NCBI GenBank assembly: GCA_017634065.1
Contig: JAGBOC010000011.1
Coordinates: 60,412-124,411 of the forward strand
Source of the DNA: Lachnospiraceae bacterium
Lineage (GTDB): Bacteria; Bacillota; Clostridia; Lachnospirales; Lachnospiraceae
DNA: 64,000 nucleotides
Direction of reading: 5' to 3'
Shown: piece after piece, positions 1 through 64,000 of the stretch
Layout of the letters: every line of letters starts with the position of its first letter
Position numbering within the stretch: the first letter of the stretch is position 1
The notes under the pieces: model-generated
What the model was told of the DNA's origin: nothing
What the model saw: only the letters and a program-made list of their open reading frames with translations
Databases searched by the model: none
Program-made: the position numbers and the translations under genes

Positions 1-2310
1 GCTCTTAAGATGCATGTACATCCTTCTATATCAACAGATGAAAATATAAAAAACTTTGAAAGACAGCTTAAGCAAATATCTGCAATTTATGATTGGGATA
101 TGGAACTAAAAACTACAGATCCAGATTATTATAGATGGACACAGTGGATATTTGTAAAACTTTTTGAAAAAGGTCTTGCATATGAAAAAGAGTTTCCAAT
201 AAATTGGTGTCCAAGTTGTAAGACAGGACTTTCAAATGAAGATGTCGTAGATGGGTGCTGTGAAAGATGTGGAACACCTGTTACTAAAAAGAACTTAAGA
301 CAGTGGATGCTTAAGATTACAGATTATGCAGAGAGATTATTAAATGATCTTGACAAACTTGATTGGCCAGAGAAAGTAAAAAAAATGCAGACGGAGTGGA
401 TTGGCAAATCATATGGCGCAGAAGTTGATTTTGAAATCGCAGATGAAGTTGCGAGTAAAACCGTAGGGGCGAGCAAAGCCGTAGGGGCGAGCAAAACCGT
501 AGGGGCGAGCACTGCGAGCCCTAACATCGTAGAGGCGAACAAAACTGTAGTAGCGAGTGAATCAGTAGGGGCGAGCACTGCGAGCCCTAGTAAAAATAAA
601 ATTACTGTCTACACCACTCGCCCTGACACTTTGTATGGTGCTACATTTATGGTACTTGCACCAGAACATGACCTTGCGATGAAACTTGCGACAGATGATA
701 AAAGAGCAGAAGTTGAAAATTATATAAAGACTGCATCGATGAAAACTAATGTAGACAGGATGCAAGTTTCAGATAAAGATAAAACTGGTGTATGGACTGG
801 AAGATATGCTATAAATCCATTAAATGGTAAAAAGATTCCTATATGGATTTCTGATTATGTATTAAATGATTATGGAACAGGTGCCATAATGTGTGTCCCA
901 GCTCACGACACAAGAGACTTTGCATTTGCAAAAAAGTTTAATCTTGATATTGTACCAGTTATCGCTCCAAAAGATGATATACATAAGTTTGATAATGGTA
1001 TGGATGAAGCATTTGTATCAACTGATGGTATAGTTATTAACTCAGGCGAATGGGATGGAAGAGTATCAAGTGAATTAAAGAAAAATGCGCCTGATGAATT
1101 AGAAAAGAAAGGCATAGGAAAGAAAACTGTAAATTATAAAATAAGAGATTGGGTTTTCTCAAGACAGAGATATTGGGGAGAGCCTATACCTATAGTTCAT
1201 TGCCCTAAATGTGGAAATGTCGCAGTGCCAGTAGAAGAACTTCCGCTAAAACTTCCAGATGTAAAATCTTATGAACCATCGGGAACAGGGGAGTCTCCAC
1301 TTGTAAATATCACTGATTGGGTAAATTGCAAATGTCCAAAGTGTGGTGGCGATGCAAAAAGAGAAACAAATACTATGCCACAGTGGGCAGGTTCATCTTG
1401 GTATTTCCTTCGGTATATAGATGTACATAATGATAAGGCTCTTGTCGACAAAGAAAAGGCTGACAAATATCTTCCAGTAGATATGTATATTGGTGGAGTT
1501 GAACATGCTGTTCTTCATCTTTTGTATTCAAGATTTTGGACAAAGTTTTTATATGATATAGGTGCTATAGGTTTTGATGAGCCATTTCATAAATTATTCA
1601 ATCAAGGAATGATACTTGGACCTAAAGGTGTCAAGATGAGTAAGTCGCTTGGCAATGTAGTTAATCCTGATGAGATGGTTGATAATTATGGATGTGATAC
1701 ACTTCGTATGTATGAACTCTTTATAGGACCTCCAGATATGGATGCAGCATGGGATGATAGAGGCATAGAAGGAGTATATAAATATCTTAATAGACTTTAC
1801 AATTTAGTTGAAAAAAATGTAAATGAAAATAGAGAAGCAACTAAAGAATGTCTATACATAAGACATAATCTTATAAAAGCTGTGACTGATAGGCTTGAGA
1901 AGTTTTCGCTTAATACAGTCATCTCTGGTTTTATGGAGTATACGAACTCACTTATAGAGCTTGATAGAAAAGAAGGCTATATTGACAAAGAGACATTAAA
2001 AACTATCGCTGTCTTATTATCGCCATTTGCACCACATGTAGCTGAAGAGTTTTATCATATGTTAGGTGGAAATGGCACTGTATTTGAAGCAGGTTGGCCA
2101 AAGTTTGATGAGAACCTCGCAAAAGCTGATACAGTGAAACTTCCTATACAGGTAAATGGCAAGACAAGAGGTTTCGTAGAAGTAGATGCAGGAGCTGATG
2201 AAAAAGAAGTTATTAATAAAGCAAAAGAAACCATAAAAGAAAAACTTACCGGTGACATAGTTAAAGAAATCTATGTAAAAGGAAAAATTATTAACTTTGT
2301 CGTGAAATAG
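1..2310 (+). CDS. leuS: Leucyl-tRNA synthetase, 5' end outside window; carries an in-frame repeat-derived insertion
   Basis: Frame 1 is open from base 1. Class I LeuRS blocks present: 'YYRWTQWIFVKLFEKGLAY', 'TTRPDTLYGATFMVLAPEH', 'VKMSKSLGN' (KMSKS). The usual N-terminal ~120 aa are missing. Confidence 0.96.
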   Translation, partial: ALKMHVHPSISTDENIKNFERQLKQISAIYDWDMELKTTDPDYYRWTQWIFVKLFEKGLAYEKEFPINWCPSCKTGLSNEDVVDGCCERCGTPVTKKNLRQWMLKITDYAERLLNDLDKLDWPEKVKKMQTEWIGKSYGAEVDFEIADEVASKTVGASKAVGASKTVGASTASPNIVEANKTVVASESVGASTASPSKNKITVYTTRPDTLYGATFMVLAPEHDLAMKLATDDKRAEVENYIKTASMKTNVDRMQVSDKDKTGVWTGRYAINPLNGKKIPIWISDYVLNDYGTGAIMCVPAHDTRDFAFAKKFNLDIVPVIAPKDDIHKFDNGMDEAFVSTDGIVINSGEWDGRVSSELKKNAPDELEKKGIGKKTVNYKIRDWVFSRQRYWGEPIPIVHCPKCGNVAVPVEELPLKLPDVKSYEPSGTGESPLVNITDWVNCKCPKCGGDAKRETNTMPQWAGSSWYFLRYIDVHNDKALVDKEKADKYLPVDMYIGGVEHAVLHLLYSRFWTKFLYDIGAIGFDEPFHKLFNQGMILGPKGVKMSKSLGNVVNPDEMVDNYGCDTLRMYELFIGPPDMDAAWDDRGIEGVYKYLNRLYNLVEKNVNENREATKECLYIRHNLIKAVTDRLEKFSLNTVISGFMEYTNSLIELDRKEGYIDKETLKTIAVLLSPFAPHVAEEFYHMLGGNGTVFEAGWPKFDENLAKADTVKLPIQVNGKTRGFVEVDAGADEKEVINKAKETIKEKLTGDIVKEIYVKGKIINFVVK
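451..589 (+). repeat. In-frame array of GTAG-type GC-rich repeat units inside leuS
   Basis: GTAG units start at 463, 481, 499, 529, 547 and 565 (spacings 18, 18, 30, 18, 18 nt, all multiples of 3). Full copies 'gtaggggcgagcactgcgagccc' at 499 and 565. Translated as 'VGASKAVGASKTVGASTASP...VGASTASP'. Confidence 0.9.
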
Positions 2311-2380
2311 TTTTGAGTAATAGGTTGTCTATCAATCTGCGCTGAAGATATAAATATGGGAGAAGTTTTAGAAATACATT

Positions 2381-4216
2381 ATGGAATATAGAAATAGTAC
2401 AAATGAATATGGCAGAGGGTTAAGCGCTTATGGGGAAAATAGAAACTTAAGTCGCTCGAAAGATGCTCTTAATCGTTATAGACTTAGCAGAAGAAAAAAA
2501 TCAAATAACATATTTAAGATAGTAGGGCTTTCTGTCAGTGTCATAGTAGTTTTAGTTCTTGCGATTTTTGGTGCTTATAAGTTTATACAGTATAGAAATG
2601 AAAAGAAAGAAGTTGAAGGATATTCAAATATCCAGATGAAGCAAGACATCTACCTTGATTTTTCTATCATTGGGATGAAAGAATATCTTCCGATAAAAGG
2701 GCTTACTAAACAAGAAGTTTATGATAAAGTTCTTGGCTCTTATGATTTTGATATAACTATATCAAATAGTAATCCAGAAATAGATTTATTTGAAATGCCA
2801 AAGTATGGAGCTAAAGCAGAAGAGGAAGATTATAGTAAATATTTCAATAAGAGCAGTGACAATCTCGGCACAGGTCAAGAAGTAGAAGTAAAAAATCCCC
2901 TTGCAGATATTACTATCACAGCTACAAAGAATACTTATAAGTTATCTGACTTTGTAGAAGGGCAACTTAAAAAGTTTATAGATGATATCTACGATAAATA
3001 TTTATATGTGACGTCAAATGATTTTAATAAGAAAGATGTAGATGTAAGTAATCCTAATTTCAAAGCAGATTTTATATTTAATGTAAAGACAAATGATGAA
3101 AATCTTGATAATTCACTTTCTCAACTTGCAAGACTTTGGAATACAAAACCAGTAAAGGGACAGATAGAAGGATTTGATAGCGAGAGAAATGAGTTTACCT
3201 TTGGCGATGATCATAAAGGATATGTAGTTGATGAAGATGCACTCAGGAAGAGAATTATAGAAGAAGTAAATGCAGGTCATCTTAAGACTGAAATATGGAC
3301 TGTATTAAATATGGTTGATGCAGAAGGACCATCAGTAAAATCAAGATATAAATATGTATCAATGTTTGAGACTTGGACTACTGATAATGAAAAGAGAAAT
3401 AAAAATATTAATCTTGCATGTACTGGACTAAATGGTTATATAGTAAAGCCTGGTCAAGAGTTTTCATTTAATCAAGTTTTAGGTGAGAGGACAGAGGAAA
3501 GAGGTTACGACTATGCTCCAGCATATCTTGAAGGGCAAGTTATAGAAGAACTTGGCGGAGGTATATGTCAGGTAAGTACGACTCTTTATAATGCTGTATT
3601 TGCAGCAGGACTTACAACTACTTATCGAAAGTCACATACTTATGTGCCAAGTTATATCACACCAGGCCTTGATGCCACAGTTTCATTTTATGGACCTGAT
3701 TATAGATTTATAAATAATAGTAATTATACAGTTGGTATAAAAGCTCAATATTCAAAACAAAAAGTAAAGATAGATATATTTGCAGTGCCTTTACTTAAAG
3801 AGGGCCAGACACAAAATCTTGTATCAACAAAGATTCAAGATATGGATATCCCTACTTTATCAATAATAAATGAAGGTAAGGCAAGTAGAGGTAGCCAAGG
3901 TTCTGAATGGCAGGTATTTAAGGTTGTGAAAGAGGGCGACAAAGAGATAGAAAGAGTATTTGATCATCAAACTATATATCAAGGTCATACTCCTACTGCA
4001 TTTGAAGAATATACATATGTAGATGATGATGGTGTACTTCAGACAAGCAAGTTTGTAGAGACAAGAGAATCAGAATCAACAACAAGAAGAAGTACAAGTA
4101 TAACGACGGCAAGAAGAAATACTACTATCCAGAGTATAGTGCCAACTGAAAGTGCCACAGGAGTAGTTATAGAGATGGCACCAGGTGGTGGTAGCAGAAC
4201 TGGCCAACCACAATAA
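2381..4216 (+). CDS. VanW-domain protein with N-terminal membrane anchor
   Basis: TM segment 'IVGLSVSVIVVLVLAIFGAY'. VanW-like core 'KPGQEFSFNQVLGERTEERGY..A....G......GGGICQVSTTLYNA'. Confidence 0.8.
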   Translation: MEYRNSTNEYGRGLSAYGENRNLSRSKDALNRYRLSRRKKSNNIFKIVGLSVSVIVVLVLAIFGAYKFIQYRNEKKEVEGYSNIQMKQDIYLDFSIIGMKEYLPIKGLTKQEVYDKVLGSYDFDITISNSNPEIDLFEMPKYGAKAEEEDYSKYFNKSSDNLGTGQEVEVKNPLADITITATKNTYKLSDFVEGQLKKFIDDIYDKYLYVTSNDFNKKDVDVSNPNFKADFIFNVKTNDENLDNSLSQLARLWNTKPVKGQIEGFDSERNEFTFGDDHKGYVVDEDALRKRIIEEVNAGHLKTEIWTVLNMVDAEGPSVKSRYKYVSMFETWTTDNEKRNKNINLACTGLNGYIVKPGQEFSFNQVLGERTEERGYDYAPAYLEGQVIEELGGGICQVSTTLYNAVFAAGLTTTYRKSHTYVPSYITPGLDATVSFYGPDYRFINNSNYTVGIKAQYSKQKVKIDIFAVPLLKEGQTQNLVSTKIQDMDIPTLSIINEGKASRGSQGSEWQVFKVVKEGDKEIERVFDHQTIYQGHTPTAFEEYTYVDDDGVLQTSKFVETRESESTTRRSTSITTARRNTTIQSIVPTESATGVVIEMAPGGGSRTGQPQ

Positions 4217-4220
4217 TAAT

Positions 4221-4250
4221 GTAGGGGTGAGCATTGCGAACCCGAAAGGA
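4221..4250 (+). repeat. Single GTAG-type element ending in CCCGAAAGGA just upstream of the tpiA start
   Basis: 'gtaggggtgagcattgcgaacccgaaagga' followed 6 nt later by ATG 4257. No other SD is visible. Confidence 0.85.
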
Positions 4251-4256
4251 AAGAAT

Positions 4257-5000
4257 ATGAGAAAAAAAATTGTAGCAGGAAATTGGAAGATGAATATGAC
4301 TCCAACAGAGACAAAGGAGTTAATAGCAAAACTTAAAGACAAATGTAATACTGATGAGGTTGATGTATTATTTGTAGTGCCATCAATTGATGTGACAACA
4401 GCCTATGAGTGCTTAAAAGGAACAAAAATAAAACTTGGTACTCAAAACTTTTACTTTGAGGAAAAAGGCGCATACACTGGTGAGATTTCTGCAAAGATGA
4501 TTATCGATGCAGGAGCAGAGTATGTAATTATCGGTCACAGTGAGAGAAGAGGCATTTTCAAAGAAGATGATGAGATGATAAATAAGAAACTTATAGCTTC
4601 TCATAAGTTTGGATTAAAGCCAATACTTTGCTGTGGTGAGAGTCTTGAACTTCGTGAAAAGGGAACTTATAAAGCATTTATCGAAGGCCAGATAAAGTCA
4701 GCATTTAATGGTATTGATAAAAATCAAGCAGTAAATACAGTTATCGCTTATGAGCCTATCTGGGCAATCGGGACAGGAAAGACAGCTACATCTGATGAGG
4801 CTGAAGAGGTTTGCAAGTTTATAAGAGATGTTATAAAAGCTCTCTATGATGAAAGTGTTGCAAATGCAATTAGAATTCAATATGGTGGTTCAGTAAATGC
4901 TGGAAATGCAAAAGAGATTTTTTCTAAAGAAGATATAGACGGCGGTCTTGTAGGTGGAGCAAGTTTGAAAGAAGACTTTATAAATATAGTTCATTATTAA
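4257..5000 (+). CDS. tpiA: Triosephosphate isomerase
   Basis: 'AGNWKMN', 'IGHSERR', 'AYEPIWAIGTGKTAT'. Start moved to the internal ATG (MRKKIVAGNWKMN) behind the AAAGGA. Confidence 0.95.
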   Translation: MRKKIVAGNWKMNMTPTETKELIAKLKDKCNTDEVDVLFVVPSIDVTTAYECLKGTKIKLGTQNFYFEEKGAYTGEISAKMIIDAGAEYVIIGHSERRGIFKEDDEMINKKLIASHKFGLKPILCCGESLELREKGTYKAFIEGQIKSAFNGIDKNQAVNTVIAYEPIWAIGTGKTATSDEAEEVCKFIRDVIKALYDESVANAIRIQYGGSVNAGNAKEIFSKEDIDGGLVGGASLKEDFINIVHY

Positions 5001-5018
5001 AAATGATTAGAGGTAAGT

Positions 5019-6635
5019 GTGCCAAAGAAGAATAAAAATGAAATAGAAATATCAAATGCCATGGATGAAAATGTGTTAAATGATAACACTTCTATATTAG
5101 ATTTGGATAATGATGAAACTAGTGCTAGTGAAGAAAAAAGTGTAAAGAAAAATACAAGTAAGAGGGTTAGTCAAAAAAGTAATTCAGTTAAAAAAACTAA
5201 GCTTACGAAATCCAAGGCAGTAAAGGCTAAAAGTACTGCAAAGACAAAAAGTAAAGTTTCTAAAAATACTAAAAAGAATAGCAGTAAACAAATTCGCAAG
5301 AAGAATGATGATATTTCAACATATAGATCAAGTAGCAAGAAAATAGAAGATGAACTTCTTAAAGTTACAAATATTAAGTCAATTGAGCAGATAAAAAAGC
5401 CAAGAAGGATTGCTCTGATGATTGCTTTTTATGCTGTCGTAGTCATAGGTATTTTAACTTTCATTCTTATAAGATTTAGCAAACCTAAAAAAACTAATTT
5501 GCTTCTTGAAGAGTCAATAAATTATGAGTTTCTGACAGAAGATACTACAAGTAAGAGAATAGTAGAAGAAAGTTCATCTGATAAGATGGATGAAGAGATT
5601 TTAGAAACTATAGATTATAGAGAAAGTTCAAGTGAGATAGAGACAAAGGAAGCAACAGAGAAAACGACAGAAAAAGTGACACAAAAAGCAACGGAAAAAG
5701 TGACAGAGAAGGCAACAGAGAAAGTAACGGAGAAAAAGACAGAAAGAGCTACAGAGAAAAAGATAGAAAAAACAACAGAGCGTAAGACAGAAAGCACGAC
5801 AGAGTCAGCTGACATAAGTAAGAGACTTATGGAACTTACTACAAAGTCAGCAGACTCATATAAGTTAGAGACAGTTGAGAGAGAGACGGAACCAACTATG
5901 AGAGCCTGGCCAGAGAGAAGAACTATCGCAGAAATATTACCAAGATATAAAGATGTGTTATACTCATATCCAACATTTTATCAGATGTCTCTCTCTGAAA
6001 TAGGAGTTATAAATACTGCTCTTACTGAAAATTATGGCATTGCAAAAAATAAACTGTGGGGTGAAGAGATTTCATTTGCAAATAAAGGCTCAAATGGTCT
6101 CGTCTATTTAAACTATACTTATCTTCAGCAATATATTGAAAATTATACAAGTTCCGTAAGACAAGACTATGACAAGCTTAAATTGGCACCATATTATAAT
6201 TATATTATGAATGACAAGTTTCGCTATGACTATAAGACTTATACTACTAATCTTCAATTGAAACTTGACTTTAAGAATGCAAAAAATCAAGGAATGTATT
6301 ATGAGATACCAGCTATTATTTATGAACCGGCTGGAACAAATGTCTCATCAAATGGTATAAATAGGATAGATGTGAGAGTGCTAAAAAAGGCTAAAGTAGG
6401 CTATACCGAGAGTTTTTCACTCACATCACTTCTAGAAGTTCTTGATATAGAATGTCATACTAAACATAATCCATTTTTTGACATAGAGGATGTGATAGGT
6501 ATGAATCCTAAAGCAGTTTCGGACATGATAGGCAGTGGTTTTGATGTCAGATCCTTGATAGAAGATGAGATATTTAACTATGTCTTATTTGACAAAAAAG
6601 GTTATATAACAGCGCTTTATATGCTTAAATCTTAA
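5019..6635 (+). CDS. Hypothetical membrane protein with Lys/Ser-rich N-terminus and TEK-repeat region
   Basis: GTG start. Basic low-complexity N-terminus, one TM ('IALMIAFYAVVVIGILTFILI'), tandem 'ATEKVTEK' repeats (about 5640-5800). Confidence 0.6.
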   Translation: MPKKNKNEIEISNAMDENVLNDNTSILDLDNDETSASEEKSVKKNTSKRVSQKSNSVKKTKLTKSKAVKAKSTAKTKSKVSKNTKKNSSKQIRKKNDDISTYRSSSKKIEDELLKVTNIKSIEQIKKPRRIALMIAFYAVVVIGILTFILIRFSKPKKTNLLLEESINYEFLTEDTTSKRIVEESSSDKMDEEILETIDYRESSSEIETKEATEKTTEKVTQKATEKVTEKATEKVTEKKTERATEKKIEKTTERKTESTTESADISKRLMELTTKSADSYKLETVERETEPTMRAWPERRTIAEILPRYKDVLYSYPTFYQMSLSEIGVINTALTENYGIAKNKLWGEEISFANKGSNGLVYLNYTYLQQYIENYTSSVRQDYDKLKLAPYYNYIMNDKFRYDYKTYTTNLQLKLDFKNAKNQGMYYEIPAIIYEPAGTNVSSNGINRIDVRVLKKAKVGYTESFSLTSLLEVLDIECHTKHNPFFDIEDVIGMNPKAVSDMIGSGFDVRSLIEDEIFNYVLFDKKGYITALYMLKS

Positions 6636-6717
6636 TAGTTTTTTAATATTTTAGAGAGCCAATTTGTTGATTTTTTGTTAATATTATTCTATACTAATAG
6701 ATAGTAAGAGGTGTGAT

Positions 6718-8574
6718 ATGATTAGAAAAGTTTATAATTTTATTATTGCGACTTTAGTGGCTATCATGATGGTGAGCCAGGTAAGTTTTGTATTTGCTGC
6801 AAATGAAAGAGAACTTACTGATGATGAGAAGGCAGCATTCATAGTCCGCGATGAGTGGACTTCTTGGGTTCGTGATTTTACCGCATCTCTTTCTGAACTT
6901 GATAAAAATGCGACATCTAAAATCTATGACAACATGGATTTCTATGATATGCAGTATAGATTTACTGAAAAGTATAAAAAAGTTCCTGAGTATCTTGATG
7001 AGGATGGAAAGCCAACTCAAAAACTTAAGGATATGATAAAGACAAAGAGAAAGGAACTTGCAGGAGCAACTATAAGAGATTATTTGTGCTTCACTTCAAA
7101 TGCAGCAGGTTCTAAAATCTCGTATGCAAAAACTGGGTCAGTGACAACTGATGGTCTTGGTATCTCAACTGATGGAGTTTCATTTGTTGCTTGGGATGGC
7201 TCTGAAAAGACTATAGGTTCAGGTGAAACATTATACATTGTAAATAAAAGAAACTCATTAAGTACTGGTAGTGCTAATTTTCTACACTTTAATATCACTG
7301 GTAATGTATCAGTATCTGGTGACATATCTTCTCTTATAAACTTTAGTGATATATCATCTTTTTCATTTTTTAATTTATTTTCTGGATGCACAGGGCTTAC
7401 TAATGCTGAAGATTTAGTGTTGTCAAAGACAGCTGTTTCTTCGTACAATGGTATGTTTTATAACTGCACTAATTTGACTAGACCACCTGTGTTGTCAGCA
7501 ACTAGTCTATCAGCAAGTTGCTACGATAGTATGTTTGCTGGTTGTACAAATTTAACTTCTGCACCAAAACTTCCTGCAACGACACTTGCTAACGCTTGCT
7601 ATAGAAATATGTTTTCTGCTTGTTCAAGTTTGACAACTGCACCAGATTTACCAGCAACAACATTAGCAAATTCTTGTTATCAAGGGATGTTTAATGGTTG
7701 CTCATCACTTAATTCTATATCACTTGAATGGGAAGGAAACTTCTCTGGTACAGGAGTACCTACAGATGCATTTACAAATTGGGTAAATGGTGTAGCTAAT
7801 AGTGGAACATTCTATTATAGTGGTAGTGCTGATTCTACAGCAGATTCATCATATGGTGCGAGTGCTATGCCTAAAAATAGCACTAATAAATGGACTATAG
7901 GCAGAAATGATTACCTCAGATTCATATCAAGAAAAAATGGGTCACAGGTTGGATACTCATTGCATAACTTAACACGAAATAATATATACTATTCAAAAGA
8001 TAGAGTAACTTGGACACAATGGAATGGTAATTATGTAACTATCGACAATGGTGAAACATTGTATGTACATAATCGTGATAACCAGTTAGCGACAAGTACT
8101 ACTCAGTGTTTAATTTTTAATATGCCAAATTCAGGAGAAATAGAGGTTGCGGGAAATATTATGTCACTTGCCAATTTTAATACTACAGTACCATCAAGTT
8201 GTTTTTATGGAGTATTTGCTGGGGATTCTGGAATTGGAGATGGTTGTGATGCACTTGTAGATGCATCATCTTTAAAATTACCAAGTGCCATTGCTGCTGA
8301 ATGTTATCGAGAAATGTTTAATGGTTGCCGAAGATTGGTATATGGGCCAACATTACCAGCAACAACATTGGCATCAAATTGTTATATGCGCATGTTTCAG
8401 AACTGTACTTCGTTAATTAGTATTAAGCTTGGCTATACTGGATCTTTTGATAACGCATATTTTGCAGGATGGGTTAATAATATTAATACAGTCGGTACAT
8501 TATACTACAATGGCACAGGAACAGTGCGTGGTGGCAATGGTATCCCAACCAACTGGTCAGTAGTAACATACTAG
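6718..8574 (+). CDS. Secreted BspA-like leucine-rich-repeat surface protein, internally duplicated
   Basis: Signal peptide 'LVAIMMVSQVSFVFA'. Repeated 'F.GC..LT..P.LPATTLA..CY..MF..C.SL' units in two half-molecule copies. Confidence 0.7.
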   Translation: MIRKVYNFIIATLVAIMMVSQVSFVFAANERELTDDEKAAFIVRDEWTSWVRDFTASLSELDKNATSKIYDNMDFYDMQYRFTEKYKKVPEYLDEDGKPTQKLKDMIKTKRKELAGATIRDYLCFTSNAAGSKISYAKTGSVTTDGLGISTDGVSFVAWDGSEKTIGSGETLYIVNKRNSLSTGSANFLHFNITGNVSVSGDISSLINFSDISSFSFFNLFSGCTGLTNAEDLVLSKTAVSSYNGMFYNCTNLTRPPVLSATSLSASCYDSMFAGCTNLTSAPKLPATTLANACYRNMFSACSSLTTAPDLPATTLANSCYQGMFNGCSSLNSISLEWEGNFSGTGVPTDAFTNWVNGVANSGTFYYSGSADSTADSSYGASAMPKNSTNKWTIGRNDYLRFISRKNGSQVGYSLHNLTRNNIYYSKDRVTWTQWNGNYVTIDNGETLYVHNRDNQLATSTTQCLIFNMPNSGEIEVAGNIMSLANFNTTVPSSCFYGVFAGDSGIGDGCDALVDASSLKLPSAIAAECYREMFNGCRRLVYGPTLPATTLASNCYMRMFQNCTSLISIKLGYTGSFDNAYFAGWVNNINTVGTLYYNGTGTVRGGNGIPTNWSVVTY

Positions 8575-8675
8575 TAAAAAAAATTATATATATATACAAA
8601 ATAATACTAATTCAAAAAAAATGCAGTGATTAAAGTTTCAAGTCTTTAGCATAAATTATTAAAAAAGGGGTAAAA

Positions 8676-8966
8676 ATGAAATCTTTAACAAAGAAAGTTT
8701 TAATAATAATTTTATCAGTCTTGATTATGGGGGCTCTCGCGGCTATCCCTGGTTTTGCAGAGACACAGGAAGAATTAAAACAAATATTTGTGACAAGAGA
8801 TGAAGTGAACCTTTGGATTAATGGCAATGGCTCACAGACAGGTATAAGTGAAGTTCTTGCTAACCTTGAAGTGAATATGCAACAACAAGTTCAGTCAAAA
8901 GTTAAGATAGAAATGTCAAAAAGAGGCATCAAAGATAAAGCAGAGACTACAACGACAGCACCATAA
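8676..8966 (+). CDS. Small secreted hypothetical protein
   Basis: RBS 'aaaggggt' upstream, signal peptide 'LIIILSVLIMGALAAIPGFA', followed by a terminator. Confidence 0.5.
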   Translation: MKSLTKKVLIIILSVLIMGALAAIPGFAETQEELKQIFVTRDEVNLWINGNGSQTGISEVLANLEVNMQQQVQSKVKIEMSKRGIKDKAETTTTAP

Positions 8967-8985
8967 TTTAAAAATATGGTTTATA

Positions 8986-9012
8986 AAGGGTGGCATATGT
9001 CACCCTTTTTTA
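8986..9012 (+). terminator. Rho-independent terminator
   Basis: 'aagggtg-gcatatgt-caccctt' followed by a T-run. Confidence 0.7.
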
Positions 9013-9091
9013 TTTTCATTTTTATGAATAGTCAATATAATTGAAAAGCAAGATAAAATATGCTATTATTATTAGCAGAGGTGAATTAGCA

Positions 9092-10174
9092 ATGCCAAAG
9101 ATTAGTAAAAAAAATAAATTGTCAATAATTGAAAGTGATAGTCAGGGGCTTGATGAGAGAAAAAGAGACATTTTAATAACTATTATAAAGTTATATTTAG
9201 ATACTGGAGAGCCAGTAGGCTCAAGAACTATAAGTAAACTTCCAGATATGGGCTTAAGCCCTGCAACTATAAGAAATGAGATGAGTGATCTTGAAGACCT
9301 TGGCTTTTTAATTAAACCACATACGTCAGCAGGTCGTATTCCTTCTGATAAGGGTTATCGTTTATATGTAAATAACCTAATGAAGGAAAAGGAAGTCGAG
9401 ATAAAAAATCTAAAGACAGAAATGACGGCAAGAGTTGACAAACTTGAAGATATGATGAAGACATTAGTTAAGACACTTGCTACAAATACAAATTATGCTG
9501 CCATGATAGCGGGACCTTCGGTGGATAATAACAAAATAAAGTATGTCCAGCTTTCAAATCTTGAAGATAAGAAGGTACTTGCGGTAGTCGTTGCTGAAGG
9601 AAATGTAGTTAAGACAAGAATAGTTGATTTTGACAAAATTATAGATGCAAAGGTTATACTTGATTTAAACCAAAATCTAAACAACATACTATCAGGGGTA
9701 AAAGTTTCAGACCTTGTATCAGATAAAATAAAATCTGAAATTAATAAATTAAAAAATAATAAAAATGAAATAAGTATCCTTATAAATGGCATAAAAGAAT
9801 CATTTGAAGAAAAAGATACTTCTGACAATATCTGGACATATGGTTCAAATAACTTTTTCCGCTATAAGGAATTTGAAGAGTCTGGAAATGTCAAAGATTT
9901 GGTTGAGACATTTGAGCAGAAGAAGGACTTAAAGAAACTTGTTGATAAGGTCAATGAGGAAAACACAGAGACAGGATTAAGGGTCTATATAGGAGAAGAA
10001 TCGTCAGTAAATGCTATGAAAGACTGCTCCGTAGTCACAGCTAATTGTGATTTTGGAAATGGTATGAGAGGGACGATAGGTGTAGTAGGACCGAAGAGAA
10101 TGGATTATGAGAAGGTGCTTAAAACTATAAAGAACACTATGATAAATATCAATAAAGAGTTAACTAATAAATAA
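9092..10174 (+). CDS. hrcA: Heat-inducible transcription repressor HrcA
   Basis: 'LDERKRDIL..II..Y...GEPVGSRTISK' winged-helix N-terminus, length about 360 aa. Start set at ATG 9092 (MPKISKK). Confidence 0.85.
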   Translation: MPKISKKNKLSIIESDSQGLDERKRDILITIIKLYLDTGEPVGSRTISKLPDMGLSPATIRNEMSDLEDLGFLIKPHTSAGRIPSDKGYRLYVNNLMKEKEVEIKNLKTEMTARVDKLEDMMKTLVKTLATNTNYAAMIAGPSVDNNKIKYVQLSNLEDKKVLAVVVAEGNVVKTRIVDFDKIIDAKVILDLNQNLNNILSGVKVSDLVSDKIKSEINKLKNNKNEISILINGIKESFEEKDTSDNIWTYGSNNFFRYKEFEESGNVKDLVETFEQKKDLKKLVDKVNEENTETGLRVYIGEESSVNAMKDCSVVTANCDFGNGMRGTIGVVGPKRMDYEKVLKTIKNTMININKELTNK

Positions 10175-10204
10175 TATGTTTTAATTAATAGGAGACTAAT
10201 AGTA

Positions 10205-10813
10205 ATGATAAAAAATATAATATTTGATATGGGTAATGTGCTTATAGATTTTAATCCTATGCAGTATGTAGGTGAGCTTCATCTCGCGAATAAGGAAGAA
10301 GAAGAAAAAGTATTTAAGGCAGCCTATCTCAATTTTAAATCTATATATATGGATTACGGAAGAATTACTGAAGAAGAGTTTGTAAATCATGTAGTAGAAG
10401 GTATAGGGGAAGAATATCGAGATAAGATAAAAGAGTTGATAATCAACTGGCATAAGTACCTAACACCGATAAAAGGTATGGAGGAGATAGTTAAAGAACT
10501 TAAAGACAAAGGCTATAAGATATATCTTTTGTCAAATGCAGGATTTTCTCAACACGACTATTGGGATAGAATCCCAGCAAGTAAATATTTTGATGGAAAA
10601 GTAGTATCCTGCGATGTTGGCGAAGTTAAACCATTTAGAGAAATATATGAGGCACTTTATAAGAAGTTTAACATAAAGCCAGAAGAGAGTTTCTTCATCG
10701 ATGATTTAATTATCAATGTTTTTGGTGCAAATAGAACTGGCATGGAAGGCTATGTATTTACAGGAAGTGCCGAAGACTTGCGAAAAGAGTTAGTTAGAAG
10801 GGGAATATTATAA
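10205..10813 (+). CDS. HAD-superfamily hydrolase (subfamily IA-like)
   Basis: Motif I 'IIFDMGNVLIDF', motif II 'LLSNA', C-terminal 'FIDD'. Confidence 0.8.
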   Translation: MIKNIIFDMGNVLIDFNPMQYVGELHLANKEEEEKVFKAAYLNFKSIYMDYGRITEEEFVNHVVEGIGEEYRDKIKELIINWHKYLTPIKGMEEIVKELKDKGYKIYLLSNAGFSQHDYWDRIPASKYFDGKVVSCDVGEVKPFREIYEALYKKFNIKPEESFFIDDLIINVFGANRTGMEGYVFTGSAEDLRKELVRRGIL

Positions 10814-10879
10814 TAAGTTGTAAAGTTAAAACTTTGTAATTATTAAAAGCAAAAAATCATTCTATTTTGTATCATAATA

Positions 10880-11009
10880 AGTTGAAAAGTAGCCAGAATT
10901 TGTGCAAAAAATAGCAAAATATCATCCAGATTTATGTCAAAATTAGTTAAAACATCGTCCGAATTTGTGTCAAAATTAGTTGAAAAGTCGTCCGAATTTG
11001 TGTATAATC
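10880..11009 (+). repeat. Four tandem ~32-33-nt promoter-like direct repeats
   Basis: Units begin at 10880, 10913, 10945 and 10978. Consensus is about AGTTGAAAAGTCGTCCGAATTTGTGTCAAAATT. Confidence 0.85.
10980..11008 (+). promoter_or_regulatory. Consensus sigma-A-type promoter within the last repeat unit
   Basis: TTGAAA (10980-10985), 17-nt spacer, TATAAT (11003-11008), 8 nt before the ATPase ATG region. Confidence 0.6.
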
Positions 11010-11015
11010 AGGAGT

Positions 11016-12314
11016 ATGAAAAGAGAAATATTAGAAAAACTAGCTAATTGGAAGAATAGTAAAAATAGAAAGCCCTTGATTCTGAATGGTGCGAGGCAAG
11101 TTGGAAAGACCTATATACTTAAAGAGTTTGGGGCAAAATACTTTGATAATGTTTGCTATATAGACTTTAGTAGTAATGAGAGTTACAAAAATATTTTTGA
11201 AAAAGATTTTAATATTGAGCGAATAATTACTGAATTTAATGCAATTACTTCAACAAAAATAATGAGAGGCAAAACTCTTATTATTTTGGATGAAATACAA
11301 GAGGCTCCAAGAGCAATTACTTCGCTAAAATATTTTTGCGAAAATGAAAATGAATATGTAGTTGCATGTGCAGGTTCATTACTTGGAGTTGCAATACATA
11401 AAAATACATCATTTCCAGTTGGAAAAGTAAACTTAATGACAATGTTTCCTCTGACATTTATTGAGTTTTTAGAAGCAATGGGCAAAGAAGGATTAGCAAA
11501 ATTGCTTCAAGATGGCAATTACGAGAGTATAAATGATTTATCAGAAGATTATAATGCACTTCTAAAACAATATATAATAGTTGGAGGAATGCCAGAAGTT
11601 GTAAAGGAATTTGTAGAGAACAAAGATTTTACAGAAGTAAGAAATATACAAAAAGAAATTCTTAAAATGTATGATAATGATTTTAGTAAACACATAATTA
11701 ATCAAAATGAGTTATTAAAAACAAGGCAGGTGTTTACTACAATTCCAAGAGAATTAGCAAAAGAAAATAAAAAGTTTGTTTTGAGAGATATGGAGAAAGG
11801 TGCGAGACTCTCAAAATATGAAGTTGCTATTCAATGGCTTGTTGATGCTGGTGTGGTTTACAAAATACACAATGTTGATAAAATTGGAATACCACTATCT
11901 GCTTATAAAAAAATGGAAAACTTCAAAATCTATTTAGTCGATGTAGGATTATTAGGTGCAATGAGCAATCTTGATTATGCAGTGATTATTGAAGAAAATA
12001 GATTATTTGTTGAATTTAAAGGTGCACTAGCAGAACAATATATTTGTCAGGAATTAATGTATAGGTATCAAGATGAATTGTTTTTTTATTCAGATAGCAA
12101 ATCTGAAATGGAAGTAGATTTTATGATTCAGTCAAGAAATGAGCCTATCCCAATAGAAGTTAAATCAGGCAGTGTAGTTCAAGCAAAAAGTTTAAAACAA
12201 TATATAAAGAAGTATAAACCAAGTTATGCAGTTAGATTTAGTTTACTTAAGAACAAATATGATGAAACTATAAAAAATTATTCACTTTGGTCGGTGCCGA
12301 ATCAAATATTATAA
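11016..12314 (+). CDS. AAA+ ATPase with C-terminal DUF4143 / PD-(D/E)xK-like module
   Basis: Walker A 'GARQVGKTY', Walker B 'LIILDEIQ', C-terminal 'EVDFMI....PIPIEVKSG'. Start at ATG 11016 behind 'ggag'. Confidence 0.8.
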   Translation: MKREILEKLANWKNSKNRKPLILNGARQVGKTYILKEFGAKYFDNVCYIDFSSNESYKNIFEKDFNIERIITEFNAITSTKIMRGKTLIILDEIQEAPRAITSLKYFCENENEYVVACAGSLLGVAIHKNTSFPVGKVNLMTMFPLTFIEFLEAMGKEGLAKLLQDGNYESINDLSEDYNALLKQYIIVGGMPEVVKEFVENKDFTEVRNIQKEILKMYDNDFSKHIINQNELLKTRQVFTTIPRELAKENKKFVLRDMEKGARLSKYEVAIQWLVDAGVVYKIHNVDKIGIPLSAYKKMENFKIYLVDVGLLGAMSNLDYAVIIEENRLFVEFKGALAEQYICQELMYRYQDELFFYSDSKSEMEVDFMIQSRNEPIPIEVKSGSVVQAKSLKQYIKKYKPSYAVRFSLLKNKYDETIKNYSLWSVPNQIL

Positions 12315-12353
12315 ATATAAATTGTTAGATAAAACATTAAAGGGGAAATAATT

Positions 12354-13131
12354 ATGGATATGTTAGCAAAATATAAAGTAGTAGCAAAAAGATACGAGGA
12401 TATGCTTATGAATACTGAAGGCGCTTTAGGCGTAATGCACCTGGGGGGGGGTGGCAAGAGAACGCGCTGATGAACATTCTGACATTGACATTGCTGTATT
12501 TTCTTATGACAAACTTGATATTAAAGAAGGAGAGCAATTATCTGAAGAAGGATATGATGTTGAAATTTTTAATATTTGCATAAATAAAGGATTTGATGAC
12601 TGGGATCCTATCAAAAAAGAAGCATATGCTGAAGGAATTATTGCAAGAGATACAAATGGTATTGTTAAAGACTTTATGGATAAAGCTCTTTTTTATGACG
12701 AAGAGTTTAGATGTAGGTATTTAGCAAAAAATATATTTGATATTGCTTGGCACGGTTGGATTTATACACCATTTAGGAATCAAAATGTAAAAGGATATAA
12801 TTGGATTTTGCCAAATAACTTATGGCATCAAAGAGGAGAAATAAGTAATGATTACTATTTAACGAATTGGTGTATCAATAGTTTTATAGAATTGTTATTT
12901 GTAGTAAATAGAAAGTGGACTCCTGATTTTAAATGGAGATGGATTCGCTCTTGTCACTTAGAAAAATTACCAAGTAATTATAAAGAAAATATGAGTTATT
13001 TATTGTTTGAACCTTGGAATGAAGATACTTGGCTACAAAAGGGAAAGGTTTTCCAAAGGATGATTGATGAAGTAATACCGATGGTAATTGATGACATGCC
13101 TGAAGACTGGTATAACTTATTGGAGCACTAA
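12354..13131 (+). pseudogene. Pol-beta-type nucleotidyltransferase-domain gene interrupted by a +1 frameshift at a G9 tract (or phase-OFF state)
   Basis: ATG 12354 with RBS 'aagggg'. The frame stops at TGA 12468. The downstream frame (ORF 12451..13131) reads 'ARERADEHSDIDIAVF'. Removing one G from G9 (12443-12451) fuses them to '...GALGVMHLGGVARERADEHSDIDIAVF'. Confidence 0.75.
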
Positions 13132-13149
13132 TAGTTGAATGGAGTTTAT

Positions 13150-16100
13150 ATGGAAACAAATAAAGTATTCATTTCTCATCAACATAATAATGATGATATA
13201 GCAAATAAAGTTTTGTCAGCATTAGAGAATAGTGGTTTAGAGTGTTTTGTTGATCATATGCATATTCCTGACGGTAAGAATTGGAGTGACAGAATTGAAA
13301 AGGAATTAACCGAATGCAAATATTTTATTTTGATAAACTCTGAATATACTGTAGGGTCAAATGGTTGTTATGTTGAATTAGATAGAGCAAAACAAGCAAA
13401 AAAACAAATTATTATATTAAAACTTGGCGACTTCAAGGAAGATTATAAGTGGGACGTTTTGCTTACTGCAGTTCAGGTGACACAAATTACAGAAGATAGA
13501 GTATATGATATTGTCAAGAATAAAGTTGTACCTAGTTTCATAGGGTCACAGCAAAAAAATGAAGTAAATAAAATGACCATAGATGAGTTTAACAATGTAG
13601 AGATTGATAAACTGAAAAACGATTCTTCTGAAACATATTTGAGAACATCTTTTAATGATTTTGTTGATTTAGCAATTAAGGGAAATGAGAGATTATCAAT
13701 TATTAAATATAAACAAAATTGTGAGTATGAAGATAATCTATACACAAAATTAATAAATATAAAGAATGATGAAGTAAAATTCATCTATTGCAACTCAATA
13801 GCATCTGTTGATTTATCAATTAATTTGATTGCTGAACAAAAACAGGAAGAGGTTTATTATTTATTTATAAAGAGCATTAATGAAATTGATGGACTAAATA
13901 AGATACATAGCTTAATTCAGAATCATAAAAATATAAACTTTATAATTGGAATTAATTTAGAATCATGGATAGATTTTAATAACGAATTTAATGATGCCAG
14001 GTGTCTTGTTTTTGATAAAATGTCTAATAAAGAAACGATAGAATATTTAAAACAGTTAGAAAAGGAAGAAGGGCTAAATATAGGTGGCAATTTACAAACA
14101 ATATTTTTGTTACCAGCGCTTCATGATTTTAGGACTCCAAAGTTACTAAAGATTATTATTAATTACATAAAGAAAAATTATTCGTCTTACAATGATTCGG
14201 ATTTTAATTTGACAGATATTTTTGATTTTTATGATAAATATTTAGAAACCAATGTTAAAGCAAATGAAGCATTTGAAGAATTGATTAGTATTGCTATAAA
14301 AAAGAAATTCAATGTTTTTACTCTTACAGAATTTGCAGATAATAAAAATGTATTATTCGAGAATGAATTAGTGACAAAAAAGGGGATTAATTATAAAATA
14401 GGAAATGAAGAGTATTTTCTACATAGAGTTGCTATGCATATTTTTACAACATATGGTTCTAATTACGAGGAATCATCAGTATTAGCAATAAAGGATTCTA
14501 TTCCTTATTATATATATTTATATTATAGCGAAACTCATGAATTAATACTCGACAAATTTAAATTGGATGAGCAAAATATTAGTAAACTATTACAATTATT
14601 CATTAGTGAGGAAGAAGCATTTACTAGTATAGTTTTATCAAGAAAATATGACACAGAAATTGTAAAACTGCTAAATGAAATTAATGAAAAAGGATTGTAT
14701 AATATTTCTGAAAGAATAATTAGTATTTTTGAAAAAGAAGGTATAGACCCAAGTGAAGAACTTGATTATTTATCTGCTAAAATTGAGATGCATTATAATA
14801 TGACAGATGAATTACTTGAAACTGATGCTGAATTTGGTAATGTATTGGCTGAAAAGGCGTATATTTGTTATCAAACAGATAATTTTACTAAAGCAGGTGA
14901 ATTATTTGATAAAGCAATTGACAAAATGCTTGATGCAAATCAAACTAATTATAAACTTATATTTAATTATATAGAGTATCTATTTGATTTTGGTGACTAT
15001 AACAAAATTGAAGAATTACTTAATTATGTAGATAATGAAGACATTAAGTCAAGTGATGACTTGCTAATTAAGTATTATTATAGTCAGGCTGAATTAGATG
15101 GATATCGTTTGGAGATAGATTCATGCCTTTATAATTTAGAGAAATGCATATCTTTGTGCGAAAAGAATGTCAATATTGGTAAAATGCAGATTTATTATGG
15201 TGAAAAAGGATATTACTTAATGCTTAAAGGTAAATATGACGAATCTAAAAGATATAGTAGAATTAATTTGGAAATAGCAAAATCTTTAGGTAATTTTAAT
15301 GGAATGGTGGTGGCATCTATTAATCTTGCAATGTGCGAGTTAGCTTTACAAAACTTTGAACAAATGTATAAGTTAGTTTCATATGCCTTAGTATATGCAA
15401 AAAATGTTAGAAATTACTGGAGATATAGCGAGAGTTTTATGTATCTGTTACTATTGATAAAGGACAAGGATAAATTAGAAAACATTGATGAAATAATACC
15501 AAATGTAGATTCTGATATATTTAGAACATATATATATTTGTTATATTCATATTATTACTATATAAAAAAAGATATAGCACTTGCTAAAGAAAAAATTAAT
15601 ATTGCTATAAATTATTCAAATCAGATTGAAAATGTACAATTAAAAGAGATGGTAAAGGCATGGTCTAATTACATAAGCACTGAAAAAGTTGGAAATATTG
15701 ACAATGAGTTAAGACAATATATGAATGATGTGATTGAATCATTAAATGCTTTAAGAATTGAAGAAAAAACATTTACTTTGCCACTAGAGTTTTATTTGTA
15801 TAAAGAACTAAATAGTGAACGACTAAAATATAGAATTATGAAAATTTCTGATATACCAGATATATTTGAATATTCTAGTAATAGTGAATGTACTAAATAT
15901 GTATTATTTGATAAGCACAAATCTTTTAATGATACTGCAAAGTTTGTTGCAAATGTATATGATGAAAATAATACTGGAACATATATGTGTTGGGCAGTAG
16001 AGCATAGAGAAGACAAGAAAGTTATTGGCACAATTGATTTGATATTAAGTGAAAGATATAATGAAATAGAAATAGGATATATATTTAATAAGAATTATTG

Positions 16101-16320
16101 GAGAAAAGGTTACGGAAGAGAGTCAGTAAAGACAATCGTTGACTATTGTAAAAATTGTTTGGGGCTCAAAAGTTTATTAGGTGTTGCTTTTGAAGTAAAT
16201 GAAGGATCAAGAAAATTGTTAGAATCTACAGGTTTTGTTGAATTTGAAAAAATAGAAAATTATCATAATAAAATATTACTTAAATCAAAAAATGGTGTAG
16301 CATACAGGCTTTTATTATAA
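13150..16320 (+). CDS. TIR-domain - helical/TPR scaffold - GNAT acetyltransferase fusion protein (1,056 aa)
   Basis: N-terminus 'KVFISHQH...GLECFVDHMHIPDGKNWSDRIEKEL.ECKYFILINS......GCYVELDRA' (TIR_2-like). C-terminus 'IGYIFNKNYWRKGYGRESVKTIVDYC...EVNEGSRKLLESTGF' (RimJ/RimL-type GNAT). No Walker A seen. Start at ATG 13150 after 'ggag'. Confidence 0.75.
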   Translation: METNKVFISHQHNNDDIANKVLSALENSGLECFVDHMHIPDGKNWSDRIEKELTECKYFILINSEYTVGSNGCYVELDRAKQAKKQIIILKLGDFKEDYKWDVLLTAVQVTQITEDRVYDIVKNKVVPSFIGSQQKNEVNKMTIDEFNNVEIDKLKNDSSETYLRTSFNDFVDLAIKGNERLSIIKYKQNCEYEDNLYTKLINIKNDEVKFIYCNSIASVDLSINLIAEQKQEEVYYLFIKSINEIDGLNKIHSLIQNHKNINFIIGINLESWIDFNNEFNDARCLVFDKMSNKETIEYLKQLEKEEGLNIGGNLQTIFLLPALHDFRTPKLLKIIINYIKKNYSSYNDSDFNLTDIFDFYDKYLETNVKANEAFEELISIAIKKKFNVFTLTEFADNKNVLFENELVTKKGINYKIGNEEYFLHRVAMHIFTTYGSNYEESSVLAIKDSIPYYIYLYYSETHELILDKFKLDEQNISKLLQLFISEEEAFTSIVLSRKYDTEIVKLLNEINEKGLYNISERIISIFEKEGIDPSEELDYLSAKIEMHYNMTDELLETDAEFGNVLAEKAYICYQTDNFTKAGELFDKAIDKMLDANQTNYKLIFNYIEYLFDFGDYNKIEELLNYVDNEDIKSSDDLLIKYYYSQAELDGYRLEIDSCLYNLEKCISLCEKNVNIGKMQIYYGEKGYYLMLKGKYDESKRYSRINLEIAKSLGNFNGMVVASINLAMCELALQNFEQMYKLVSYALVYAKNVRNYWRYSESFMYLLLLIKDKDKLENIDEIIPNVDSDIFRTYIYLLYSYYYYIKKDIALAKEKINIAINYSNQIENVQLKEMVKAWSNYISTEKVGNIDNELRQYMNDVIESLNALRIEEKTFTLPLEFYLYKELNSERLKYRIMKISDIPDIFEYSSNSECTKYVLFDKHKSFNDTAKFVANVYDENNTGTYMCWAVEHREDKKVIGTIDLILSERYNEIEIGYIFNKNYWRKGYGRESVKTIVDYCKNCLGLKSLLGVAFEVNEGSRKLLESTGFVEFEKIENYHNKILLKSKNGVAYRLLL

Positions 16321-16338
16321 TTAAGTTGTATGGTAAAG

Positions 16339-16464
16339 GTTAGAACAACCATTGTAGGGTCGAAGATTAGAACAACCATTGTAAGTGTGAAAATTAGAGC
16401 AACCATTGTAAGTGCGAAAATTAGAGAACCATTGTAGGGGCGAAGGTTTCCGAGCCCGAAAGGA
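16339..16464 (+). repeat. Tandem 27-nt repeat array ending in a GTAG-type element and CCCGAAAGGA
   Basis: Exact 27-nt periods at 16339, 16366 and 16393. Fourth unit (16420-) ends 'gtaggggcgaaggtttccgagcccgaaagga', 4 nt before the xpt ATG. Confidence 0.9.
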
Positions 16465-16468
16465 AAAT

Positions 16469-17044
16469 ATGCAAGAGTTAAAAGAAAAAATCTTAAAAGA
16501 AGGTAAGATTTGTCCAAATGATATAGTGAAAGTTGACTCATTTCTCAATCATCAAGTCGATGTTCACTTTCTAAAAAAAATTGGACAGGAGTTTAAGAAG
16601 AGATTTGAAGGAGCAGAGGTTAGTAAGGTTTTGACTATAGAATCTTCTGGCATAGCTATAGCTTGTTATACAGCGGAGGCATTTGACTGCAGACTTGTAT
16701 TTGCGAAAAAAGGTGTATCGCTTAATCAATCAGAGGATTTTTATGAGTCAAAAGTATTTTCTTATACAAGAAGAGAAGAGTATCCTATAAGAGTTTCAAA
16801 AGAGTTTTTAGGTAAAGATGATAAGGTTTTAGTCATAGATGATTTCCTTGCAAATGGAGCGGCACTTAATGGACTTATAGATATAGTGAAAAAATCAGGT
16901 GCTACCCTTGTCGGATGTGGAACTGTCATAGAAAAAGGATTTCAACCAGGTGGTAAAAGTTTAAGAGAAAAAGGCATAAGAGTTGAGTCACTTGCAATCA
17001 TTGAATCGACAGATGAAGTTAATCAGAAAATTACATTTCGTTAA
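16469..17044 (+). CDS. xpt: Xanthine phosphoribosyltransferase
   Basis: 'VKVDSFLNHQVD', 'TIESSGIA', 'VLVIDDFLANG', 'VIEKGFQPG'. Closely matches my recollection of Bacillus Xpt along its whole length. Confidence 0.93.
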   Translation: MQELKEKILKEGKICPNDIVKVDSFLNHQVDVHFLKKIGQEFKKRFEGAEVSKVLTIESSGIAIACYTAEAFDCRLVFAKKGVSLNQSEDFYESKVFSYTRREEYPIRVSKEFLGKDDKVLVIDDFLANGAALNGLIDIVKKSGATLVGCGTVIEKGFQPGGKSLREKGIRVESLAIIESTDEVNQKITFR

Positions 17045-17113
17045 TTATTAGTAAAAGAGAACTTCATAAACATATTTGTAATGTTTATTACTTATGAGTT
17101 CAAGAGGTGAATC

Positions 17114-18478
17114 ATGTATGATGTAGCGATAATAGGCGCTGGTCCTGGTGGGATATTTTCTGCCTATGAGCTTCTAAAATTGAATAAAGACATAAAGATA
17201 GTTATGATAGAGATGGGAAATGTCCTTGAGAAAAGACATTGTCCTATTGATGGTGTAAAAATAAAATCATGCATCAACTGTAAACCTTGTAGCATAATGA
17301 ATGGCTTTGGTGGTGCAGGAGCATTTTCAGATGGAAAATATAATATAACAAATGATTTTGGTGGGACACTCTATCAATATATTGGTAAAGACGAAGCAAT
17401 AGAACTTATGAAATATGTTGATACGATAAATGTTGAAAATGGTGGACAGAATACAATACTTTACAAAAATGATAATTCTGCTATAAAAAAGATGTGTCTC
17501 CAAAATGGGCTTAAGTTACTTGATGCTGAAGTAAGACATTTAGGTACTGATGTGAATTACATTGTGATGGGAAATATTTACAAGAAACTAAAAGATAAGA
17601 TTGATATAAAGTTTAATACGATATGTGAGAGCATAGAAGATAAAAATGGAAGTTACCTAATAAAGACTGATAGTGGCGAGTTTGAAGCAAAGAAATGTAT
17701 CATTTCTGCTGGAAGATCAGGTAGCAAGTGGATGGAAAAAGTTTGCAAGGAGATGGGAATAGAGACTAAAAGTAACCGCGTCGACTTGGGTGTCCGCGTT
17801 GAGCTTCCTGCTATCATATTTAAACATCTTACTGATGAATTATATGAGAGTAAGATTGTGTATAGAACTCCAAAATATGATGACAATGTCAGAACATTTT
17901 GTATGAATCCATATGGTTCTGTAGTTCAGGAGAATACAAATGGCATCATAACAGTAAATGGTCATAGTTATGATGACCCAAAACTTAAAACTTCAAATAC
18001 GAATTTTGCTGTGCTTGTCGCAAAGACATTTTCAGAACCATTCAAAGATAGTAATGGCTATGGTGAATCAATAGCGAGACTTTCAAATATGCTAGGTGGT
18101 GGTGTCATAGTTCAAAGATTTGGAGATATGATAAGTGGAAGAAGAAGTACTGAAAAGAGAATACAAGAAGGATTCGTAACTCCAACTCTTAAAGCTACTG
18201 CGGGAGATTTGTCACTTGTCCTACCAAAGAGAATACTTGACTGTATCATAGAGTTCATATATCAACTTGATAAAGTTGCTCCAGGAACTGCAAATGTAGA
18301 TACATTACTTTATGGAGTAGAAGTTAAGTTTTATAATATGGAAGTGAAATTGGATAAAAATCTTGAGACAAACCATAAAGGACTTTTTGTCATCGGAGAT
18401 TGCAGTGGTATAACTCATTCACTTTCACATGCAAGTGCTTCGGGTGTGTATGTCGCAAGACATATCATTATTGACTAA
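17114..18478 (+). CDS. FAD-dependent oxidoreductase-like protein (uncharacterised FAD-dependent dehydrogenase family)
   Basis: Rossmann motif 'YDVAIIGAGPGGIFSA', C-terminal 'GLFVIGDCSG'. Confidence 0.75.
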   Translation: MYDVAIIGAGPGGIFSAYELLKLNKDIKIVMIEMGNVLEKRHCPIDGVKIKSCINCKPCSIMNGFGGAGAFSDGKYNITNDFGGTLYQYIGKDEAIELMKYVDTINVENGGQNTILYKNDNSAIKKMCLQNGLKLLDAEVRHLGTDVNYIVMGNIYKKLKDKIDIKFNTICESIEDKNGSYLIKTDSGEFEAKKCIISAGRSGSKWMEKVCKEMGIETKSNRVDLGVRVELPAIIFKHLTDELYESKIVYRTPKYDDNVRTFCMNPYGSVVQENTNGIITVNGHSYDDPKLKTSNTNFAVLVAKTFSEPFKDSNGYGESIARLSNMLGGGVIVQRFGDMISGRRSTEKRIQEGFVTPTLKATAGDLSLVLPKRILDCIIEFIYQLDKVAPGTANVDTLLYGVEVKFYNMEVKLDKNLETNHKGLFVIGDCSGITHSLSHASASGVYVARHIIID

Positions 18479-18531
18479 ACTATTTTTTTGTGATAACATC
18501 ATAATATATATTTTTCTTATGCAATTAGTTG

Positions 18532-18621
18532 GGAGATAGGAGGGTAGCTGGTGCGCCCCGCGGTCTTCAACACCGTTGTGAAAGTTAAACTTTCGGCTAG
18601 GTTCGATTCCTAGCGTCTCCG
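18532..18621 (+). tRNA. selC: tRNA-Sec (anticodon UCA)
   Basis: Anticodon stem-loop 'gcggt-CTTCAAC-accgt' with TCA at 18667-offset-free position 18567-18569. Long variable arm 'gaaagt-taa-actttc'. T-arm 'ctagg-ttcgatt-cctag'. Sits directly upstream of selA. No encoded CCA. Acceptor pairing is imperfect, so the ends are +/- 2 nt. Confidence 0.85.
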
Positions 18622-18666
18622 TTTATTAATTAGTTGAGACCAAAGAAAATTAGTAATCTATTTTAG

Positions 18667-18694
18667 AGTTCTTTGGTTTCAAAGAACTTTTTTA
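18667..18694 (+). terminator. Rho-independent terminator after selC
   Basis: 'agttctttg-gttt-caaagaact' followed by T6. Confidence 0.75.
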
Positions 18695-18742
18695 TTTATA
18701 AGAGTTATAAAAAGAGGTCAAAGTATCATTTAGTTTTAAATT

Positions 18743-20134
18743 ATGGAAAAGAATGAAATCTTAAGAAAAATCCCACAAGTTGATGAAATCCTTAAAGATA
18801 AGGAGCTATCTTCTATTGTAGAGAATACGCCACATGATTTTCTAACTAATTGTATAAGAGAAGTCATAGTTGACACAAGAGCAAATGTTTTAAATGGCAT
18901 AGAGAAAGATATAGATAGAAAAAAACTGATAGAAAGAATTGTTTCTAAAGTAGAAAAGAAATCAAAACAGAGTTTAAGAAGAGTTATAAATGCAACTGGC
19001 ACAGTCCTTCACACAAATCTTGGAAGGTCGGTTATATCAAAGTCTGCTACAGAAGCAATGATAAATGTCGCATATAATTATTCAAATCTTGAATATGATT
19101 TAAGGCATGGTGAAAGAGGCGATAGACAATCGCACATAGAAAAGTTAATTATGGAACTTACTGGTTGTGAGTCAGCAATGGTTGTAAATAACAATGCTGC
19201 AGCCACTATTATCACTCTTGCCACACTTGCTTATGAGAAAGAAGTAATAATTTCAAGAGGTGAACTTATAGAAATTGGTGGTTCTTTTAGAATACCTGAT
19301 GTAATGTCAGAAAGTAGAGCTATTCTAAAAGAAATTGGCACGACAAATAAGACAAAAATATCTGATTATAAAAAAGCATTTGATGAAGAAAAAACTGCCG
19401 CAATAATGAAAGTACATACGAGTAATTATAAAGTAGTAGGTTTTACTGAAGAAGTGAAATTAAAAGAACTCATGCCACTTGGTCGTGAATATAGTATTCC
19501 TGTAATATACGATATGGGAAATGGACTCTTTGTTGACTTAAATGAATACGGCATTGATGAACCAACTGTTCCTAATCTTGTGAAAGAGGATGCAGATGTG
19601 ATACTTTTTAGTGGCGACAAACTTCTTGGAGGCCCTCAAGCAGGAATCATAATCGGTAAGGCAAAGTATATTGATAAGATGAAGAGACATCCTCTTGCAA
19701 GAGCATTTAGAGTTGACAAGTTTACTATTGCTGCTCTTTCTGCTACTCTTTTTGAATACTATGATGTAAAGAGAGCAAAGAAAAATATACCAATTTTGCA
19801 AATGATTACATGCAGTAAAAAAGAACTAAAAGTTAAAGCTGAAAAAATAGCTGAAATGTTAAAAGCAAAAGTTAATGAAGAAGTCACTATAGATGTAGAA
19901 GATATAAAAGACCAAGTAGGTGGTGGAACTGCACCAGATGTATTCCTTGATGGATATGCAGTAACTATCATTTCAAAGAAAATTGCATCAGAAAAGATTG
20001 AAAGACAACTTCGCTCTCTTGATGTGCCAATCATAGTCAGAGTGGCACACGATAAGATATATGTTGACATAAGAACAGTTATGGAAGAAGACATTGAATT
20101 ATTAGTCAATGAACTTTTGAAAACACTACGATAA
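18743..20134 (+). CDS. selA: L-seryl-tRNA(Sec) selenium transferase
   Basis: 'RVINATGTVLHTNLGR', 'FSGDKLLGGPQAG' (PLP-lysine block), 463 aa. Confidence 0.93.
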   Translation: MEKNEILRKIPQVDEILKDKELSSIVENTPHDFLTNCIREVIVDTRANVLNGIEKDIDRKKLIERIVSKVEKKSKQSLRRVINATGTVLHTNLGRSVISKSATEAMINVAYNYSNLEYDLRHGERGDRQSHIEKLIMELTGCESAMVVNNNAAATIITLATLAYEKEVIISRGELIEIGGSFRIPDVMSESRAILKEIGTTNKTKISDYKKAFDEEKTAAIMKVHTSNYKVVGFTEEVKLKELMPLGREYSIPVIYDMGNGLFVDLNEYGIDEPTVPNLVKEDADVILFSGDKLLGGPQAGIIIGKAKYIDKMKRHPLARAFRVDKFTIAALSATLFEYYDVKRAKKNIPILQMITCSKKELKVKAEKIAEMLKAKVNEEVTIDVEDIKDQVGGGTAPDVFLDGYAVTIISKKIASEKIERQLRSLDVPIIVRVAHDKIYVDIRTVMEEDIELLVNELLKTLR

Positions 20135-20151
20135 ATAACTTCAACTCAACC

Positions 20152-20256
20152 GTAGGGGTGAGCACTGCGAACCAGAGTGTAGATGTGAGCATTGCGAGTT
20201 AAATGTAGTGGTGAGCACTTTGAACCAATTGTAGGGGTGAGCACTGCGAACCCGAA
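20152..20256 (+). repeat. Four tandem GTAG-type units (periods 27, 26, 26 nt) filling the selA-selB spacer
   Basis: GTAG at 20152, 20179, 20205 and 20231. The outer units are intact 'gtaggggtgagcactgcgaacc', the inner two degenerate. Confidence 0.9.
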
Positions 20257-20264
20257 AAATATAT

Positions 20265-22220
20265 ATGCAAAATATAATTATAGGAACAGCAGGTCATGTG
20301 GATCATGGCAAGACCTTTCTAATCAAAGCTCTTACAGGTTTTGACACAGACCGCTTAAAAGAAGAAAAGAAAAGAGGCATAACCATAGAAAATGGCTTTG
20401 CGAATCTCCCAAATGATTTAGGACTTCATTTGGGAATTATTGATGTTCCTGGACATGAAAAGTTTGTAAAGAATATGCTTGCAGGTATAGGCGGGATTGA
20501 TTTGGTACTTCTCGTCATATCACTTGAAGAAGGTATAAAGCCACAGACTATAGAACATTTTGAAATCATAAAATCACTTGGTATAAAGAAAGGCATCATT
20601 GTATTTACGAAACTTGATAGCGAGAATATAGTTGATTTTGATACATTAAAAAGTCAAGTGAAAGATTTAGTGAAAGGCTCTAACCTTGAAAATGCAAAAA
20701 TCATACCTGTGTCAAGTTTAACTGGTAAGAATATAGATGTTCTGAAAGAAGAGATATTTTCTCTTGTGAAAGAGATTGGCGAAAGAAATAGCAATAAGGA
20801 ACTTACAAGACTTCCTATAGATAGAGTATTTACTATGGAAGGCTTTGGGACAGTTATTACTGGTACTTTGATGGAAGGAAAAATAGACACTGGCGATGAA
20901 CTTATGGTGTATCCTTCACAAAAAATAGTTAAGGTTAGACAAATTCAGTCGCATGGAAGTGTAGAACCATCAGCACTTGCAGGTCAGAGAACAGCAATTA
21001 ATTTACTAAATGTGAAAAAAGAAGAACTTAATCGAGGAGATGTCCTCGCAACTAAATCTTCTATAATACTAAGTGAGATGATAGACTGCAAAGTGACAAT
21101 GTTTAAGTCTGCAAAGAGAAAACTAAAAAATGGCGAAAGAGTTCATTTTAATTATGGGTCAAAGCAGACAGAAGCAAATGTAAAAGTCATAAGTGATGAG
21201 TATGTGCAGTTTAAGTTTGAATCCCCTATACCAATAAAAAGAGATGACAAATATATTATAAGATTCATAAGTCCAGCTGAAACCTGCGGTGGAGGCATAG
21301 TTTTAAATATTGCCACTAAAAGATATAAGATGGAAGATGGCATTGCACTCAACCATTTTAAGGCACTTGATGGCAATGATGACAAAAGTATACTTCTTGA
21401 GATGATAAATGACTCAAGTGTTGATTTCCCAGACCCAGTTTTTTTGTCAAAGAAAATGAACCAGGGGCTAAAGGATATAAAAGAAATCTTAAAGCAACTT
21501 TTAGGTACTGATAGCATTGAAGTAATCAATCCAACAAGGTCTAAAAATGAAGAGATAAATGATAATGCAATCATACTTTCACATAAGTTTTATGAGGGAG
21601 CAAAAAAATATATACTTGATATACTAAATAAATATCATAGGGAGAATCCTATATCAAAGGGCTTAAAAAAGGAAGAATTAAAGAGCATATTATTTAAGAG
21701 ATATAATAAAGTTGGCGACACAAAACTTGAAGATTTACTCAATTATATGATAGGTAAAAATGTGCTAAAGCAAATAGATGACCTTATTTCTTCATTTGAA
21801 TTTGATGCAGTTCTTGATGATAAAAAATCAAAAGAAAAAATCGCGATTGAGAAAAAATATCTTGATGCTTCGTATAATGTCCCACTTACTCAAGATGTAG
21901 TTACGGAGTTTTCTACTATAAAAGATGGCAAGAATAATAAACTTGAGATAAGACAGATGATAGTTGATTTAGCAAAAGAAGGAAAACTCATAAAACTTTC
22001 AAATGATTACTACATTCATAAAGATAATTTTGATAAAGTTTTAGCAGTAGTAGATAAACTTTTTGAAAATAGTGATAGGATAACAATGACAGAACTTCGT
22101 GATAAACTTGAAACTTCAAGAAAATATGCTATACTTATCATAGATTATCTGGATCAGAAGAGAATAACAAAACTTGCTGGAGAATATAGAATGAAAGGAG
22201 ATAGATATGGCAAAGTATAA
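20265..22220 (+). CDS. selB: Selenocysteine-specific translation elongation factor
   Basis: G-domain 'GTAGHVDHGKT', 'DVPGHEKF', 'TKLD'. Long winged-helix C-terminal extension, 651 aa, adjacent to selA. Confidence 0.93.
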   Translation: MQNIIIGTAGHVDHGKTFLIKALTGFDTDRLKEEKKRGITIENGFANLPNDLGLHLGIIDVPGHEKFVKNMLAGIGGIDLVLLVISLEEGIKPQTIEHFEIIKSLGIKKGIIVFTKLDSENIVDFDTLKSQVKDLVKGSNLENAKIIPVSSLTGKNIDVLKEEIFSLVKEIGERNSNKELTRLPIDRVFTMEGFGTVITGTLMEGKIDTGDELMVYPSQKIVKVRQIQSHGSVEPSALAGQRTAINLLNVKKEELNRGDVLATKSSIILSEMIDCKVTMFKSAKRKLKNGERVHFNYGSKQTEANVKVISDEYVQFKFESPIPIKRDDKYIIRFISPAETCGGGIVLNIATKRYKMEDGIALNHFKALDGNDDKSILLEMINDSSVDFPDPVFLSKKMNQGLKDIKEILKQLLGTDSIEVINPTRSKNEEINDNAIILSHKFYEGAKKYILDILNKYHRENPISKGLKKEELKSILFKRYNKVGDTKLEDLLNYMIGKNVLKQIDDLISSFEFDAVLDDKKSKEKIAIEKKYLDASYNVPLTQDVVTEFSTIKDGKNNKLEIRQMIVDLAKEGKLIKLSNDYYIHKDNFDKVLAVVDKLFENSDRITMTELRDKLETSRKYAILIIDYLDQKRITKLAGEYRMKGDRYGKV

Positions 22221-22701
22221 TAAAGAAACTTGCCTTAAATGGCTTGATGACAATGGCTACAAATATGACAAATTGGAACACACAGCTGTATTTACTATGG
22301 AAGAAATGGAAGTAGCAGGTATCACTGCAAAGGGAGATGTAGTAAAAAATCTATTTGTCAGAAATGCAAAAGGTGATAAACATTATCTTGTATCTGTCCC
22401 TGAGAATAAACAAATAGATATGACTAAACTTGCCATGGCTCTTGGCTCTACAAGATTGTCTTTTGCATCTCCTGAAAGAATGGATAAATATCTAGGTGTG
22501 AAGCAAGGATCAGTATCACCACTTTGTGCCCTTAATGATGAGAATCATGAAGTAGTTGTCGCATTTGATCAGAGCCTCATGGGTAAAGAAAGGATAGGAG
22601 TGCATCCACTTGAAAATACTGCAACTATTTTTATGCCATTTAAGGATATAAAAAAGATAGTTGAAGGTAATGGTAATAAGTTTATATGTATTAAATTATA
22701 A
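22207..22701 (+). CDS. YbaK/ProX-type aminoacyl-tRNA (prolyl-tRNA editing) deacylase, PrdX-like
   Basis: 'VKNLFVRNAKGDKHYLV', 'GSVSPL'. Size of about 164 aa and position next to the prd genes. Confidence 0.7.
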   Translation: MAKYNKETCLKWLDDNGYKYDKLEHTAVFTMEEMEVAGITAKGDVVKNLFVRNAKGDKHYLVSVPENKQIDMTKLAMALGSTRLSFASPERMDKYLGVKQGSVSPLCALNDENHEVVVAFDQSLMGKERIGVHPLENTATIFMPFKDIKKIVEGNGNKFICIKL

Positions 22702-22725
22702 CATTTTAAAAGTGAGGAAGCGAAT

Positions 22726-22908
22726 ATGAATAACATGGGAGATGTTGTTGTCAGACTGATAAGTATCTTTATAACATTTATGATTTTTCTTGGTGCGCTA
22801 ATGCTTATGAAAGAATACAATGTGAGTATGCCAATCAAAATCCTGGTTCTAATAGCACTTATAATAATTGTGGATTTTATAAAAAGTTTAATATTTGGGA
22901 AGAAATAA
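22726..22908 (+). CDS. Small two-TM hypothetical membrane protein
   Basis: RBS 'gaggaag'. Hydrophobic 60-aa ORF followed by a terminator. Confidence 0.45.
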   Translation: MNNMGDVVVRLISIFITFMIFLGALMLMKEYNVSMPIKILVLIALIIIVDFIKSLIFGKK

Positions 22909-22934
22909 AAAAGGCTTAAAATAGCCTTTTTTTT
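22909..22934 (+). terminator. Rho-independent terminator
   Basis: 'aaggct-taaaat-agcctt' followed by a T-run. Confidence 0.7.
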
Positions 22935-22978
22935 ATGCCTCTATGATGAAAAAAAGTGTAAGGTTAATAAAAAAAATA

Positions 22979-23007
22979 TTGAAAATATTGGTTATGAGTG
23001 GTATAAT
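22979..23007 (+). promoter_or_regulatory. Sigma-A-type promoter
   Basis: TTGAAA, 17 nt, TATAAT. Confidence 0.55.
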
Positions 23008-23073
23008 CAAACCATATAGTTTTGTAAGTCGGAGTACTTACTAAACAAATAATTTTTTGGAGGAAAAAATTTT

Positions 23074-24051
23074 ATGGCAATTCTAATTTTGAAAGCTCTA
23101 TGTGTAGTTGGAATCATCCTTTGTGTTGTAATGATGATTTGGAAACAAGGTCAACTTGCAAAGACACCAGAAGGAAAGGCAAACATTGAATGGGGAATGA
23201 AACCAAAGAACTTAATCGCAACTTCAATCGTAGGAGTTGTAGCAAACTTCTTTGATACTCTTGGTATCGGTTCATTTGCTCCATCATCAACAGCATTTAA
23301 ACTTACTAAATCAGTTGATGACCTTCTTGTTCCTGGAACACTAAACGTTGGTGATACTGTTCCAGTTTGTGTTGAGGCTTTCTTATTCTTTGATGCATTC
23401 AATATCGATCCACTTACATGTGTACTTATGTGCGTAACTGCAACAGTCGGTGCATTCTGTGGTGCATCTGTCGTATCAAAGTGGGACAGAACAAAAGTTC
23501 GTTGGGGATTTGGAATTGGTCTTATTATTCTTGCAATCATTATGCTTTGCAGATGGGGTGGATGGGGTCCATTCGCTCTCGGTAATGTAGAGTATACTGA
23601 AGCACAAATTGGTACTGTTGTTAATGGTCGTATCATTCACAAAGTTGGTGAAGATATCGCTGCAGTAGGTTTAGTTGGAAGCAAACTTGTTATAGCTTGT
23701 GTAATCAACTTCATCCTTGGTGCTGCTATGTGTCTTGGTGTTGGTCTCTATGCTCCTTGTATGGCACTTTGCGTTCTTATCGGACTTCACACAGGTATGG
23801 CATTCCCTATCATGATGGGATCTTGTGCATTCCTTATGGCATTTGGTAATGGACCTAAGTTCATTATGGAAGGAAGATATGACGTTGTCGCTTGTTGGAC
23901 TCAAGCAATTGGTGGAGCTATAGGTGTATTCATTGCTTACTATATCGTTAAGTCAATGAATTTAAAGACACTTACTCTTTTAGTTGTTATCGTATGTTTC
24001 ATCACTGGTATCCTTTACTTAAAGGATGCAATTGCTGATACTAAAGCATAA
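23074..24051 (+). CDS. TauE/SafE (TSUP) family membrane transporter
   Basis: Polytopic membrane protein. 'FFDTLGIGSFAP' and the duplicated 4-TM halves are typical of TSUP. Confidence 0.65.
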   Translation: MAILILKALCVVGIILCVVMMIWKQGQLAKTPEGKANIEWGMKPKNLIATSIVGVVANFFDTLGIGSFAPSSTAFKLTKSVDDLLVPGTLNVGDTVPVCVEAFLFFDAFNIDPLTCVLMCVTATVGAFCGASVVSKWDRTKVRWGFGIGLIILAIIMLCRWGGWGPFALGNVEYTEAQIGTVVNGRIIHKVGEDIAAVGLVGSKLVIACVINFILGAAMCLGVGLYAPCMALCVLIGLHTGMAFPIMMGSCAFLMAFGNGPKFIMEGRYDVVACWTQAIGGAIGVFIAYYIVKSMNLKTLTLLVVIVCFITGILYLKDAIADTKA

Positions 24052-24074
24052 GTAAATAAAGGTTATATCAAAAA

Positions 24075-24103
24075 CTACCACCAGATTTGGTGGTAGTTTT
24101 TTT
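24075..24103 (+). terminator. Rho-independent terminator
   Basis: 'ctaccacca-gatt-tggtggtag' followed by T7. Confidence 0.8.
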
Positions 24104-24146
24104 ATATAAAATTATAAAAAAAAGTCTAAAAAAAGTAAAAAATACA

Positions 24147-24175
24147 TTGAAAATGTAATAAAAATGTTGTAAAAT
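24147..24175 (+). promoter_or_regulatory. Sigma-A-type promoter for prdC-prdA-prdB
   Basis: TTGAAA, 17 nt, TAAAAT, followed by a ~125-nt leader. Confidence 0.5.
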
Positions 24176-24300
24176 ATCTATGCTTATAGGTGGGGTTATA
24201 CCCACATTAACTTTTTGGCGGTTGTATGTTAGGATATAAAAATATATGTAGCAATGAATCATTTCATTCCTATGTAAAGTAGATAAGGAAGGGATAACTT

Positions 24301-25968
24301 ATGGCAAAGAAAAGTGTTGTATCAAAAGTTAAAAAGAGTTCTGTAAAAGCTACGAAGACAACTACAAAGGCTTCGACAAAAGCAAAAACAGGAACTAAAA
24401 AAACTGTAGATGGAACTACAGCAAAGTTTAAAATTTCTGGTGATGTGCAACTTCTTTTAAAGCAACATGTTGGTAAACCATGTGTTCCATGTGTTAAAAA
24501 AGGAGATAAAGTTTCAATCGGAACTTTAATTGCTAAACCACAAGGGTTAGGTGCAAACATTCATTCATCTGTTAAAGGTGTTGTATCAAAAATTACTGAT
24601 ACTGCTATATTTATTAAAACAGATAAGGTGCTAAGTACAATAGGACCTAATGATGCCATACCAGTTTCTGCTAAAAAGGATGACTTACTTGGTAGAGTTA
24701 CAGAAGCAGGTGTAGTAGGAATGGGTGGTGCAGGATTCCCAACTGCTGTTAAACTATCTACAAAATTAAATGATGGATATATTTTAGTTAATGCTGCAGA
24801 GTGTGAGCCAATACTTGCACACAATATGGCACAACTTGTTAGATTCCCAAAGGAGACTGTAAAAGGTATTCAGTATGCAATGAAGATTGCAAATGCAAAA
24901 CAAGGAATCATTGCTATAAAACAAAAACACTCACATGAAATTGAGTCAGTACTTAAAGCATTAAAAGGAATAGATAATATTCGAGTTCATTTACTTCCAG
25001 ATATATATCCGATGGGCGAGGAAAGAGCAATCATTCGTGAGACATTAGGAATACTTCTTCCTGTCACAGCTCTTCCATCAGATGCAAATGCTCATGTAAT
25101 AAATGTAGAAACTGTTTTACGTTTATATGAAGCTATAGAATATGGTCGACCAATTGTATCAAAGAAGATAACAGTCAGTGGTAAAATAAAAGGTAGTGAT
25201 AATGGTGTTATAGTATTTTCTGATGTTCCAATAGGAATCAAAGTTAGAGATTTAATAGCTGCTGCTGGTGGCATAGATGGTGATTACGGTGAGATTATAA
25301 TGGGTGGACCATTTATGGGTAGACCTTGCAAACTTGATGACCCTATAACTAAGACAACTGGTGGTATCATTGTTACAGAACCATTTAAAGATTATAAAGG
25401 TGCTAAAGTAGGTCTTCTTGTATGTGCTTGTGGTGCAAATGAAGATAGACTTAAAGACATTGCTAAAAAGTACAATATGAATGTAGTAGATGTAGAGTAT
25501 TGTAAACAAGCACAAGATCCAAAAGGCAATGGCGTTTACAAGTGTGAAAATCCAGGCAACTGCCCAGGACAAGCACTTAAGTGTATGAATATAAAGAAAG
25601 CTGGTGCTACAGAGATTTTAATTTCTAACTGTTCTGATTGTACAAACACAGTTATGGGTTCAGCTCCAGGTCTTGGACTTAATGTTCACCATTCTACTGA
25701 CCATATATTTGAGACAGTTGGAATGCCAGTTCAAAGACATTTGACAAAGTCAAAGTTTGTTGAAGGACCAATACCAGAGGGATGTACTGCATCAAGAAAT
25801 CCTGAATCAAATGAACCAGGTGGCATCAAACAAAGAGCTCACGCAGAGGGTGGTTCTAAAGGTGCTGACTATAGTAAGCCATATCAATTTAGAGAGAATA
25901 CTCCAGACGGCGAGTTACTTATCAGTATTGAATCAGGTTCTGATATATCTATCAAGTACGAAGATTAA
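24301..25968 (+). CDS. prdC: Proline reductase-associated electron transfer protein PrdC (RnfC-like)
   Basis: 'GMGGAGFPTAVKL', 'VNAAECEP' RnfC-type blocks. Immediately upstream of prdA. Confidence 0.85.
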   Translation: MAKKSVVSKVKKSSVKATKTTTKASTKAKTGTKKTVDGTTAKFKISGDVQLLLKQHVGKPCVPCVKKGDKVSIGTLIAKPQGLGANIHSSVKGVVSKITDTAIFIKTDKVLSTIGPNDAIPVSAKKDDLLGRVTEAGVVGMGGAGFPTAVKLSTKLNDGYILVNAAECEPILAHNMAQLVRFPKETVKGIQYAMKIANAKQGIIAIKQKHSHEIESVLKALKGIDNIRVHLLPDIYPMGEERAIIRETLGILLPVTALPSDANAHVINVETVLRLYEAIEYGRPIVSKKITVSGKIKGSDNGVIVFSDVPIGIKVRDLIAAAGGIDGDYGEIIMGGPFMGRPCKLDDPITKTTGGIIVTEPFKDYKGAKVGLLVCACGANEDRLKDIAKKYNMNVVDVEYCKQAQDPKGNGVYKCENPGNCPGQALKCMNIKKAGATEILISNCSDCTNTVMGSAPGLGLNVHHSTDHIFETVGMPVQRHLTKSKFVEGPIPEGCTASRNPESNEPGGIKQRAHAEGGSKGADYSKPYQFRENTPDGELLISIESGSDISIKYED

Positions 25969-26023
25969 TAATAAGTATATATTTACAAAATAATATATAA
26001 GTCATAAATAAGGAGGAAAATTT

Positions 26024-27868
26024 ATGTCTATTTCAGCGGAATACGCTCAAGAACACATCAACGATCCAGCGGTTCTATGTTGTAGAAGAGAAGCAGGAAC
26101 AACACTTTCTCATCACGACTTTGAGGATCCAGCGATTTTTGATGACCTTGTATCATCTGGACTTTTAAAACTTGATGGTGCTTTAACCATCGGACAAGCT
26201 ATGGGTTCAACTCTTACAAAGACTCTTGATTCTTTGAATGCCATAACAAAAGATTGTGTTGATAAAGTCCAAGAGGCAAAAGCATCTGCAGCAGCTACTC
26301 CAGCCGCTCCAACAGCTTCTGCTTCAGTAGGAAATACCACAACAGTAAGTGGTGGAAAATTAAAAATCCACATTGGAGAAGGAAAAGGTATAGACCTTGA
26401 GATTCCAATGGGCATTGCAGCAGGTGCAGGTGCAGCAGCACCAAGTGGTGCAGCAGCAGGTGCAGTTGCAGGTGGCGCAGCAAGTAGTGCTGCTGGCGGA
26501 GAAAAAGTTGTTAGAACTCTCACAAGAAAACATTTCAATATTACTGAAGTTAAGAGAGGTGATAAGACTAAGATTGATGGAACAACACTTTATATCCGTA
26601 AAGGAATTGAGAAGGAAGCAGTTGATACTCAAGAATTAGTTCATGATTTGAAGCTTGATATAATCACTAAAGATAATTACCATGTTTATTCAGAGACTAT
26701 AATGGATACACAACCAATAGCTACAAAAGAGGGAGATGCAGAACTTGGAACAGGCGTTACAAGAGTTCTCGACAATGTAGTTATGATGCTTACTGGAACT
26801 ACTGACGAGGGAGTTCAAATCGGTGAGTTCGGTTCATCAGAAGGATATCTTGATGAGAACGTTATGTGGAATCGTCCATCATGTCCTGACCATGGTGACA
26901 TAATCATTAGAGGAACAGTTAAGATAGAAAATAAGAAGAACATGGAGAGACCAGGTCCTCTTGCAGCTCATAAGGCATTTGATGTTATAACTCAAGAGAT
27001 AAGACTTGCTCTTAAAGAACTTGATGAGAAGTACTGTGTAAGCACAGAAGAGTTCAAACAAGTTCGTCGTCCAGGTAAGAAGAAAGTTGCTCTTGTAAAA
27101 GAGATCATGGGTCAAGGTGCTATGCACGATAACCTCATTCTTCCTGTAGAGCCTGTTGGTATACTTGGAGCACATCCAAACGTAGATCTTTGTAATGTGC
27201 CTGTAGTATGTTCACCACTTGAGGTTCTTGATGGATGTATCCATGCACTTACTTGTATAGGACCTGCAAGTAAAGAGCAATCAAGACACTATTGGAGAGA
27301 ACCAATGGTACTTGAGATGTTATTCGATGAAGAGATTGACTTCGCAGGAGTTATCTTCGTAGGATCACCACAAATTAACTCTGAAAAGTTCTATGTATCA
27401 AGAAGAGTTGGTATGACTTGTGAGGCTATGGACTGTGATGGTGCTATTGTTACTACTGAAGGATTTGGTAACAACCACGTTGACTTCGTATCTCATATAG
27501 AGCAAATCGGTATGAGAGGAATCAAAGTTGTAGGTATGTCATTCTGTGCTAAACAAGGTGCACTTGTTGTTGGTAACAAGTATGTAACTGCAATGGTTGA
27601 TAACAATAAGTCTGAAGCTGGTATCGAGAACGAGATCCTTGGAAATAATACACTTTGCCCAGAAGATGCAGTTCGTGCTATTCTCATGCTTAAAGCAGAG
27701 ATGACTGGCGAAGCTATCAAGAAACCAGAGAAGGAATGGAATCCAAATGTTAAGTCACAAAATATTGAACTCATTTCTTCAGTAACTGGAAAACCAGTTG
27801 AACTCGTTAAGAATGAAAAATCACTTCCAATGAGTGAGAAATATAAGAAGAAATATGCAAACGCATAA
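26024..27868 (+). CDS. prdA: D-proline reductase proprotein PrdA (pyruvoyl-forming)
   Basis: 614 aa. 'ALTCIGPASKEQ' putative self-cleavage Cys (TGT 27254-27256). Paralogous to PrdD plus PrdE downstream. Ala/Gly-rich linker at about 26290-26510. Confidence 0.9.
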   Translation: MSISAEYAQEHINDPAVLCCRREAGTTLSHHDFEDPAIFDDLVSSGLLKLDGALTIGQAMGSTLTKTLDSLNAITKDCVDKVQEAKASAAATPAAPTASASVGNTTTVSGGKLKIHIGEGKGIDLEIPMGIAAGAGAAAPSGAAAGAVAGGAASSAAGGEKVVRTLTRKHFNITEVKRGDKTKIDGTTLYIRKGIEKEAVDTQELVHDLKLDIITKDNYHVYSETIMDTQPIATKEGDAELGTGVTRVLDNVVMMLTGTTDEGVQIGEFGSSEGYLDENVMWNRPSCPDHGDIIIRGTVKIENKKNMERPGPLAAHKAFDVITQEIRLALKELDEKYCVSTEEFKQVRRPGKKKVALVKEIMGQGAMHDNLILPVEPVGILGAHPNVDLCNVPVVCSPLEVLDGCIHALTCIGPASKEQSRHYWREPMVLEMLFDEEIDFAGVIFVGSPQINSEKFYVSRRVGMTCEAMDCDGAIVTTEGFGNNHVDFVSHIEQIGMRGIKVVGMSFCAKQGALVVGNKYVTAMVDNNKSEAGIENEILGNNTLCPEDAVRAILMLKAEMTGEAIKKPEKEWNPNVKSQNIELISSVTGKPVELVKNEKSLPMSEKYKKKYANA

Positions 27869-28169
27869 TGATACTCGTAGGGGCGAGCAATGCGAGCCCG
27901 AAAAAAAAACACCTAAGTATATTGACAAAGTAAATTACTACGAGGGAATCATTACCGAAGTTCACGACGGCTCTGTAGCACTTGATATAAAAGGTCGTCT
28001 TGGATCAATAAGGATTCCAAAAAGAATGATAATATCTGACTACGAATTGAAAGTAGGTCAAGAAGTAGCATTCAATATGAGCTTTATCGAACAACTAAGC
28101 GCTTCGGTTAATGAGCATTATATAAAAAAATCCTCTAAAACAAGAAGCGACAATGAAAATAACGAATAA
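27855..28169 (+). CDS. Small conserved protein between prdA and prdB; start uncertain
   Basis: Core 'YYEGIITEVHDGSVALDIKGRLGSIRIPKRMIISDYELKVGQEV'. The only in-frame ATGs (27834, 27855) overlap the prdA 3' end, so the repeat element would be translated. Confidence 0.55.
   Translation: MQTHNDTRRGEQCEPEKKTPKYIDKVNYYEGIITEVHDGSVALDIKGRLGSIRIPKRMIISDYELKVGQEVAFNMSFIEQLSASVNEHYIKKSSKTRSDNENNE
27877..27900 (+). repeat. Single GTAG-type element just after the prdA stop
   Basis: 'gtaggggcgagcaatgcgagcccg' followed by A9 (27901-27909). Confidence 0.85.
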
Positions 28170-28185
28170 TTGAAAGGAGAATATT

Positions 28186-28911
28186 ATGAGTTATACAGTA
28201 GTAAAAGGAATGCAATCAGAAATATTTGCACCTGTTACACCTCCACCAGTATGGGCTCCAGTTAAAAAACCACTTAATCAAATGATTATAGCAATAGCAA
28301 CTGCTGCCGGTGTTCACTGCAAATCTGATGAAAGATTCAATTTGTCTGGTGACTTCACTTGGAGAAAGGTTCCAGATAGTACTAAACCAGAAGACTTAAT
28401 GGTATCTCATGGTGGATACGACAACAGTGATGTTAATAAAGATATAAATTGTATGTTCCCATATGAGAGACTTCATGAACTTGCAAGAGATGGAGTTATT
28501 GGTGGAGTAGCTAAAACCCACGCAACATTCATGGGTGGTGGCGGAAACCAAGAGAAATTCAAAAACGAGACAGGACCAGCTATCGCTGAGTTCTTAAAAT
28601 CAGAAGGAGTTGATGGAGTTCTTATGACTGCTGGATGAGGAACTTGTCATAGGTCTGCCGTGCTCGTGCAGAGAGCTATTGAACAAGCTGGAATACCTAC
28701 AATTATCATAGCAGCTCTTCCTCCAGTTGTTAAACAAACAGGTACTCCAAGGGCTACAGCTCCACTTGTACCAATGGGTGCAAATGCTGGTAAGCCACAT
28801 GATAGAGAAATGCAATACAATATTTGTAAGGATACTCTTGAGCAACTTGTTAAGATAGATGCTCCAGGAAAAATTGTTCCACTTCCTTATGAGTATGTAG
28901 CAAAGGTATAA
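28186..28911 (+). CDS. prdB: D-proline reductase selenoprotein PrdB (in-frame UGA = Sec at 28636-28638)
   Basis: ORFs 28186..28638 and 28660..28911 share one frame. Read-through gives 'LMTAG-U-GTCHRSAVLVQRAIEQAGIPT', the PrdB/GrdB-type UxxC redox motif. selC, selA and selB are in the same window. Confidence 0.9.
28636..28672 (+). other. UGA-Sec recoding site with candidate SECIS hairpin
   Basis: TGA at 28636. Short hairpin 'tctgc-cgtgctcgt-gcaga' (28654-28672) 15 nt downstream. The stem is only 5 bp, so the SECIS assignment is tentative. Confidence 0.5.
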
Positions 28912-28920
28912 CATAATAAA

Positions 28921-28951
28921 AAATCCAAGGGCAATGCTCTTGGATTTTTTT
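28921..28951 (+). terminator. Rho-independent terminator after prdB
   Basis: 'aaatccaag...cttggattt' followed by a T-run. Confidence 0.8.
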
Positions 28952-29037
28952 ATTACTGAAATAACATAAAGTTTAATCATAATTTATTCTAAAAATAGGT
29001 CAAGAGTTTTTCCTGGCCTATTTTATTTTAATAAAAC

Positions 29038-29066
29038 TTGAAAAAATACTCATTTTGTACTAAAAT
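29038..29066 (+). promoter_or_regulatory. Sigma-A-type promoter
   Basis: TTGAAA, 17 nt, TAAAAT. Confidence 0.5.
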
Positions 29067-29102
29067 TATAGATTATTATAAAATTAAAGGGGTTTATTAA
29101 TT

Positions 29103-30320
29103 ATGAAAAAATTATTGAGTGTTTTGCTTTCAAGCATACTTGTATTTTCTCTTGTAGCTTGTAGTAATGGAAGTACAGCAAGTAATACAAATGCTGGTAC
29201 TTCATCAGAAAAAATCCATATAGGTATCGTTACTGGTTCTGTATCTCAATCAGAAGATGATCGCCGTGGAGCAGAGAAATTCCAAGAGATGTATGGTGCA
29301 GATAATGTAAAACTTGCTATATATCCAGATAACTTCACTGATGAACTTGAGACAACTATTCAAACTATTGTAAATCTATCTGATGATCCAGATATGAAAG
29401 CTATAGTTGTAAATCAAGCAGTACCTGGAACTACTGAAGCATTTAGAAGAATTAAAGAAAGACGTCCAGACATTCTTTGTATCGCAGGAGAGTCACATGA
29501 AGATTTACCAGAGATAGGTTCTGCCGCTGACCTTGTATGTAATAACGACTTCGTTGCAAGAGGTTATTTAATTATAAAGACAGCACATGATCTTGGATGT
29601 GATACATTTGTTCACGTTTCATTCCCAAGACATATGGCTTATGAAACTATGAGCCGTCGTGTAGCTATAATGAGAGAAACTTGTAATGAGTTAGGTATGA
29701 ACTTTGTTCTTGAGACTGCTCCAGATCCAACATCAGATGTAGGTGTATCTGGTGCACAAGCATATCTTCTTGAGAAAGTTCCTGAATGGGTTGAGAAGTA
29801 TGGTCAAAATGCAGCATATTTCTGTACAAATGATGCACACACTGAACCACTTCTTAAACAACTTCTTGCATATGGTGGATACTTTATAGAAGCAGATCTT
29901 CCATCACCACTTATGGGATATCCAGGAGCACTTGGTATAGATCTTACAGCAGAAGCAGGAGATTTTGAAAAGATATTGAATAAAGTTGAAGCAGCTGTAA
30001 ATGAAAAAGGTGGAGCAGGTAGATTTGGTACTTGGGCATATAGCTATGGCTATACTCAATCAGCTGGTCTTGCTCAACATGCTTTGAATGTCGTAAAAGG
30101 TGAAAGTGAGCTTTGCGATATTGATGATATAGCAAAAGCATACAAAGTATTCACTCCAAAAGCATCTTGGAATGGATCAAATTATACAAATGTTGATACA
30201 GGTGTTAAACTTGGAAATGTATTTCTTGTATATCAAGATACTTATATAATGGGTAATCCTGGTAAATACATGGGATCAACTGATGTAACAGTTCCAGAGA
30301 AGTATTTCTCTATAAAGTAA
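29103..30320 (+). CDS. DUF3798-type lipoprotein, putative ABC substrate-binding protein
   Basis: Lipobox 'LVAC'. Periplasmic-binding-protein-like size, followed by ATPase and permeases. Confidence 0.7.
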   Translation: MKKLLSVLLSSILVFSLVACSNGSTASNTNAGTSSEKIHIGIVTGSVSQSEDDRRGAEKFQEMYGADNVKLAIYPDNFTDELETTIQTIVNLSDDPDMKAIVVNQAVPGTTEAFRRIKERRPDILCIAGESHEDLPEIGSAADLVCNNDFVARGYLIIKTAHDLGCDTFVHVSFPRHMAYETMSRRVAIMRETCNELGMNFVLETAPDPTSDVGVSGAQAYLLEKVPEWVEKYGQNAAYFCTNDAHTEPLLKQLLAYGGYFIEADLPSPLMGYPGALGIDLTAEAGDFEKILNKVEAAVNEKGGAGRFGTWAYSYGYTQSAGLAQHALNVVKGESELCDIDDIAKAYKVFTPKASWNGSNYTNVDTGVKLGNVFLVYQDTYIMGNPGKYMGSTDVTVPEKYFSIK

Positions 30321-30374
30321 TATTAATTAGAATCTTACATGCTATATAGTGTGATTTAAAGCATGACATTGTAT

Positions 30375-30405
30375 GGGCGGATTATTATATCCGCCCTATT
30401 TTTTG
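30375..30405 (+). terminator. Intra-operon terminator/attenuator after the binding-protein gene
   Basis: 'gggcgg-attattatat-ccgccc' followed by a T-run. Confidence 0.7.
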
Positions 30406-30431
30406 ATAATTTGAGTTAAAAGGTAAATAAG

Positions 30432-32018
30432 ATGAGAGAAAATGTTTTAGAGATGAAAAATATTCAGAAGTCTTATTTTGGGACGAAGGTTTTGCATGAT
30501 ATAAACTTAAGTCTTAAAGAAGGCGAGATAGTTGGTTTGGTTGGTGAAAATGGTGCTGGAAAAAGTACTCTCATGAATATACTATTTGGTGATGAAGTAA
30601 TAGCAAGTACTGGTGGTTATGATGGTGAGATTAAGATGTTTGGAAAGACAGTACATATCGGAAGTTCAAGAGATGCTCTTAAACTTGGTATTGGTATGGT
30701 TCATCAAGAGTTCTCACTTATACCAGGATTTACAGCTACTGAAAATATACTATTTAATAGAGAGCCAATCAAGAAAAATGTTGTGGCTAATGTATTTGGT
30801 GAAAGACTTGATACTTTAGATAGAAAAAAGATGAGAGAAATGGCAAAGTCTGCCATTGATAAAGTTGGAATTAAGATAGATGATGATATGCTTGTATCTG
30901 TTATGCCAGTTGGACATAAACAGTTTACAGAGATAGCAAGAGAAATAAGTAAAGATAACCTTAAAGTTTTGATTTTAGATGAGCCAACCGCAGTTCTTAC
31001 AGAGAAAGAAGCATCTACTATGCTTGAGTCAATAAAAAGTTTGGCAAGTAAGGGAATTGCGATTGTATTCATATCACATAGATTAAATGAGATTTTGGAT
31101 GTCTGCAACAAAGTAGTTATAATAAGAGATGGTTATGTAGTAAAAGATAGTGAGATAAGTAAGATTACTGTAAATGAGATTACGAAACATATGATAGGCA
31201 GAGAAGTAGACACAAAAAAAAGAGTTTCTCGAAATCTTGGTGACAGAGAAATAATAATGTCGATAAAAAATCTTTATGTAGATATGCCAGGTGAGAATGT
31301 AAAAAATCTTTCGCTTGATGTTCGAGATGGTGAGATACTTGGCATAGGTGGACTTGCAGGTCAGGGAAAACTTGGCATTCCAAATGGAATTATGGGCCTA
31401 TATGATGCGGAAGGTGAAGTACTATATAAGAATGAAAAAATCAACATAAGTGACCCAATGAGTGCACTTAATAAAGATATAGCATTTGTGTCAGAAGATA
31501 GAAGAGGAGTGGGGTTACTTCTTGATGAAACTTTGGAATGGAATATTTCATTTCTTACAATGCAAGTAAAAAATAAGTTTTTAAAACGTTTTCTTTCAAA
31601 ACTCATTTCATTTAGAGATAATAAAGCGATAAAAGATGTGACAGATCACTATATAGAAGCACTTAATATAAAGTGTACGAGTTCAAAACAAAAGGCAAAA
31701 GAACTTTCTGGTGGCAATCAACAAAAAGTATGCCTTGCAAAAGCATTTGCTATGCAGCCTAAGTTCTTATTTGTGTCAGAACCAACTCGTGGTATAGATG
31801 TTGGAGCAAAAGCTTTAGTTCTCGATGCACTTAAAGGTTATAATGAAAAATACGGCACTACTGTTGTTATGATATCATCTGAAATTGAAGAATTAAGACA
31901 AATATGCGATAGGATAGCAATAGTTTCGGATGGAAAGGTCGCAGGTATTTATGATGCATCAGAGTCTGCAGAGAAGTTTGGTGCACTTATGATTGGTGCG
32001 AGTGCAGGAGGTATGTAA
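30432..32018 (+). CDS. ABC transporter ATP-binding protein, duplicated ATPase (sugar/nucleoside CUT2-like)
   Basis: Walker A 'GENGAGKST', 'LILDEPT', second signature 'LSGGNQQK', 'VSEPTRGIDV'. Confidence 0.88.
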   Translation: MRENVLEMKNIQKSYFGTKVLHDINLSLKEGEIVGLVGENGAGKSTLMNILFGDEVIASTGGYDGEIKMFGKTVHIGSSRDALKLGIGMVHQEFSLIPGFTATENILFNREPIKKNVVANVFGERLDTLDRKKMREMAKSAIDKVGIKIDDDMLVSVMPVGHKQFTEIAREISKDNLKVLILDEPTAVLTEKEASTMLESIKSLASKGIAIVFISHRLNEILDVCNKVVIIRDGYVVKDSEISKITVNEITKHMIGREVDTKKRVSRNLGDREIIMSIKNLYVDMPGENVKNLSLDVRDGEILGIGGLAGQGKLGIPNGIMGLYDAEGEVLYKNEKINISDPMSALNKDIAFVSEDRRGVGLLLDETLEWNISFLTMQVKNKFLKRFLSKLISFRDNKAIKDVTDHYIEALNIKCTSSKQKAKELSGGNQQKVCLAKAFAMQPKFLFVSEPTRGIDVGAKALVLDALKGYNEKYGTTVVMISSEIEELRQICDRIAIVSDGKVAGIYDASESAEKFGALMIGASAGGM

Positions 32019-33076
32019 TGAATAGTAAGAGATTTAATATAAAAGAATTAATAAATGATTTTGGAGTGCCAAGACTAATCATTCTTGGATTCCTTATGCT
32101 ATTATTTATACTTGCACCATTTGTTGGAGCAGACCTTCCTACACAGTTTACAAATCTTTTTAATAGATTTAGCTGGAATGCAGTTCTTGTCCTTGCTATG
32201 GTTCCGATGATTCATTCAGGTTGTGGACTAAACTTTGGTCTTCCTTTTGGCATTATAGCTGGTCTTCTTGGAGGTACCATCGCTATAGAACTTGGATTTA
32301 CAGGAGCAATTAGTTTCTTGATGGCAATTCTTTTCGCTACACCATTTGCAATAATTTTTGGCTTCTTATATGGTATCTTACTTAATCATATAAAAGGTGG
32401 AGAGATGATGGTTGCAACTTATGTGGGATTCTCTGCAGTATCATTTATGTGTATGATGTGGCTACTTCTTCCTTATCATAGTCCTACAATGGTATGGGGT
32501 TATGAAGGAAAAGGACTTCGGACAACTATTTCTCTTGAAGGTTTTTATGACAAAGTCTTATCAAAGTTTTTAGAGATAAGGATTGGAAACTTTTCATTCC
32601 CAACTGGTGCAATTTTATTTTTTGCACTTTTAAGTTTCCTTATGTGGTGTTTCCTTCGCACAAAGACAGGCACAGCGATGACTGCAGTTGGCTCTAATCC
32701 AATATTTGCAAAGGCATCAGGAATAAATATTGATAAGATAAGAACTCTATCAGTTATTATGTCTACTTGGCTTGCTGCCATAGGTATACTTATATATGAA
32801 CAAGGTTTTGGATTTATACAACTTTATATGGCACCATTTAATATGGCTCTTCCAGCTGTATCAGCGATACTAATTGGTGGTGCATCAGTTAATAAAGCAA
32901 GTATAGCAAATGTCATTATCGGGACACTTCTTTTTCAAGGGATTGTAACTATGACACCAACAGTTATGAACTCTATGATACATATGGATATGAGTGAGGT
33001 TATAAGAATCATAGTTTCAAATGGTATGATACTTTATGCACTCACAAGAAAGACGAATGAAGGGAGGAGAGCATAA
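32018..33076 (+). CDS. ABC transporter permease
   Basis: Polytopic membrane protein, translationally coupled (ATGA-type overlaps), RbsC/BMP-permease-like. Confidence 0.8.
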   Translation: MNSKRFNIKELINDFGVPRLIILGFLMLLFILAPFVGADLPTQFTNLFNRFSWNAVLVLAMVPMIHSGCGLNFGLPFGIIAGLLGGTIAIELGFTGAISFLMAILFATPFAIIFGFLYGILLNHIKGGEMMVATYVGFSAVSFMCMMWLLLPYHSPTMVWGYEGKGLRTTISLEGFYDKVLSKFLEIRIGNFSFPTGAILFFALLSFLMWCFLRTKTGTAMTAVGSNPIFAKASGINIDKIRTLSVIMSTWLAAIGILIYEQGFGFIQLYMAPFNMALPAVSAILIGGASVNKASIANVIIGTLLFQGIVTMTPTVMNSMIHMDMSEVIRIIVSNGMILYALTRKTNEGRRA

Positions 33077-34164
33077 TGAAATTTGATATTAAAAAGTTTC
33101 TTGCAGATCGTTCTGTTCCTATAATGTTCATTATAATTTGTGTTGTGTGCATACCGCTCAGTGGTTTTTCTACTGGATATTTGTTAAATGAAATAGTGAC
33201 AAGAATAGTTAGAAATACTTTTTTAATTTTAAGTCTTCTTATACCTATAATGGCAGGGATGGGACTTAACTTTGGTATGACTCTTGGAGCAATGGCTGGA
33301 GAGATTGCACTTATATTTACATCAGACTGGCAAATCTGGGGGATTCCTGGAGTAGTACTTGCGATGATTTTATCTATACCTATATCAATACTTCTCGGTC
33401 TTCTTTGCGGAACTCTACTTAATAAATCAAAAGGTAGAGAAATGATCACAAGTTATATCATTAGCTTTTTTATAAATGGTATCTATCAACTTGTCGTTTT
33501 ATATATGATGGGACCAGTAATACCAATAATTCATGAGGCAATAAAACTTCCAAGAGGCTATGGTATAAGAAATACTGTAAGTCTTTTAAATATTCGACAA
33601 AGTATTGATAAGCTAATTGAGATAAATGTATTTGGCGTTAAAATACCAGTTTTAAGTTTTGTGATAATTCTACTTCTTTGCCTCTTTATAGTTTGGTTTA
33701 CTAAAACAAAACTTGGCCAGGATATGAGAGCTGTCGGTCAGAATATGGAAGTGGCAAGAGCATCGGGTATCAATGTAGAGAGAACGAGAGTATTATCTAT
33801 AGTTATGTCTACGGTTCTTGCTGGTTTTGGTATGATACTTTATCTTCAAAATATGGGAAATATAGCGACATATAGTTCTCATAGTCAGATAGGTATGTTT
33901 TGTATTGCTGCACTTCTTGTAGGTGGTGCATCAGTTGATAAGGCAAGTATAGGAAATGTATTTCTTGGAGTTATACTTTTCCATCTAATGTTTATAGTTG
34001 CACCAAAAGCCGGGACTGTTGTGACTGGAGACTCTATGATAGGAGAGTATTTTAGAGTATTTATATCTTATGGAGTTATAACTCTTGCACTGGTTATGTA
34101 TGAATCGAAAAAGCATAAGAAGAAAAAGATGACTGAAAATGGAGGAGAAAATGATGAAAAGTAA
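33076..34164 (+). CDS. ABC transporter permease
   Basis: Paralogous to the preceding permease, e.g. 'MRAVGQN...ARASGINV.R...LS.VMST.LAG'. Confidence 0.8.
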   Translation: MKFDIKKFLADRSVPIMFIIICVVCIPLSGFSTGYLLNEIVTRIVRNTFLILSLLIPIMAGMGLNFGMTLGAMAGEIALIFTSDWQIWGIPGVVLAMILSIPISILLGLLCGTLLNKSKGREMITSYIISFFINGIYQLVVLYMMGPVIPIIHEAIKLPRGYGIRNTVSLLNIRQSIDKLIEINVFGVKIPVLSFVIILLLCLFIVWFTKTKLGQDMRAVGQNMEVARASGINVERTRVLSIVMSTVLAGFGMILYLQNMGNIATYSSHSQIGMFCIAALLVGGASVDKASIGNVFLGVILFHLMFIVAPKAGTVVTGDSMIGEYFRVFISYGVITLALVMYESKKHKKKKMTENGGENDEK

Positions 34165-34633
34165 AAGTTTAATATATAAAATCATACTCGTTCTCGCCCT
34201 TATAGTTATTTGTTTCATAATGATATACATAGGTAGGGGTCACACTTTATACTTTGATAATAAAGGTATAATTCTTGAAGATGATGTAGCAGGAGCAGAG
34301 CTTAAGGCTCCTTATCGTATAAAGGTTTTTATAAAAGGTAAGGAAGTGGCAAATCTAAATGATGGCGATAGAGGTATGGCAATATGGATAGGACCAAAAG
34401 CTCATCTTGAACTTGAAGTTACAGAGGAAAAAGGCGGTGAGAAAGAAAAAATAGCTTTTGATGTCTCTCTTCCAAGAGCCTATGATGGAGTTGTTATAAA
34501 TCTTGTAGGATTGATAAATGCAGAACCTTATGATACTTATATAAGTGAGTTTATACCACTAGCGACAGTAACTTCGGAAAGTGAAGAAGAAGTTGTGCTT
34601 GACGAAATGGGTGGTTTAGGGTTTGGAGAATAG
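34154..34633 (+). CDS. Membrane-anchored hypothetical protein co-transcribed with the ABC transporter
   Basis: 'ggaggag' RBS then ATG-ATG (34151/34154). One N-terminal TM 'IILVLALIVICFIMIYI'. Confidence 0.5.
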   Translation: MKSKSLIYKIILVLALIVICFIMIYIGRGHTLYFDNKGIILEDDVAGAELKAPYRIKVFIKGKEVANLNDGDRGMAIWIGPKAHLELEVTEEKGGEKEKIAFDVSLPRAYDGVVINLVGLINAEPYDTYISEFIPLATVTSESEEEVVLDEMGGLGFGE

Positions 34634-34657
34634 TGTCTCATTTAGTGAAAAACAATA

Positions 34658-34686
34658 TTGACAATTTGTTATGGATTTATTATAAT
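34658..34686 (+). promoter_or_regulatory. Consensus sigma-A promoter for putP
   Basis: TTGACA, 17 nt, TATAAT (perfect hexamers), followed by a ~185-nt leader. Confidence 0.65.
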
Positions 34687-34871
34687 AATATTAAGAAAAA
34701 ATTAAGAAATCCATATTACTTGTGGGACAAGCTCTGTGCATTTCTTAATTTCGGATAAGCATTATTTTTGGGCGTGTTTTTAGGGGGACTAAAAGGGCGT
34801 GTAAATCTAATCTTATTTCTCTTTTAAGCGATGAGGAAATGAGTCGCTACTGGAAAGAAAGGAGAAAGATT

Positions 34872-36413
34872 ATGAGTACAAGTTTTGCTATTTTGGCGGT
34901 TATTATTGTTTACCTATTGTTTGTTATATTCACTGGAGTAATGATTGGTAGAAAAACCAAGCAGAGTAGTGAAGGTTTCTTCCTTGGTGGTCGTGGTATG
35001 GGACCACTTGTTACAGCGATGTCAGCCGAAGCATCAGATATGAGTTCATATCTACTTATGGGTATACCAGGTGTAGCATATCTTACTGGTGTAGCAGATG
35101 CAACTTGGACAGCTATAGGACTTGGCATCGGAACTTATCTTAATTTCTTACTTGTTGCAAAAAGATTACGTCGTTATAGTGCTAAAATTGATGCAATAAC
35201 AATTCCTGGATTCTTCCAGAAAAGATTTGCACCAAAGTCTACACTCATTGAAACTGTTGCTGCACTTATCATTATTATTTTCTTTATACCTTATGTAGCA
35301 TCAGGACTTCAAGCTATAGGAAAATTATTTACGACTTTATTTGAAATGGATTACATAGTGGGTGTCGTTATAGGAGCTGTTGTTATCCTTTCATATTCTA
35401 CTATTGGTGGATTTGGATCAGTAGCAGTTATGGACCTTATACAGTCTATTATTATGACATTTGCACTCGCAGTTATAGTATTTTTTGCTATTAATAGAGC
35501 TGGTGGTTGGGGCAATGCTATGCAGTATTTAAGTACTCTCCCAGGATATCTTAAACTAAATGAGACATTTACTGGTGGAGATACAGCAGGAGCATATGGA
35601 ATTATAACTATTATTTCTACGATGGCATGGGGACTTGGATACTTTGGAATGCCACATATCTTGGTTCGTTTCATGTCAATTCGTGATGAAAACGAATTAA
35701 AATTATCAAGAAGAATTGCAGCTGTATGGGTATTTATATCTATGGGAGTTGCAATAATTATAGGACTTATAGGTAAGGCAATGTCACATAGTGGTGCTAT
35801 TGTTGAACTTGCTGGTTCTGATTCAGAAAGAGTTATCATATATATAGCAAACTTACTTGCTAAAAATGGTGTATTCTTTGCTATCATTGCAGGTGTTATA
35901 TTAGCAGGTATTTTAGCAGCAACTATGTCTACAGCAGATTCACAACTTCTTTGTGCTGCATCATCATTTTCAGAGAATCTTATGCAAGATACTTTCAAGA
36001 AAAAACTTGACCAAAAGACTTCTCTTATAGCAGCAAGATGCACTATAGTTGTTATTATAATTCTCGCTATATTTATAGCAAGTAATCCTGAATCACCTAT
36101 AGGCAAGAGTATATTCCAAGTAGTTGCATTTGCCTGGGCTGGATTTGGTGCTTGCTTTGGTCCTGGCATGCTTCTTGCACTCTTTGACAAGAAGATGAAT
36201 CATCAGGGAATAGTTGCTGGTATGTTAGCAGGTGCTATAATGATATTTGTATGGAAGTTTGGTGTTAGACCACTTGGTGGAGCATGGAATATATATGAAC
36301 TTCTTCCAGCATTCCTTGTTAATTTAGTTGTAGCAATTATCGTATCAAAAGTTACACCAGAACCAAGTGCTGAAATACAAAAAACATATGATGAGGTTAT
36401 GACAAATATTTAA
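34872..36413 (+). CDS. putP: Sodium:proline symporter (SSS family)
   Basis: SSS-family multi-TM protein, 'FFLGGRGMGP', about 513 aa. Start at ATG 34872 behind 'aaaggag'. Confidence 0.85.
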   Translation: MSTSFAILAVIIVYLLFVIFTGVMIGRKTKQSSEGFFLGGRGMGPLVTAMSAEASDMSSYLLMGIPGVAYLTGVADATWTAIGLGIGTYLNFLLVAKRLRRYSAKIDAITIPGFFQKRFAPKSTLIETVAALIIIIFFIPYVASGLQAIGKLFTTLFEMDYIVGVVIGAVVILSYSTIGGFGSVAVMDLIQSIIMTFALAVIVFFAINRAGGWGNAMQYLSTLPGYLKLNETFTGGDTAGAYGIITIISTMAWGLGYFGMPHILVRFMSIRDENELKLSRRIAAVWVFISMGVAIIIGLIGKAMSHSGAIVELAGSDSERVIIYIANLLAKNGVFFAIIAGVILAGILAATMSTADSQLLCAASSFSENLMQDTFKKKLDQKTSLIAARCTIVVIIILAIFIASNPESPIGKSIFQVVAFAWAGFGACFGPGMLLALFDKKMNHQGIVAGMLAGAIMIFVWKFGVRPLGGAWNIYELLPAFLVNLVVAIIVSKVTPEPSAEIQKTYDEVMTNI

Positions 36414-36433
36414 TCAAATCATAAATTATTATA

Positions 36434-36459
36434 AAAGAGTAGTTAATTCTACTCTTTTA
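36434..36459 (+). terminator. Rho-independent terminator after putP
   Basis: 'aaagagtag-ttaatt-ctactcttt'. Confidence 0.7.
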
Positions 36460-36461
36460 TA

Positions 36462-36490
36462 TTGAAAAAAAGTGTCAAATATAGTAAAAT
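36462..36490 (+). promoter_or_regulatory. Sigma-A-type promoter for prdF
   Basis: TTGAAA, 17 nt, TAAAAT, followed by a ~128-nt leader. Confidence 0.5.
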
Positions 36491-36618
36491 AGAAGAGTTA
36501 TATATAATATAACCACATCGGAACGTTGTGGGTATAACATATAATATAAAAGAACAAAGTTTTTGTTTGAGGAAAAAAAATAAAAATGAGTTCAGGTAAA
36601 ATATTAAGGAGGTTAGTT

Positions 36619-37668
36619 ATGAAAATTACACGTAAAGTTGACTACAAAAAGTATGAAAGAGTACTTGAAGTTATCGATGCTCATACTGAAGGAGAGTTTT
36701 GCCGTATCGTTACAGGCGGATTTGATGAGCCACAAGGTAAGGATATGATTGAAAAGAAAAACTGGATGGTAAAGAATGCTGACAATATACGTACTGCTCT
36801 TATGCATGAACCAAGAGGTCACAGAGAGATGTTCGGTGCTTTCCTTTGTGAGCCAGTTCATAAAGAAGCTGATTACGGAGTTATATTTATGGATACTGGT
36901 GGCTACCTTAATATGTGTGGACACTGTACTATAGGATCAGTAACTGTAATTCTTGAGGGTGGACTTAAAGAGATGCATGAAGGCGAGAATGAAGTAGTTC
37001 TTGATGCACCAGCAGGTATCATCAGAACAAAGGCTATGGTAAAGAATGGTAAGGTTGAGTCAGTAACTCTTACTAACGTACCAGCATTTGTATTCAAAGA
37101 GAATTGTAAGACAACTGTAGATTTTGAGGGAAAGAAATATGAAGTTCCATTTACTATATCATTTGGTGGATCATTCTTTGCACTTGTTGATACAACTAAA
37201 GTGACACCGGCTATACCTGATATTGTAGCAAAAAATGCTGGATGGTATTCTAATTTCGGAATGGCTTGTTTAGCAAAAGTAAATGAAGCAGAGAAAGTAA
37301 AACACCCTGAACTTGACATTACAACTATTGATCTTATGGAATTCTTCCAAGATGAGCCTGATAAGAGTAAGGCAGACAAGAGAAACTGTGTAGTATTCGG
37401 TGACCATTCTGTCGACAGATCTCCATGTGGCACTGGTACATCAGCAAAACTTGCTACACTTCATCACCTTGGCGAGATAAAAGTCGGCGAGAAGTTCAGA
37501 TATGAGAGTATTATTGGTTCACTCTTTATAGGTGAGATAAAGGAGACTACAAAAGTTGGTAACTTTGATGCAGTCGTTCCTATGGTTACAGGTGCTGCAT
37601 ATCTTACAGGAGTTGCTGATTATATAATTGACCAAGAAGATCCAAAGAGATACGGATTTGTAGTTTAG
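36619..37668 (+). CDS. prdF: Proline racemase
   Basis: 'DAHTEGE', catalytic Cys pair in 'NMCGHCTIG' and 'DRSPCGTGTSAK'. Start at ATG 36619 after 'aaggagg'. Confidence 0.92.
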   Translation: MKITRKVDYKKYERVLEVIDAHTEGEFCRIVTGGFDEPQGKDMIEKKNWMVKNADNIRTALMHEPRGHREMFGAFLCEPVHKEADYGVIFMDTGGYLNMCGHCTIGSVTVILEGGLKEMHEGENEVVLDAPAGIIRTKAMVKNGKVESVTLTNVPAFVFKENCKTTVDFEGKKYEVPFTISFGGSFFALVDTTKVTPAIPDIVAKNAGWYSNFGMACLAKVNEAEKVKHPELDITTIDLMEFFQDEPDKSKADKRNCVVFGDHSVDRSPCGTGTSAKLATLHHLGEIKVGEKFRYESIIGSLFIGEIKETTKVGNFDAVVPMVTGAAYLTGVADYIIDQEDPKRYGFVV

Positions 37669-37720
37669 TATATAATATTCAAGGGTGGCATTTGCCACCC
37701 TTGTATTTATAGGAGATACT

Positions 37721-37900
37721 ATGAAAAAGGTCAATGATGTAAAAAATATTGCGATTGTTTTAGATTTTGTTGTTTCAATCATTGCATCAGCAATTCAAAA
37801 ATCAAATCAAAGTGTATCAGGAATGTTGTTTGGATTGTCTGCAGTGATTCTTTTAGTTGCAGTTGTATGTGTTGTAATTGAATTAGTTAAGAAAAAATAA
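37721..37900 (+). CDS. Small (59 aa) two-TM hypothetical membrane protein
   Basis: 'aggag' RBS. Hydrophobic segments 'IAIVLDFVVSIIASAI' and 'LFGLSAVILLVAVVCVVI'. Confidence 0.45.
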   Translation: MKKVNDVKNIAIVLDFVVSIIASAIQKSNQSVSGMLFGLSAVILLVAVVCVVIELVKKK

Positions 37901-37918
37901 AATAATAAGAGGTTGTGC

Positions 37919-38695
37919 ATGTCAGAAGAAAGAGTAATGAGACAATTAACCATTCGCTCATTTCATTGTGACAAAGTTGAGTGGGGAGATAGTTTCTCAT
38001 TTAAGAAAGATGGAAGCAACTATTCTATGACTCTGAAAAAGGGCATAGAAGAGGATTTAAAGAAAAGTTCAGAACTTTTTGAAAATCTAACTATAAAGAT
38101 TTTGAAACCAGGTGAACATCATGTGAAAATTAATTCAGTAATGGATATTATTCCTATATCAGTTAAAGCACTTGGTAAAATTGGGGAAGGCATAACTCAT
38201 ACGATAACTGGCGTGTATGTGATGCTTACTGGTGTTGATACAGCTGGTAGACAGATTTGTGCTTTTGGAAATAGTGATGGATGGATGGATGAAAAAGTGA
38301 CATTCAACCAACCAGGTACTCCATCTATGGATGATTACATTATACTTGTAGATGTACTTATCAAAGAAGGCTATGCAACTAAAAGAGTTGGGCCAGATGC
38401 TTGTCACTCTGCATGTGAGATGATGTGTGACCCAATTAGAGCTTTTCTTAAAAAGTTCCGCGATGGAGATGAGAATGAGAGACATGTGTTTAAGGATTTG
38501 ATACATCCAGGAAAGAAGAAAGTTGCTGTCGTGAAACTTGTATCAGGTCAAGGCGCTATGTATGATACTCACTATATGGCGAAAGAACCATCAGGATTTA
38601 CTGATGGAAGGTCAATTATTGATTCTGTTGGTTCACCAATTATTTTATCACCAAATGAATATAGAGATGGCGCACTTCGCTGTCTCTATGGATAA
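37919..38695 (+). CDS. prdD: PrdD (paralogue of the N-terminal/beta part of PrdA)
   Basis: Aligns by eye with PrdA: 'VMLTGV...' vs 'MMLTGT', 'PGKKKVAVVKLVSGQGAMYD' vs 'PGKKKVALVKEIMGQGAMHD'. Ends 'RDGALRCLYG', where PrdA has 'LDGCIHALT|C'. Confidence 0.85.
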   Translation: MSEERVMRQLTIRSFHCDKVEWGDSFSFKKDGSNYSMTLKKGIEEDLKKSSELFENLTIKILKPGEHHVKINSVMDIIPISVKALGKIGEGITHTITGVYVMLTGVDTAGRQICAFGNSDGWMDEKVTFNQPGTPSMDDYIILVDVLIKEGYATKRVGPDACHSACEMMCDPIRAFLKKFRDGDENERHVFKDLIHPGKKKVAVVKLVSGQGAMYDTHYMAKEPSGFTDGRSIIDSVGSPIILSPNEYRDGALRCLYG

Positions 38696-38698
38696 ACT

Positions 38699-38784
38699 GT
38701 AGGGGCGAGCACGCGCCCGAGCGTTTTTTCCGAGCGTAGCGAAGGAAGTGCGACAAAGCACCCTTGGGGTGCGAGCCCGAAAGG
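38699..38784 (+). repeat. Composite GTAG-type GC-rich element filling the prdD-prdE spacer, ending CCCGAAAGGA
   Basis: 'gtaggggcgagcacgcgcccgagcg...ggggtgcgagcccgaaagga', then 5 nt, then ATG 38791. Confidence 0.85.
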
Positions 38785-38790
38785 ATAAAT

Positions 38791-39264
38791 ATGGGAGTAG
38801 GTCCAAGTACAAAAGAAACGACATTACATCATTTTAGAGATCCGCTTATAAATCTTATAGCTGAAGATCCTGATATTGATTTTCTTGGAGTTGTGATAGG
38901 TGGCATACCAGATAGAAATGTTGATAAAAAGTTTACAGGAGAAAGAATAGGTGCTTGGCTTGAGGCTATGAGATGTGATGGTGCTATAGTTTCAGAAGAT
39001 TCGTGGGGCAATAGTAATGTAGACCTTGCTGCTGCTATGGAAGCTATAGGCAGAAGAGATATACCACAAGTTGGTATGGTACTTATTGGCACACAAGGAA
39101 TAGTCGATCAAAATGAATATATGGATACTATGGTTGATACAAATCATAGTGAGAGTGGTACCGAGACAAATATTGTTGCAGAAAACTGTATGACTATGGC
39201 GGAAGCACGAAAGTGTGTAGCACTTCTAAAACTCAAAATGAGTAGAAAATACGGACACTTGTGA
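38791..39264 (+). CDS. prdE: PrdE (paralogue of the C-terminal/alpha part of PrdA)
   Basis: 'VGPSTKETTLHHFRDP' vs PrdA 'IGPASKEQSRHYWREP'. 'MRCDGAIVSEDSWGNSNVD' vs 'MDCDGAIVTTEGFGNNHVD'. Confidence 0.85.
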   Translation: MGVGPSTKETTLHHFRDPLINLIAEDPDIDFLGVVIGGIPDRNVDKKFTGERIGAWLEAMRCDGAIVSEDSWGNSNVDLAAAMEAIGRRDIPQVGMVLIGTQGIVDQNEYMDTMVDTNHSESGTETNIVAENCMTMAEARKCVALLKLKMSRKYGHL

Positions 39265-39300
39265 TGATTTATAAAGTGTGACTATGTCTAATTGATAACA

Positions 39301-39333
39301 AAAATCGCCCATAGTTTTAAGGGCGATTTTTGT
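39301..39333. terminator. Bidirectional terminator between prdE (+) and the nitroreductase gene (-)
   Basis: 'aaaatcgccc-atagttttaa-gggcgatttt'. Confidence 0.8.
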
Positions 39334-39366
39334 TTGAAATATTATGATATTTATGAAAAGTGATTC

Positions 39367-39894
39367 TTACTTAACACAAACTACATAATTATCTTTTCTT
39401 GCAGGACCATCTGCCATATAGGCTTCATCAGTATAGCCAACTATGCAGTAACCGATGCCAACATAGTTGCCATTTAATCCCCATTTTTTAAGAAGTGCCT
39501 TGCCATCTTCTCTTTCATAAGTTTCCTTTGCTCTATGTATCCAGCAAGAGCCAAGACCAAGACTTGCTGCTGCATTCATTAGATTTCCCATTACGAGAGA
39601 ACCATCATAGATTGTATTTGAATTATTTGCATCTCCAAGTACAAGGATAGCACATGGAGCACCATAAAATGGGTGAGCACCAGGTTTTCCCATAACATCA
39701 GCATTTATAGCCTCTGCAGAGTTTAATTCATCCTTATTAGTGATACATACGAGTGTAGGGCTTTGATTTCCTGATGCAGTAGGGGCAAATGTTCCAGCCT
39801 TTAAAATCTCATTAAGTTTTGACTCTTCTACTGCTTTGTCGTTATACTTTCTTATACTTCTTCTTTTTAATAATGTGTTTAATGTTTCGTTCAT
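39367..39894 (-). CDS. Nitroreductase-family protein
   Basis: 'LLKRRSIRKY', about 175 aa, 'ggagg' RBS on the - strand. Confidence 0.85.
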   Translation of the reverse strand: MNETLNTLLKRRSIRKYNDKAVEESKLNEILKAGTFAPTASGNQSPTLVCITNKDELNSAEAINADVMGKPGAHPFYGAPCAILVLGDANNSNTIYDGSLVMGNLMNAAASLGLGSCWIHRAKETYEREDGKALLKKWGLNGNYVGIGYCIVGYTDEAYMADGPARKDNYVVCVK

Positions 39895-39946
39895 AATTCA
39901 CCTCCAAAATAGATTATATCAAAAAAGCAAAATAATAGCAAACCAC

Positions 39947-39975
39947 TTGACAATAATTAGTAAAAGTTGTATCAT
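39947..39975 (+). promoter_or_regulatory. Sigma-A-type promoter upstream of rpmG-secE-nusG
   Basis: TTGACA, 17 nt, TATCAT. Confidence 0.45.
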
Positions 39976-40037
39976 TTATAAGGTTAATTAAAGGGCAAAA
40001 GCCCTTTTTTAAGTCTTGTTTTTAAGGAGAAATAAAT

Positions 40038-40196
40038 ATGGCTTCTAAACGCACTAAGATTACTTTAGAGTGTACAGAATGTAAACAAAGAAATTATGAC
40101 ACTACAAAGGAAAAGAAGAAACATCCGGATCGTATCGAGACTAGTAAGTATTGTAGATTTTGTAAGAAACATACAAAACACAAGGAGACTAAATAG
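40038..40196 (+). CDS. rpmG: 50S ribosomal protein L33 (52 aa; below the ORF-track cutoff)
   Basis: My own translation: '[52 protein letters not shown]' with CxxC...CxxC. RBS 'aaggag'. Precedes secE-nusG as usual. Confidence 0.9.
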
Positions 40197-40198
40197 TA

Positions 40199-40408
40199 AT
40201 GAGCGAAGTTAAAGAAAAAAAAGAAAGTTTTTTTAATAGAATTATCAAAGGCTTAAGGTCTGAATGGATAAAGATAATATTTCCGTCAAACGAGCAGATA
40301 TTAAATGATTCAGTTACAGTACTTATCTGTTCAGTTATTATTGGACTTATTATTTTTGTTCTTGATTCGCTGATTGGGTCAGGATTTGGATTTTTATTTA
40401 ATAGATAA
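40199..40408 (+). CDS. secE: Preprotein translocase subunit SecE
   Basis: 69 aa, single C-terminal TM, 'EW.K..FPS' motif, conserved position before nusG. Confidence 0.88.
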   Translation: MSEVKEKKESFFNRIIKGLRSEWIKIIFPSNEQILNDSVTVLICSVIIGLIIFVLDSLIGSGFGFLFNR

Positions 40409-40424
40409 TTAGGAGAGATTTTCC

Positions 40425-40958
40425 GTGGCAGAAGAGAGATCAGGAAAGCCTGAATGGTATGTAGCGCATACTTATTCTGGTTATGAAAATAAAGTTAAAC
40501 TTGATATAGAACAGTCAATTAAGAACCGTGGAATGGAAGAATTAATTTTCGAAGTACGTATCCCTACACAGATGGTTACTGAACTTAAAAATGGAAAAGA
40601 AAAAAAGTATGAGAAAAAACTCTTCCCAGGTTATGTTCTTGTCAATATGATTATGACTGATGATACTTGGTATGTAATTAGAAATACTCGTGGTGTCACT
40701 GGATTTGTGGGACCAGATAGTAAGCCAGTACCAATATCAAAAGCAGAGTTAGAGGCACTTCAAGGTAAGGTGACAAAAGAAGTCATTATCGAAGTAAATG
40801 TTGATGATACAGTTGTGATAACGAGTGGTGCATTTAAGGATTCTATAGCTAAAGTTCTCTCGGTAAATGAATCAAAGAAAACTGTTACTGTAGGTGTAGA
40901 CTTCATGGGCGGAGAAAGAAAACTTGAGATTGGCTTCGCCGATATAAAAAAGATATAA
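40425..40958 (+). CDS. nusG: Transcription termination/antitermination factor NusG
   Basis: GTG start after 'aggagag'. 'WYV..T.SG.E..V', 'FPGYVLV', C-terminal KOW domain. Confidence 0.93.
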   Translation: MAEERSGKPEWYVAHTYSGYENKVKLDIEQSIKNRGMEELIFEVRIPTQMVTELKNGKEKKYEKKLFPGYVLVNMIMTDDTWYVIRNTRGVTGFVGPDSKPVPISKAELEALQGKVTKEVIIEVNVDDTVVITSGAFKDSIAKVLSVNESKKTVTVGVDFMGGERKLEIGFADIKKI

Positions 40959-41018
40959 AACTTTGTTTTATAAATACATTTGGGAGGGTTAATAGCCCGT
41001 CTAACCAAGGAGGAAAGT

Positions 41019-41444
41019 ATGGCAAAAAAGGTTGAAGGTTATATTAAACTTCAAATTCCAGCTGGTAAGGCAACACCAGCACCACCAGTAGGACCAGCGC
41101 TTGGTCAACATGGTGTAAATATCGTTGCATTTACAAAAGAGTTTAATGCTAGAACAGCAAATGAGGGAGATGTTATAATCCCTGTAGTTATCACAGTTTT
41201 TGCTGATAAGAGTTTCACATTTATCACAAAGACACCACCCGCAGCAGTTCTTATAAAGAAGGCTTGTAAGATTAAATCTGGATCAGGAGTTCCAAATAAG
41301 ACCAAGGTTGCTACTATCAAGAAGGCTGATCTTCAAAAGATTGCCGAGACCAAGATGAAAGATTTAAATGCAGCTACACTTGAGACTGCTATGTCAATGA
41401 TCGCTGGAACTTGTCGCTCTATGGGCGTGACAGTAGAGGAATAA
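41019..41444 (+). CDS. rplK: 50S ribosomal protein L11
   Basis: '[27 protein letters not shown]'. Start at ATG 41019 after 'aaggagg'. Confidence 0.96.
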
Positions 41445-41457
41445 GGGAGGTGTAGTG

Positions 41458-42156
41458 ATGAAAAAGTTGGCAAAGAAATATGATGCGAAGTTAAAAGCAT
41501 ATGATCCAAAGAAACTTTATGAAGCTAAAGAAGCTATACAAGTTGTAAAGAAAAATGCTACAGCAAAGTTTGATGAGACTATAGAACTTCATATAAGAAC
41601 AGGTTGTGATTCAAAGTATGCTGAACAACAAATAAGAGGTTCAGTTGTATTACCAGCAGGAACTGGTAAGAAAGTAAAGATATTAGTATTTGCAAGAGAC
41701 GCTAAAGCTGATGAAGCAAAAGCAGCTGGTGCTGATTATGTAGGAGTTGATGAGTACGTACAAAAGATTCAGACAGAAGGTTGGCTTGATTTTGACGCAG
41801 TTGTAGCAACTCCTGATATGATGGGAACTGTTGGTAAACTTGCAAAGATTTTGGGACCAAAAGGTCTTATGCCTAACCCAAAGACAGGAACAGTTACAGC
41901 AGATGTAACTAAAATCATTGGCGAGTTAAAAGCAGGTAAGGTTGAGTATCGTCTTGACAAGCAAAACTTAATTCACTGCCCACTTGGAAAAGCAAGTTTT
42001 AGTGAAGATAAGTTGGAAGAAAACTTCAATGCTTTAATGGGAGCAATTGTGAAAGCAAGACCTCAATCTCTAAAAGGTACTTACCTTAAAAGCATAACTC
42101 TTACATCTACTATGGGACCTGGAGTGAAATTAAGCACAATTAAATATGCAATGTAA
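41458..42156 (+). CDS. rplA: 50S ribosomal protein L1
   Basis: '[12 protein letters not shown]', '[16 protein letters not shown]'. ATG 41458 lies 7 nt after 'gggagg'. Confidence 0.96.
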
Positions 42157-42168
42157 TATTGCTTTATA

Positions 42169-42195
42169 ATGGGGCGTTAGAAGCCCCATTTTTAT
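42169..42195 (+). terminator. Rho-independent terminator after rplA
   Basis: 'atggggc-gttagaa-gccccat' followed by a T-run. Confidence 0.8.
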
Positions 42196-42361
42196 TACCT
42201 AATTAGTATTTTGGAAGATATTAAAAGGGTTTTTTAAGCCCTTTTATATTGTAAGTGTTATAGGCTAAATTATTTGAAAAAGGATTTAATATTGTGGTAT
42301 AATTACATAAGCATAAGTTTTATAGAATTATAAAACTTGTTTGTTTAATTGGAGAATAATT

Positions 42362-42811
42362 ATGAAAGTAGTAATAGGAAATGACCATGCTGGAGTAGAC
42401 ATGAAAATGCAGATTAAAGAGTATATAGAGTCTATGGGACATGAAGTTATAAATGTCGGCATAGATAAGGTTGAAAGATGTGATTATCCTGACTACGCAT
42501 ACAAGGCTTGTAAAAAAATAGTTGATAAGGAAGCCGAACTCGGTGTACTTATATGCGGTACTGGCATTGGTATGAGTATAACAGCTAACAAAGTGAAAGG
42601 CATAAGAGCCTGTGCATGTTCGGAAAGTTATTCTGCAAGACTTTGCAGAGAACATAATGATGCAAATGTCATTTGTTTTGGTGAACGAGTTATCGGCATA
42701 GAAACTGCAAAAGAAATAGTAAAGAGTTTCCTTAATGCTAAATATCAAAATGCACATCATGTTAATCGTGTAAAAAAGATTATGGAAATTGAAGAGGGCA
42801 CTTACAAATAA
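42362..42811 (+). CDS. rpiB: Ribose-5-phosphate isomerase B
   Basis: 'MKVVIGNDHAG', 'LICGTGIGMSI.ANK', 'RLCREHNDANV'. Confidence 0.92.
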   Translation: MKVVIGNDHAGVDMKMQIKEYIESMGHEVINVGIDKVERCDYPDYAYKACKKIVDKEAELGVLICGTGIGMSITANKVKGIRACACSESYSARLCREHNDANVICFGERVIGIETAKEIVKSFLNAKYQNAHHVNRVKKIMEIEEGTYK

Positions 42812-43878
42812 TGGTTTACAAAGAAAAGATTTTAGAGACTATTGTAAGAGATTTTTTTGATACGAAAATAATTAATGATGATGATATATTAATTGTGGCA
42901 CTTAGTGGTGGGATGGACTCAATGTGCCTCATAGATGCATTTTATAAACTACAATCTGAAATCGAATATAAACTTATGGCAATGCACATTCATCATGGCA
43001 TAAGAGGCATTGAAGCTGATAGAGATTTACAGTTTGTAAAAAAATACTGCAAATCAATGAATGTGAAATTGATAACTGAAAAGGTTGATGCACCAGAGTA
43101 TTCGCAAAAAAATGGTTTGACGATAGAAGAATCAGCAAGAGTACTTAGGTACAATGCATTTGAAAATAATTGGAAAAAGCTTTCACTTAAAAATTCAAAA
43201 CACAATGTATATGTTTTAGTTGCTCATCATGAAAATGATCAGGCAGAGACAGTAATTCATAATATGATAAGAGGAACTGGTTTAAAGGGCATTTCAGGAA
43301 TGAGAAAACAAAATGGATATATTTTAAGACCCCTACTTGATATAAAGAAATCAGAGATTGAAGAATATGTTGATTCATATGATATACCATATGTTGATGA
43401 TACGACAAATGAAGATATAAAGTATACAAGAAACTATATAAGAAAAGAAATAATAGAAAAACTTAAAAGCATTAATTCAGAAGCCATCTCACATATTGCT
43501 CACCTTGCAAGACAGGCAAGTGAAGTAAATGAATATGTAGAGTCTGAAAGTCAAAAGGCTTATGAAAAATGCCTAATATCGAAGGATGATAAAAACATAT
43601 CTATCTCTATAAAAAGTTTCAATGAGCAAAATAGAGTTTTGAGAGTTGGCATAATTAGAATTATCTTAAATGAATTAATTAGCACATTAAAAGACATCAC
43701 CAAGATTAATATAAATGATGTAATAGACTTATCAAAAAAAGTAAAAGGTGGACATCTTGATTTACCTTATAATCTAACTGTTGATAAAAAACAAAAAGAG
43801 TTAATTTTTAGGGTAAATGAGAAAAACATAAGTATGAGTAGGAGAAAAAAGAAATGTGTAGAAGAATTGAACCTTTAA
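42811..43878 (+). CDS. tilS: tRNA(Ile)-lysidine synthase
   Basis: PP-loop 'ALSGGMDSMCL', 'AHHENDQAETV'. Followed by hpt as in many Firmicutes. Confidence 0.9.
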   Translation: MVYKEKILETIVRDFFDTKIINDDDILIVALSGGMDSMCLIDAFYKLQSEIEYKLMAMHIHHGIRGIEADRDLQFVKKYCKSMNVKLITEKVDAPEYSQKNGLTIEESARVLRYNAFENNWKKLSLKNSKHNVYVLVAHHENDQAETVIHNMIRGTGLKGISGMRKQNGYILRPLLDIKKSEIEEYVDSYDIPYVDDTTNEDIKYTRNYIRKEIIEKLKSINSEAISHIAHLARQASEVNEYVESESQKAYEKCLISKDDKNISISIKSFNEQNRVLRVGIIRIILNELISTLKDITKININDVIDLSKKVKGGHLDLPYNLTVDKKQKELIFRVNEKNISMSRRKKKCVEELNL

Positions 43879-44384
43879 TTACTGAAGCCCAGATAAAAGA
43901 GAGAGTTAAGGAACTTGGGAAACAAATTTCAGAAGATTATAGAGGTAAAGACTTATTACTGATAGGTATTTTGAAAGGAAGTATACCATTTCTCTGTTCT
44001 CTTATGTGGGAAATAGATAATGAAAAACTTTCTATGGACTTTATGGATGTGTCAAGCTATGGAAGTGAGACTGTATCAAGTGGCAATGTAAAAATATTGA
44101 AAGATATAGACTCATCTATCAAAGGTAAAAATGTAATGATAGTTGAAGATATTGTTGATACAGGAAGAACGATGAATAAACTTTTGGAAATGCTTAAGAC
44201 AAGAGAACCAGCAAGTTTAAAAGTTTGTACCTTACTTGATAAGCCATCAAGGAGACTATGTGATGTAAAAGTTGATTATGTAGGTTTTGAAATAGAAAAT
44301 AAGTTTGTAGCTGGATTTGGACTTGATGATGATCAATATATGAGACAACTCAAATATGTTGGAGAAGTTATTTTTGAAAATTAA
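43854..44384 (+). CDS. hpt: Hypoxanthine phosphoribosyltransferase
   Basis: 'LLIGILKGS.PF', PRPP loop 'VMIVEDIVDTGRT', 'DY.GF.I.N.FV.G.GLD'. Confidence 0.93.
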   Translation: MCRRIEPLITEAQIKERVKELGKQISEDYRGKDLLLIGILKGSIPFLCSLMWEIDNEKLSMDFMDVSSYGSETVSSGNVKILKDIDSSIKGKNVMIVEDIVDTGRTMNKLLEMLKTREPASLKVCTLLDKPSRRLCDVKVDYVGFEIENKFVAGFGLDDDQYMRQLKYVGEVIFEN

Positions 44385-44421
44385 TTCTATGATTTAATAA
44401 TTATATAAGGTAGGTAGAAAA

Positions 44422-47400
44422 ATGGTATTCAGAGTAAAAAAAGTTTTTGCAATTTTATTATGTATGACAATGGTGTTTTCAAGCACATTGCCACATTTTG
44501 CAAATGATGATTTAGCCATTGAGTTAGAGAACGTTGCGCAATCTGAAACTACTGTGTCAGAGACTGAATCTGATAGTGATAATTATGAGAATAATAATTT
44601 AGAAAGTGGCATAGAAGCAGAAAGTGATACAGAAGCAGAAAGTGGCACAGAGGCGGAAAGTGATACTGAAACAGAGAGTGATACTGAAACAGAAAGTGAC
44701 ACTGAAACAGAGAGCGATACTGAAACAGAAAGTGACACTGAAACAGAGAGTGACACCGAAACAAAAAGTGACACTGAAACAGAGAGTGGTTCAGTAACAG
44801 AAAGTGCCACGGAATCATCAACTGATCTTGAAGCAAGTTCTACAGGAGAGACTAATAATTCAGAAAAAACAATAGTTGATGAAGAAAAGATTGCTACAGA
44901 TAGTGAGATGGAGTTAAATGAGTCCCCATCTTATGATGAGATGAATGTAGCAACCTATAGTGAGATTATAGATGCTTTTGAAACTGAAAATGTAGCAACA
45001 GTTAGTGAGATTAATGCAGTTGATTATGAGATACAAGGTCTTGGTTTTATAAGGCCCGATTTTACAAGCCCAGTTGTTCAAGAGCTTCCATTAAGAAGAG
45101 GAATAAGACTTTTTGGCACATCAGATCCAGGTGCAAGTTATGACCCAAGAAGTGAGACATTATCATCTGGTCTTTCAAGATTACCAGCCGTTAGAAACCA
45201 GGGTGGTTTTGGAACTTGTTGGGCTTTCTCTACACTCGGAATGTTTGAGACATATTTAAGACTTCATAATTTAGTTAGTACAGAAGAAGATTCTAATTTG
45301 AGTGAAGCAGCTCTAACATATTTTATGCAATATGGACTTTATGAAAAAGAAGTAACTAAAAATGGATCAAGTAACATTGATAAGCCAGGTGTCGAAGGAT
45401 TTGATTATTCATATATTAATAATAGGTCAAGACTTGGACAAATTGGTGGAAATCAGGCAATGGGACTTTTAACTATGTCATCTTATATAGGTGCTGTAAA
45501 AGAAGATACTAACTCATCATATAATCGTATGAGTAATATTGCTGCAAATCCAAGTAGTCTTGATGGCAGTTATGCATTTAATAAAAACTCATTTGTCCTT
45601 AAAAATGCATTATTCCTAAATAAAACTAATCGAAATATGATTAAACAAGCTATACTTGATAATGGTTCGGTAGGTATATCATATTTTGCTGGTCGTGCGA
45701 CTCCTACTGATGGTGAAGACGAAGATGCAAGTTATGTCCATACTGCAAATGGGGAGTATTATTACTATACTGATAAGACGTCTGCTCAAGCAAATCATGC
45801 GATTCTAGTTGTAGGTTGGAATGATGATATTCCAAAAGAAAACTTTTATGTAGGCGGGAGTAATTACGCAGCAAGTTCTACAAAGGCAGCTTCCAATGGT
45901 GGATGGCTTTGCAGAAATAGCTGGGGTGGCTCTGGAAATGGAACAAATGGATATTTTTGGATGTCATATGAAGAACCAAGTTTAGATGATAATGTGTATA
46001 CTGTAGAGGCAATGTCTGCTGATACGTATGAATATAATTATCATTATGATACTACTGCATGTACTTCAGCTTATGCTCATAGTGTTGAAGATATGCCTAT
46101 GTATTATGCAAATATATTTAAGGTAAGTGATGACATAGATCAAAAACTTGATGCGGTTAGTGTAGCATTTAATAGTGCAGATGTAGAGTTTGATATTTTA
46201 GTATATACAAAGGACACTGCTATGACAAATCCTACAGATGGAGTAAAGAAGTTTGAGGAGTCATACACAAGACAGTCTGCTGGTATATATACCATTGAAC
46301 TTAGCAGCAGTGTTACTTTAAGAAAAGGTACTTATTTTTCTGTTATTTTCAAAGCAAAAAATACATCAACAAATTATGGAAGTATGAATAAAACTATATT
46401 TATGTTCTGTGATGAGAGTAGCACAGGAACATATAGTTTTGTAAATGCTGCATCAGCTGGACAAAGTTTCTATGGTTATGTTAGTGGTTCAAACTTCGTG
46501 TGGGATGATGTTAATAGTTCTGAACATCCTAATTGGCCATCTGGTTATGATTTAAATGTTTCCTCAAATGGCAAAGGTAGAAATTATAGAATTAAAGCAC
46601 TTACAAATGCTTATCCAACTGTCACAGTTTCATTTGCGGAAGATGCAGGAGCGGTGGCTACAAAGGAGCAGAGAGTTGGCATAGGTCTTGAGACTAAACT
46701 TGATGAAAATACATTCACAAAAACTGGATATAAGTTTAAGAGATGGAATGACGGAAGTGATACTTACTATAACGATTGTGCAAATATAACAACTGATATA
46801 GATATAACATTATATGCAGAGTGGGAGCCAATTACTTACAATATAACATATGATTTAGATGGTGGCACACTCCCATCAGAGGCTTTGAATCCTTTACCAA
46901 TGACTTATGATAGTCCAGTGACATTACCAACACCTACAAAAACTGGCTATGATTTTGATAACTGGTATAGTGATGAGACAACTGTCTACGATGGTACAGA
47001 TAATTTATCAACAACAGATGGCAGTTCAGTAACAATAAAAGCAAAGTGGAATGAGCATGAATATACTATAACTCTCCATGAAAATAATGGAACATATGCA
47101 AGTGATTACGATGTTCCTTCATCAAGATTATATACTGCATCATCAACACTTCCAACAAGTGCAAATATAACTAGAGTTGGATATACATTTGATGGTTGGT
47201 ATGAAAATGAAGAATTAACTGGGACGAGAGTCACAAGTATTTTAGCGCGGACAGCATCAAATAAAGAATATTGGCTTAAATGGAATGAAAACACGTATAC
47301 TATTACTTATAATGAAAATGGTGGATCATATGCAAGTGGATATACCACAAGACCTACATCAAGAACCTATACTGACACTGCTTCATTACCAAATGAAACT

Positions 47401-49389
47401 CAAATCTCAAAGACAGGTTATGATTTTGCTGGATGGTATGAGAGCTCAGATTATTCTGGCTCTGCCATTGACCATATTGGACCAAATGTTGCAGCTCATA
47501 AAGTTATTTATGCTAAGTGGAATGAGAAAACATACAGTGTAACTTATAAAGATTATGATGGAACAGCTCTTACATCTTCTAATTGGAAGCCTGGGTATAC
47601 AGCTCCTACAAGTAGAAGATATACTGAAAGTCTTGCACTACCAGGTGAGTTTAATGTTGTAAAGGCAAATCACTTCTTTTTAGGATGGTTTAAAGAAGGA
47701 GATACAACTGAACACATTGTCACAAGTATTGGCGCGAATGTAGCAGAAGATTTAATTTATAGGGCAAAATGGGATAGTGCTTGGACAGTGACATTTGATT
47801 ATCAAATAGGAAGTATAGCAAATGTAAATGAATTAGTCAGAAATGGATATAAAGTTGGGAAACCAAATGACCCAACATCTGCGAATAGAAGATTTGCTGG
47901 TTGGTATAAAACATATAATGCAAGTGCTGCAACTATAGATGAAAAGTATTTAGACCCATATGATTTTAATATAGAAACTGTGACAGAAGATATTACACTC
48001 TATGCGAAGTGGATAGAAGATGTAACTTATGAAGTGAGATTTAACTTGACAAGTGGAGATGTGCACCCAAGTACAAGTCAGGTGGAAGAAATACCAAGTG
48101 AGTTTGTTGTTGAAGGAAATAAGGCAACTGCACCTACTACTCCAGTTTCAAATGGATATGTATTTAGAGGTTGGTTTACAAGTGACACATTTACTACAGT
48201 ATATAACTTCAATACCACTATCACAGAGCAAACTACAATTTATGCTAAATGGGAATTAGTTACTAACTCGATAAGATATTATTTGAATAATGGATTATGG
48301 GCGACAAGTTATACTCCACCAACTGAATGGAATATAACAACAGAAAATACAGTGAACCTTCCAACAGGTACAAATATAACAAGAAATCATTATATTTTTA
48401 ACGGCTGGTACAGGACAAGTGATTTTTCAGGGAATCCTGTTTCATCACTAGTAGGAATAAACTCAAATATAAGTCTCTATGCAAAGTGGACTCTTGACAC
48501 TACTCTTGGAGATTATCATACTATTAACTTTGTAGCTAATGGTGGAAGTGGCACGATGGAAACTCAATATGCTCTTGAAGGCGAAGACACTCAACTTTAT
48601 GCTAATACATTTACAAGATCAGGTTATTCATTTAATAGATGGAGAACAACTGATAATAGATATTATGGAAATGCTACATTTATAGGAAATGTGACAGAAG
48701 ATTTAGTTTTGTACGCAGAATGGACTCAAAATGTTACACCTACTCCTACACCAAACCGCAGACGTACAGGTGGAGGTGGCGGTGGAGGTGGTGGAGGCGG
48801 AGGTGGCGGTGGAGGAGGTGGTGGTATACCAGCAGGAAATCTTCCAACGACACTACCAAATGGTACTCCTCTTATGCAAAGCACTGAACCAGTTACTACT
48901 GTCACTGCTTCAGGTGTAGCAGAAACTGTGTCAGTAGATGCTACAACTGGTGTGTCAACTTTGACAGTAAGTATTAGTTTTACAAACACAGCAGTAGTAA
49001 ACGACACAAGTAATTCAAACTGGGTAGCAGATGCAACTGGAAAATGGCATTTGCAAGTTACAAATACACTTGGACAGGCTATTGAACCAATAGATACTTG
49101 GGCTTGTATAAACTCAAATGTAGTAAATAATCTCGGTCAGACGCAGGTAGTTTCTGATTTCTATTTCTTTAATGGAAAAGGAGAAATGGTAACTGGATGG
49201 TTAAGTGATGCCACTGGTAAAACATATTTCTTGGAAACATCTGCCACAAGTGAACAGGGTAAGATGTCAAGGGGATGGAAGGAAATTTCTGGAAAGTATT
49301 ATTTCTTTAATAATGATGGAACATTGATGAAGGGTGGAGTAACGCCTGATGGTTATGTTGTAGATGCAAATGGCATTTGGCAAAATTAA
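44422..49389 (+). CDS. Giant secreted surface protein: acidic repeats, C1 (papain-like) cysteine peptidase, ~10 Listeria-Bacteroides (Flg_new) repeats, poly-Gly, cell-wall-binding repeats
   Basis: Signal peptide. 'QGGFGTCWAFS' (Cys codon 45217-45219), 'NHAILVVGWND', 'NSWG'. Repeated 'TGY.F.GWY......I.....I....LYAKW' units. G19 (48769-48825). C-terminal 'GW......YFF..DG.M..G' repeats. Confidence 0.85.
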   Translation: MVFRVKKVFAILLCMTMVFSSTLPHFANDDLAIELENVAQSETTVSETESDSDNYENNNLESGIEAESDTEAESGTEAESDTETESDTETESDTETESDTETESDTETESDTETKSDTETESGSVTESATESSTDLEASSTGETNNSEKTIVDEEKIATDSEMELNESPSYDEMNVATYSEIIDAFETENVATVSEINAVDYEIQGLGFIRPDFTSPVVQELPLRRGIRLFGTSDPGASYDPRSETLSSGLSRLPAVRNQGGFGTCWAFSTLGMFETYLRLHNLVSTEEDSNLSEAALTYFMQYGLYEKEVTKNGSSNIDKPGVEGFDYSYINNRSRLGQIGGNQAMGLLTMSSYIGAVKEDTNSSYNRMSNIAANPSSLDGSYAFNKNSFVLKNALFLNKTNRNMIKQAILDNGSVGISYFAGRATPTDGEDEDASYVHTANGEYYYYTDKTSAQANHAILVVGWNDDIPKENFYVGGSNYAASSTKAASNGGWLCRNSWGGSGNGTNGYFWMSYEEPSLDDNVYTVEAMSADTYEYNYHYDTTACTSAYAHSVEDMPMYYANIFKVSDDIDQKLDAVSVAFNSADVEFDILVYTKDTAMTNPTDGVKKFEESYTRQSAGIYTIELSSSVTLRKGTYFSVIFKAKNTSTNYGSMNKTIFMFCDESSTGTYSFVNAASAGQSFYGYVSGSNFVWDDVNSSEHPNWPSGYDLNVSSNGKGRNYRIKALTNAYPTVTVSFAEDAGAVATKEQRVGIGLETKLDENTFTKTGYKFKRWNDGSDTYYNDCANITTDIDITLYAEWEPITYNITYDLDGGTLPSEALNPLPMTYDSPVTLPTPTKTGYDFDNWYSDETTVYDGTDNLSTTDGSSVTIKAKWNEHEYTITLHENNGTYASDYDVPSSRLYTASSTLPTSANITRVGYTFDGWYENEELTGTRVTSILARTASNKEYWLKWNENTYTITYNENGGSYASGYTTRPTSRTYTDTASLPNETQISKTGYDFAGWYESSDYSGSAIDHIGPNVAAHKVIYAKWNEKTYSVTYKDYDGTALTSSNWKPGYTAPTSRRYTESLALPGEFNVVKANHFFLGWFKEGDTTEHIVTSIGANVAEDLIYRAKWDSAWTVTFDYQIGSIANVNELVRNGYKVGKPNDPTSANRRFAGWYKTYNASAATIDEKYLDPYDFNIETVTEDITLYAKWIEDVTYEVRFNLTSGDVHPSTSQVEEIPSEFVVEGNKATAPTTPVSNGYVFRGWFTSDTFTTVYNFNTTITEQTTIYAKWELVTNSIRYYLNNGLWATSYTPPTEWNITTENTVNLPTGTNITRNHYIFNGWYRTSDFSGNPVSSLVGINSNISLYAKWTLDTTLGDYHTINFVANGGSGTMETQYALEGEDTQLYANTFTRSGYSFNRWRTTDNRYYGNATFIGNVTEDLVLYAEWTQNVTPTPTPNRRRTGGGGGGGGGGGGGGGGGGGIPAGNLPTTLPNGTPLMQSTEPVTTVTASGVAETVSVDATTGVSTLTVSISFTNTAVVNDTSNSNWVADATGKWHLQVTNTLGQAIEPIDTWACINSNVVNNLGQTQVVSDFYFFNGKGEMVTGWLSDATGKTYFLETSATSEQGKMSRGWKEISGKYYFFNNDGTLMKGGVTPDGYVVDANGIWQN
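44605..44787 (+). repeat. Tandem 18-nt coding repeats (ESDTET)n
   Basis: 'gaaacagagagtgatact'-type units encoding 'ESDTETESDTET...' (aa 62-122). Confidence 0.9.
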
Positions 49390-49440
49390 TTAAGAATAAT
49401 AATTCATATAATATACACAATTTGTGTCTATAATTGTCAT

Positions 49441-50013
49441 ATGAAAAGAAAACAAAAAAGATTCATAGTTATCACATGTTTATTTCTAGCATCTATTATA
49501 AATACCTTATATGCAAGTGAGATAATAGATAAGAAAGGTAGAATCGTTGAAGAGATTATAAAACCTACTGCAGAAAAAGTAATTGATGAAAACACTATTT
49601 CAGATGCGATTAGGAGAGTGCCTAATTTATCAGCTGATTACAATGGGGATACTTCAAATAAATACGCTGGACCGAGTAAAAACATTTTCTCTGAACATAC
49701 CTTATATTCTGAAAAAGAAAATGCAAATGATAGGGAATGGACACTCATACGACACACTCCATCTATAACTGATCTTTCTGAAGAAAAGTATATCTTAAAT
49801 GAAGATGATGCAAATGACAGAATAAGGATTATGCTTATTACTCCAAATGGGATGATAGAAGGGAAAGATGGATTTTTCAAGATAGAGGATAAGATATATT
49901 ATTTTGATGAAAAAGGGCTGATGGTTTTAGGACCTTGTTATGATACTATTGGAAATTATTATTTTTTCTCATATGATACAGGGGAATTAATTGAAGAAGT
50001 AAAAGTGAGATAA
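49441..50013 (+). CDS. Secreted protein with C-terminal cell-wall-binding repeats
   Basis: Signal peptide 'FIVITCLFLASIINTLYA'. C-terminal 'GFFKIEDKIYYFDEKGLMV.G......NYYFFS.DTGEL'. Confidence 0.6.
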   Translation: MKRKQKRFIVITCLFLASIINTLYASEIIDKKGRIVEEIIKPTAEKVIDENTISDAIRRVPNLSADYNGDTSNKYAGPSKNIFSEHTLYSEKENANDREWTLIRHTPSITDLSEEKYILNEDDANDRIRIMLITPNGMIEGKDGFFKIEDKIYYFDEKGLMVLGPCYDTIGNYYFFSYDTGELIEEVKVR

Positions 50014-50016
50014 ATA

Positions 50017-50040
50017 TAGGGGCGATTATCGCCCCTTTTT
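50017..50040. terminator. Bidirectional terminator between convergent genes
   Basis: 'aggggcga-tta-tcgcccct' followed by T-run. Confidence 0.8.
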
Positions 50041-51966
50041 TTATGCTTTTTCTATATCTATAGAATTAAATGGTATCTTATTGTGTGATAGTAAAGCTCT
50101 TTCTCTTGTGTGACAAGAAAATATTATTATCTGTGTATGGACATTTTGAGACAGATACTTAAGTGTTGATTCCAATCTTTCATTGTCATACATTGCAAAG
50201 CAATCATCAAAGAGTAAAGGTAAACTTTCTTTATTAGAACATACTATGTCAGATATAGCAAGTCTTAATGCAAGATAGATCTGATCCATAGTTCCAGTAC
50301 TTATCTTGTCAAGATCTATAACCCTATCTTGATAATTGATAGTGACATTTAAGGCATTATCAACATTTAGACTATTATATTTATGATTAGTCAGTGCTTC
50401 TATATATCTGCTTACAGATTTATTGAGGTGAGTTCCAAACATCACTTGAATCTCACTTGAAAGGCTTGTTAGAGTTTCAATAGCAAGATCTATGCTATCA
50501 ATTTCTTTTTTTATCTGGTCATTACTACTTATTTCTTGTTTAAGTTTCTCGCTCTCATCTTTAAGTGCATATAATTCATTATACTTTTGCTCAACATCAT
50601 ACTGGATTCGTTGTTGAGATTTAATTGTGTCTGAATATTCTGCCTGATTCTTTAGTAGTATGTTATTTTCTTCTGTAAGTAGTGCAATTCTTGCCTCAGC
50701 ATCATCTATTGATTTAGCAAGTTTCTTCATAGAACTTAAATGCTTCTTAAATAGTAGCATATTTTCTTCTGAAACTTCATCATCATTTATGTGTTGAGTA
50801 AATATATCAGAAATTATGTTTTTAATTTCTTTTGATTTATTTATGTTTTGATAATTGTTAAATAAGATAAGTATGTTACCTATGATAAGTATTATACCAA
50901 TACATAAGAATAGTGCGATAAGTATGATTGGATGAAATGGGAGATTAACTACAAATCTTGTGATTGATATGAGAGAATACTTTGCATCATTTACATTAAG
51001 GATAGTAGCTACATCTGGGTAAGTGACAACTAAAAACAAGAAACTTAATACTATGAGTAGTATCCCAAGGATTATGAGAGATGCATTTGCAATTATTTTA
51101 TAGAATTGATTGTTGCCATTCATAAATGGCTTATAATCAAAGAATATTTTATTGGTCTGAACTGAAAGTGTCTCTATATCATCATTTGATGTGAAACCAT
51201 AGTTTTCAAGAATGATTTTCTTTTCAACATTTCCCTGCTTTAAGTTTTCAAGTTCTTCATTGTTTGATTCTAGTTTTTGTGATTCACTTGTTTTTTTCTT
51301 TAGTATTTCAGGTAACTTATTTTCATAGTTTTTATTTAGTAACTCTTTCTCAATATTTCTAATATCGCCTAATTGCTTATTGTATCTCATAGAGACATCT
51401 GATTTTAGGTTGACTTGAAGAGCATCTTTTCTTTGCTTTAAGAAATTAATAGCAGAAAGAGTATTAATTGACATATCGCCAGATGTATTTAGATTAGATA
51501 TGAACTTCTTTAGTTCATCGACAATTGTTTTGTCCTGTGCTGATTTAAGCTGACCTATACTAATGGTATTGTCGAAAGAGTCAATAGAAAGATTATTTAA
51601 GACTCTATGTAAAAACATTTCTGGATTATTTATGAGTTTACCTTTTTTATTTATCTCGCGTATCTCAAGGATAGGATTTTTCTCATCAAAGACTCTATAT
51701 ATCTGGTATTCATTATTCTTATATGTGAAGCATAAAGTTCCTTCATATTTTTGTCTGCTGTCCCAAGGTTTGTATTTTGTATATATATCAGTTTGTACTT
51801 TGCTTTTTTTCTTTTTGATACCAAAGAGCATTGATTTAACGAATGTATGAGTGGTACTTTTACCAGTTTCATTATTTCCATACACAACATTAATGCCATC
51901 AGTGAAATTGATGGACTTATTAGCAAACTTACCATATCCGTTTATGTTTATACTTGTGATTTTCAT
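50041..51966 (-). CDS. SbcC/Rad50-like AAA ATPase (YhaN-like) with an internal pair of TM helices
   Basis: Walker A 'GNNETGKST', signature/Walker B region 'STGTMDQIYLALRLA...LPLLFDDCFAMYD', coiled-coil arms. Hydrophobic pair encoded at about 50860-51100. Confidence 0.75.
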   Translation of the reverse strand: MKITSININGYGKFANKSINFTDGINVVYGNNETGKSTTHTFVKSMLFGIKKKKSKVQTDIYTKYKPWDSRQKYEGTLCFTYKNNEYQIYRVFDEKNPILEIREINKKGKLINNPEMFLHRVLNNLSIDSFDNTISIGQLKSAQDKTIVDELKKFISNLNTSGDMSINTLSAINFLKQRKDALQVNLKSDVSMRYNKQLGDIRNIEKELLNKNYENKLPEILKKKTSESQKLESNNEELENLKQGNVEKKIILENYGFTSNDDIETLSVQTNKIFFDYKPFMNGNNQFYKIIANASLIILGILLIVLSFLFLVVTYPDVATILNVNDAKYSLISITRFVVNLPFHPIILIALFLCIGIILIIGNILILFNNYQNINKSKEIKNIISDIFTQHINDDEVSEENMLLFKKHLSSMKKLAKSIDDAEARIALLTEENNILLKNQAEYSDTIKSQQRIQYDVEQKYNELYALKDESEKLKQEISSNDQIKKEIDSIDLAIETLTSLSSEIQVMFGTHLNKSVSRYIEALTNHKYNSLNVDNALNVTINYQDRVIDLDKISTGTMDQIYLALRLAISDIVCSNKESLPLLFDDCFAMYDNERLESTLKYLSQNVHTQIIIFSCHTRERALLSHNKIPFNSIDIEKA

Positions 51967-53045
51967 TACAATTCGTTTTTCTCGCTTGTCTTTATAAGAG
52001 CATGTGTACCAAGATAAAGTGCTCTTTTCTCTATATCTGATAATTCAGTATTATTTGTGGTCATTTTTCTAATGAATGCACCTATCATATCTTGTGGATG
52101 CTCACTTGAAAGTTTTACAAAATCATACTTTGGTGTTGTATTATCAATAATATCAGAAATCCTGATTTTTTGGCTAAACATTTCCCTGGTTATCTCAAGG
52201 TCAGGATTTCTTAAACCTGTTATTTTAACTTTAAATATATTTTGTGCACCGAGTTTTATGACATCTCTTATTACAATTTCAACTATATCTTCTTCCGTGG
52301 TAGAGCCATTAATTTTAATATTAAGTGGCACATAAGCTACCTTTGCTATTTTTTCAAATCTAATATTTTGTACTCGTCTTGTGCTATCATTTATCTCGCC
52401 TATTATGATTCCATGGTCTCCTGCAGAACTTGAATCAAGTGGCTCTGGACTCCCAGGGTAATAGGCTTTATTTTCGATAAGCGTCTCGAAATTATGCATT
52501 GAACCAAGTGCAATATATGAGAAGTTTTTATTTTCGAGTTTACTTATGCTAAAAGGAGAGTGGTTTGCATCGCCACCATAAGCAATCAGTATATGGATGT
52601 TTTTGTCATCATCAGGGGTGATAGAGTTTATAATTGGTGCCTGATCTTCAAGTGAGTAATATGAAAACCCATGTATGATATAAGTTTTATTTAATACCTT
52701 AAATGAATACTCGGTCTTGTCTAAAAAATAATATACATTATCAGCGAAATGGTAGTTTAAGATAGGAGAGTTTGACTTGATATGGTCATAGCTACCAGCT
52801 ATAACTACAACTTGAGTCTTTGGGATTGATTTAAATAAGTTATTGATATAGTCAAGTTCTTCAGTAAGTGGTTGGTGATTAAAAAGATCACCTGAAATGA
52901 GAAGAAGATCAGCATCTTCTTCATTACATTTTGCAATGACATTAGCGAATGTTTCTTTTATGTCATTTGCTCTATCTGCTGACCAAAACATCGTTGGGTC
53001 AGGAGACATTCCTATGTGTATGTCAGATGTATGAATAAACTTCAT
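51966..53045 (-). CDS. SbcD/Mre11-like metallophosphoesterase (YhaO-like)
   Basis: 'MKFIHTSDIHIG', 'ISGDLFN'. Start set at the internal ATG 53045 so it does not overlap asnS. Confidence 0.8.
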   Translation of the reverse strand: MKFIHTSDIHIGMSPDPTMFWSADRANDIKETFANVIAKCNEEDADLLLISGDLFNHQPLTEELDYINNLFKSIPKTQVVVIAGSYDHIKSNSPILNYHFADNVYYFLDKTEYSFKVLNKTYIIHGFSYYSLEDQAPIINSITPDDDKNIHILIAYGGDANHSPFSISKLENKNFSYIALGSMHNFETLIENKAYYPGSPEPLDSSSAGDHGIIIGEINDSTRRVQNIRFEKIAKVAYVPLNIKINGSTTEEDIVEIVIRDVIKLGAQNIFKVKITGLRNPDLEITREMFSQKIRISDIIDNTTPKYDFVKLSSEHPQDMIGAFIRKMTTNNTELSDIEKRALYLGTHALIKTSEKNEL

Positions 53046-53046
53046 A

Positions 53047-54441
53047 TTAGATATCGCAGTTACCAACTGTTCTTGGATATGGGATAGCATCACGAATGTT
53101 TTGGATTCCAGTTACATACATAACAAGTCTCTCAAATCCGAGACCAAATCCAGAGTGAACTGTTGACCCATATTTTCGTAAATCAAGGTAGAAATCATAG
53201 TCATCAAGATTTAAGTTTTGATCTTTCATTTTTTGTACCAATATATCATAATTGTCTTCTCTTTGTGAACCGCCAATAATCTCACCAATACCAGGTACAA
53301 GACAGTCAACTGCAGCAACTGTCTTCCCATCAGGATCAAGTTTCATATAGAAAGCCTTTATTTCTTTTGGATAATGAGTAACGAATACTGGTTTCTTAAA
53401 TATTACTTCAGTTAAATACTTTTCATGTTCAGTTTGTAAGTCTGCTCCCCACGAAACTTTATACTCAAACTTATCATTATGCTTCTCAAGTTCTTTTACT
53501 GCATCAGTGTATGTTATTACACCAAATTCAGAGTTTACTACATGATTAAGTCTATCAATTAATTCATTATCAAATTGTTTATTGCAGAACTCAAGTTCTT
53601 CTTTTGCATTATCAAGGACATATTTTATAACATATTTTAACATTCTTTCAGCTATGTCCATATTTCCTTCTAGATCAGTAAATGCCATTTCAGGTTCTAT
53701 CATCCAAAACTCTGCGGCATGTCGAGCAGTGTTAGAGTTTTCAGCTCTAAAAGTTGGACCAAAGGTGTAGATATTCTTAAATGCTTGGGCAAATGTCTCA
53801 CCATAAAGTTGTCCGCTCACAGTAAGGTTTGTAGGTTTGTTAAAAAAGTCTTTAGTGAAATCTACATTTCCATTTTCATCTTTAGGAATATTTTTCAAAT
53901 CAAGAGTAGAAACTTGAAACATCTCACCAGCACCTTCGCAGTCAGAACCTGTGATGATTGGTGTGTGAACATATATAAAATCATTTTTTTGAAAGAAATC
54001 GTGAATTGCATAAGCAAGAAGCGAACGTACTCTAAATACTGCTTGGAAAGTATTAGTTCTTGGTCTTAAATGATTGATAGTTCTTAAGAACTCTAATGTG
54101 TGCTTTTTTGGCTGAATTGGATAGCTTTCATCACATTGACCTTCAACAATTATTGATTCAGCATGTAACTCAAACTTCTGTTTTGCATCAGGGGTTGATA
54201 CAAGAGTTCCGACAATTCGAAGTGCACAGCCAACATTTAGCTTTGCAACTTCACTGAAATTAGACATTTTTTCATCATAGACAACTTGAAGTTGGCTAAA
54301 TATCGTTCCATCACTTAACATTATAAATCCAAAAGTCTTGGAATCCCTATTTGTTCTTATCCACCCAGTCACAGTAATCTTTTTGTCAATATATTTGTCA
54401 CTTTCAGTAAATAAAGTTCTTAAACTGATTGATTTTTCCAT
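53047..54441 (-). CDS. asnS: Asparaginyl-tRNA synthetase
   Basis: Class IIb: OB-fold N-terminus, '[16 protein letters not shown]', 'GG.QRE', 'GFGLGFERL'. 464 aa. Confidence 0.95.
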
Positions 54442-54506
54442 AAAAACACCTCAAAAAACGAATTATAACATAACATTTAATTATATATTATAGATGAATA
54501 TTTAGC

Positions 54507-54638
54507 AACCCCCTATGCCAACCCCCTAACTTTCATAACTTGTAGGTGGTTGGTACTGGGGAGGTGAGCATTGCGAACCCGAGTTGTAGGGAAGGAACTT
54601 TACTAGCACGTAAAAAATAGGTCGTTAGATATGGATAT
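54507..54638 (+). repeat. Conserved 5' cassette (copy A): C-rich/G-rich long hairpin plus partial GTAG-type element upstream of a secreted-paralogue gene
   Basis: 'aaccccctatgccaaccccctaac...cttgtaggtggttggtactggggaggtgagcattgcgaaccc...aaataggtcgt'. Re-occurs at 60733-60999. Confidence 0.8.
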
Positions 54639-56093
54639 ATGAGAAAGAGCACAAAAATGGTGAAAAAGCTACTGGCTTTATTTTTAGTTGTGCTCATAAG
54701 TATAGAGAGTTTTGGGGCGGTGGTTTCTGACAATGATGGGTCAGCCTTCATAACAAAGGCAGAGTTTGATAGTTTGAAAAATGAGTTTCAGAGTCAACTT
54801 GATAATTATAATACAACAATAGATGCTAAATTAGATGAGGCGATATCATCATACCTAGCAGGTATCAAAGTGAAAAACTCTCTGGAATTAGAAAGTATTA
54901 TTAATAAAATCAATGGGAGTACTAAATACGATAAAGGCTGGTTCCCTATGTGCAAAACATTTAGTCCCATTACAACAAAAAAGCCCGTTAATGGACAACT
55001 TGCTTTAAATGTAGTGGGTAATGGCGGTGGTGGAGGGGCAGCGAACAATGGGTGGAGAAGTAGTTTTAGTTTTAGTTTGAATTTAAATCATAGTAATGCA
55101 CTTGTTCGTGATACATTATATTACATTGACATTCCATCAACAAAAACTGATGGTGTTTATTATGTATATAAAAAGAATAGGAATGGTAATTTTAAAATGT
55201 ATGATGGTAAATATGTAACCATGAGTTATAAAGAATTGTTTACAGGTGTGCAATTTGGATATGGTAAAATTTGGAATTTCACTGGTTCAGTAATCCCTAC
55301 TTGGACAGTTGGCGTGATGGCGAATTCAAGTTCAATATGGACACCAATGTCAACAACAGTGAATTATACAATAATGAACTGGAATGACGCTGGGACTGAA
55401 ATAGCAACACCATATGATAGAGCTGTCACTTGTCTGTGGGTGCCATCATTTGATGCAACTGATGTAAGTCAAGTTTGGCCAGTTATGGGTTCTTGCGATA
55501 GCTCTGCTAATCTTATAGCTTTAGATACTGAAAACTACACTACCATGACATTGAGCAATACTAAATCAACATTTAAAAGCGGTTTTAAAGGTCTTGCTTT
55601 TACACATTTAAATGGTGCAGATAAAACTAACACAACGAACAATGGAGCACTTGGTAGTGATTTCGAATTTTATTATAATTATCATCCATATGAAGAAATT
55701 GCAATGTCAGATTTAGCTATTACGGAAATAGCAGATGTATTAGATAATAAAAAGTTTCCATTTTATAGTGGACTACCAATTTGCAAAATTGCAGATGATG
55801 GAATTGTTACAATTGAATTAGAGTTTCATAGTGAAAGTGGTAATGACATAAAATATGCAATACGAGCTGATGCATTTCAAAATGATGCAAGTTATGTTAG
55901 TGATACAGCATTAAACATTAGAAAAATGGATGAAACTCCAATTACAAGTTATGAGATAAGTAATAATTCAACTTTAAAACTCAAATTAAATGTAAAAAAA
56001 GGGACAGTGCTGTGGATTAAAACGTGCGATGCAAATAGTGACACTGGATATACAGGAGTTAAAACAATTTCAATAAGTGAAGAGTTTACATAA
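54639..56093 (+). CDS. Secreted paralogue family protein, type A, copy 1
   Basis: Signal peptide then conserved mature N-terminus 'VVSDNDGSAFITKAEFDSLKNEFQSQLDNYN..ID.K.D.AISSYLAGIKV'. Alternative start at ATG 54657. Confidence 0.75.
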   Translation: MRKSTKMVKKLLALFLVVLISIESFGAVVSDNDGSAFITKAEFDSLKNEFQSQLDNYNTTIDAKLDEAISSYLAGIKVKNSLELESIINKINGSTKYDKGWFPMCKTFSPITTKKPVNGQLALNVVGNGGGGGAANNGWRSSFSFSLNLNHSNALVRDTLYYIDIPSTKTDGVYYVYKKNRNGNFKMYDGKYVTMSYKELFTGVQFGYGKIWNFTGSVIPTWTVGVMANSSSIWTPMSTTVNYTIMNWNDAGTEIATPYDRAVTCLWVPSFDATDVSQVWPVMGSCDSSANLIALDTENYTTMTLSNTKSTFKSGFKGLAFTHLNGADKTNTTNNGALGSDFEFYYNYHPYEEIAMSDLAITEIADVLDNKKFPFYSGLPICKIADDGIVTIELEFHSESGNDIKYAIRADAFQNDASYVSDTALNIRKMDETPITSYEISNNSTLKLKLNVKKGTVLWIKTCDANSDTGYTGVKTISISEEFT

Positions 56094-56112
56094 GGAAAGG
56101 GAAATACCAGAT

Positions 56113-57555
56113 ATGAGATTTAAAATACAAACAAAAATTAATGTTTTTGCCTTGACATTTGTTGTGATGAGTTTTGTATGTCGTGCTGCTATTGTAAGTG
56201 ATAATGATGGTACTGCATTTGTTACGAAGACGGAATTTGAGGCATTGAAAAGTGATTTTAATGCACAGATTGATAATTATAATCGTAGCATTGATAATAA
56301 AATTGATGGTGCGATAGCATCATATTTGGCAGGAATAAAAGTTTCAAGGCTTGTTGAAATAGAGAGCTTACTTAATAAAGTTAATAGTCAAACTGCATAT
56401 ACTAGAGGCTGGTTTCCGATGTGTAAAACATATAGTTTTAGTTCAACTAACAAACCAGTTAATGGTCAGTTAGCTATGCAAATATTACAAACAATAGGAA
56501 TGGGAAGAAAAAAAGATGGTTGGGCCGGGCATCAGATTTATAGTTTAAATATAGATAGTTCTGATGGATTAGTTCGAGACACATTAGTATATGTTGATAA
56601 ACCTGGTGCGCGTACAAATGGAAGGTATTATTGTATAGAACAGTCAAACGATAAAACATTTAATATTTATCAAGGAAGTTATTTAAATGTTTTATATAAG
56701 GAAACATTAGTTGGAGTATCATTTGGCTATACAGTTAATATTGGTGTTTCAGGTGATGCTACATCAACATGGGCAGTAGACACATTAAAAAATGAAAGTG
56801 GCAAATGGATCCCATTGTCAACAACTGTTGATAATGTACTGTCAATGGCTTGGGACCCTAGTGGAAGAACAACATTATTAAGACAAGTGCCATCTTATTT
56901 TATACCTTCTTATGAACTCACCAGTACAAATCAAATATGGCCGATAATGGGGCAATGCCCAACCACAAATGATACAATCTGCTTATATTTGGATAAGTTC
57001 TCTGTATCAACACCAAGTGAAGCATTGTCAACTATGGTATGTGGATATAAAGGTCATATAAATGCAACTCAAAATAATACTGTAAAATATTTTGATGCAA
57101 AGAATGGTGCGTCTGCTACATCTCTTAATTGGTATTATAATTATCACCCACTAGAGTCAATAGCTGTATCAGATATCGCTGTGAAGGAAGTATCAAGTGT
57201 AATGTCAAATAAAAAATATGAGTTTTACTGTGGACTACCAATATGTAACATAGCTAATAATGGGACATTAACACTTGAACTTAAATTTCATAGTGAATCT
57301 GGCAATAAAATACACTATGCTATTAAATCATCAACTTTTAAAAATGATTCTACATATACTAATGACACATCACTTAATTTAAGAATGAGTGATGATACTG
57401 CTATCACTAGCCAAGAAGTAGATGATGGCACTACATTGAAATTAAAATGTGATGTAAAAAAAGATACAACACTTTGGATTAAGGCTTATGATGCTAGTGA
57501 TAATGAGAAGTATGTTGGTGTAGAAACTATTTCAATTATAGAAGAAACAGACTAG
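56113..57555 (+). CDS. Secreted paralogue family protein, type A, copy 2
   Basis: RBS 'aaggaaaggg'. 'IVSDNDGTAFVTKTEFEALKSDFNAQIDNYN'. C-terminus colinear with copy 1 ('YYNYHP.E.IA.SD', 'GLPIC.IA..G', 'FHSESGN'). Confidence 0.8.
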   Translation: MRFKIQTKINVFALTFVVMSFVCRAAIVSDNDGTAFVTKTEFEALKSDFNAQIDNYNRSIDNKIDGAIASYLAGIKVSRLVEIESLLNKVNSQTAYTRGWFPMCKTYSFSSTNKPVNGQLAMQILQTIGMGRKKDGWAGHQIYSLNIDSSDGLVRDTLVYVDKPGARTNGRYYCIEQSNDKTFNIYQGSYLNVLYKETLVGVSFGYTVNIGVSGDATSTWAVDTLKNESGKWIPLSTTVDNVLSMAWDPSGRTTLLRQVPSYFIPSYELTSTNQIWPIMGQCPTTNDTICLYLDKFSVSTPSEALSTMVCGYKGHINATQNNTVKYFDAKNGASATSLNWYYNYHPLESIAVSDIAVKEVSSVMSNKKYEFYCGLPICNIANNGTLTLELKFHSESGNKIHYAIKSSTFKNDSTYTNDTSLNLRMSDDTAITSQEVDDGTTLKLKCDVKKDTTLWIKAYDASDNEKYVGVETISIIEETD

Positions 57556-57621
57556 TCGAAGTATATTATTGGCATAACACTTATCATAGCATAACTAATA
57601 AGTTATGCTGTAAGGACTTAA

Positions 57622-57648
57622 AAGGGGGATTTCATCTCCCCCTTTTTT
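57622..57648 (+). terminator. Rho-independent terminator
   Basis: 'aaggggga...tctccccctt' followed by T6. Confidence 0.75.
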
Positions 57649-57704
57649 ATGGTATAATAAAATGCAGTTGTAATACATTTATTTTGGAAAGGAGTGAGAT
57701 TTTT

Positions 57705-58919
57705 ATGGGTAGTGAGAAGTATGAAAAACATTTTTTGCTAAATACTGAGACCGCGAAAGAATATGCGACTGAATACCTTAAGTATTTTGATGATAAAACA
57801 AGTATTGAGTGTGTTGAGATAGGTGATGGTAATATAAATTATGTATTTAAAGTTTATGATAAAAAAACTGGCAAGTCAGTTATCATAAAGCAAGCGGACA
57901 AACTCCTAAGATCATCAGGGAGACCGCTTGATTTGCATCGCAATAAAATAGAGGCTGAAATACTTAAAATTCAGAAATCACTTGCACCAAAATATATTCC
58001 TGAAATATATAATTATAATGAGAAAATGTATGCTCTTGCGATGGAAGATATATCTGAATATAAAAATCTGCGAAAGGAACTAATGGCAGGAAAAATATTT
58101 GAAAAGTTTGCTGATGATATAACTACATTTATGGCGGATACCTTGCTTCCTACAACAGACCTTGTTCTTGATAGAGCAAAAAAGAAAGAGTATGTAAAAC
58201 TTTTTATCAATATTGATTTATGCGATATCACTGAAGACTTAGTTTTGACAGAGCCATATTATAATTATAAAAATAGAAATATTATTATAAATGAAAATCA
58301 AAAATTTGTTGAGGACAATATTTATAATGATAGTGAATTACATTATTATGTAGATATACTTAGAAATAACTTTATGAATAATGCTGAAGCATTGCTCCAC
58401 GGAGACTTACATTCTGGTTCTATATTTATAAATGATGTAGGAATAAAAGTAATTGATCCAGAATTTGCATTTTATGGTCCTATGGGATATGATATAGGGA
58501 ATGTCATAGGAAATCTTGTATTTTCATATGCATATAAATATTTCACAGATTGCAATGATAAAAAGTTTTTAGATTATATACTTCGCACTATAAGAGACGT
58601 AATTGATAAGACTTATGTGAAACTGAATAAAAAATATGATGAAATTGTAGAATTTAAATTATATAAAAATGAAAAGTATAAATGCAAATACATACGTGAC
58701 ATCATGGCTGATTCATTTGGATATGCAGGAACTGAAATCATCCGAAGGACAGTCGGTGATAGTAAGGTGGCGGAGTTAAATAGCATAACTGATATTAATA
58801 TAAAAGTTCCACTTGAAAGAAGTTTGATATTGGTTGGAAAATATTTGATAAAAAATATGTTGACATTAAGTGATGGTACTAGTGTGGCAAGTGTGATAAA
58901 AGAAAACATGTATTATTGA
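57705..58919 (+). CDS. mtnK: 5-methylthioribose kinase
   Basis: 'EIGDGNINYVFKV', 'LLHGDLHSGSIF', 'IDPEFAFYGPMGYD'. ATG 57705 after 'aaaggag'. Confidence 0.88.
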   Translation: MGSEKYEKHFLLNTETAKEYATEYLKYFDDKTSIECVEIGDGNINYVFKVYDKKTGKSVIIKQADKLLRSSGRPLDLHRNKIEAEILKIQKSLAPKYIPEIYNYNEKMYALAMEDISEYKNLRKELMAGKIFEKFADDITTFMADTLLPTTDLVLDRAKKKEYVKLFINIDLCDITEDLVLTEPYYNYKNRNIIINENQKFVEDNIYNDSELHYYVDILRNNFMNNAEALLHGDLHSGSIFINDVGIKVIDPEFAFYGPMGYDIGNVIGNLVFSYAYKYFTDCNDKKFLDYILRTIRDVIDKTYVKLNKKYDEIVEFKLYKNEKYKCKYIRDIMADSFGYAGTEIIRRTVGDSKVAELNSITDINIKVPLERSLILVGKYLIKNMLTLSDGTSVASVIKENMYY

Positions 58920-58932
58920 TGTGGAGAACATT

Positions 58933-59985
58933 ATGGAAAGATATGATCAAGATTTGGCATTTATTTTAAGATATGAAAATGTAGCATGGTATGAGAATGG
59001 TAAAGTTCGCATACTTGATAGGAGAATATATCCTACTGAGATTAAATTTGTGGAATGCAGCACATATAAAGAAGTGGCAAAAGCTATAAGTGATATGGTC
59101 ACTCAAAGTGCTGGACCATATACGGCTGCAGGTATGGGTATGGCACTTGCTGGATATGAAGCAAGAGAAAAATCTGAAAAAGAGCAAATAGATTTTTTAA
59201 AAACTGCAAGTTATGAAATATCTCATGCAAGACCAACGACTGCAAATAGAATGACGCAGATTACAGAAGGATGTCTTAAAGCTATGATGGAAGCACTAAA
59301 AAATGGAAAGGAAACTTCTGAAGCTGCATTTGAAGAAACTATCAAGTCTTTAAATAGAAGATATAGCATAATGGAAAAAGTTGGAGAAAATCTGGCAAAA
59401 CTTTTTCCGAAAGGTGGGCGTATATTAACACAGTGCTTTGGTGAAACTATCATAGGGATGATGCTTCGTGCTGCAAGAAAATATAATAATGATGTAAAAA
59501 TATATTGTGCAGAAACTAGACCATACTTACAAGGCGCAAGACTTACTTCAAGTTGTTGTTATGACATGGGCTTTGATACAACTGTTATAACGGACAATAT
59601 GGTTGCGTATGCGATGGAAACTAAAAAAATAGATTTATTTACATCGGCTGCTGATACAATAGCACGTGATGGACATATTGCCAATAAAATAGGTACATAC
59701 CAGATAGCGATCTTAGCAAAATATTTTAAGATACCATATTATGTGACAGGTATACCAGATAAGGATAAACACACTAAAGATGATATCGTGATTGAAGAAC
59801 GAGATCCAAAACAAGTTTTAAGTTATAGAGACATCCCAAATACTTTAAATGGTGTGAAGGCAATATATCCTTCATTCGATATAACACCTCCGCACCTTAT
59901 AAGCGGCGTTGTGACAGACAAAGGTGTATATGTTCCTTATACACTAAATGATTATTTTACAGATGAGGTGGAAAGGTTTTATTAA
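58933..59985 (+). CDS. mtnA: S-methyl-5-thioribose-1-phosphate isomerase (eIF-2B alpha/beta/delta family)
   Basis: 'ARPTTANR', 'CAETRPYLQGARLT', 'GHIANKIGTY', 'FDITP'. Adjacent to mtnK. Confidence 0.85.
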   Translation: MERYDQDLAFILRYENVAWYENGKVRILDRRIYPTEIKFVECSTYKEVAKAISDMVTQSAGPYTAAGMGMALAGYEAREKSEKEQIDFLKTASYEISHARPTTANRMTQITEGCLKAMMEALKNGKETSEAAFEETIKSLNRRYSIMEKVGENLAKLFPKGGRILTQCFGETIIGMMLRAARKYNNDVKIYCAETRPYLQGARLTSSCCYDMGFDTTVITDNMVAYAMETKKIDLFTSAADTIARDGHIANKIGTYQIAILAKYFKIPYYVTGIPDKDKHTKDDIVIEERDPKQVLSYRDIPNTLNGVKAIYPSFDITPPHLISGVVTDKGVYVPYTLNDYFTDEVERFY

Positions 59986-60053
59986 GAAAATGTTGACAAG
60001 GATGATGTAGTGTGTTTACTTTGGTGAGAAAAGATAAAAAGGGCAGAGGAGCA

Positions 60054-60536
60054 TTATATCATCCAAATAGGAACGATAGTGTTTTCCTTATCAACTGGGA
60101 CAATTTTGTCTTTCATACATAGGAGGCAACCATTGCCTCTTTTTCTTGTTGATTTATCAAGTAATTTAAAACTATTAGTCATTCTATCATGTGGAATGGT
60201 TGTTTTTTTAATCTCTATTGGATGCAGTTGGTTGTCATAATCAATGATTAAATCTATCTCATTTTTTTCTGTATCTCTATAATAATAAAAAAGTTCTTCT
60301 AATAAATTGTTGTGGTAAGTCATTCGTATTTCATTTATGACATAATTTTCTAAGATGGCACCATTTATAGTATCATTCATTAGTATTTGACTTGAACTAT
60401 ATTTGAGTAAGTATGTTATTATACCAGTGTCGAAAAAGTACATTTTTTTATTTTTAATGATCCTTTTGAGTAAATTATTTGAAAATGAATGTTTGTATAT
60501 AGGAAGAATAATATTCATTTCTATTTTTGATTTCAT
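60054..60536 (-). pseudogene. C-terminal remnant of a DUF4143 AAA ATPase (N-terminal ATPase half missing)
   Basis: 'KMYFFDTGI..YL', 'NEIDLIIDYDNQLHPIEIKK' match the C-terminal half of the 11016..12314 protein type. No Walker motifs, only 160 aa. Confidence 0.65.
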
Positions 60537-60732
60537 CTAATTCTGTTTTAAATTTATTATTATATGTTTTAAAAATTTCATTTTGCGACAGTGGGTTCAT
60601 GTGAATTATAGCTACTCGACCTGCAAGAGTATTCTTTTGCCAAGTTTAATATGCTATTTTCTATTTGTCTTTTGATATACATAAAAGCCCCTTTTTTTCA
60701 TGATGAAAATACGATTACATCTTATTTTAATA

Positions 60733-60999
60733 CAACCCCCTATGTCAACCCCCAATCTTTTGCAACTTGTAGGTGGTTGGTACTGGGGAGGTGCGTTCGC
60801 CGTAGGGGCGAGCACCGCGAGCCCGAACGTAGGTAGATGTTGTACTTGCGAACGTATTTTGTGAGCTTAGTACAACACTATGCCAGATTTCCGTGAAGAT
60901 GCGAAGCATCTGAACGCTTTTCGGAAATCGGCTGGTGAGCACGCGCCGTAGGGGTGAGCATTGCGAACCCTAACTAAATAGGTCGTAAAATACATATTT
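60733..60999 (+). repeat. Conserved 5' cassette (copy B), expanded by extra GTAG-type units and a ~110-nt nested-hairpin insert
   Basis: Same flanks as 54507-54638. GTAG units at 60802, 60829 and 60948. Hairpins at 60839-60876 and 60886-60929 (inner 60897-60911). Confidence 0.8.
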
Positions 61000-62580
61000 A
61001 TGAAAAAGAGCACAAAAATAATGAAAAAGCTACTAGCTTTATTTTTAGTTGTGCTCATGAGTATAGATGGGTTTGCTGCGGTAGTATCTGATAATGATGG
61101 CTCGGCGTTTATCACTAAGGCGGAGTATGATAGTTTGAAGAATAACTTTCAGAGTCAACTTGATAAATATAATTCTTCCATTGATAATAGAATTGATTAT
61201 ACTATAGCATCTTACTTAGCTGGGTTAATAATAAATCAAGATCCAGATAATCTTTGGCAAAAAATAGAAGACATTACAAATAGTTCAATTAGGTTTTTGA
61301 ATGGTTACCCAGGAACAGGCGTGGAAGATTGTCGCACTGAAACAACATTAAATATAACAAGACAATACAATATAAAAAGAAATAGATTTTATTATGGTTT
61401 TGTTGGCCGTAACGTTACAGCAGCTGGAGACTCAAATTCGATAGGGTTTAAATTTCAAATTTGTTATAGCTCGGACACTGGCGTCTCTTGGGACTATTCA
61501 ATCCTGTCAAATCTTGTGAACGCTGTTAACGGAACCCTAGTTGGTCGTACTGGCTGGGATGCGGATTTTGGATATAAGCTTGCTGAAACGAGTAGTGTAT
61601 CAGAAAATGGATCTGCAAGTGCAGTGACTAATATACAAGATGGTAATGGTTGTGTCTGGTTATATGAGGAACTTCCTAGCGGGCATAAACAATTACGGAG
61701 TTATAATTTGAAATTTTACCCGGTTCAGAATATGAATGTCAGTGGGCATTCTTATAAGGATTGGTATACAACGAACAAAAATGATTTTAAGACAAGATAT
61801 ACAACTGCAAGTGGATTAGACATAACTTCTAGTATAGCTAATTTGAGTTTTACTATGCCAGAAGGTACAAAACCTGGATTTTACTCTGATTACAGCGAAC
61901 GGAGATCAAGAACATCAACGACAAATGGAACCTGGGGTGATATGACATTATCAATTGTGAAAGAAAATGATGGGATAGATTATACATCAATACAATTTGG
62001 GAATATTCCTACAGATGGTAAGATTTGGTGCCTTGATGAGCAGGAAAACTTTGTATTATCAACACTTAAAACAGTAACTGGAAATCCAGTGCTTGTAGCT
62101 GAAGAATACCCAAGCCCTTCTGGTCCAGCTTCAAGAAATGTTAGTTATAATGCAGTAACAACTAAATACTATCAAGTATCATATAAACCAAGAAATGAAT
62201 ACATTAATTCTTTTTCTAATCAGTATTTATCATCAGTCGCTGGAGAACAAGTTTTTTTAGGAGGAGGGGCGCCGCTTTTTAAAACCTTCGGTTCGGATGA
62301 AAAGATTAAATGTAAAATTAAATTTCATTTAGAAAATGAAACTGGAGCAGCAACTAGTGGAGATGTAATATATTCAATATCAAATAAACAATTCATAAAT
62401 GGTTTATCAACAGGTAGTTCATATACTCCAATTAATAATCAAAGTGTGACAGTTGAATCAAGTGGTACAGAAGTAGAGTTTACAATAGATTCAGATAACC
62501 CACAAACTTGGTGGATAAATATGTATCCAGTAAATGACGGAAACAGAGTATACATAACAAATAGTTCATTTAAGATTTAA
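61000..62580 (+). CDS. Secreted paralogue family protein, type B, copy 1
   Basis: 'MKKSTKIMKKLLALFLVVLMSIDGFAAVVSDNDGSAFITKAEYDSLKNNFQSQLDKYN'. The first ~60 codons are nearly identical at DNA level to 54639-. Confidence 0.75.
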   Translation: MKKSTKIMKKLLALFLVVLMSIDGFAAVVSDNDGSAFITKAEYDSLKNNFQSQLDKYNSSIDNRIDYTIASYLAGLIINQDPDNLWQKIEDITNSSIRFLNGYPGTGVEDCRTETTLNITRQYNIKRNRFYYGFVGRNVTAAGDSNSIGFKFQICYSSDTGVSWDYSILSNLVNAVNGTLVGRTGWDADFGYKLAETSSVSENGSASAVTNIQDGNGCVWLYEELPSGHKQLRSYNLKFYPVQNMNVSGHSYKDWYTTNKNDFKTRYTTASGLDITSSIANLSFTMPEGTKPGFYSDYSERRSRTSTTNGTWGDMTLSIVKENDGIDYTSIQFGNIPTDGKIWCLDEQENFVLSTLKTVTGNPVLVAEEYPSPSGPASRNVSYNAVTTKYYQVSYKPRNEYINSFSNQYLSSVAGEQVFLGGGAPLFKTFGSDEKIKCKIKFHLENETGAATSGDVIYSISNKQFINGLSTGSSYTPINNQSVTVESSGTEVEFTIDSDNPQTWWINMYPVNDGNRVYITNSSFKI

Positions 62581-62601
62581 TAATATAATGGAGAAATGTT
62601 A

Positions 62602-64000
62602 ATGAATAAATTTCGTAAAAAAATTGGAGTTATATCTATTAATATGTTTTTAATAATATGCTCCACATTTGGCACTTATTCTGCGATAGTATCGGATAAT
62701 GATGGTTCAGCATTTGTTACAAAGGTTGAATTTGAAACTTTAAAGAAAAACTTTGCAAACCAAATTGATAATTACAAGTCAAGTTTAGAAAATAAAATTG
62801 ATGGTGCTATAGCATCTTATTTAGCCGGAATTAAAGTGGATGCGGAACCGGAAAACTTATGGGATAAAGTATTAGAAGAAACTGGTGGCAATATGGCATT
62901 TAGAAATTCACTGGAAAGCATTGGAAGAGATATAATAGAAACTGATATTAAAATTAATATATCAAGAAGTTATAAAAGAAAATTAAATAATTATTATATG
63001 GGTTGTGTTGCGAGAGCATCTGTGGTAAATGGCATTAAATTTAATGTTACATATTCATCAGATATATCTAAAATAGGTGATGAAACATTGATGTATTCTC
63101 TCACCGAAGGTTCTAATTGTACATTTAATAGTGTTACTAGTTGGGATCAAAAACCTTGGTACAAGCTTAGCAGTTCAACAAGCAAAACAGAAACAAAACA
63201 AGTTGGTGATACTATAAATGTCAGTGATGGGGAAGGAAATGTATGGCTCTATGAAATATTACCTAGTGGTGAAAAAACAATTAGATCATATCAGAAGACA
63301 TATTATCCAACTCAAGTTTTAAATGTGTATGGGCACTCATATAAAGACTGGTTTACTACCAATAGTAGTACTTGGTTGACAAGATATACTACTGCAAGTG
63401 GAGTAAATGATACAACAGCATTATCTTTTACAATGCCTACATTAGACAAAGTAGGTAGAGTAGAAGACATAACAAATCAAAAAAGTAGTGATGCTGAAAC
63501 ATCGGGAACCTGGGGGAATATGACTATATCATATACATCGATTCCGTCTACTGAAAGTTACCAGACAGCCCAATTTGGTATACTACCATATACTAATATA
63601 TATGCAGTAAATGAAAGAGCAAATTTAAATCTTTCGGCGATAGTTACTCAATCAGCAGAAAAGCTATATGTTTCTGAACAATATCCTCAGCCTAAAGGTT
63701 CAACAGAGAGGAAGGTTGAATATTCAGGTATAAGTGTGAAGTATCACCAAGTGAATTTGACACCAGAGTTTCTACCTCTGAATAGATTTGTAAATAAATA
63801 TCTTACTGGAATTGCAGGAGAAAATGTATATTATGGTGGAGGTTCGCCTTTATTTGAGACATTTGATTCGGACCAAAAAATAAGATGCAGGATAAAATTT
63901 AAGGTACAAGATGAAAATGGAAATGCTGTTAGCGATAATATAACATATTCTATTTCTGATAAACAATTTGTGAATGGAAATAAAGTTGCTGATGCTACTT
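62602..64000 (+). CDS. Secreted paralogue family protein, type B, copy 2 (3' end outside window; not in ORF track)
   Basis: My own translation from ATG 62602: 'MNKFRKKIGVISINMFLIICSTFGTYSAIVSDNDGSAFVTKVEFETLKKNFANQIDNYKSSLENKIDGAIASYLAGIKV...'. Open to base 64000. Colinear with 61000-62580 ('NVWLYE.LPSG', 'GHSYKDW', 'RYTTASG'). Confidence 0.8.
   Translation, partial: MNKFRKKIGVISINMFLIICSTFGTYSAIVSDNDGSAFVTKVEFETLKKNFANQIDNYKSSLENKIDGAIASYLAGIKVDAEPENLWDKVLEETGGNMAFRNSLESIGRDIIETDIKINISRSYKRKLNNYYMGCVARASVVNGIKFNVTYSSDISKIGDETLMYSLTEGSNCTFNSVTSWDQKPWYKLSSSTSKTETKQVGDTINVSDGEGNVWLYEILPSGEKTIRSYQKTYYPTQVLNVYGHSYKDWFTTNSSTWLTRYTTASGVNDTTALSFTMPTLDKVGRVEDITNQKSSDAETSGTWGNMTISYTSIPSTESYQTAQFGILPYTNIYAVNERANLNLSAIVTQSAEKLYVSEQYPQPKGSTERKVEYSGISVKYHQVNLTPEFLPLNRFVNKYLTGIAGENVYYGGGSPLFETFDSDQKIRCRIKFKVQDENGNAVSDNITYSISDKQFVNGNKVADAT

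Follow-up and report, generated by a model that had tools for sequence, protein, structure and literature searches.

The 64-kb stretch of DNA analysed in this study (hereafter the window) carries a short GC-rich repeat, in which a 5' GTAG is followed by an imperfect hairpin. Its copies, all on the + strand, are located as follows:

445..587, + strand: array of seven head-to-tail units within the leuS coding sequence, in frame, encoding ...VGASKAVGASKTVGASTASPNIVEANKTVVASESVGASTASPS; a degenerate unit (445-462), 18-nt halves at 463, 481, 529 and 547, and full units at 499-521 and 565-587
4221..4243, + strand: single full copy at the tpiA site, T..A type
16354..16457, + strand: array upstream of a phosphoribosyltransferase gene; three half units of 26-27 nt (heads at 16354, 16381 and 16408), then a variant full copy
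20152..20253, + strand: selA-selB array of four 26-27 nt units, at 20152 (one mismatch), 20179 and 20205 (both degenerate) and 20231 (exact)
27877..27899, + strand: single copy, C..G type with an AAT loop, 8 nt past the stop codon of a PrdA/Gly_reductase-like ORF
38699..38778, + strand: split or composite copy, with a prdD-like ORF on one side and a prdE-like ORF on the other
54558..54596, + strand: headless copy (GGGGAGGTGAGCATTGCGAACCC) with a partial head (GTAGGGAAGG) after it, both in the 5' leader of gene 54639
60802..60970, + strand: two full copies, 60802-60824 (C..G, ACC loop) and 60948-60970 (T..A)

Several of these copies lie very close to the next gene. The one at 4221 begins 4 nt past the stop codon of a VanW-like ORF, ends 13 nt before the tpiA ATG and directly abuts the tpiA Shine-Dalgarno site (CCC followed immediately by GAAAGGAaagaatATG), while the variant full copy at 16434-16457 (GTAGGGGCGAAGGTTTCCGAGCCC) and the final unit of the selA-selB array each end 11 nt before an ATG, that of the phosphoribosyltransferase gene and of selB, respectively. 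The split copy consists of a 5' half (GTAGGGGCGAGCAC, 38699-38712) and a 3' half (TGCGAGCCC, 38770-38778) separated by about 57 nt, and its 3' end again abuts a Shine-Dalgarno site (CCC followed immediately by GAAAGGAtaaatATG). The ORFs on either side of it correspond to the N-terminal and C-terminal portions of the Gly_reductase profile, with a proline racemase gene located upstream of both; separate PrdD-like and PrdE-like genes are usual in proline reductase clusters, and the notion that this copy splits a single gene was rejected. The region 60802..60970, in which the two full copies are separated by a degenerate unit (60829-60853) and approximately 95 nt of other hairpin-rich sequence, constitutes the 5' leader of gene 61000; genes 61000 and 54639 are paralogues.

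With no more than one mismatch, GTAGGGGYGAGCAYTGCGARCCC occurs eight times in the window, always on the + strand: a pattern scan found exact copies at 499, 565, 4221, 20231 and 60948, and copies with a single mismatch at 20152 (CCA end), 27877 (AAT loop) and 60802 (ACC loop). The eight intact copies claimed by an earlier sequence-only reading of this DNA are thus confirmed, and so, on reading the sequence, are the partial copies that it placed at 463, 481, 529, 547, 38699 and 60829. About 12 more degenerate or half copies are present, all on the + strand; the headless copy at 54558 has three mismatches, and degenerate copies lie at 16434, 20179 and 20205. In total, we count nine sites and about 20 units per 64 kb. 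The element is, as had been claimed, far richer in GC than its surroundings (74% vs approximately 33% across the window), and nine matches were obtained in the window compared with none in 100 dinucleotide shuffles. Three further GTAGGGG heptamers, located at 34233, 39779 and 43330, match by chance and are not copies of the element. At the Rfam 15 gathering threshold no family overlapped the copies in the window, and relaxing the search to E values of up to 5 gave only two contacts at the level of chance (snoZ157 at 569-623 on the minus strand, E 1.8; tmRNA at 20256-20333, E 3.7); nor did Rfam contain a family for the element at six related loci.

The minimum-energy structure of the element is a hairpin in which positions 5-12 pair with positions 16-23, comprising 4 bp, a tandem G.A/A.G, 2 bp and a triloop, which is the fold that had been proposed. 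This hairpin shows strong compensatory variation. Considering 81 distinct 23-mers among the matches listed, 83.6% of cells are paired, compared with 71.7% in shuffles, and 79 cells are changed on both sides, whereas 26.8 would be expected; slid registers pair in only 31-48% of cases. The inner pairs are GC/GC in 210 cases and GT/AC in 16 (matches listed). It had also been claimed that positions 8 and 20 co-vary as partners and are never mixed in intact copies. In the window, the intact copies are C..G at 499, 565, 27877 and 60802 and T..A at 4221, 20152, 20231 and 60948, the headless copy at 54558 is T..A, and the sole mixed case is the degenerate unit at 20179 (T..G). The covariation holds across the family, in which these positions are strongly associated (Fisher p 8e-10, matches listed), and the tpiA site is T..A in the window and C..G in the related genome RUG816; the absence of mixed pairs does not, since the matches listed comprise 177 CG, 30 TG, 21 TA and 9 CA.

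An exact-pattern scan of reference genomes gave more than 105 element loci among the matches listed, and the identical 23-mer occurs in many related genomes. The hosts of the matches listed are about a dozen low-GC rumen or gut Clostridia (mostly Lachnospiraceae MAGs), together with one termite-gut Bacillota and two Negativicutes. Across 206 copies among these matches, GTAG shows little or no variation. Of these copies, 196 have a pyrimidine at position -1 and only three have C at position +1; because C at this position, the potential partner of the last G of GTAG, almost never occurs, the GTAG stays unpaired. At eight related loci among the matches listed (seven of them distinct), a Y1/HUH protein of 142-172 aa, resembling the RAYT (TnpA-REP) transposases, is encoded next to the repeats:

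L075: RAYT gene with direct copies upstream and seven inverted copies downstream
L062 (genome RUG816): RAYT gene with one upstream copy and two inverted copies downstream; the gene looks frameshifted
L029 and L106: RAYT gene with one upstream copy; L106 shows the same gene and flanks as L029
L012: N-terminally truncated RAYT gene with a near-copy at its 5' end
L039, L109 and L110: RAYT gene flanked by sister hairpin types

Direct copies are found upstream of the gene at seven of these loci and inverted copies within 400 nt downstream at five, so that the layout of a REPtron is complete at L075, L062, L039, L109 and L110, and partial at L029 and L012. The gene occurs once per locus, in housekeeping contexts (e.g. 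between leuC and leuD). The best NCBIfam match of its products is REP_Tyr_transpos ('REP-associated tyrosine transposase'; E 1e-16 to 5e-22), the Pfam Y1_Tnp model scores 27 bits against a cut-off of 23, the IS200 model reaches only 18-21 bits, and some homologues already carry the JGI name 'REP element-mobilizing transposase RayT'. The best PDB match is 4ER8 (E. coli TnpA-REP), with aligned motifs HxH, WQ..F.E..IR and Y...N; the proteins thus have the HUH motif, the catalytic Tyr and an Asn at +4. For TnpA-REP, residues W94, Q95, E100, R104 and N119 have been named for GTAG contact and activity (PMC6006769), and in the 4ER8 alignment the RAYT-like proteins conserve the residues that match the reported GTAG-contacting ones.

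The repeats of the window are therefore very probably GTAG-tagged REPs, i.e. non-autonomous DNA elements presumably spread by RAYT, since the 23-mer flanks RAYT genes, its hairpin compensates and its GTAG stays unpaired; the earlier suggestion of a REP-like family of the RAYT type is upheld by the REPtron layout around the identical 23-mer in relatives and by the conserved catalytic and GTAG-contacting residues. Some observations weigh against this identification. The search for a RAYT/Y1 gene succeeded in relatives, which carry one beside the identical 23-mer, but tblastn and a motif scan found none within the 64-kb window; the REP_Tyr_transpos scores (61-78 bits) lie under the curated NCBIfam cut-off of 80; the RAYT gene of RUG816 appears to be damaged; many copies reside inside genes; and copies are single or form head-to-tail arrays with half units, an unusual trait of this family, rather than the inverted doublets (REPINs and BIMEs) proposed to be what moves in Proteobacteria.

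RUG816 is, among the matches listed, the nearest relative of the window (73-77% nucleotide identity), and a comparison of orthologous regions, which had been proposed as a check for presence or absence, revealed that sites differ between species: the tpiA site is occupied in both genomes, whereas the array at 16354..16457 is absent from the orthologous RUG816 site. Such polymorphism provides indirect evidence, drawn from sequence comparison, that copies may be transposed by RAYT. It also bears on the idea that the repeats are not mobile at all, being a CRISPR-like array, integron attC sites, intrinsic terminators or the operators of a regulator. Short GC-rich hairpins, sometimes arrayed and often situated between genes, would be compatible with this explanation, which we nevertheless disfavour as extremely improbable: the arrays have periods of 18-30 nt and no unique spacers, some copies are in frame inside genes, inverted copies of the sequence border Y1 transposase genes, and sites are polymorphic between species. 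The period of the arrays, their flanks and their context led us to reject the CRISPR, attC and terminator readings; for the last of these, no T-run follows the hairpin, as positions +1 to +6 are rich in G and A, not T, in the copies of the matches listed.

The closest known systems are the GTAG-tagged REPs with RAYT/TnpA-REP, such as those of E. coli (REP/BIME, 4ER8), Pseudomonas and Stenotrophomonas, and the 24 GTAG families described by Di Nocera et al. (2013, PMC3733652). The present family shares with them a 5' GTAG directly preceding an imperfect, GC-rich hairpin, dispersed copies numbering from tens to hundreds, the coexistence of several hairpin subfamilies in a single genome, a single-copy Y1/HUH gene with inverted flanking repeats, conserved GTAG-contact residues, and occasional in-frame copies in genes, including those of tRNA synthetases (PMC3733652), intragenic REPs being known from other families as well. 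It differs in its hosts, which are low-GC Clostridia (Lachnospiraceae-like MAGs) and Negativicutes, in its copies, which are mostly single or head-to-tail with half units and sense-biased, and in their placement, often 5'-proximal to the next gene, whereas described REPs are found mainly near the 3' ends of upstream ORFs (PMC3733652). REPINs (Bertels and Rainey, PMC3116915) resemble the family in that an enzyme of the same kind is the presumed replicator, and in long persistence with orthologous retention across species. They are inverted REP doublets, however, and a search for inverted REP pairs with a short gap found none in the window, where all copies are on one strand and arrays are head-to-tail; doublets are rare in relatives, inverted pairs occurring mainly around RAYT genes and in the WRAY genome (matches listed). 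Similarly to Rickettsia palindromic elements (RPEs), the repeats can lie in frame in genes for essential proteins and add peptide segments, but intragenic copies make up only a part of the present family. The classic RPE-1 elements far exceed 23 nt in length. The intragenic RPE-4 and RPE-6 of R. conorii have been equated with CGTC-type REPs (Di Nocera et al., PMC3733652). Finally, elements of the IS200/IS605 type (IS608, ISDra2) also combine a Y1 HUH transposase with sub-terminal imperfect hairpins on one ssDNA strand and a strand-specific orientation bias; unlike them, the repeats described here are gene-less, and the associated protein fits the REP_Tyr_transpos model far better than that of IS200.

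To our knowledge, nearly all of what has been established about REP/RAYT systems comes from Proteobacteria. Neither PMC3733652 nor PMC2817692 mentions Firmicutes or Clostridia, and the only such remark in PMC5581495 is that Group 1 RAYTs also occur in Clostridia. The repeat is a known kind of element, found in a group where it was previously undescribed, and the occurrence of an abundant GTAG-REP family and its RAYT in uncultured Clostridia of the rumen and gut broadens the known range of the system to low-GC Firmicutes.

The orientation of the copies requires separate consideration. They had been described as strictly co-oriented with genes, which is true within the window but reduces, in the family as a whole, to a bias of about 3:1 (163 sense to 49 antisense among the matches listed), and the WRAY genome contains copies in both orientations, which among the matches listed it alone shows within one intergenic region; many of the antisense copies are the inverted flanks of RAYT genes. 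Co-orientation in the window is in itself weak evidence, because its + strand, with positive GC skew throughout, holds 41 of the 48 long ORFs as well as all copies. The bias might simply be a by-product of replication, with no link to transcription or RNA, if the active GTAG strand integrates into the template of the lagging strand in the manner of IS608 and ISDra2. Insertion of this type is documented for IS200/IS605 elements and has been discussed for TnpA-REP (PMC6006769), for more than 85% of the genes in these genomes, those oriented in the direction of replication, this template is the sense strand, and both the composition of the window and an antisense array between leading-strand genes (L063) agree with it. 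We consider this possible but rather doubtful, as genes whose coding-strand skew is near 0 (as for lagging-strand genes) still carry sense copies at L043 and L051, and low-skew genes outside the WRAY genome have 17 sense and 2 antisense copies, a ratio that purely replication-coupled insertion does not predict, although the skew classification is crude and the cases are few. The same ratio counts against the replication-coupled part of the REP/RAYT reading. As a test of replication vs transcription, the coding-strand skew is therefore suggestive but crude, and the majority gene strand per 8-kb locus yielded too few discordant loci to separate the two.

A second feature of the family is its placement with respect to ribosome-binding sites. 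Among the matches listed, about 12% of the copies end 1-4 nt before a Shine-Dalgarno site, and in 24 of 237 the distance from the end of the copy to a start codon is exactly 10-14 nt (p about 7e-16 compared with a flat distribution). In such start-proximal copies the Shine-Dalgarno site begins 1-4 nt past the CCC and +1 is always G, while the distances upstream are broad. The Shine-Dalgarno-like GAAAGGAG was considered as a part of the element and rejected, since non-adjacent copies lack it; a similar motif lies within 12 nt of 41 copies, of which 29 precede a called gene and several others visibly do so too. Immediately ahead of the dnaK ribosome-binding site, three species carry three different hairpin variants. 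Moreover, the RNA hairpin is predicted to be more stable in sense (-10.3 kcal/mol) than in antisense (-7.7 kcal/mol), because the tandem G.A turns into a tandem C.U on the other strand.

These observations could be taken to mean that the repeat is a domesticated cis-acting RNA element, whose copies are kept mainly for the effect of the sense hairpin on the mRNA, with RAYT as its historical source only. Situated immediately upstream of a ribosome-binding site, a hairpin could stop RNase J from degrading the mRNA in the 5'-to-3' direction, or it could protect the 3' end of the upstream cistron, as REPs do in E. coli. Persistence of the sense bias in putative lagging-strand genes, retention at the tpiA site in the window and RUG816 despite approximately 75% coding identity, and the excess of T.G over C.A intermediates (30 vs 9) would also be in line with such a role. 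G.T, however, is also tolerated in ssDNA hairpins of that strand, Rfam contains no matching family, orthologous sites show high turnover, about 86% of the copies among the matches listed are not beside a ribosome-binding site (many of them are inside coding sequence), and copies abutting a Shine-Dalgarno site are retained across species with no clear difference from the others (5/9 vs 11/29). We regard this explanation as unlikely. The broader proposal that REP orientation is tied here to transcription and not to replication, either by RAYT acting on the exposed non-template strand or by co-option of the sense RNA hairpin to protect the mRNA or modulate its translation, also seems improbable to us; if true, it would mean that a selfish ssDNA element has become a common RNA part acting in cis, and has also added in-frame peptide segments to essential proteins. 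Nonetheless, that copies are so sharply positioned immediately ahead of ribosome-binding sites provides a testable lead for an effect at the mRNA level.

Under the preferred REP/RAYT identification, the element would be a single-stranded GTAG plus an eight-position imperfect hairpin, which a single-copy Y1/HUH RAYT recognises in the single-stranded state and on one of the two DNA strands. This enzyme, the putative mover of the copies, is thought to cleave and rejoin DNA, by which copies would spread and be kept uniform within a lineage; the genome of the window presumably encodes one outside these 64 kb. Strand-specific ssDNA insertion could also explain the orientation: with the GTAG strand as the sole substrate, copies would enter whichever strand is exposed, i.e. 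the lagging-strand template, which for most genes here is the sense strand, or perhaps the non-template strand while a gene is being transcribed. Only tolerated insertions would then survive selection, namely those in the gap from a stop codon to the following Shine-Dalgarno site and those read in frame 0 or 1 within protein loops, and a transcribed sense copy, forming a stable RNA hairpin, may secondarily affect the mRNA. Single, strongly polar copies offer a natural test of whether strand choice in Y1-mediated insertion is set by replication or by transcription.

Although most copies among the matches listed are intergenic, dozens lie in frame inside long ORFs, leuS of the window included, and are read in frame 0 (VGASTASP) or frame 1 (RGEHCEP). 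For annotators of these MAGs, the pattern should account for many unusual GC-rich islands, interrupted gene calls and inserted peptide segments. In the leucyl-tRNA synthetase of the window, the array encodes a VGAS-rich insertion of roughly 48-51 aa: residues 145-195 have no counterpart in T. thermophilus LeuRS, and a segment of about 48 aa is missing in all 15 close LeuRS homologues compared (68-82% identity).

The 23-nt element is a member of a genuine family of GTAG-type REPs, with a RAYT partner shown in relatives. Pattern scans of the window and reading of its sequence gave the following copies, listed with the genes among which several of them lie:

499, 565, 4221, 20231 and 60948, + strand: exact copies of GTAGGGGYGAGCAYTGCGARCCC
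20152, 27877, 60802 and 54558, + strand: further matches to GTAGGGGYGAGCAYTGCGARCCC with at most three mismatches
20179, 20205 and 16434, + strand: extra copies from a looser scan
445-564, 16354-16433, 38699 and 60829, + strand: half or degenerate units, from sequence reading
18532-22220, 26024-28638 and 36586-39264: selenocysteine toolkit (tRNA-Sec, selA, selB), proline/glycine-reductase-type genes and a proline racemase gene

No matches occurred in 100 dinucleotide shuffles of the window, and the intact and partial copies claimed in the sequence-only reading are borne out. Every match is on the + strand, as are 41 of the 48 long ORFs; the window's GC content is about 33%, and its GC skew stays positive over the whole length. 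The gene set (tRNA-Sec, selA, selB, reductase-type genes) points to an amino-acid-fermenting, Clostridium-like organism; several cistron junctions in the selenocysteine and reductase regions carry REP copies.

An exact-pattern scan of a species-representative genome collection returned at least 105 stretches, from about a dozen assemblies among the matches listed. These are Lachnospiraceae MAGs from sheep, goat and deer rumen (RGIG6119, RGIG3219, RGIG9190, UBA3866, UBA3633, SRR12081300_bin.40), the 'Clostridiales' RUG816 and UBA1728, a 'Clostridia' MAG, the termite-gut Bacillota MAG Lab288P1bin55 and two 'Acidaminococcales' MAGs. The window belongs to none of these assemblies; the nearest relative of its genome among them is RUG816 (73-77% nucleotide identity over syntenic genes). 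Across the loci of the matches listed there are 292 copies with up to four mismatches, and the same GTAGGGG head also precedes sister hairpins (e.g. GGGCGGATATCATCCGCCC, GGGCGGCATTCTGCCGCCC, GGGCGAGTTTTACGAGCCC, GGGCGAACGCTTGCGGAGCCC). Some genomes with the identical 23-mer are phylogenetically distant and much GC-richer (locus L008 of UBA1728, 59.6% GC; L012 and L023 of the Acidaminococcales MAGs), and in L012 it adjoins a RAYT of only 37-40% identity to those of Lachnospiraceae. The element may have spread horizontally, its hairpin may be under strong constraint, or MAGs may be mis-binned.

The hairpin drawn from the sequence alone coincides with the computed minimum-energy fold, i.e. 4 bp, a tandem G.A/A.G, 2 bp and a triloop. 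The fold energy is -10.3 kcal/mol for the GTAG strand versus -7.7 for the complementary strand as RNA, and -4.2 versus -3.4 as DNA. In 81 distinct 23-mers among the matches listed, the eight stem positions pair in 83.6% of cells versus 71.7% after shuffling, a figure inflated by preselection at six or more of eight pairs; the compensatory pattern is not so inflated, with both sides changed in 79 cells versus 26.8 expected. Slid registers pair in 31-48%. The inner pairs (GC/GC in 210 copies) are switched to GT/AC in 16, and sister families carry G-C or A-T pairs in place of the tandem G.A. The proposed covariation of the polymorphic pair (positions 8/20) is strong (Fisher p 8e-10), but the statement that its two states are never mixed fails family-wide: counts among the matches listed are CG 177, TG 30, TA 21 and CA 9, mixed copies being mostly the wobble intermediate. 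At the orthologous tpiA site the pair is T..A in the window and C..G in RUG816. Of 206 copies among the matches listed, 196 have a pyrimidine at -1 and only 3 have C, the potential partner of the last G of GTAG, at +1; the rarity of this C fits a GTAG that has to stay single-stranded. These data are compatible with a DNA and an RNA hairpin alike, because both form on the same strand.

The partner enzyme was sought by scanning all six-frame ORFs of the fetched loci for the motif MPNH(L/I)H, followed by tblastn with the small proteins found, which added a fifth locus:

L029 (UBA3866), L075 (bin.40) and L039 (RGIG6119): RAYT genes
L062 (RUG816): RAYT gene, apparently frameshifted
L012 (Acidaminococcales): RAYT gene, N-terminally truncated

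The L062 gene (about 6352-6785) aligns in two reading frames meeting near 6546; it is a pseudogene with a frameshift, or the assembly is wrong there. These proteins pass Pfam Y1_Tnp (27 bits, cut-off 23). Among NCBIfam models they match 'REP-associated tyrosine transposase' best (E 1e-16 to 5e-22; 61-78 bits, below the cut-off of 80), and with the IS200 model they reach only 18-21 bits. Of the solved structures, E. coli TnpA-REP (4ER8) matches best, with HxH, WQ..F.E..IR and Y...N aligned; residues W94, Q95, E100, R104 and N119 are those named for GTAG recognition and activity by Quentin et al. (PMC6006769). Public data hold about 1,800 homologues, some named by JGI 'REP element-mobilizing transposase RayT'. 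REPtrons surround the genes of L075 and L062. In L075, full and half copies of the window's element precede the gene in direct orientation, and seven inverted copies follow it; in L062, one copy precedes the gene and two inverted ones follow. L039, L109 and L110 show this layout with hairpin variants of their own. L029, and L106 with the same gene and flanks, have one upstream copy and none within 400 nt downstream. In L109 the RAYT gene and its flanking REP arrays (3001-3435) lie between leuC and leuD, inside a leucine biosynthesis operon. The earlier REP/RAYT reading therefore holds through the REPtrons of relatives, but motif scan and tblastn found no RAYT gene within the 64 kb window itself.

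Twenty-four GTAG REP families were defined by Di Nocera et al. 2013 (PMC3733652), who noted single and dimeric copies as well as G-T pairing. Neither that study nor Nunvar et al. 2010 (PMC2817692) mentions Firmicutes or Clostridia, and Bertels et al. 2017 say of Clostridia only that Group 1 RAYTs occur there too (PMC5581495). A full-text literature search for the element's sequence gave nothing relevant. Three traits of the element merit experimental follow-up: polarity, proximity to Shine-Dalgarno sites and arrays with half units.

Copies are single or head-to-tail, not inverted doublets, and arrays combine full units and 5' half units, the latter being GTAGGGGCGAGCA followed by a short spacer. 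Tandem half units with spacers of 5-14 nt precede a full copy at 445-587, 16354-16457 and 20152-20253 of the window and in L075 and L110; they may stem from cleavage and rejoining by RAYT or from slippage. Units recur every 18 or 30 nt within leuS and every 26-27 nt in the two intergenic arrays, as frame preservation would demand.

Comparison of orthologous intergenic regions between genomes revealed differences in presence and absence. A copy precedes the orthologue of ORF 10205 in RUG816 and not in the window, the 16354-16457 array is absent from the RUG816 site, and tpiA has an upstream copy in both, with additional ones in RUG816. Closer genomes (80-92% identity) differ by 24-60 nt made of whole units, and in some cases one hairpin type replaces another at the same spot (e.g. 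upstream of dnaK). At 16 of 38 comparable sites (about 40%) a copy is present in both species. RUG816 locus L077, otherwise syntenic with the window, lacks a segment at about 10800-16400 (ORFs 10980-12314, 12451-13131 and 13135-16320). A 1061-aa protein encoded there has a TIR domain at its N-terminus and a GNAT acetyltransferase domain at its C-terminus. The segment, possibly an island of defence or accessory genes, is bordered on its right by the 16354-16457 array.

Strict co-orientation with genes, as first described, is true of the window but not of the family: among the matches listed, hairpins of all types within 200 nt of a long ORF are sense in 163 cases and antisense in 49. Many antisense copies are inverted flanks of RAYT genes or come from a few arrays, and in the WRAY genome both orientations are interleaved. 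The sense bias could stem from the known lagging-strand-template preference of Y1 transposases, because most genes here run with replication. However, copies in L043 and L051 are sense to genes whose coding-strand skew is close to zero, as lagging-strand genes should show, and low-skew genes outside WRAY have 17 sense versus 2 antisense. By this crude classification of few cases, the counts favour an orientation tied to the gene itself.

Dozens of sense-strand copies lie inside long ORFs among the matches listed, and read VGASTASP in frame 0 or RGEHCEP in frame 1; TAG closes frame 2. Compared with T. thermophilus LeuRS, the 445-587 array inserts about 51 extra residues between catalytic core and editing domain, and about 48 of them are absent from all 15 homologues of 68-82% identity. 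Intragenic REPs are known, including in tRNA synthetase genes (PMC3733652). All 120 listed LeuRS homologues P0121-P0240 (200-aa query) are fragments of at most 349 aa, even on contigs of hundreds of kb, and several alignments have frameshift-like tails; they may be broken gene calls or an effect of how the search collects candidates.

Described REPs lie mostly beside the 3' ends of upstream ORFs (PMC3733652). Here, 24 of 237 copies among the matches listed end 10-14 nt before the start codon of a long ORF. For the 29 with such a start no more than 20 nt beyond their end, the Shine-Dalgarno site begins 1-4 nt after CCC (consensus CCC/GAA(A/G)GG, the slash marking the element's end), +1 is always G, and upstream distances are 1-178 nt. 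The site was considered as part of the element and assigned to the gene instead. In the window, the 4221 and 38770 copies abut a Shine-Dalgarno site, and those at 16434 and 20231 end 11 nt before ATG; selB, downstream of the latter, has no evident Shine-Dalgarno site.

Two paralogous ORFs of the window (54639-56093 and 61000-62580), for which no Pfam match was found, start with MRKSTK or MKKSTK followed by a hydrophobic, signal-like N-terminus. Both share a conserved leader, CAACCCCCTATGYCAACCCCC...GTAGGTGGTTGGTACTGGGGAGGTG (54501-54557 and 60741-60800), with complementary C-rich and G-rich segments, followed by a REP copy and AAATAGGTCGTAA. BLAST found the same gene and leader in seven other loci (L054, L057, L069, L064, L003, L047 and L072), and the leader is a candidate cis-regulatory RNA for a gene family with multiple copies.

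What the first reader, a model, noticed from the sequence alone, without database searches (positions are those of the whole stretch)
12443..12451. G9 homopolymer splits a nucleotidyltransferase gene: candidate slipped-strand phase switch (or sequencing error)
ATG 12354 opens a frame ('MDMLAKYKVVAKRYEDMLMNTEGALGVMHLGGGWQENA*') that stops at 12468. The +1 frame continues 'VARERADEHSDIDIAVF...' to 13131. Deleting one G from the nine Gs at 12443-12451 gives 'GVMHLGGVARERADEHSDIDIAVF', the canonical G-[GS]-x-AR-x(n)-SDIDI minimal NTase motif. The result would be a 258-aa protein. A 9-nt G run is very unusual in DNA this AT-rich and sits exactly at the catalytic motif, which is typical of contingency loci. 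The switch would gate the gene just upstream of the TIR protein.
Basis: seen in the sequence. Interest (0 to 1): 0.65.

Follow-up and report, generated by a model that had tools for sequence, protein, structure and literature searches.

The report
Poly-G on/off switch in NTase gene
A run of nine Gs breaks a nucleotidyltransferase gene in this gut Lachnospiraceae genome, and because the same run is 8, 9, 10, 11 or 12 Gs long in otherwise identical DNA from other samples, it is most likely a real hypermutable on/off switch, here caught in the "off" position, for one gene of a two-gene module that looks immune-related.

Summary
The G9 run at 12443-12451 is real. It is the only G or C run of 6 or more in 64 kb, against about 0.025 expected. 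Removing one G gives a protein that exists intact in public assemblies. Across the window and 14 public contigs of the same locus the tract is G8 (4), G9 (4), G10 (5), G11 (1) and G12 (1). Six copies with no SNP over the 0.8-6 kb they share carry G9, G10, G11 and G12. With the tract reset to G8, all 15 copies read through with no other defect, and the 7 alleles give pN/pS of 0.00-0.09 for most pairs. So this is neither a decaying pseudogene nor, very probably, an assembly error. It behaves as a slipped-strand contingency locus, and the window carries an OFF allele. The tract is specific to this lineage and built from rare codons (CTG GGG GGG GTG). The closest relatives have TTA GGT GGA ATA. 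The protein has a kanamycin-nucleotidyltransferase-like fold. It is always followed by a roughly 1060-aa protein with TIR, degenerate STAND-like, TPR and GNAT regions, in varying genomic contexts. Function is inferred, not shown. This is a well-supported new member of a known kind.

The parts
12443..12451 (+). Poly-G tract, G9 in this window. This is an OFF length. G8 and G11 are in frame; G9, G10 and G12 are not.
   Evidence: the only G/C run of 6 or more in 64 kb, with 0.025 expected. G8-G12 in 14 public contigs of the same locus.
12354..13131 (+). Whole frameshifted nucleotidyltransferase gene. It is 258 codons when the tract is G8. The fold is KNTase/ANT(4')-like, with an N-terminal pol-beta NTase core and a C-terminal helical DUF4037-type domain.
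   Evidence: One search gives the repaired ORF; an intact 258-aa protein at about 99.6% identity (1 difference, E116D) exists in public assemblies (P0001). Pfam hits are weak: Polbeta, NTP_transf_2 and DUF4037. The AF2 model has pLDDT 96.9. Foldseek top hits are 1kan, 6nmk and 6un8 at TM about 0.6.
12354..12470 (+). 5' fragment translated in the G9 state: 38 aa, ...HLGGGGKRTR*. It ends before the catalytic DxD (residues 43-45 of the intact protein).
   Evidence: P0046, identical peptide called in other G9 contigs.
12451..13131 (+). 3' part of the gene in the +1 frame. Gene callers report it as a 226-aa ORF from GTG. It lacks helix 1, strand 1 and the GG motif, and the GTG has no properly spaced ribosome-binding site, so it is probably not expressed.
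   Evidence: P0034. The judgement about expression is an inference from the sequence.
12340..12345 (+). Shine-Dalgarno-like AAGGGG, 8 nt upstream of ATG 12354.
   Evidence: Read directly.
13150..16320 (+). Conserved downstream partner gene, 1056 aa. Domains: TIR_2 (about residues 6-94 on this numbering, 11-99 as reported for the TTG-start ORF), a STAND-like alpha/beta plus helical module with no Walker A, TPR (about 680-760 and beyond), and a RimJ/SpeG-type GNAT (about 891-1030). It has its own GGAG at 13141-13144.
   Evidence: Pfam, PDB profile search, AF2 model at pLDDT 71, Foldseek top hit 6mfv STAND+TPR at E 2.6e-10 plus Avs4 and Avs5, and no GK[ST] anywhere. It follows the NTase in L016, L021, L023-26 and L047-49.
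11016..12314 (+). Upstream neighbour, an AAA_14/DUF4143 ATPase that matches PADLOC candidate PDC-S01. It lies in the same low-GC insert but is not a conserved partner of the NTase.
   Evidence: E 5.6e-169. It is absent next to the NTase in L015-L049.

Best explanation
The G tract is a genuine hypermutable simple-sequence repeat, a contingency locus, in the 5' part of a nucleotidyltransferase gene of an uncultured ruminant-gut Lachnospiraceae bacterium. Slipped-strand mispairing during replication adds or removes Gs. Lengths of 3n+2 (G8, G11) keep the 258/259-codon frame open and are ON. G9 and G12 stop translation at codon 39 or 40, and G10 stops it at codon 77. All of these stops fall before or just after the catalytic DxD, so no enzyme is made and the state is OFF. 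The window carries an OFF allele (G9). The gene encodes a KNTase-fold pol-beta NTase with an intact GG...DxD...E signature. Throughout its family it is the upstream partner of a TIR / degenerate STAND-like / TPR / GNAT protein, an NLR-like architecture typical of conflict and anti-phage proteins. I infer that the switch lets a clonal population hold both NTase-plus and NTase-minus cells, which hedges the cost and benefit of this module. OFF alleles are the majority while the partner gene stays intact. The NTase is therefore not an indispensable antitoxin or guard of the TIR protein. More likely it is an activating or accessory component, or an independently acting modifying enzyme. Shown here: the tract, the frames, the length polymorphism among clonal copies, purifying selection, the fold and the conserved gene pairing. 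Inferred: reversibility, switching rate, expression consequences and any defence role.
For: 1. Tract length is G8 x4, G9 x4, G10 x5, G11 x1 and G12 x1 across the window and 14 public contigs from about a dozen sample accessions.
2. Haplotype A (window, L005, L006, L007, L008, L011) has 0 substitutions over the 0.8-6 kb each pair shares, yet carries G9, G10, G10, G9, G12 and G11. Haplotype B (L001, L002, L004, L009) also has 0 substitutions, with G8, G8, G8 and G9. The tract therefore changes far faster than any other site. This fits the 100-10,000-fold excess quoted for SSR phase-variable loci (PMC11868660).
3. With the tract set to G8, all 15 copies give an uninterrupted 258-codon ORF. The 7 distinct alleles have pN/pS of 0.00-0.17 in 18 of the 19 pairs with synonymous differences, and 0.00-0.09 in 16 of them, at pS up to 0.10. 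L014-WIN (0.64) and L012-L014 (0.43) are higher but each rests on a single synonymous difference.
4. The intact protein P0001 (one conservative difference, E116D, from the repaired window sequence) is on 6 contigs, and a G11 form (259 aa, extra Gly) also exists.
5. The tract is lineage-specific. The closest relatives (85-89% aa) have TTA GGT GGA/GGT ATA or CTT GGT GGC ATA. More distant relatives have stable G6.
6. The tract uses the rarest synonymous codons: GGG is 7% of Gly codons and CTG is 1.9% of Leu codons. None of 96 other Gly-Gly pairs in the window is GGGGGG. Five of the 5-6 differences from relatives in these 12 nt are changes to G, against about 20% gene-wide.
7. The data are largely PCR-free Illumina NovaSeq reads assembled per sample (PMC8199421; the link to the sample label is inferred).
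9. The partner is intact in both ON and OFF contigs with pN/pS about 0.1.
Against: No raw reads were available, so heterogeneity within a sample and the error profile at this tract were not measured. Every length call is an assembler's consensus. Some ENA and Logan contigs may be the same sample assembled twice, so the number of independent observations is below 15. The ON fraction (5 of 15, or about 7 of 21 contig records) equals the one-third expected if tract length drifts neutrally, so there is no sign of selection for ON within populations. No second poly-G/C tract occurs in the 64-kb window, so a genome-wide set of phase-variable loci (a phasome) is not demonstrated. Persistence of the tract across alleles is not in itself significant, because only about 3 synonymous sites are involved. 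The function of the NTase and its coupling to the TIR protein rest on gene order and fold only. PADLOC has no model for the pair.
Confidence: 0.75

Rival explanations
1. The tract is hypermutable but not adaptive. An incidental homopolymer keeps knocking out and restoring a gene of marginal value, or a gene on its way to loss, and the population gains nothing from bet-hedging.
For: The ON fraction is about one third, as expected for neutral drift of length. Only one such tract lies in 64 kb. OFF alleles dominate many samples while the partner gene remains intact.
Against: Strong purifying selection acts on the ORF across 7 alleles at pS up to 0.10, and no secondary lesion occurs in 15 copies. 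A gene being lost would accumulate such lesions. The tract was assembled from 5 G-ward substitutions into the rarest codons, and all alleles retain it.
Confidence: 0.13
2. Sequencing or assembly artefact. The true tract has one fixed length, most simply G8, and the G9-G12 calls, including the window's, are homopolymer miscalls.
For: Homopolymers of 8 or more are error-prone, and poly-G is a known weak point of two-colour Illumina chemistry (general knowledge). All length calls are consensus calls from metagenome assemblers.
Against: Five different lengths span 4 nt across many samples and at least two assembly pipelines, ENA and Logan. Consensus errors of +2 to +4 nt in short-read de Bruijn assemblies are not expected. 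Libraries in the main source study were PCR-free. Gene callers found the same split ORFs repeatedly on contigs up to 212 kb. The G6 tracts in relatives are invariant.
Confidence: 0.06
3. Recoding. The G9 allele is still expressed because RNA-polymerase slippage or +1 ribosomal frameshifting on the G run restores the frame, so the frameshift is a decoding signal or expression attenuator rather than an OFF state.
For: Long homopolymers can cause transcriptional slippage, and GGG GGG offers perfect re-pairing of tRNA-Gly in the +1 frame (general knowledge; not tested here).
Against: In-frame G8 and G11 alleles exist in the same haplotypes, so the genome does not need recoding. Three different out-of-frame lengths would need different shifts. 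No stimulatory element (slow codon, downstream structure) was identified. Efficient slippage is documented mainly for A/T runs.
Confidence: 0.04

Closest known systems
Poly-G/C simple-sequence-repeat contingency loci of Campylobacter jejuni, Neisseria, Haemophilus and Helicobacter (translational phase variation)
   Same: An intragenic, 5'-proximal homopolymeric G tract of 8-12 nt in an AT-rich genome. Length differs among near-identical strains. In-frame and out-of-frame lengths give ON and OFF. The gene is otherwise intact and under purifying selection (background from PMC11868660 and PMC6321876).
   Different: The host is an uncultured commensal Lachnospiraceae from ruminant gut, not a mucosal pathogen. 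The target is a cytoplasmic NTase paired with a TIR/STAND-like protein, not a surface structure or an R-M methyltransferase. No switching rate has been measured, and no phasome is evident in the 64 kb available.
Phase-variable restriction-modification systems (phasevarions) as phase-variable defence genes
   Same: A stochastic SSR switch sits in one enzymatic component of a multi-gene conflict or defence-type locus (PMC11868660).
   Different: There is no methyltransferase or nuclease here. A defence role for the NTase/TIR module is only inferred from domains and context.
Kanamycin nucleotidyltransferase ANT(4') and LinB/Lnu-type antibiotic nucleotidyltransferases (PDB 1kan, 6un8, 4ebk, 3jyy)
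   Same: Two-domain fold with a pol-beta NTase core and a helical KNTase_C/DUF4037-like domain, at TM about 0.5-0.6 and E of 1e-5 to 1e-7. The GG...DxD signature is shared.
   Different: Sequence identity is only 12-15%. There is no significant sequence hit to any PDB chain, and Pfam hits fall below gathering thresholds. The strict linkage to a TIR-TPR-GNAT gene is not a feature of resistance genes. The substrate is unknown.
Hailong anti-phage system (HalB NTase plus HalA ion channel)
   Same: A two-gene operon with a KNTase-like NTase and an effector. HalB is among the fold hits (E 2.5e-5).
   Different: TM is only about 0.33. The partner is a TIR/STAND-like/GNAT protein, not a membrane channel. 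Loss of HalB activity is toxic (PMC13434031), whereas here NTase-OFF alleles are the majority with the partner intact, which argues against a Hailong-like guard logic.
Antiviral STAND (Avs) / bacterial NLR-like proteins with an N-terminal TIR effector and C-terminal TPR sensor
   Same: The partner protein has the domain order TIR, then STAND-like alpha/beta plus helical module, then TPR. Foldseek hits include 6mfv (STAND+TPR), Avs4 and Avs5.
   Different: No Walker A is present anywhere. There is an extra C-terminal GNAT domain and an obligatory NTase neighbour. The model has only moderate confidence (pLDDT 71) and TM scores are low.

Membership tests
SSR-mediated phase-variable (contingency) locus | Simple-sequence repeat within the ORF or promoter, long enough to slip (homopolymer of about 7-8 or more) | tested here: met
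   G9 at nt 90-98 of the ORF.
SSR-mediated phase-variable (contingency) locus | Repeat-number polymorphism among closely related strains or populations while flanks are identical | tested here: met
   G8-G12 across 15 copies. There are 0 SNPs over the 0.8-6 kb shared within haplotype A (G9, G10, G11, G12) and 0 within haplotype B (G8, G9).
SSR-mediated phase-variable (contingency) locus | Repeat number determines the reading frame (ON and OFF lengths), and the gene is otherwise intact | tested here: met
   G8 and G11 give 258 and 259 aa. G9, G10 and G12 truncate. All 15 copies are intact once reset to G8, and pN/pS is 0.00-0.09 for most allele pairs.
SSR-mediated phase-variable (contingency) locus | High-frequency, reversible switching within a clonal lineage, with a matching change in protein expression or phenotype | not testable with these tools
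   This needs raw reads, single-colony amplicon sequencing and reporter fusions.
Pol-beta superfamily nucleotidyltransferase, KNTase/ANT(4')-like two-domain type | hG[GS]-x(9-13)-Dh[DE]h signature plus a third acidic residue | tested here: met
   L30, G31, G32, A34, R35, D43, I44, D45 and E70 are invariant in 36 family members.
Pol-beta superfamily nucleotidyltransferase, KNTase/ANT(4')-like two-domain type | C-terminal helical substrate-binding domain (KNTase_C/DUF4037 clan) and overall fold match | tested here: met
   AF2 pLDDT is 96.9. 1kan, 6nmk and 6un8 match at TM 0.57-0.62 and E 2e-7 to 2e-6. The DUF4037 Pfam hit is below threshold (19.9 bits against 22.1) in the query but is precomputed in several homologues.
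Pol-beta superfamily nucleotidyltransferase, KNTase/ANT(4')-like two-domain type | Aminoglycoside or lincosamide nucleotidylation activity (resistance) | not tested
Identity of 12-15% to resistance enzymes does not allow inference.
Hailong (HalA/HalB) | NTase encoded with the HalA transmembrane ion-channel effector | tested here: not met
   The partner is a TIR/TPR/GNAT protein. HalB fold similarity is weak, with TM about 0.33.
Type VII toxin-antitoxin MntA/HepT (MNT-HEPN) | Small MNT antitoxin paired with a HEPN RNase toxin. NCBIfam MntA cut-off is 60 bits. | tested here: not met
   The MntA model scores 20.7 bits. There is no HEPN partner. OFF alleles are tolerated with the neighbour intact.
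Thoeris | ThsB-type TIR protein together with a ThsA effector (SIR2 or TM, with SLOG or Macro) | tested here: not met
   Only the TIR domain matches ThsB models (E 1e-9), and ThcB4 scores 40 bits against a 220-bit cut-off. No ThsA-like gene is in the locus.
CBASS | cGAS/DncV-like CD-NTase plus an effector with a cyclic-nucleotide sensor domain | tested here: not met
   CdnC structures match only at E 0.03-0.3 with prob 0.38 or less. No SAVED or STING domain is in the partner.
Avs / STAND NTPase immune receptors | Functional STAND NTPase with Walker A and B motifs between the effector and TPR sensor | tested here: inconclusive
   Foldseek top hit is 6mfv STAND+TPR at E 2.6e-10, with Avs4 and Avs5 also hit. 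However, no GK[ST] is present, pLDDT is 71, TM values are low, and no NTPase Pfam domain is found.

The most novel reading that the evidence does not exclude
The KNTase-like NTase and the TIR / degenerate-STAND / TPR / GNAT protein form a previously undescribed two-gene anti-phage or conflict system. In one Lachnospiraceae lineage its NTase component has evolved a poly-G contingency tract. If so, a non-R-M, NLR/TIR-type immune module would be switched on and off stochastically by slipped-strand mutation in a commensal gut Firmicute. That would be bet-hedging of immune autotoxicity or cost, visible directly in metagenomes.
Probability: 0.3. Interest if true: 0.72.

Novelty: new member of a known kind. 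Interest (0 to 1): 0.55.

Why it matters
Slipped-strand phase variation is textbook biology for a handful of mucosal pathogens, where it controls surface structures and restriction-modification systems. It has hardly been documented in uncultured commensal Clostridia, or for TIR/NLR-type modules. This locus shows that such a switch can be recognised and validated from public metagenome assemblies alone, using clonal flanks, variable tract length and purifying selection on the repaired ORF. It also supplies a natural genetic experiment. NTase-OFF cells with an intact TIR partner are viable and common. That already constrains how the pair can work: the NTase is not an essential antitoxin or guard. 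For annotation, the gene should be recorded as phase-variable and not as a pseudogene or as two ORFs.

Tried and rejected
1. An exact-pattern scan of GTDB species representatives for the tract flanks found nothing. A single-protein related-loci scan also found nothing. No same-species genome was found among the GTDB species representatives for this locus, so no genome-wide phasome could be examined.
2. A profile scan of viral contigs found no relative, so there is no evidence that the module is phage-borne.
3. A sequence-profile search of the PDB with the NTase family gave no meaningful hit. The top hits, TAF1 bromodomains, are spurious. Only the fold comparison was informative.
4. PADLOC has no model for the NTase or the pair; only faint PDC-S09 hits appeared.
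5. The promoter/terminator scan of 10.7-16.7 kb found fewer promoter-like sites than shuffled sequence and no useful terminator, so operon structure could not be settled.
6. Distant NTase relatives at 21-26% identity (L027-L034) lack the large partner gene, so the pairing is specific to the close family.
7. The homologue search for the partner protein returned only 6 clusters because of the word-index limit.
8. I considered the internal GTG (12451) as a genuine alternative start and rejected it. The product would lack the GG motif and the first helix and strand, and the G run abuts the GTG with no spacer for a ribosome-binding site.

Full report
**Observation**

The nine Gs are at 12443-12451, exactly as reported. 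They are the only G or C homopolymer of 6 or more in the 64-kb window (33.5% G+C). The next longest G or C runs are 5 nt. A first-order Markov model of the window predicts 0.025 G/C runs of 9 or more.

- ATG 12354, preceded by AAGGGG at 12340-12345, opens a 38-codon frame that ends at TGA 12468-12470.
- The +1 frame continues from GTG 12451 to the stop at 13129-13131.
- Removing one G fuses the two frames into 258 codons reading ...GVMHLGGVARERADEHSDIDIAVF....
The G9 frame reads GGGGKRTR*. WQENA belongs to the G10 frame, which runs on to codon 77.

**Is the frameshift real biology?**

A search with the repaired protein found an intact 258-aa protein (P0001). It differs from the repaired window sequence by one conservative residue (E116D) and lies on six public contigs. 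Its 90% cluster also holds 226-aa 3' fragments, 38- and 39-aa 5' fragments, and a 259-aa form with an extra glycine.

I fetched DNA for 14 contigs of the same locus. All share the synteny hrcA, HAD, AAA_14/DUF4143, NTase, TIR protein, phosphoribosyltransferase. Tract lengths, including the window, are:

| Tract length | Copies | Frame |
|---|---|---|
| G8 | 4 | ON |
| G9 | 4 (one is the window) | OFF |
| G10 | 5 | OFF |
| G11 | 1 | ON |
| G12 | 1 | OFF |

I then aligned up to 3 kb on each side of the tract.

- Six copies (window, L005, L006, L007, L008, L011) have zero substitutions over the 0.8-6 kb they share. Their tracts are G9, G10, G10, G9, G12 and G11.
- A second haplotype lies 81 SNPs away (L001, L002, L004, L009). 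It also has zero internal differences, with G8, G8, G8 and G9.

The tract is therefore the only variable site in about 6 kb of clonal DNA and has changed at least three times in haplotype A. That matches the 100-10,000-fold local hypermutation that defines SSR phase-variable loci (review PMC11868660).

Most samples carry the label XIEF21-1. I take this to be the ruminant gastrointestinal survey of Xie et al. 2021, which used PCR-free libraries, NovaSeq 150-bp reads and per-sample assembly (PMC8199421). The link between the label and the paper is my inference.

Consensus-level errors of up to 4 nt in such data are implausible. However, I could not see reads, and some ENA and Logan contigs may be the same sample assembled twice.

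**Pseudogene or maintained gene?**

With the tract reset to G8, all 15 copies translate without any other stop or frameshift. The 7 distinct alleles differ mostly at synonymous sites. pS reaches 0.10, and pN/pS is 0.00-0.17 in 18 of the 19 pairs with synonymous differences (0.00-0.09 in 16 of them). Two pairs that rest on a single synonymous difference give 0.43 and 0.64.

The downstream partner gene is intact in both ON and OFF contigs, with pN/pS about 0.1.

**Origin of the tract**

The 36-member family alignment has invariant L-G-G-x-A-R...A-D...S-D-I-D, so the tract encodes the conserved Gly-Gly of the NTase signature. The DNA at this site in relatives is:

| Relatives | Protein identity | Sequence at the site |
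|---|---|---|
| L047, L048, L049 (closest) | 85-89% | TTA GGT GGA ATA, TTA GGT GGT ATA, CTT GGT GGC ATA |
| Christensenellaceae-type and bioreactor relatives | 56-61% | CTT GGG GGG ATA or TTG GGG GGA ATC (G6, invariant among copies) |
| A Bacilli MAG | 66% | TTA GGT GGT ATT |

- The window lineage has CTG GGG GGG GTG. In the window's own genes, GGG is 7% of Gly codons, CTG is 1.9% of Leu codons and GTG is 12% of Val codons. None of 96 other Gly-Gly pairs is GGGGGG.
- Five of the 5-6 differences from the closest relatives in these 12 nt are changes to G. Only about 20% of differences gene-wide are changes to G.
- The run was therefore built by directional substitution in one lineage, and all seven alleles have kept it.
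- This fits selection for mutability. I do not regard it as proof, because the comparison is post hoc and few synonymous sites are involved.

**What the gene is**

- Pfam gives only sub-threshold hits to Polbeta, NTP_transf_2 and DUF4037. NCBIfam gives a weak MntA hit of 20.7 bits against a 60-bit cut-off. No PDB chain matches by sequence.
- An AlphaFold2 model from the family alignment is very confident, with pLDDT 96.9.
- Its best structural matches are kanamycin nucleotidyltransferase/ANT(4') (1kan, 6nmk, 6un8, 4ebk; TM 0.5-0.62; E 2e-7 to 8e-6).
- Further matches are an uncharacterised NTase (3c18), LinB (3jyy) and, more weakly, Hailong HalB (TM about 0.33, E 2.5e-5).
- DUF4037 has been classed with the inactive HEPN-like C-terminal domains of aminoglycoside NTases (PMC3710099).

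The protein is thus a two-domain, probably active pol-beta NTase of unknown substrate.

**Context**

The organism is a Lachnospiraceae. The best match for a 614-aa marker protein is 87%, to Lachnospiraceae bacterium UBA3866.

The NTase stop is 18 nt upstream of a 1056-aa gene that has its own GGAG. That partner protein has:

- an N-terminal TIR_2 domain;
- a TPR region;
- a C-terminal RimJ/SpeG-type GNAT domain;
- between TIR and TPR, an alpha/beta plus helical module in a moderate-confidence model (pLDDT 71).

The whole-protein Foldseek top hit is a STAND-TPR protein (6mfv, E 2.6e-10), with Avs4 and Avs5 also listed. The protein contains no Walker A motif.

The same NTase and large-protein pair recurs in L016, L021, L023-26 and L047-49, with different flanking genes. 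In L047 it sits among an SLFN/AlbA_2-type gene, a separate TIR_2 gene and small GNAT genes. In the window the pair lies in a low-GC stretch (25-29% against about 33%), next to an AAA_14/DUF4143 ATPase that matches PADLOC candidate PDC-S01. No phage contig carries it.

All of this points to a mobile, conflict- or defence-type two-gene module. None of it demonstrates function.

**Mechanism**

Shown:
- tract length sets the frame;
- G8 and G11 are ON, and G9, G10 and G12 are OFF;
- OFF products end before, or soon after, the DxD catalytic residues.

Inferred:
- replication slippage makes the change frequent and reversible, so clonal populations contain both states;
- the window is an OFF variant.

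OFF alleles are the majority (10 of 15 copies) while the TIR partner stays intact. The NTase therefore cannot be an indispensable antitoxin or a Hailong-like guard, whose loss is toxic (PMC13434031). It is more likely an activating or accessory component, or an enzyme that acts independently.

**Rivals**

- Non-adaptive hypermutable homopolymer: confidence 0.13.
- Assembly artefact: confidence 0.06.
- Recoding by transcriptional or ribosomal slippage: confidence 0.04.

**Comparison and novelty**

The locus meets every computationally testable criterion of an SSR contingency locus: the tract, length polymorphism among clonal copies, frame dependence, and an otherwise intact gene under selection. 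Switching rate and phenotype remain untested.

It is not a member of Hailong, MntA/HepT, Thoeris or CBASS, because the partner or signature tests fail. The Avs/STAND relationship of the partner is inconclusive.

I rate it a new member of a known kind. It is a well-documented poly-G phase-variable gene in an unusual host and an unusual gene class.

The more novel reading, at probability about 0.3, is that this is an undescribed NTase plus TIR-NLR-like defence system placed under stochastic control.

Noticed in passing
window 451-589, 16336-16445, 20152-20252; motif also at 4221, 27877, 34233, 38699, 39779, 60802, 60948: A strand-specific intergenic motif GTAGGGG(CG) occurs 14 times on the + strand and once on the - strand. 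It usually lies just after gene ends and sometimes forms short tandem arrays with periods of 18, 26-27 and 66 nt. It could be a REP-like or terminator-associated repeat family. One array directly follows the TIR-GNAT gene.
   Followed up: partly
window 10851-11003: A 33-nt unit repeated 4.7 times lies just upstream of, and overlaps, the mechanical TTG start (10980) of the AAA_14/DUF4143 ORF. Public gene calls give 432 aa, which places the start at 11016.
   Followed up: partly
window 18532-22220: Selenocysteine machinery: tRNA-Sec (ARAGORN and Rfam RF01852), followed by a SelA homologue (Pfam SelA on the equivalent gene in L001) and a 651-aa ORF that may be SelB.
   Followed up: partly
window 10980-16320: The three-gene stretch (AAA_14/DUF4143, NTase, TIR-GNAT) has lower G+C (25-30%) than the rest of the window (about 33-34%). 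It lies between housekeeping genes (hrcA/HAD and a phosphoribosyltransferase), which suggests an acquired island.
   Followed up: partly
L047 2962-12755: In a relative at 87% identity, the NTase/TIR-GNAT pair sits in a different neighbourhood. That neighbourhood has an SLFN/AlbA_2-HATPase_c_4 gene, a separate 362-aa TIR_2 protein immediately followed by a 182-aa GNAT, and another GNAT downstream. TIR and GNAT therefore recur together as separate genes as well as fused.
   Followed up: partly
window 13150-16320 (protein residues about 180-290): The STAND-like alpha/beta module of the partner protein has no Walker A (no GK[ST] anywhere) and no obvious Walker B. If it is STAND-derived, it is probably NTPase-dead.
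   Followed up: partly
window 5019-8574 and 44422-49389: Large repeat-containing, probably surface, proteins. Two have faint LRR_5 hits on their equivalents in L001. A 1655-aa ORF carries an in-frame 18/36-nt tandem repeat at 44601-44814 and a GGT/GGA-rich repeat at 48768-48824. They were not examined for length variation.
   Followed up: no
L016, L021, L023-L026 (NTase codons 30-33): More distant family members carry a G6 run at the same Gly-Gly codons (CTT GGG GGG ATA or TTG GGG GGA ATC), and all copies seen are intact. This fits G6 being below the slippage threshold and acting as a possible evolutionary precursor of the long tract.
   Followed up: yes

Follow-up and report, generated by a model that had tools for sequence, protein, structure and literature searches.

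The 64,000-nt stretch of Lachnospiraceae bacterium DNA analysed here (hereafter the window; assembly GCA_017634065.1, contig JAGBOC010000011.1, positions 60,412-124,411 of the forward strand) carries a pair of adjacent genes that we propose, with a probability of roughly 0.55, to be a rare and undescribed, horizontally mobile two-gene anti-phage (abortive-infection) module of NLR/Avs-like type. The larger gene (13150..16320, + strand), defined from its ORF, Pfam matches, an exact-sequence look-up and its homologues, encodes a protein of 1056 amino acids in which Pfam and an AF2 model place the domains in the order TIR_2, NBD-HD-WHD, TPR and GNAT. The open frame is unbroken over 13135..16320 (+), and the ATG at 13150 is likely to be the start codon, judging by the GGAG ahead of it and the ME[TK]NK with which the homologues all open. 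The family of this protein comprised 6 homologues found by word search and about 25 cluster representatives having the entire scaffold in common. A preliminary description of the gene had presented it as a single-polypeptide defence candidate, with a TIR and a GNAT joined by a P-loop-less helical/TPR scaffold, and all the peptide strings it quoted were found in the protein. In HMM searches TIR_2 and Acetyltransf_3 exceeded their Pfam cut-offs, TPR_12 (residues 685-738) was sub-threshold and no curated STAND, NACHT or NB-ARC Pfam model matched the window protein.

The N-terminal TIR_2 domain (PF13676; residues 6-94, 13165..13431, + strand) was identified with an E-value of 4.4e-16 and 59.9 bits against a cut-off of 28, and its PADLOC matches were ThsB and Aga_TIR. 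A glutamate previously singled out as catalytic corresponds to Glu76 (CYVEL), whose codon was checked in the sequence as GAA at 13375-13377. In phmmer alignments Glu76 aligned with the KEL-motif Glu of SPARTA TIR-APAZ (residue 77 by count along the aligned chain) and, in independent alignments, stood opposite the WCWDEL Glu of Cat1 and the WTEYEL Glu of AbTir, all three of which we take to be catalytic residues. The Glu was kept at this column of the family alignment in 22 of 22 TIR-bearing members, and by these alignments Glu76 would hold the catalytic position of an NADase-type TIR. The AF2 model was weak around this residue, with pLDDT below 50 over residues 65-82. The large protein thus resembles SPARTA TIR-APAZ, Cat1, AbTir and Thoeris ThsB in its TIR_2 fold and in the alignment of the catalytic Glu, but it is without a pAgo, CARF or ThsA-type partner, and the likeness does not extend past the TIR domain, NCBIfam ThcB4 scoring 39 bits where the cut-off is 220. 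Thoeris was considered as an assignment and rejected: only TIR-level matches were obtained, and the island in the window holds no ThsA-like gene (SIR2/SLOG, macro or TM).

The STAND-like layout and missing P-loop that had been noted for the region between the TIR and the GNAT were both borne out, but this region is more than helical and TPR-like, as residues ~165-445 are predicted to form a degenerate NBD-HD-WHD module. A degenerate STAND nucleotide-binding domain was recognised at residues ~165-310 (13642..14079, + strand) from AF2, Foldseek, the family alignment and weak profile matches, and the helical and winged-helix domains of the STAND core at residues ~311-445 (14080..14484, + strand) from AF2 and the alignment with 6mfv. 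In the AF2 model the NBD is a beta-alpha-beta core, the HD/WHD secondary structure reads H313-385, H396-404, E408-411, E414-417 and H420-435, and the expected succession of nucleotide-binding, helical and winged-helix domains appears at pLDDT 65-88. The best Foldseek match of the large protein was the archaeal STAND-TPR protein 6mfv (E 2.6e-10, 730 columns), and Avs4 (8dgf) and EfAvs5 (9jap) were also among the matches; the low TM scores of these STAND matches are due to the poor global AF2 model (pTM 0.45).

Neither GxxxxGK[ST], the relaxed [AG]xxxxG[KR][STQ] nor GK[ST] occurs anywhere in the 1056-aa protein, in agreement with the earlier reading, and a Walker A motif was absent from the P-loop position in 25 of 25 relatives examined. 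More specifically, the Walker A position reads KYKQNCEYEDNLY in the window protein and GxxGxG[VI][ST] or GxGxG[VI][ST] in distant members of the family alignment, where the glycines are kept and there is no lysine. The Walker B position is YYLFIKS in the window protein, with Lys replacing Asp, and hhhhD in distant members; by our own reading of the alignment, 15 of the 26 members retain the Asp. The whole family therefore lacks the Walker A lysine, and the window's branch has lost both the Walker A glycines and the Walker B Asp. Distant members also matched nSTAND3, nSTAND_NTPase5 and AAA_14, all below threshold (E 5e-4 to 0.04). Because residues ~165-445 form a degenerate STAND NBD-HD-WHD module, the core is, on its modelled fold, a decayed STAND NTPase, that is a pseudo-NTPase rather than a non-NTPase. 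A precedent for degenerate Walker motifs is KpAvs8 (PMC13581612).

The core is followed at residues ~446-880 (14485..15789, + strand) by a TPR-like alpha-solenoid, assigned from AF2, Foldseek, profile matches and TPR_12, with helices at pLDDT 75-94 and Foldseek matches to LGN, APC/C and other TPR proteins. TPR_12 was present in 25 of 26 family members, and in the family profile search TPR-only proteins matched profile positions 520-660 by the hundreds. This solenoid is presumed to be the sensor of the large protein. Of the 26 members, 20 have TIR_2 as their N-terminal module, P0015 has HD-CE and P0020 has SMEK_N; some N-termini are unassigned to a domain, and the SMEK_N domain of P0020 matched the REase effector of short-pAgo systems. 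Effectors of the STAND family are usually N-terminal, and swapping of the N-terminal module is a hallmark of effector positions in Avs/NLR-like proteins. A swappable N-terminal effector, an NBD-HD-WHD core and a TPR-like C-terminal sensor are features in common with Avs and bacterial NLR-like receptors, and the location in defence islands is likewise shared with Avs. In contrast to Avs receptors, the large protein has an extra GNAT after the TPRs, an obligate KNTase-fold partner gene and a core lacking the Walker A lysine in the whole family and, in the window's branch, the entire motif and Walker B.

The GNAT domain at the C-terminus (residues 891-1030, 15820..16239, + strand) was supported by Pfam, PDB and Foldseek matches and by per-domain identity. 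Acetyltransf_3 (PF13302) matched over profile positions 1-138 of 138 with an E-value of 6.6e-24 and 85.6 bits against a cut-off of 25.4, and the RimJ/RimL type originally assigned to this domain was upheld. The G-x-G of GNAT motif A is kept as G987-Y988-G989, and the seven closest homologues all keep G987, Y988 and N1017. Sequence matches in the PDB were 3fbu, 6vfm and 3igr, and Foldseek returned 2fck, 3fbu, 2fsr and 3eo4. Judged by sequence, the domain is RimJ/RimL/SpeG-like; it differs from those GNATs in being fused behind an 880-residue immune-receptor-like chain. A hinted kinship with tRNA-acetylating toxins was not sustained by this type, and no toxin family among the NCBIfam models matched the large protein. 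Type II toxin-antitoxin systems of the TacT/AtaT/ItaT kind were also rejected, as the GNAT is the C-terminal domain of a 1056-aa chain and no RHH/DUF1778 antitoxin gene is adjacent. No other domain of the large protein is as well conserved as the GNAT (30-54% identity, against 10-32% for the NBD), and the GNAT is seemingly missing from three scaffold relatives, P0018, P0022 and P0023, some of which are possibly truncated predictions.

The idea of a single-polypeptide system had to be given up, as a nucleotidyltransferase (NTase) gene adjoins the large gene in every one of the ~12 lineages examined. In the window this KNTase/ANT(4')-fold gene (NTP_transf_2 + DUF4037; 12354..13131, + strand) lies directly upstream of the large gene and is frameshifted. 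The partner proteins have 256-259 aa, and the two ORFs overlap or nearly abut. The NTase is present even where SMEK_N replaces TIR, although in that variant it lies downstream, not upstream; it pairs with the scaffold/GNAT part, stays when the TIR is replaced and is an obligate partner gene. NTP_transf_2 matched at 22 bits against a cut-off of 21 and DUF4037 was sub-threshold. An AF2 model (pLDDT 96.8) matched 1kan, 6nmk and 4ebk at TM 0.5-0.63 (0.57-0.63 for 1kan, 6nmk and 1kny) and LinB at TM of about 0.5 in Foldseek, and the predicted fold is that of the two-domain ANT(4')/KNTase type, a pol-beta NTase domain followed by KNTase_C. Hailong HalB, a related anti-phage NTase, was matched with an E-value of 1e-5 and TM 0.33-0.40, and MntA-HepT complexes were among the weaker matches. 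Residues G31 and G32 (G[GS]) and D43 and D45 (DxD) are invariant across the family, the C-terminal domain is aromatic-rich and strictly conserved, and NTase identity was 51% where the large proteins share ~20%. Despite the fold and the G[GS]/DxD motif in common with the ANT(4')/LinB enzymes, sequence identity to these is only 11-15%, and the partner NTase is found nowhere but next to the pseudo-STAND-GNAT gene. DUF4037, which forms the C-terminal domain in aminoglycoside NTases, is HEPN-related and described as inactive (PMC3710099). Type VII toxin-antitoxin (MntA-HepT) was discarded as an assignment: the MntA model gave 17-25 bits against a cut-off of 60, and no separate HEPN gene is present. 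More distant DUF4037 NTases, with 21-26% identity to the partner, stand alone in unrelated contexts.

The NTase gene of the window carries a +1 frameshift at a G9 homopolymer (12443..12451, + strand), a putative phase-variation tract identified by comparison of tract lengths, and it was overlooked in the preliminary description because this frameshift breaks it. The N-terminal fragment ends at a stop at 12468-12470, and the ORF that remains, which opens with GTG 12451, encodes 226 aa; with one G removed the gene again encodes 258 aa, identical to P0155 at 257 of 258 positions. No other G/C run of 8 or more occurs in the 64-kb window, and the tract overlies the codons for the catalytic-loop motif G[GS] (HLGGV). 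Among same-species assemblies its length is G8 in L007, where the gene is intact, G9 in the window and L015, G10 in L016 and G12 in L017, and these differences make phase variation likely. The tract-length data come from metagenome assemblies, and the differences could in part be assembly or sequencing error. Both the 226-aa and the 258-aa forms recur in independent assemblies. The NTase thus appears, from the tract lengths, to be switched ON and OFF by poly-G slippage in the window's species. In several assemblies the NTase is OFF (G9, G10, G12) and the large ORF intact, which argues against the NTase being an indispensable antitoxin.

Both genes lie in a variable insertion of 6.3 kb and four genes (10814..17109), delimited by blastn against the syntenic relative L018 and by composition. 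The insertion genes are of low G+C (25-29%) and comprise an AAA_14/DUF4143 gene, the NTase gene, the TIR-pSTAND-GNAT gene and xpt; the first corresponds to PADLOC candidate PDC-S01 (E 5.6e-169), and the xpt was judged genuine. The blastn breakpoints are at window positions 10813 and 17110, and L018 has an empty site with hrcA, HAD, ~98 nt and then the FAD oxidoreductase. Other members have as neighbours SLFN/AlbA, RelB-PIN, Bro-N and an integrase, or Cas1, or integrases and AAA_21. The empty site in L018, the defence genes near other loci and the swappable N-terminal effector support the suggested defence logic of effector, scaffold and repeat sensor. The module matched no family in PADLOC or NCBIfam and was absent as a named system from the literature searched, consistent with the earlier failure to place it. 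No members were found in the phage, plasmid and IMG/VR collections or among 185,579 GTDB species-representative genomes. This is a rare family, whose association with defence is based on a handful of neighbourhoods.

Taken together with a presumed descent of the large protein from a STAND NTPase, we infer a defence function in which the TIR would be the terminal NADase effector. The TPR solenoid, possibly with the C-terminal GNAT, would recognise an infection cue, and recognition would lead to oligomerisation, which is proposed, in view of the dead P-loop, to need no ATP hydrolysis. The N-terminal TIR domains would thereby be brought together, forming an NADase site around Glu76 and depleting NAD+. 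The NTase would act with the scaffold/GNAT part and not with the TIR chemistry, most likely in a positive or licensing role, either by making or modifying a ligand or by nucleotidylating the receptor, and poly-G slippage would turn it ON or OFF in the window's species. Accessory NTases govern effectors in Hailong, Clover and Panoptes (PMC12265719). A more specific and quite improbable version has a nucleotide moiety, made or attached by the KNTase-fold enzyme, replacing ATP as the licensing cofactor, read by the dead NBD or the CoA-binding GNAT, with the poly-G tract on the NTase catalytic loop giving stochastic ON/OFF control; this would make the protein a new class of NLR-like immune receptor. 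Conservation is highest in the GNAT and the NTase, which is unexpected for mere accessories of a TIR and counts against the proposed mechanism. Should the module indeed work in defence, it would represent a STAND/NLR-like receptor family in which the Walker A lysine has been given up throughout, bearing on the open question whether NLR-type assembly needs nucleotide binding. It would also be the first receptor of this sort found to incorporate a GNAT domain and a KNTase-fold nucleotidyltransferase, pointing to undescribed steps of acetylation or nucleotidylation in the signalling or regulation of immunity, and would offer an example, from gut Firmicutes, of homopolymer phase variation acting on an enzyme accessory to a TIR system.

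The conservation of the GNAT and the NTase could alternatively mean that these two are the functional core, as a toxin/regulator pair in which the GNAT arrests growth through acetylation of a component of translation or of some other conserved host target, is itself controlled through nucleotidylation by the NTase in the way of type VII MntA-HepT, and has TIR, SMEK_N or HD-CE beside it as auxiliary or second effectors. The identity values of both (GNAT above NBD, NTase above large protein), the retention of the NTase beside scaffold-GNAT when the TIR is replaced, the weakly MntA-like NTase N-domain, far under its cut-off, and the weaker MntA-HepT Foldseek matches would all fit. We nevertheless consider this unlikely: the NTase is frameshifted in several strains or samples where the GNAT-bearing ORF is intact, which is hard to fit to an essential antitoxin, the GNAT is RimJ/SpeG-like and unlike TacT/AtaT-type toxins, P0018, P0022 and P0023 seem to do without it (allowing for possible truncation), and STAND-family effectors are usually found at the other end of the chain.

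The HalB match, the invariant catalytic residues and conserved aromatic-rich C-terminal domain of the NTase, and the lysine-less P-loop of distant members, whose glycines could bind a different ligand, would also suit a receptor controlled by a nucleotide signal. Here a ligand made by the NTase, a small nucleotide or a nucleotidylated molecule, would be sensed by the dead pocket of the NBD or by the CoA-binding GNAT fold and would license or restrain the receptor as in Hailong, Clover or Panoptes, phase variation of the NTase setting the arming state; NTase-made inhibitory signals have precedents (PMC12265719). However, an inhibitory signal would make OFF variants auto-toxic, yet these are common, and the best NTase folds are small-molecule O-nucleotidyltransferases (ANT(4'), LinB) and not oligonucleotide synthases, so that we regard this as rather improbable. 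Those same folds, nearest to aminoglycoside and lincosamide nucleotidyltransferases, are compatible with a non-immune unit, modifying xenobiotics or antibiotics or regulatory, that combines an ANT-like adenylyltransferase with an AAC-like acetyltransferase and uses the TIR for protein interaction only. Aminoglycoside acetyltransferases belong to the GNATs, the island holds a genuine xpt gene, and DUF4037 is known from aminoglycoside NTases (PMC3710099). Against this stand the conserved TIR catalytic Glu, the nuclease-like or HD-like domains in place of the TIR in some members, a fast-evolving TPR sensor beside a conserved NTase, the defence or mobile genes as neighbours and the mere 11-15% identity of the NTase to resistance enzymes. 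In NCBIfam no resistance family matched the NTase and the large protein matched only ArsN1 (12.4 bits against 170); we hold such a role to be highly improbable.

The database entries for both genes call for correction: by exact-sequence look-up the large protein is NCBI MBO6119189.1, with 'GNAT family N-acetyltransferase' as its sole annotation, and the partner is labelled as a 226-aa hypothetical protein.

The large gene lies in an open frame at 13135-16320 (+), in which the probable start is the ATG at 13150, preceded by GGAG and giving a 1056-aa product; ME[TK]NK forms the N-terminus of all homologues in the alignment. An exact-sequence look-up identified the protein as NCBI MBO6119189.1, from a Lachnospiraceae MAG and labelled “GNAT family N-acetyltransferase”. 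Pfam matches well above the curated cut-offs were obtained for TIR_2 (residues 6-94, E 4.4e-16) and Acetyltransf_3 (residues 891-1030, E 6.6e-24), together with a weak match to TPR_12 (residues 685-738), and no Walker A motif, whether by a strict or a relaxed pattern, was found anywhere in the protein. The open frame, the domains and the absent Walker A therefore show that the preliminary description of the sequence, a TIR-GNAT fusion without a P-loop, was correct. In one family member (P0009, 1427 aa) the chain continues for ~360 residues past the GNAT and has a further weak match to a GNAT-type domain there, Acetyltransf_7, at residues 1306-1352. Three relatives (P0018, P0022 and P0023) seem to have no GNAT, and a metagenome scan with P0022, run to see whether such relatives keep the partner gene described below, gave no match.

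The AF2 model of the large protein (mean pLDDT 71, pTM 0.45) resolves the middle region into four successive parts: a beta-alpha-beta sandwich (residues 165-310), a helical part (313-385), a winged helix (396-435) and an alpha-solenoid (440-870, pLDDT 75-94). Foldseek placed the STAND-TPR protein 6mfv first among PDB entries (E 2.6e-10 over 730 aligned columns) and also matched Avs4 (8dgf) and EfAvs5 (9jap), as well as numerous TPR proteins and GNATs of the RimJ-like kind. The STAND-like layout proposed earlier thus holds for the fold and for the lack of a P-loop, but the region is not merely helical and TPR-like as had been supposed, since it includes a decayed NTPase domain. With a middle-region profile, a full HMMER search covering 1.84 billion representatives recovered ~25 clusters that share the whole scaffold, beyond which only TPR-level matches were seen. 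The Walker A lysine is absent in all 26 aligned family proteins; distant members carry GxxGxG[VI][ST] at this position (GQSGAGVST, GESGSGVSN, GKKGIGIST), and the Walker B hhhhD, as we read the alignment, persists in 15 of the 26. In the window branch the Walker A and B positions read KYKQNCEYEDNLY and YYLFIKS, respectively, so both motifs are gone. Consistent sub-threshold matches to nSTAND3, nSTAND_NTPase5 and AAA_14 fell exactly over the NBD region of distant members. The NBD is the least conserved domain of the large protein (10-32% identity), and its profile found nothing significant among PDB sequences (best match RFC small subunit, E 0.34). We conclude that the middle region is a pseudo-STAND with its fold retained, in which NTP hydrolysis has almost certainly been lost.

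The glutamate previously proposed at the catalytic position of the TIR domain was borne out as Glu76 (CYVEL), which phmmer alignments set opposite the [W]xxxEL glutamate of SPARTA TIR-APAZ, Cat1 and AbTir, taken here to be the catalytic residue. A first MAFFT alignment, with an apparent two-residue shift, had suggested Asp78; this candidate was dropped because three independent pairwise alignments to solved TIRs and an L-INS-i realignment favoured Glu76, the realignment showing a glutamate in this column in every one of 22 TIR-bearing relatives. The window branch (the window protein, P0002 and P0003) carries a shorter, SPARTA/Cat1-like TIR_2 that is ~20% identical to the TIR of the remaining family, which suggests a TIR-for-TIR replacement. 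Across the family the N-terminus acts as an exchangeable slot for effectors, occupied by TIR, HD-CE or SMEK_N/REase-like domains.

The preliminary description had envisaged a single-polypeptide system; the protein is instead one half of a two-gene module. A gene for a 256-259-aa nucleotidyltransferase (NTase) lies 2-22 nt upstream of the large gene in the window and in six of six word-search homologues. In each of three more lineages (NTase 52-57% identity) the next gene after the NTase encodes a TIR-TPR-GNAT protein of ~1070 aa, the two frames overlapping by 8 nt or lying 4 nt apart, and in a JGI scan NTases of at least 56% identity precede a TIR-scaffold gene (L023-L028), which encodes TIR-NBD-TPR-GNAT where the contig is long enough; L022 was left out of this evidence, as its contig ends too soon. 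The variant locus L021 encodes a large protein with SMEK_N in place of TIR, ~20% identical to the window protein, and its NTase (51% identical) lies downstream of the large gene rather than upstream. Since the NTase is kept in this TIR-less variant, the comparison places its partnership with the scaffold/GNAT part rather than with the chemistry of the TIR domain. More distant DUF4037 NTases, at 21-26% identity, are found on their own among unrelated genes (peptidase M3, DUF763, dockerin) and so offer no clue to function.

The NTase consists of NTP_transf_2 and DUF4037 (Pfam), the latter a HEPN-related, inactive C-terminal domain of aminoglycoside nucleotidyltransferases (PMC3710099). Its AF2 model was excellent (pLDDT 96.8) and superposed best in Foldseek on ANT(4')/kanamycin nucleotidyltransferase (TM 0.57-0.63), with LinB second and Hailong HalB a weaker match. 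The catalytic residues, G[GS] and DxD, do not vary among 32 NTase homologues. The NTase has evolved far more slowly than the large protein, and it is together with the GNAT one of the two most conserved elements of the module.

In the window the frame of the NTase gene (12354-13131, +) is broken by a G9 run at 12443-12451 (+), which codes for the Gly-Gly of the catalytic loop and is the sole G/C run of at least 8 within the 64 kb. Deletion of one G yields a 258-aa NTase identical at 257 of 258 positions to P0155. Other same-species assemblies carry G8 (L007, intact), G9 (L015), G10 (L016) and G12 (L017), and in the 90% cluster several different variants of 226 aa (broken) and of 258 aa (intact) come from independent samples; in 73%-identical relatives the tract is interrupted, AGGTGGAAT. 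These tract lengths, as read from assemblies, fit slipped-strand phase variation of the NTase. The large ORF is intact with the NTase OFF in the window, L015 and L016 (as far as the contigs reach), which makes it unlikely that the NTase serves as an indispensable antitoxin.

An Avs-like receptor is the best-supported reading of the module. A cue would be recognised by the TPR sensor, alone or together with the GNAT, the receptor would assemble without ATP, and induced proximity of the TIR domains would give an active NADase, the N-terminal slot serving to deliver the effector, be it TIR, HD-CE or SMEK_N/REase-like. KpAvs8 is a functional Avs with degenerate Walker motifs (PMC13581612). As for the NTase, modification of the TIR product is ruled out as a general mechanism because L021 retains the NTase without a TIR, and an essential-antitoxin role is disfavoured because of the OFF variants. 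The NTase may license the receptor or produce its ligand, or may act by regulatory nucleotidylation; accessory NTases control effectors in Hailong, Clover and Panoptes (PMC12265719). Alternatively, the GNAT may be the real effector, the strong conservation of the GNAT-NTase pair being left without explanation by the Avs-like reading. The module, whose function is inferred, is best filed with the STAND/Avs receptors. Three of its traits are unusual among them: the dead P-loop, the GNAT at the C-terminus and the obligate, probably phase-variable KNTase-fold partner.

A scan of GTDB representative genomes gave only an unrelated GNAT in Rossellomorea and did not find the family; tblastn of the plasmid collection with the large protein returned GNAT-only matches, the scaffold region had no match in the phage collection, and the NTase had none in the plasmid, phage or IMG/VR collections. 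As had been anticipated, no named system was matched, PADLOC-DB v2 and NCBIfam recognising only the TIR domain of the large protein, and a full-text literature search found no account of a TIR/GNAT/STAND/NTase architecture. The finding is real, and the family is rare and undescribed in the libraries and papers searched.

A variable-island setting is supported by comparison with the syntenic relative L018 (~80% nucleotide identity), where hrcA and HAD are followed after ~98 nt by an FAD oxidoreductase. In the window a 6.3-kb insertion (10814-17109) separates HAD from the oxidoreductase. G+C falls to 25-29% over this insert, which holds four genes: AAA_14/DUF4143, NTase, large gene and xpt. The AAA_14 + DUF4143 ATPase gene (10980-12314, +), directly upstream of the module, gives E 5.6e-169 against PDC-S01, which PADLOC lists as a candidate single-gene system. 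In this species, L007, L015 and L016 included, the gene shares the insertion with the module, but elsewhere it has no link to the family. The xpt gene (16469-17044, +) is genuine, its product being a xanthine phosphoribosyltransferase by its match to NF006671 (258.7 bits vs cut-off 177), and no purine riboswitch was matched upstream of it by Rfam at the gathering threshold. Two tandem-repeat arrays flank the defence genes of the insert, one between HAD and the AAA_14 gene (10851-11003, 33-nt unit, 4.7 copies) and one between the large gene and xpt (16336-16445, 27-nt unit, 4.1 copies). In the 99%-identical strain L007 the spacer at the 27-nt array is ~27 nt (one unit) shorter, with one exact core match vs three in the window, and copy number seems to vary between these sequences. 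A promoter and terminator scan was uninformative, with fewer promoter-like sites in the island than in shuffled sequence and a single weak terminator, which lies within the gene.

The settings of other family members vary: some adjoin SLFN/AlbA, a separate TIR_2 gene, GNAT genes, RelB-PIN, Bro-N and an integrase, and others lie near Cas1, near integrases and AAA_21, or beside a PNP_UDP_1 gene. Three candidates for a conserved third gene are mutually unrelated and all absent from the window, so none belongs to the module core. Just upstream of the NTase, L009 (6145-8004, 4-nt overlap with the NTase start) and L011 (6165-7988, ending 12 nt before the NTase) encode a protein of 607-619 aa predicted to have transmembrane helices at its N-terminus; its copies are 41% identical and without Pfam or PADLOC match, and it may represent an optional third part of the module or an effector. 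Downstream of the large gene, the 73% relatives L001 (13334-15424) and L006 (4315-6405) encode a 696-aa protein with a weak RyR-domain match (E 0.005), and L002 an 875-aa metallophosphoesterase. Directly upstream of the NTase in L001, separate 362-aa TIR_2 and 182-aa GNAT genes lie 4 nt apart (7525-9166); they resemble the fused protein at the domain level only (TIR 28% over 95 aa; GNAT not specifically related) and may constitute an analogous second system in the same island. In L021, 85 nt separate the SMEK_N-pSTAND-GNAT variant from an upstream PNP_UDP_1 (nucleoside phosphorylase family) gene at 294-1052; PNP_UDP_1 domains serve as effectors in other defence systems.

Elsewhere in the window, hrcA is preceded by two large ORFs, of 538 and 619 aa (5019-8571, +). 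Against L018, conservation of the syntenic block is weakest over this stretch (73-75% identity, patchy); in stored annotation their L007 copies have no Pfam match and a faint LRR_5 match only, respectively. A complete selenocysteine insertion set is found at 18532-22220 (+), in which tRNA-Sec (Rfam RF01852, 50.1 bits) precedes selA and selB.
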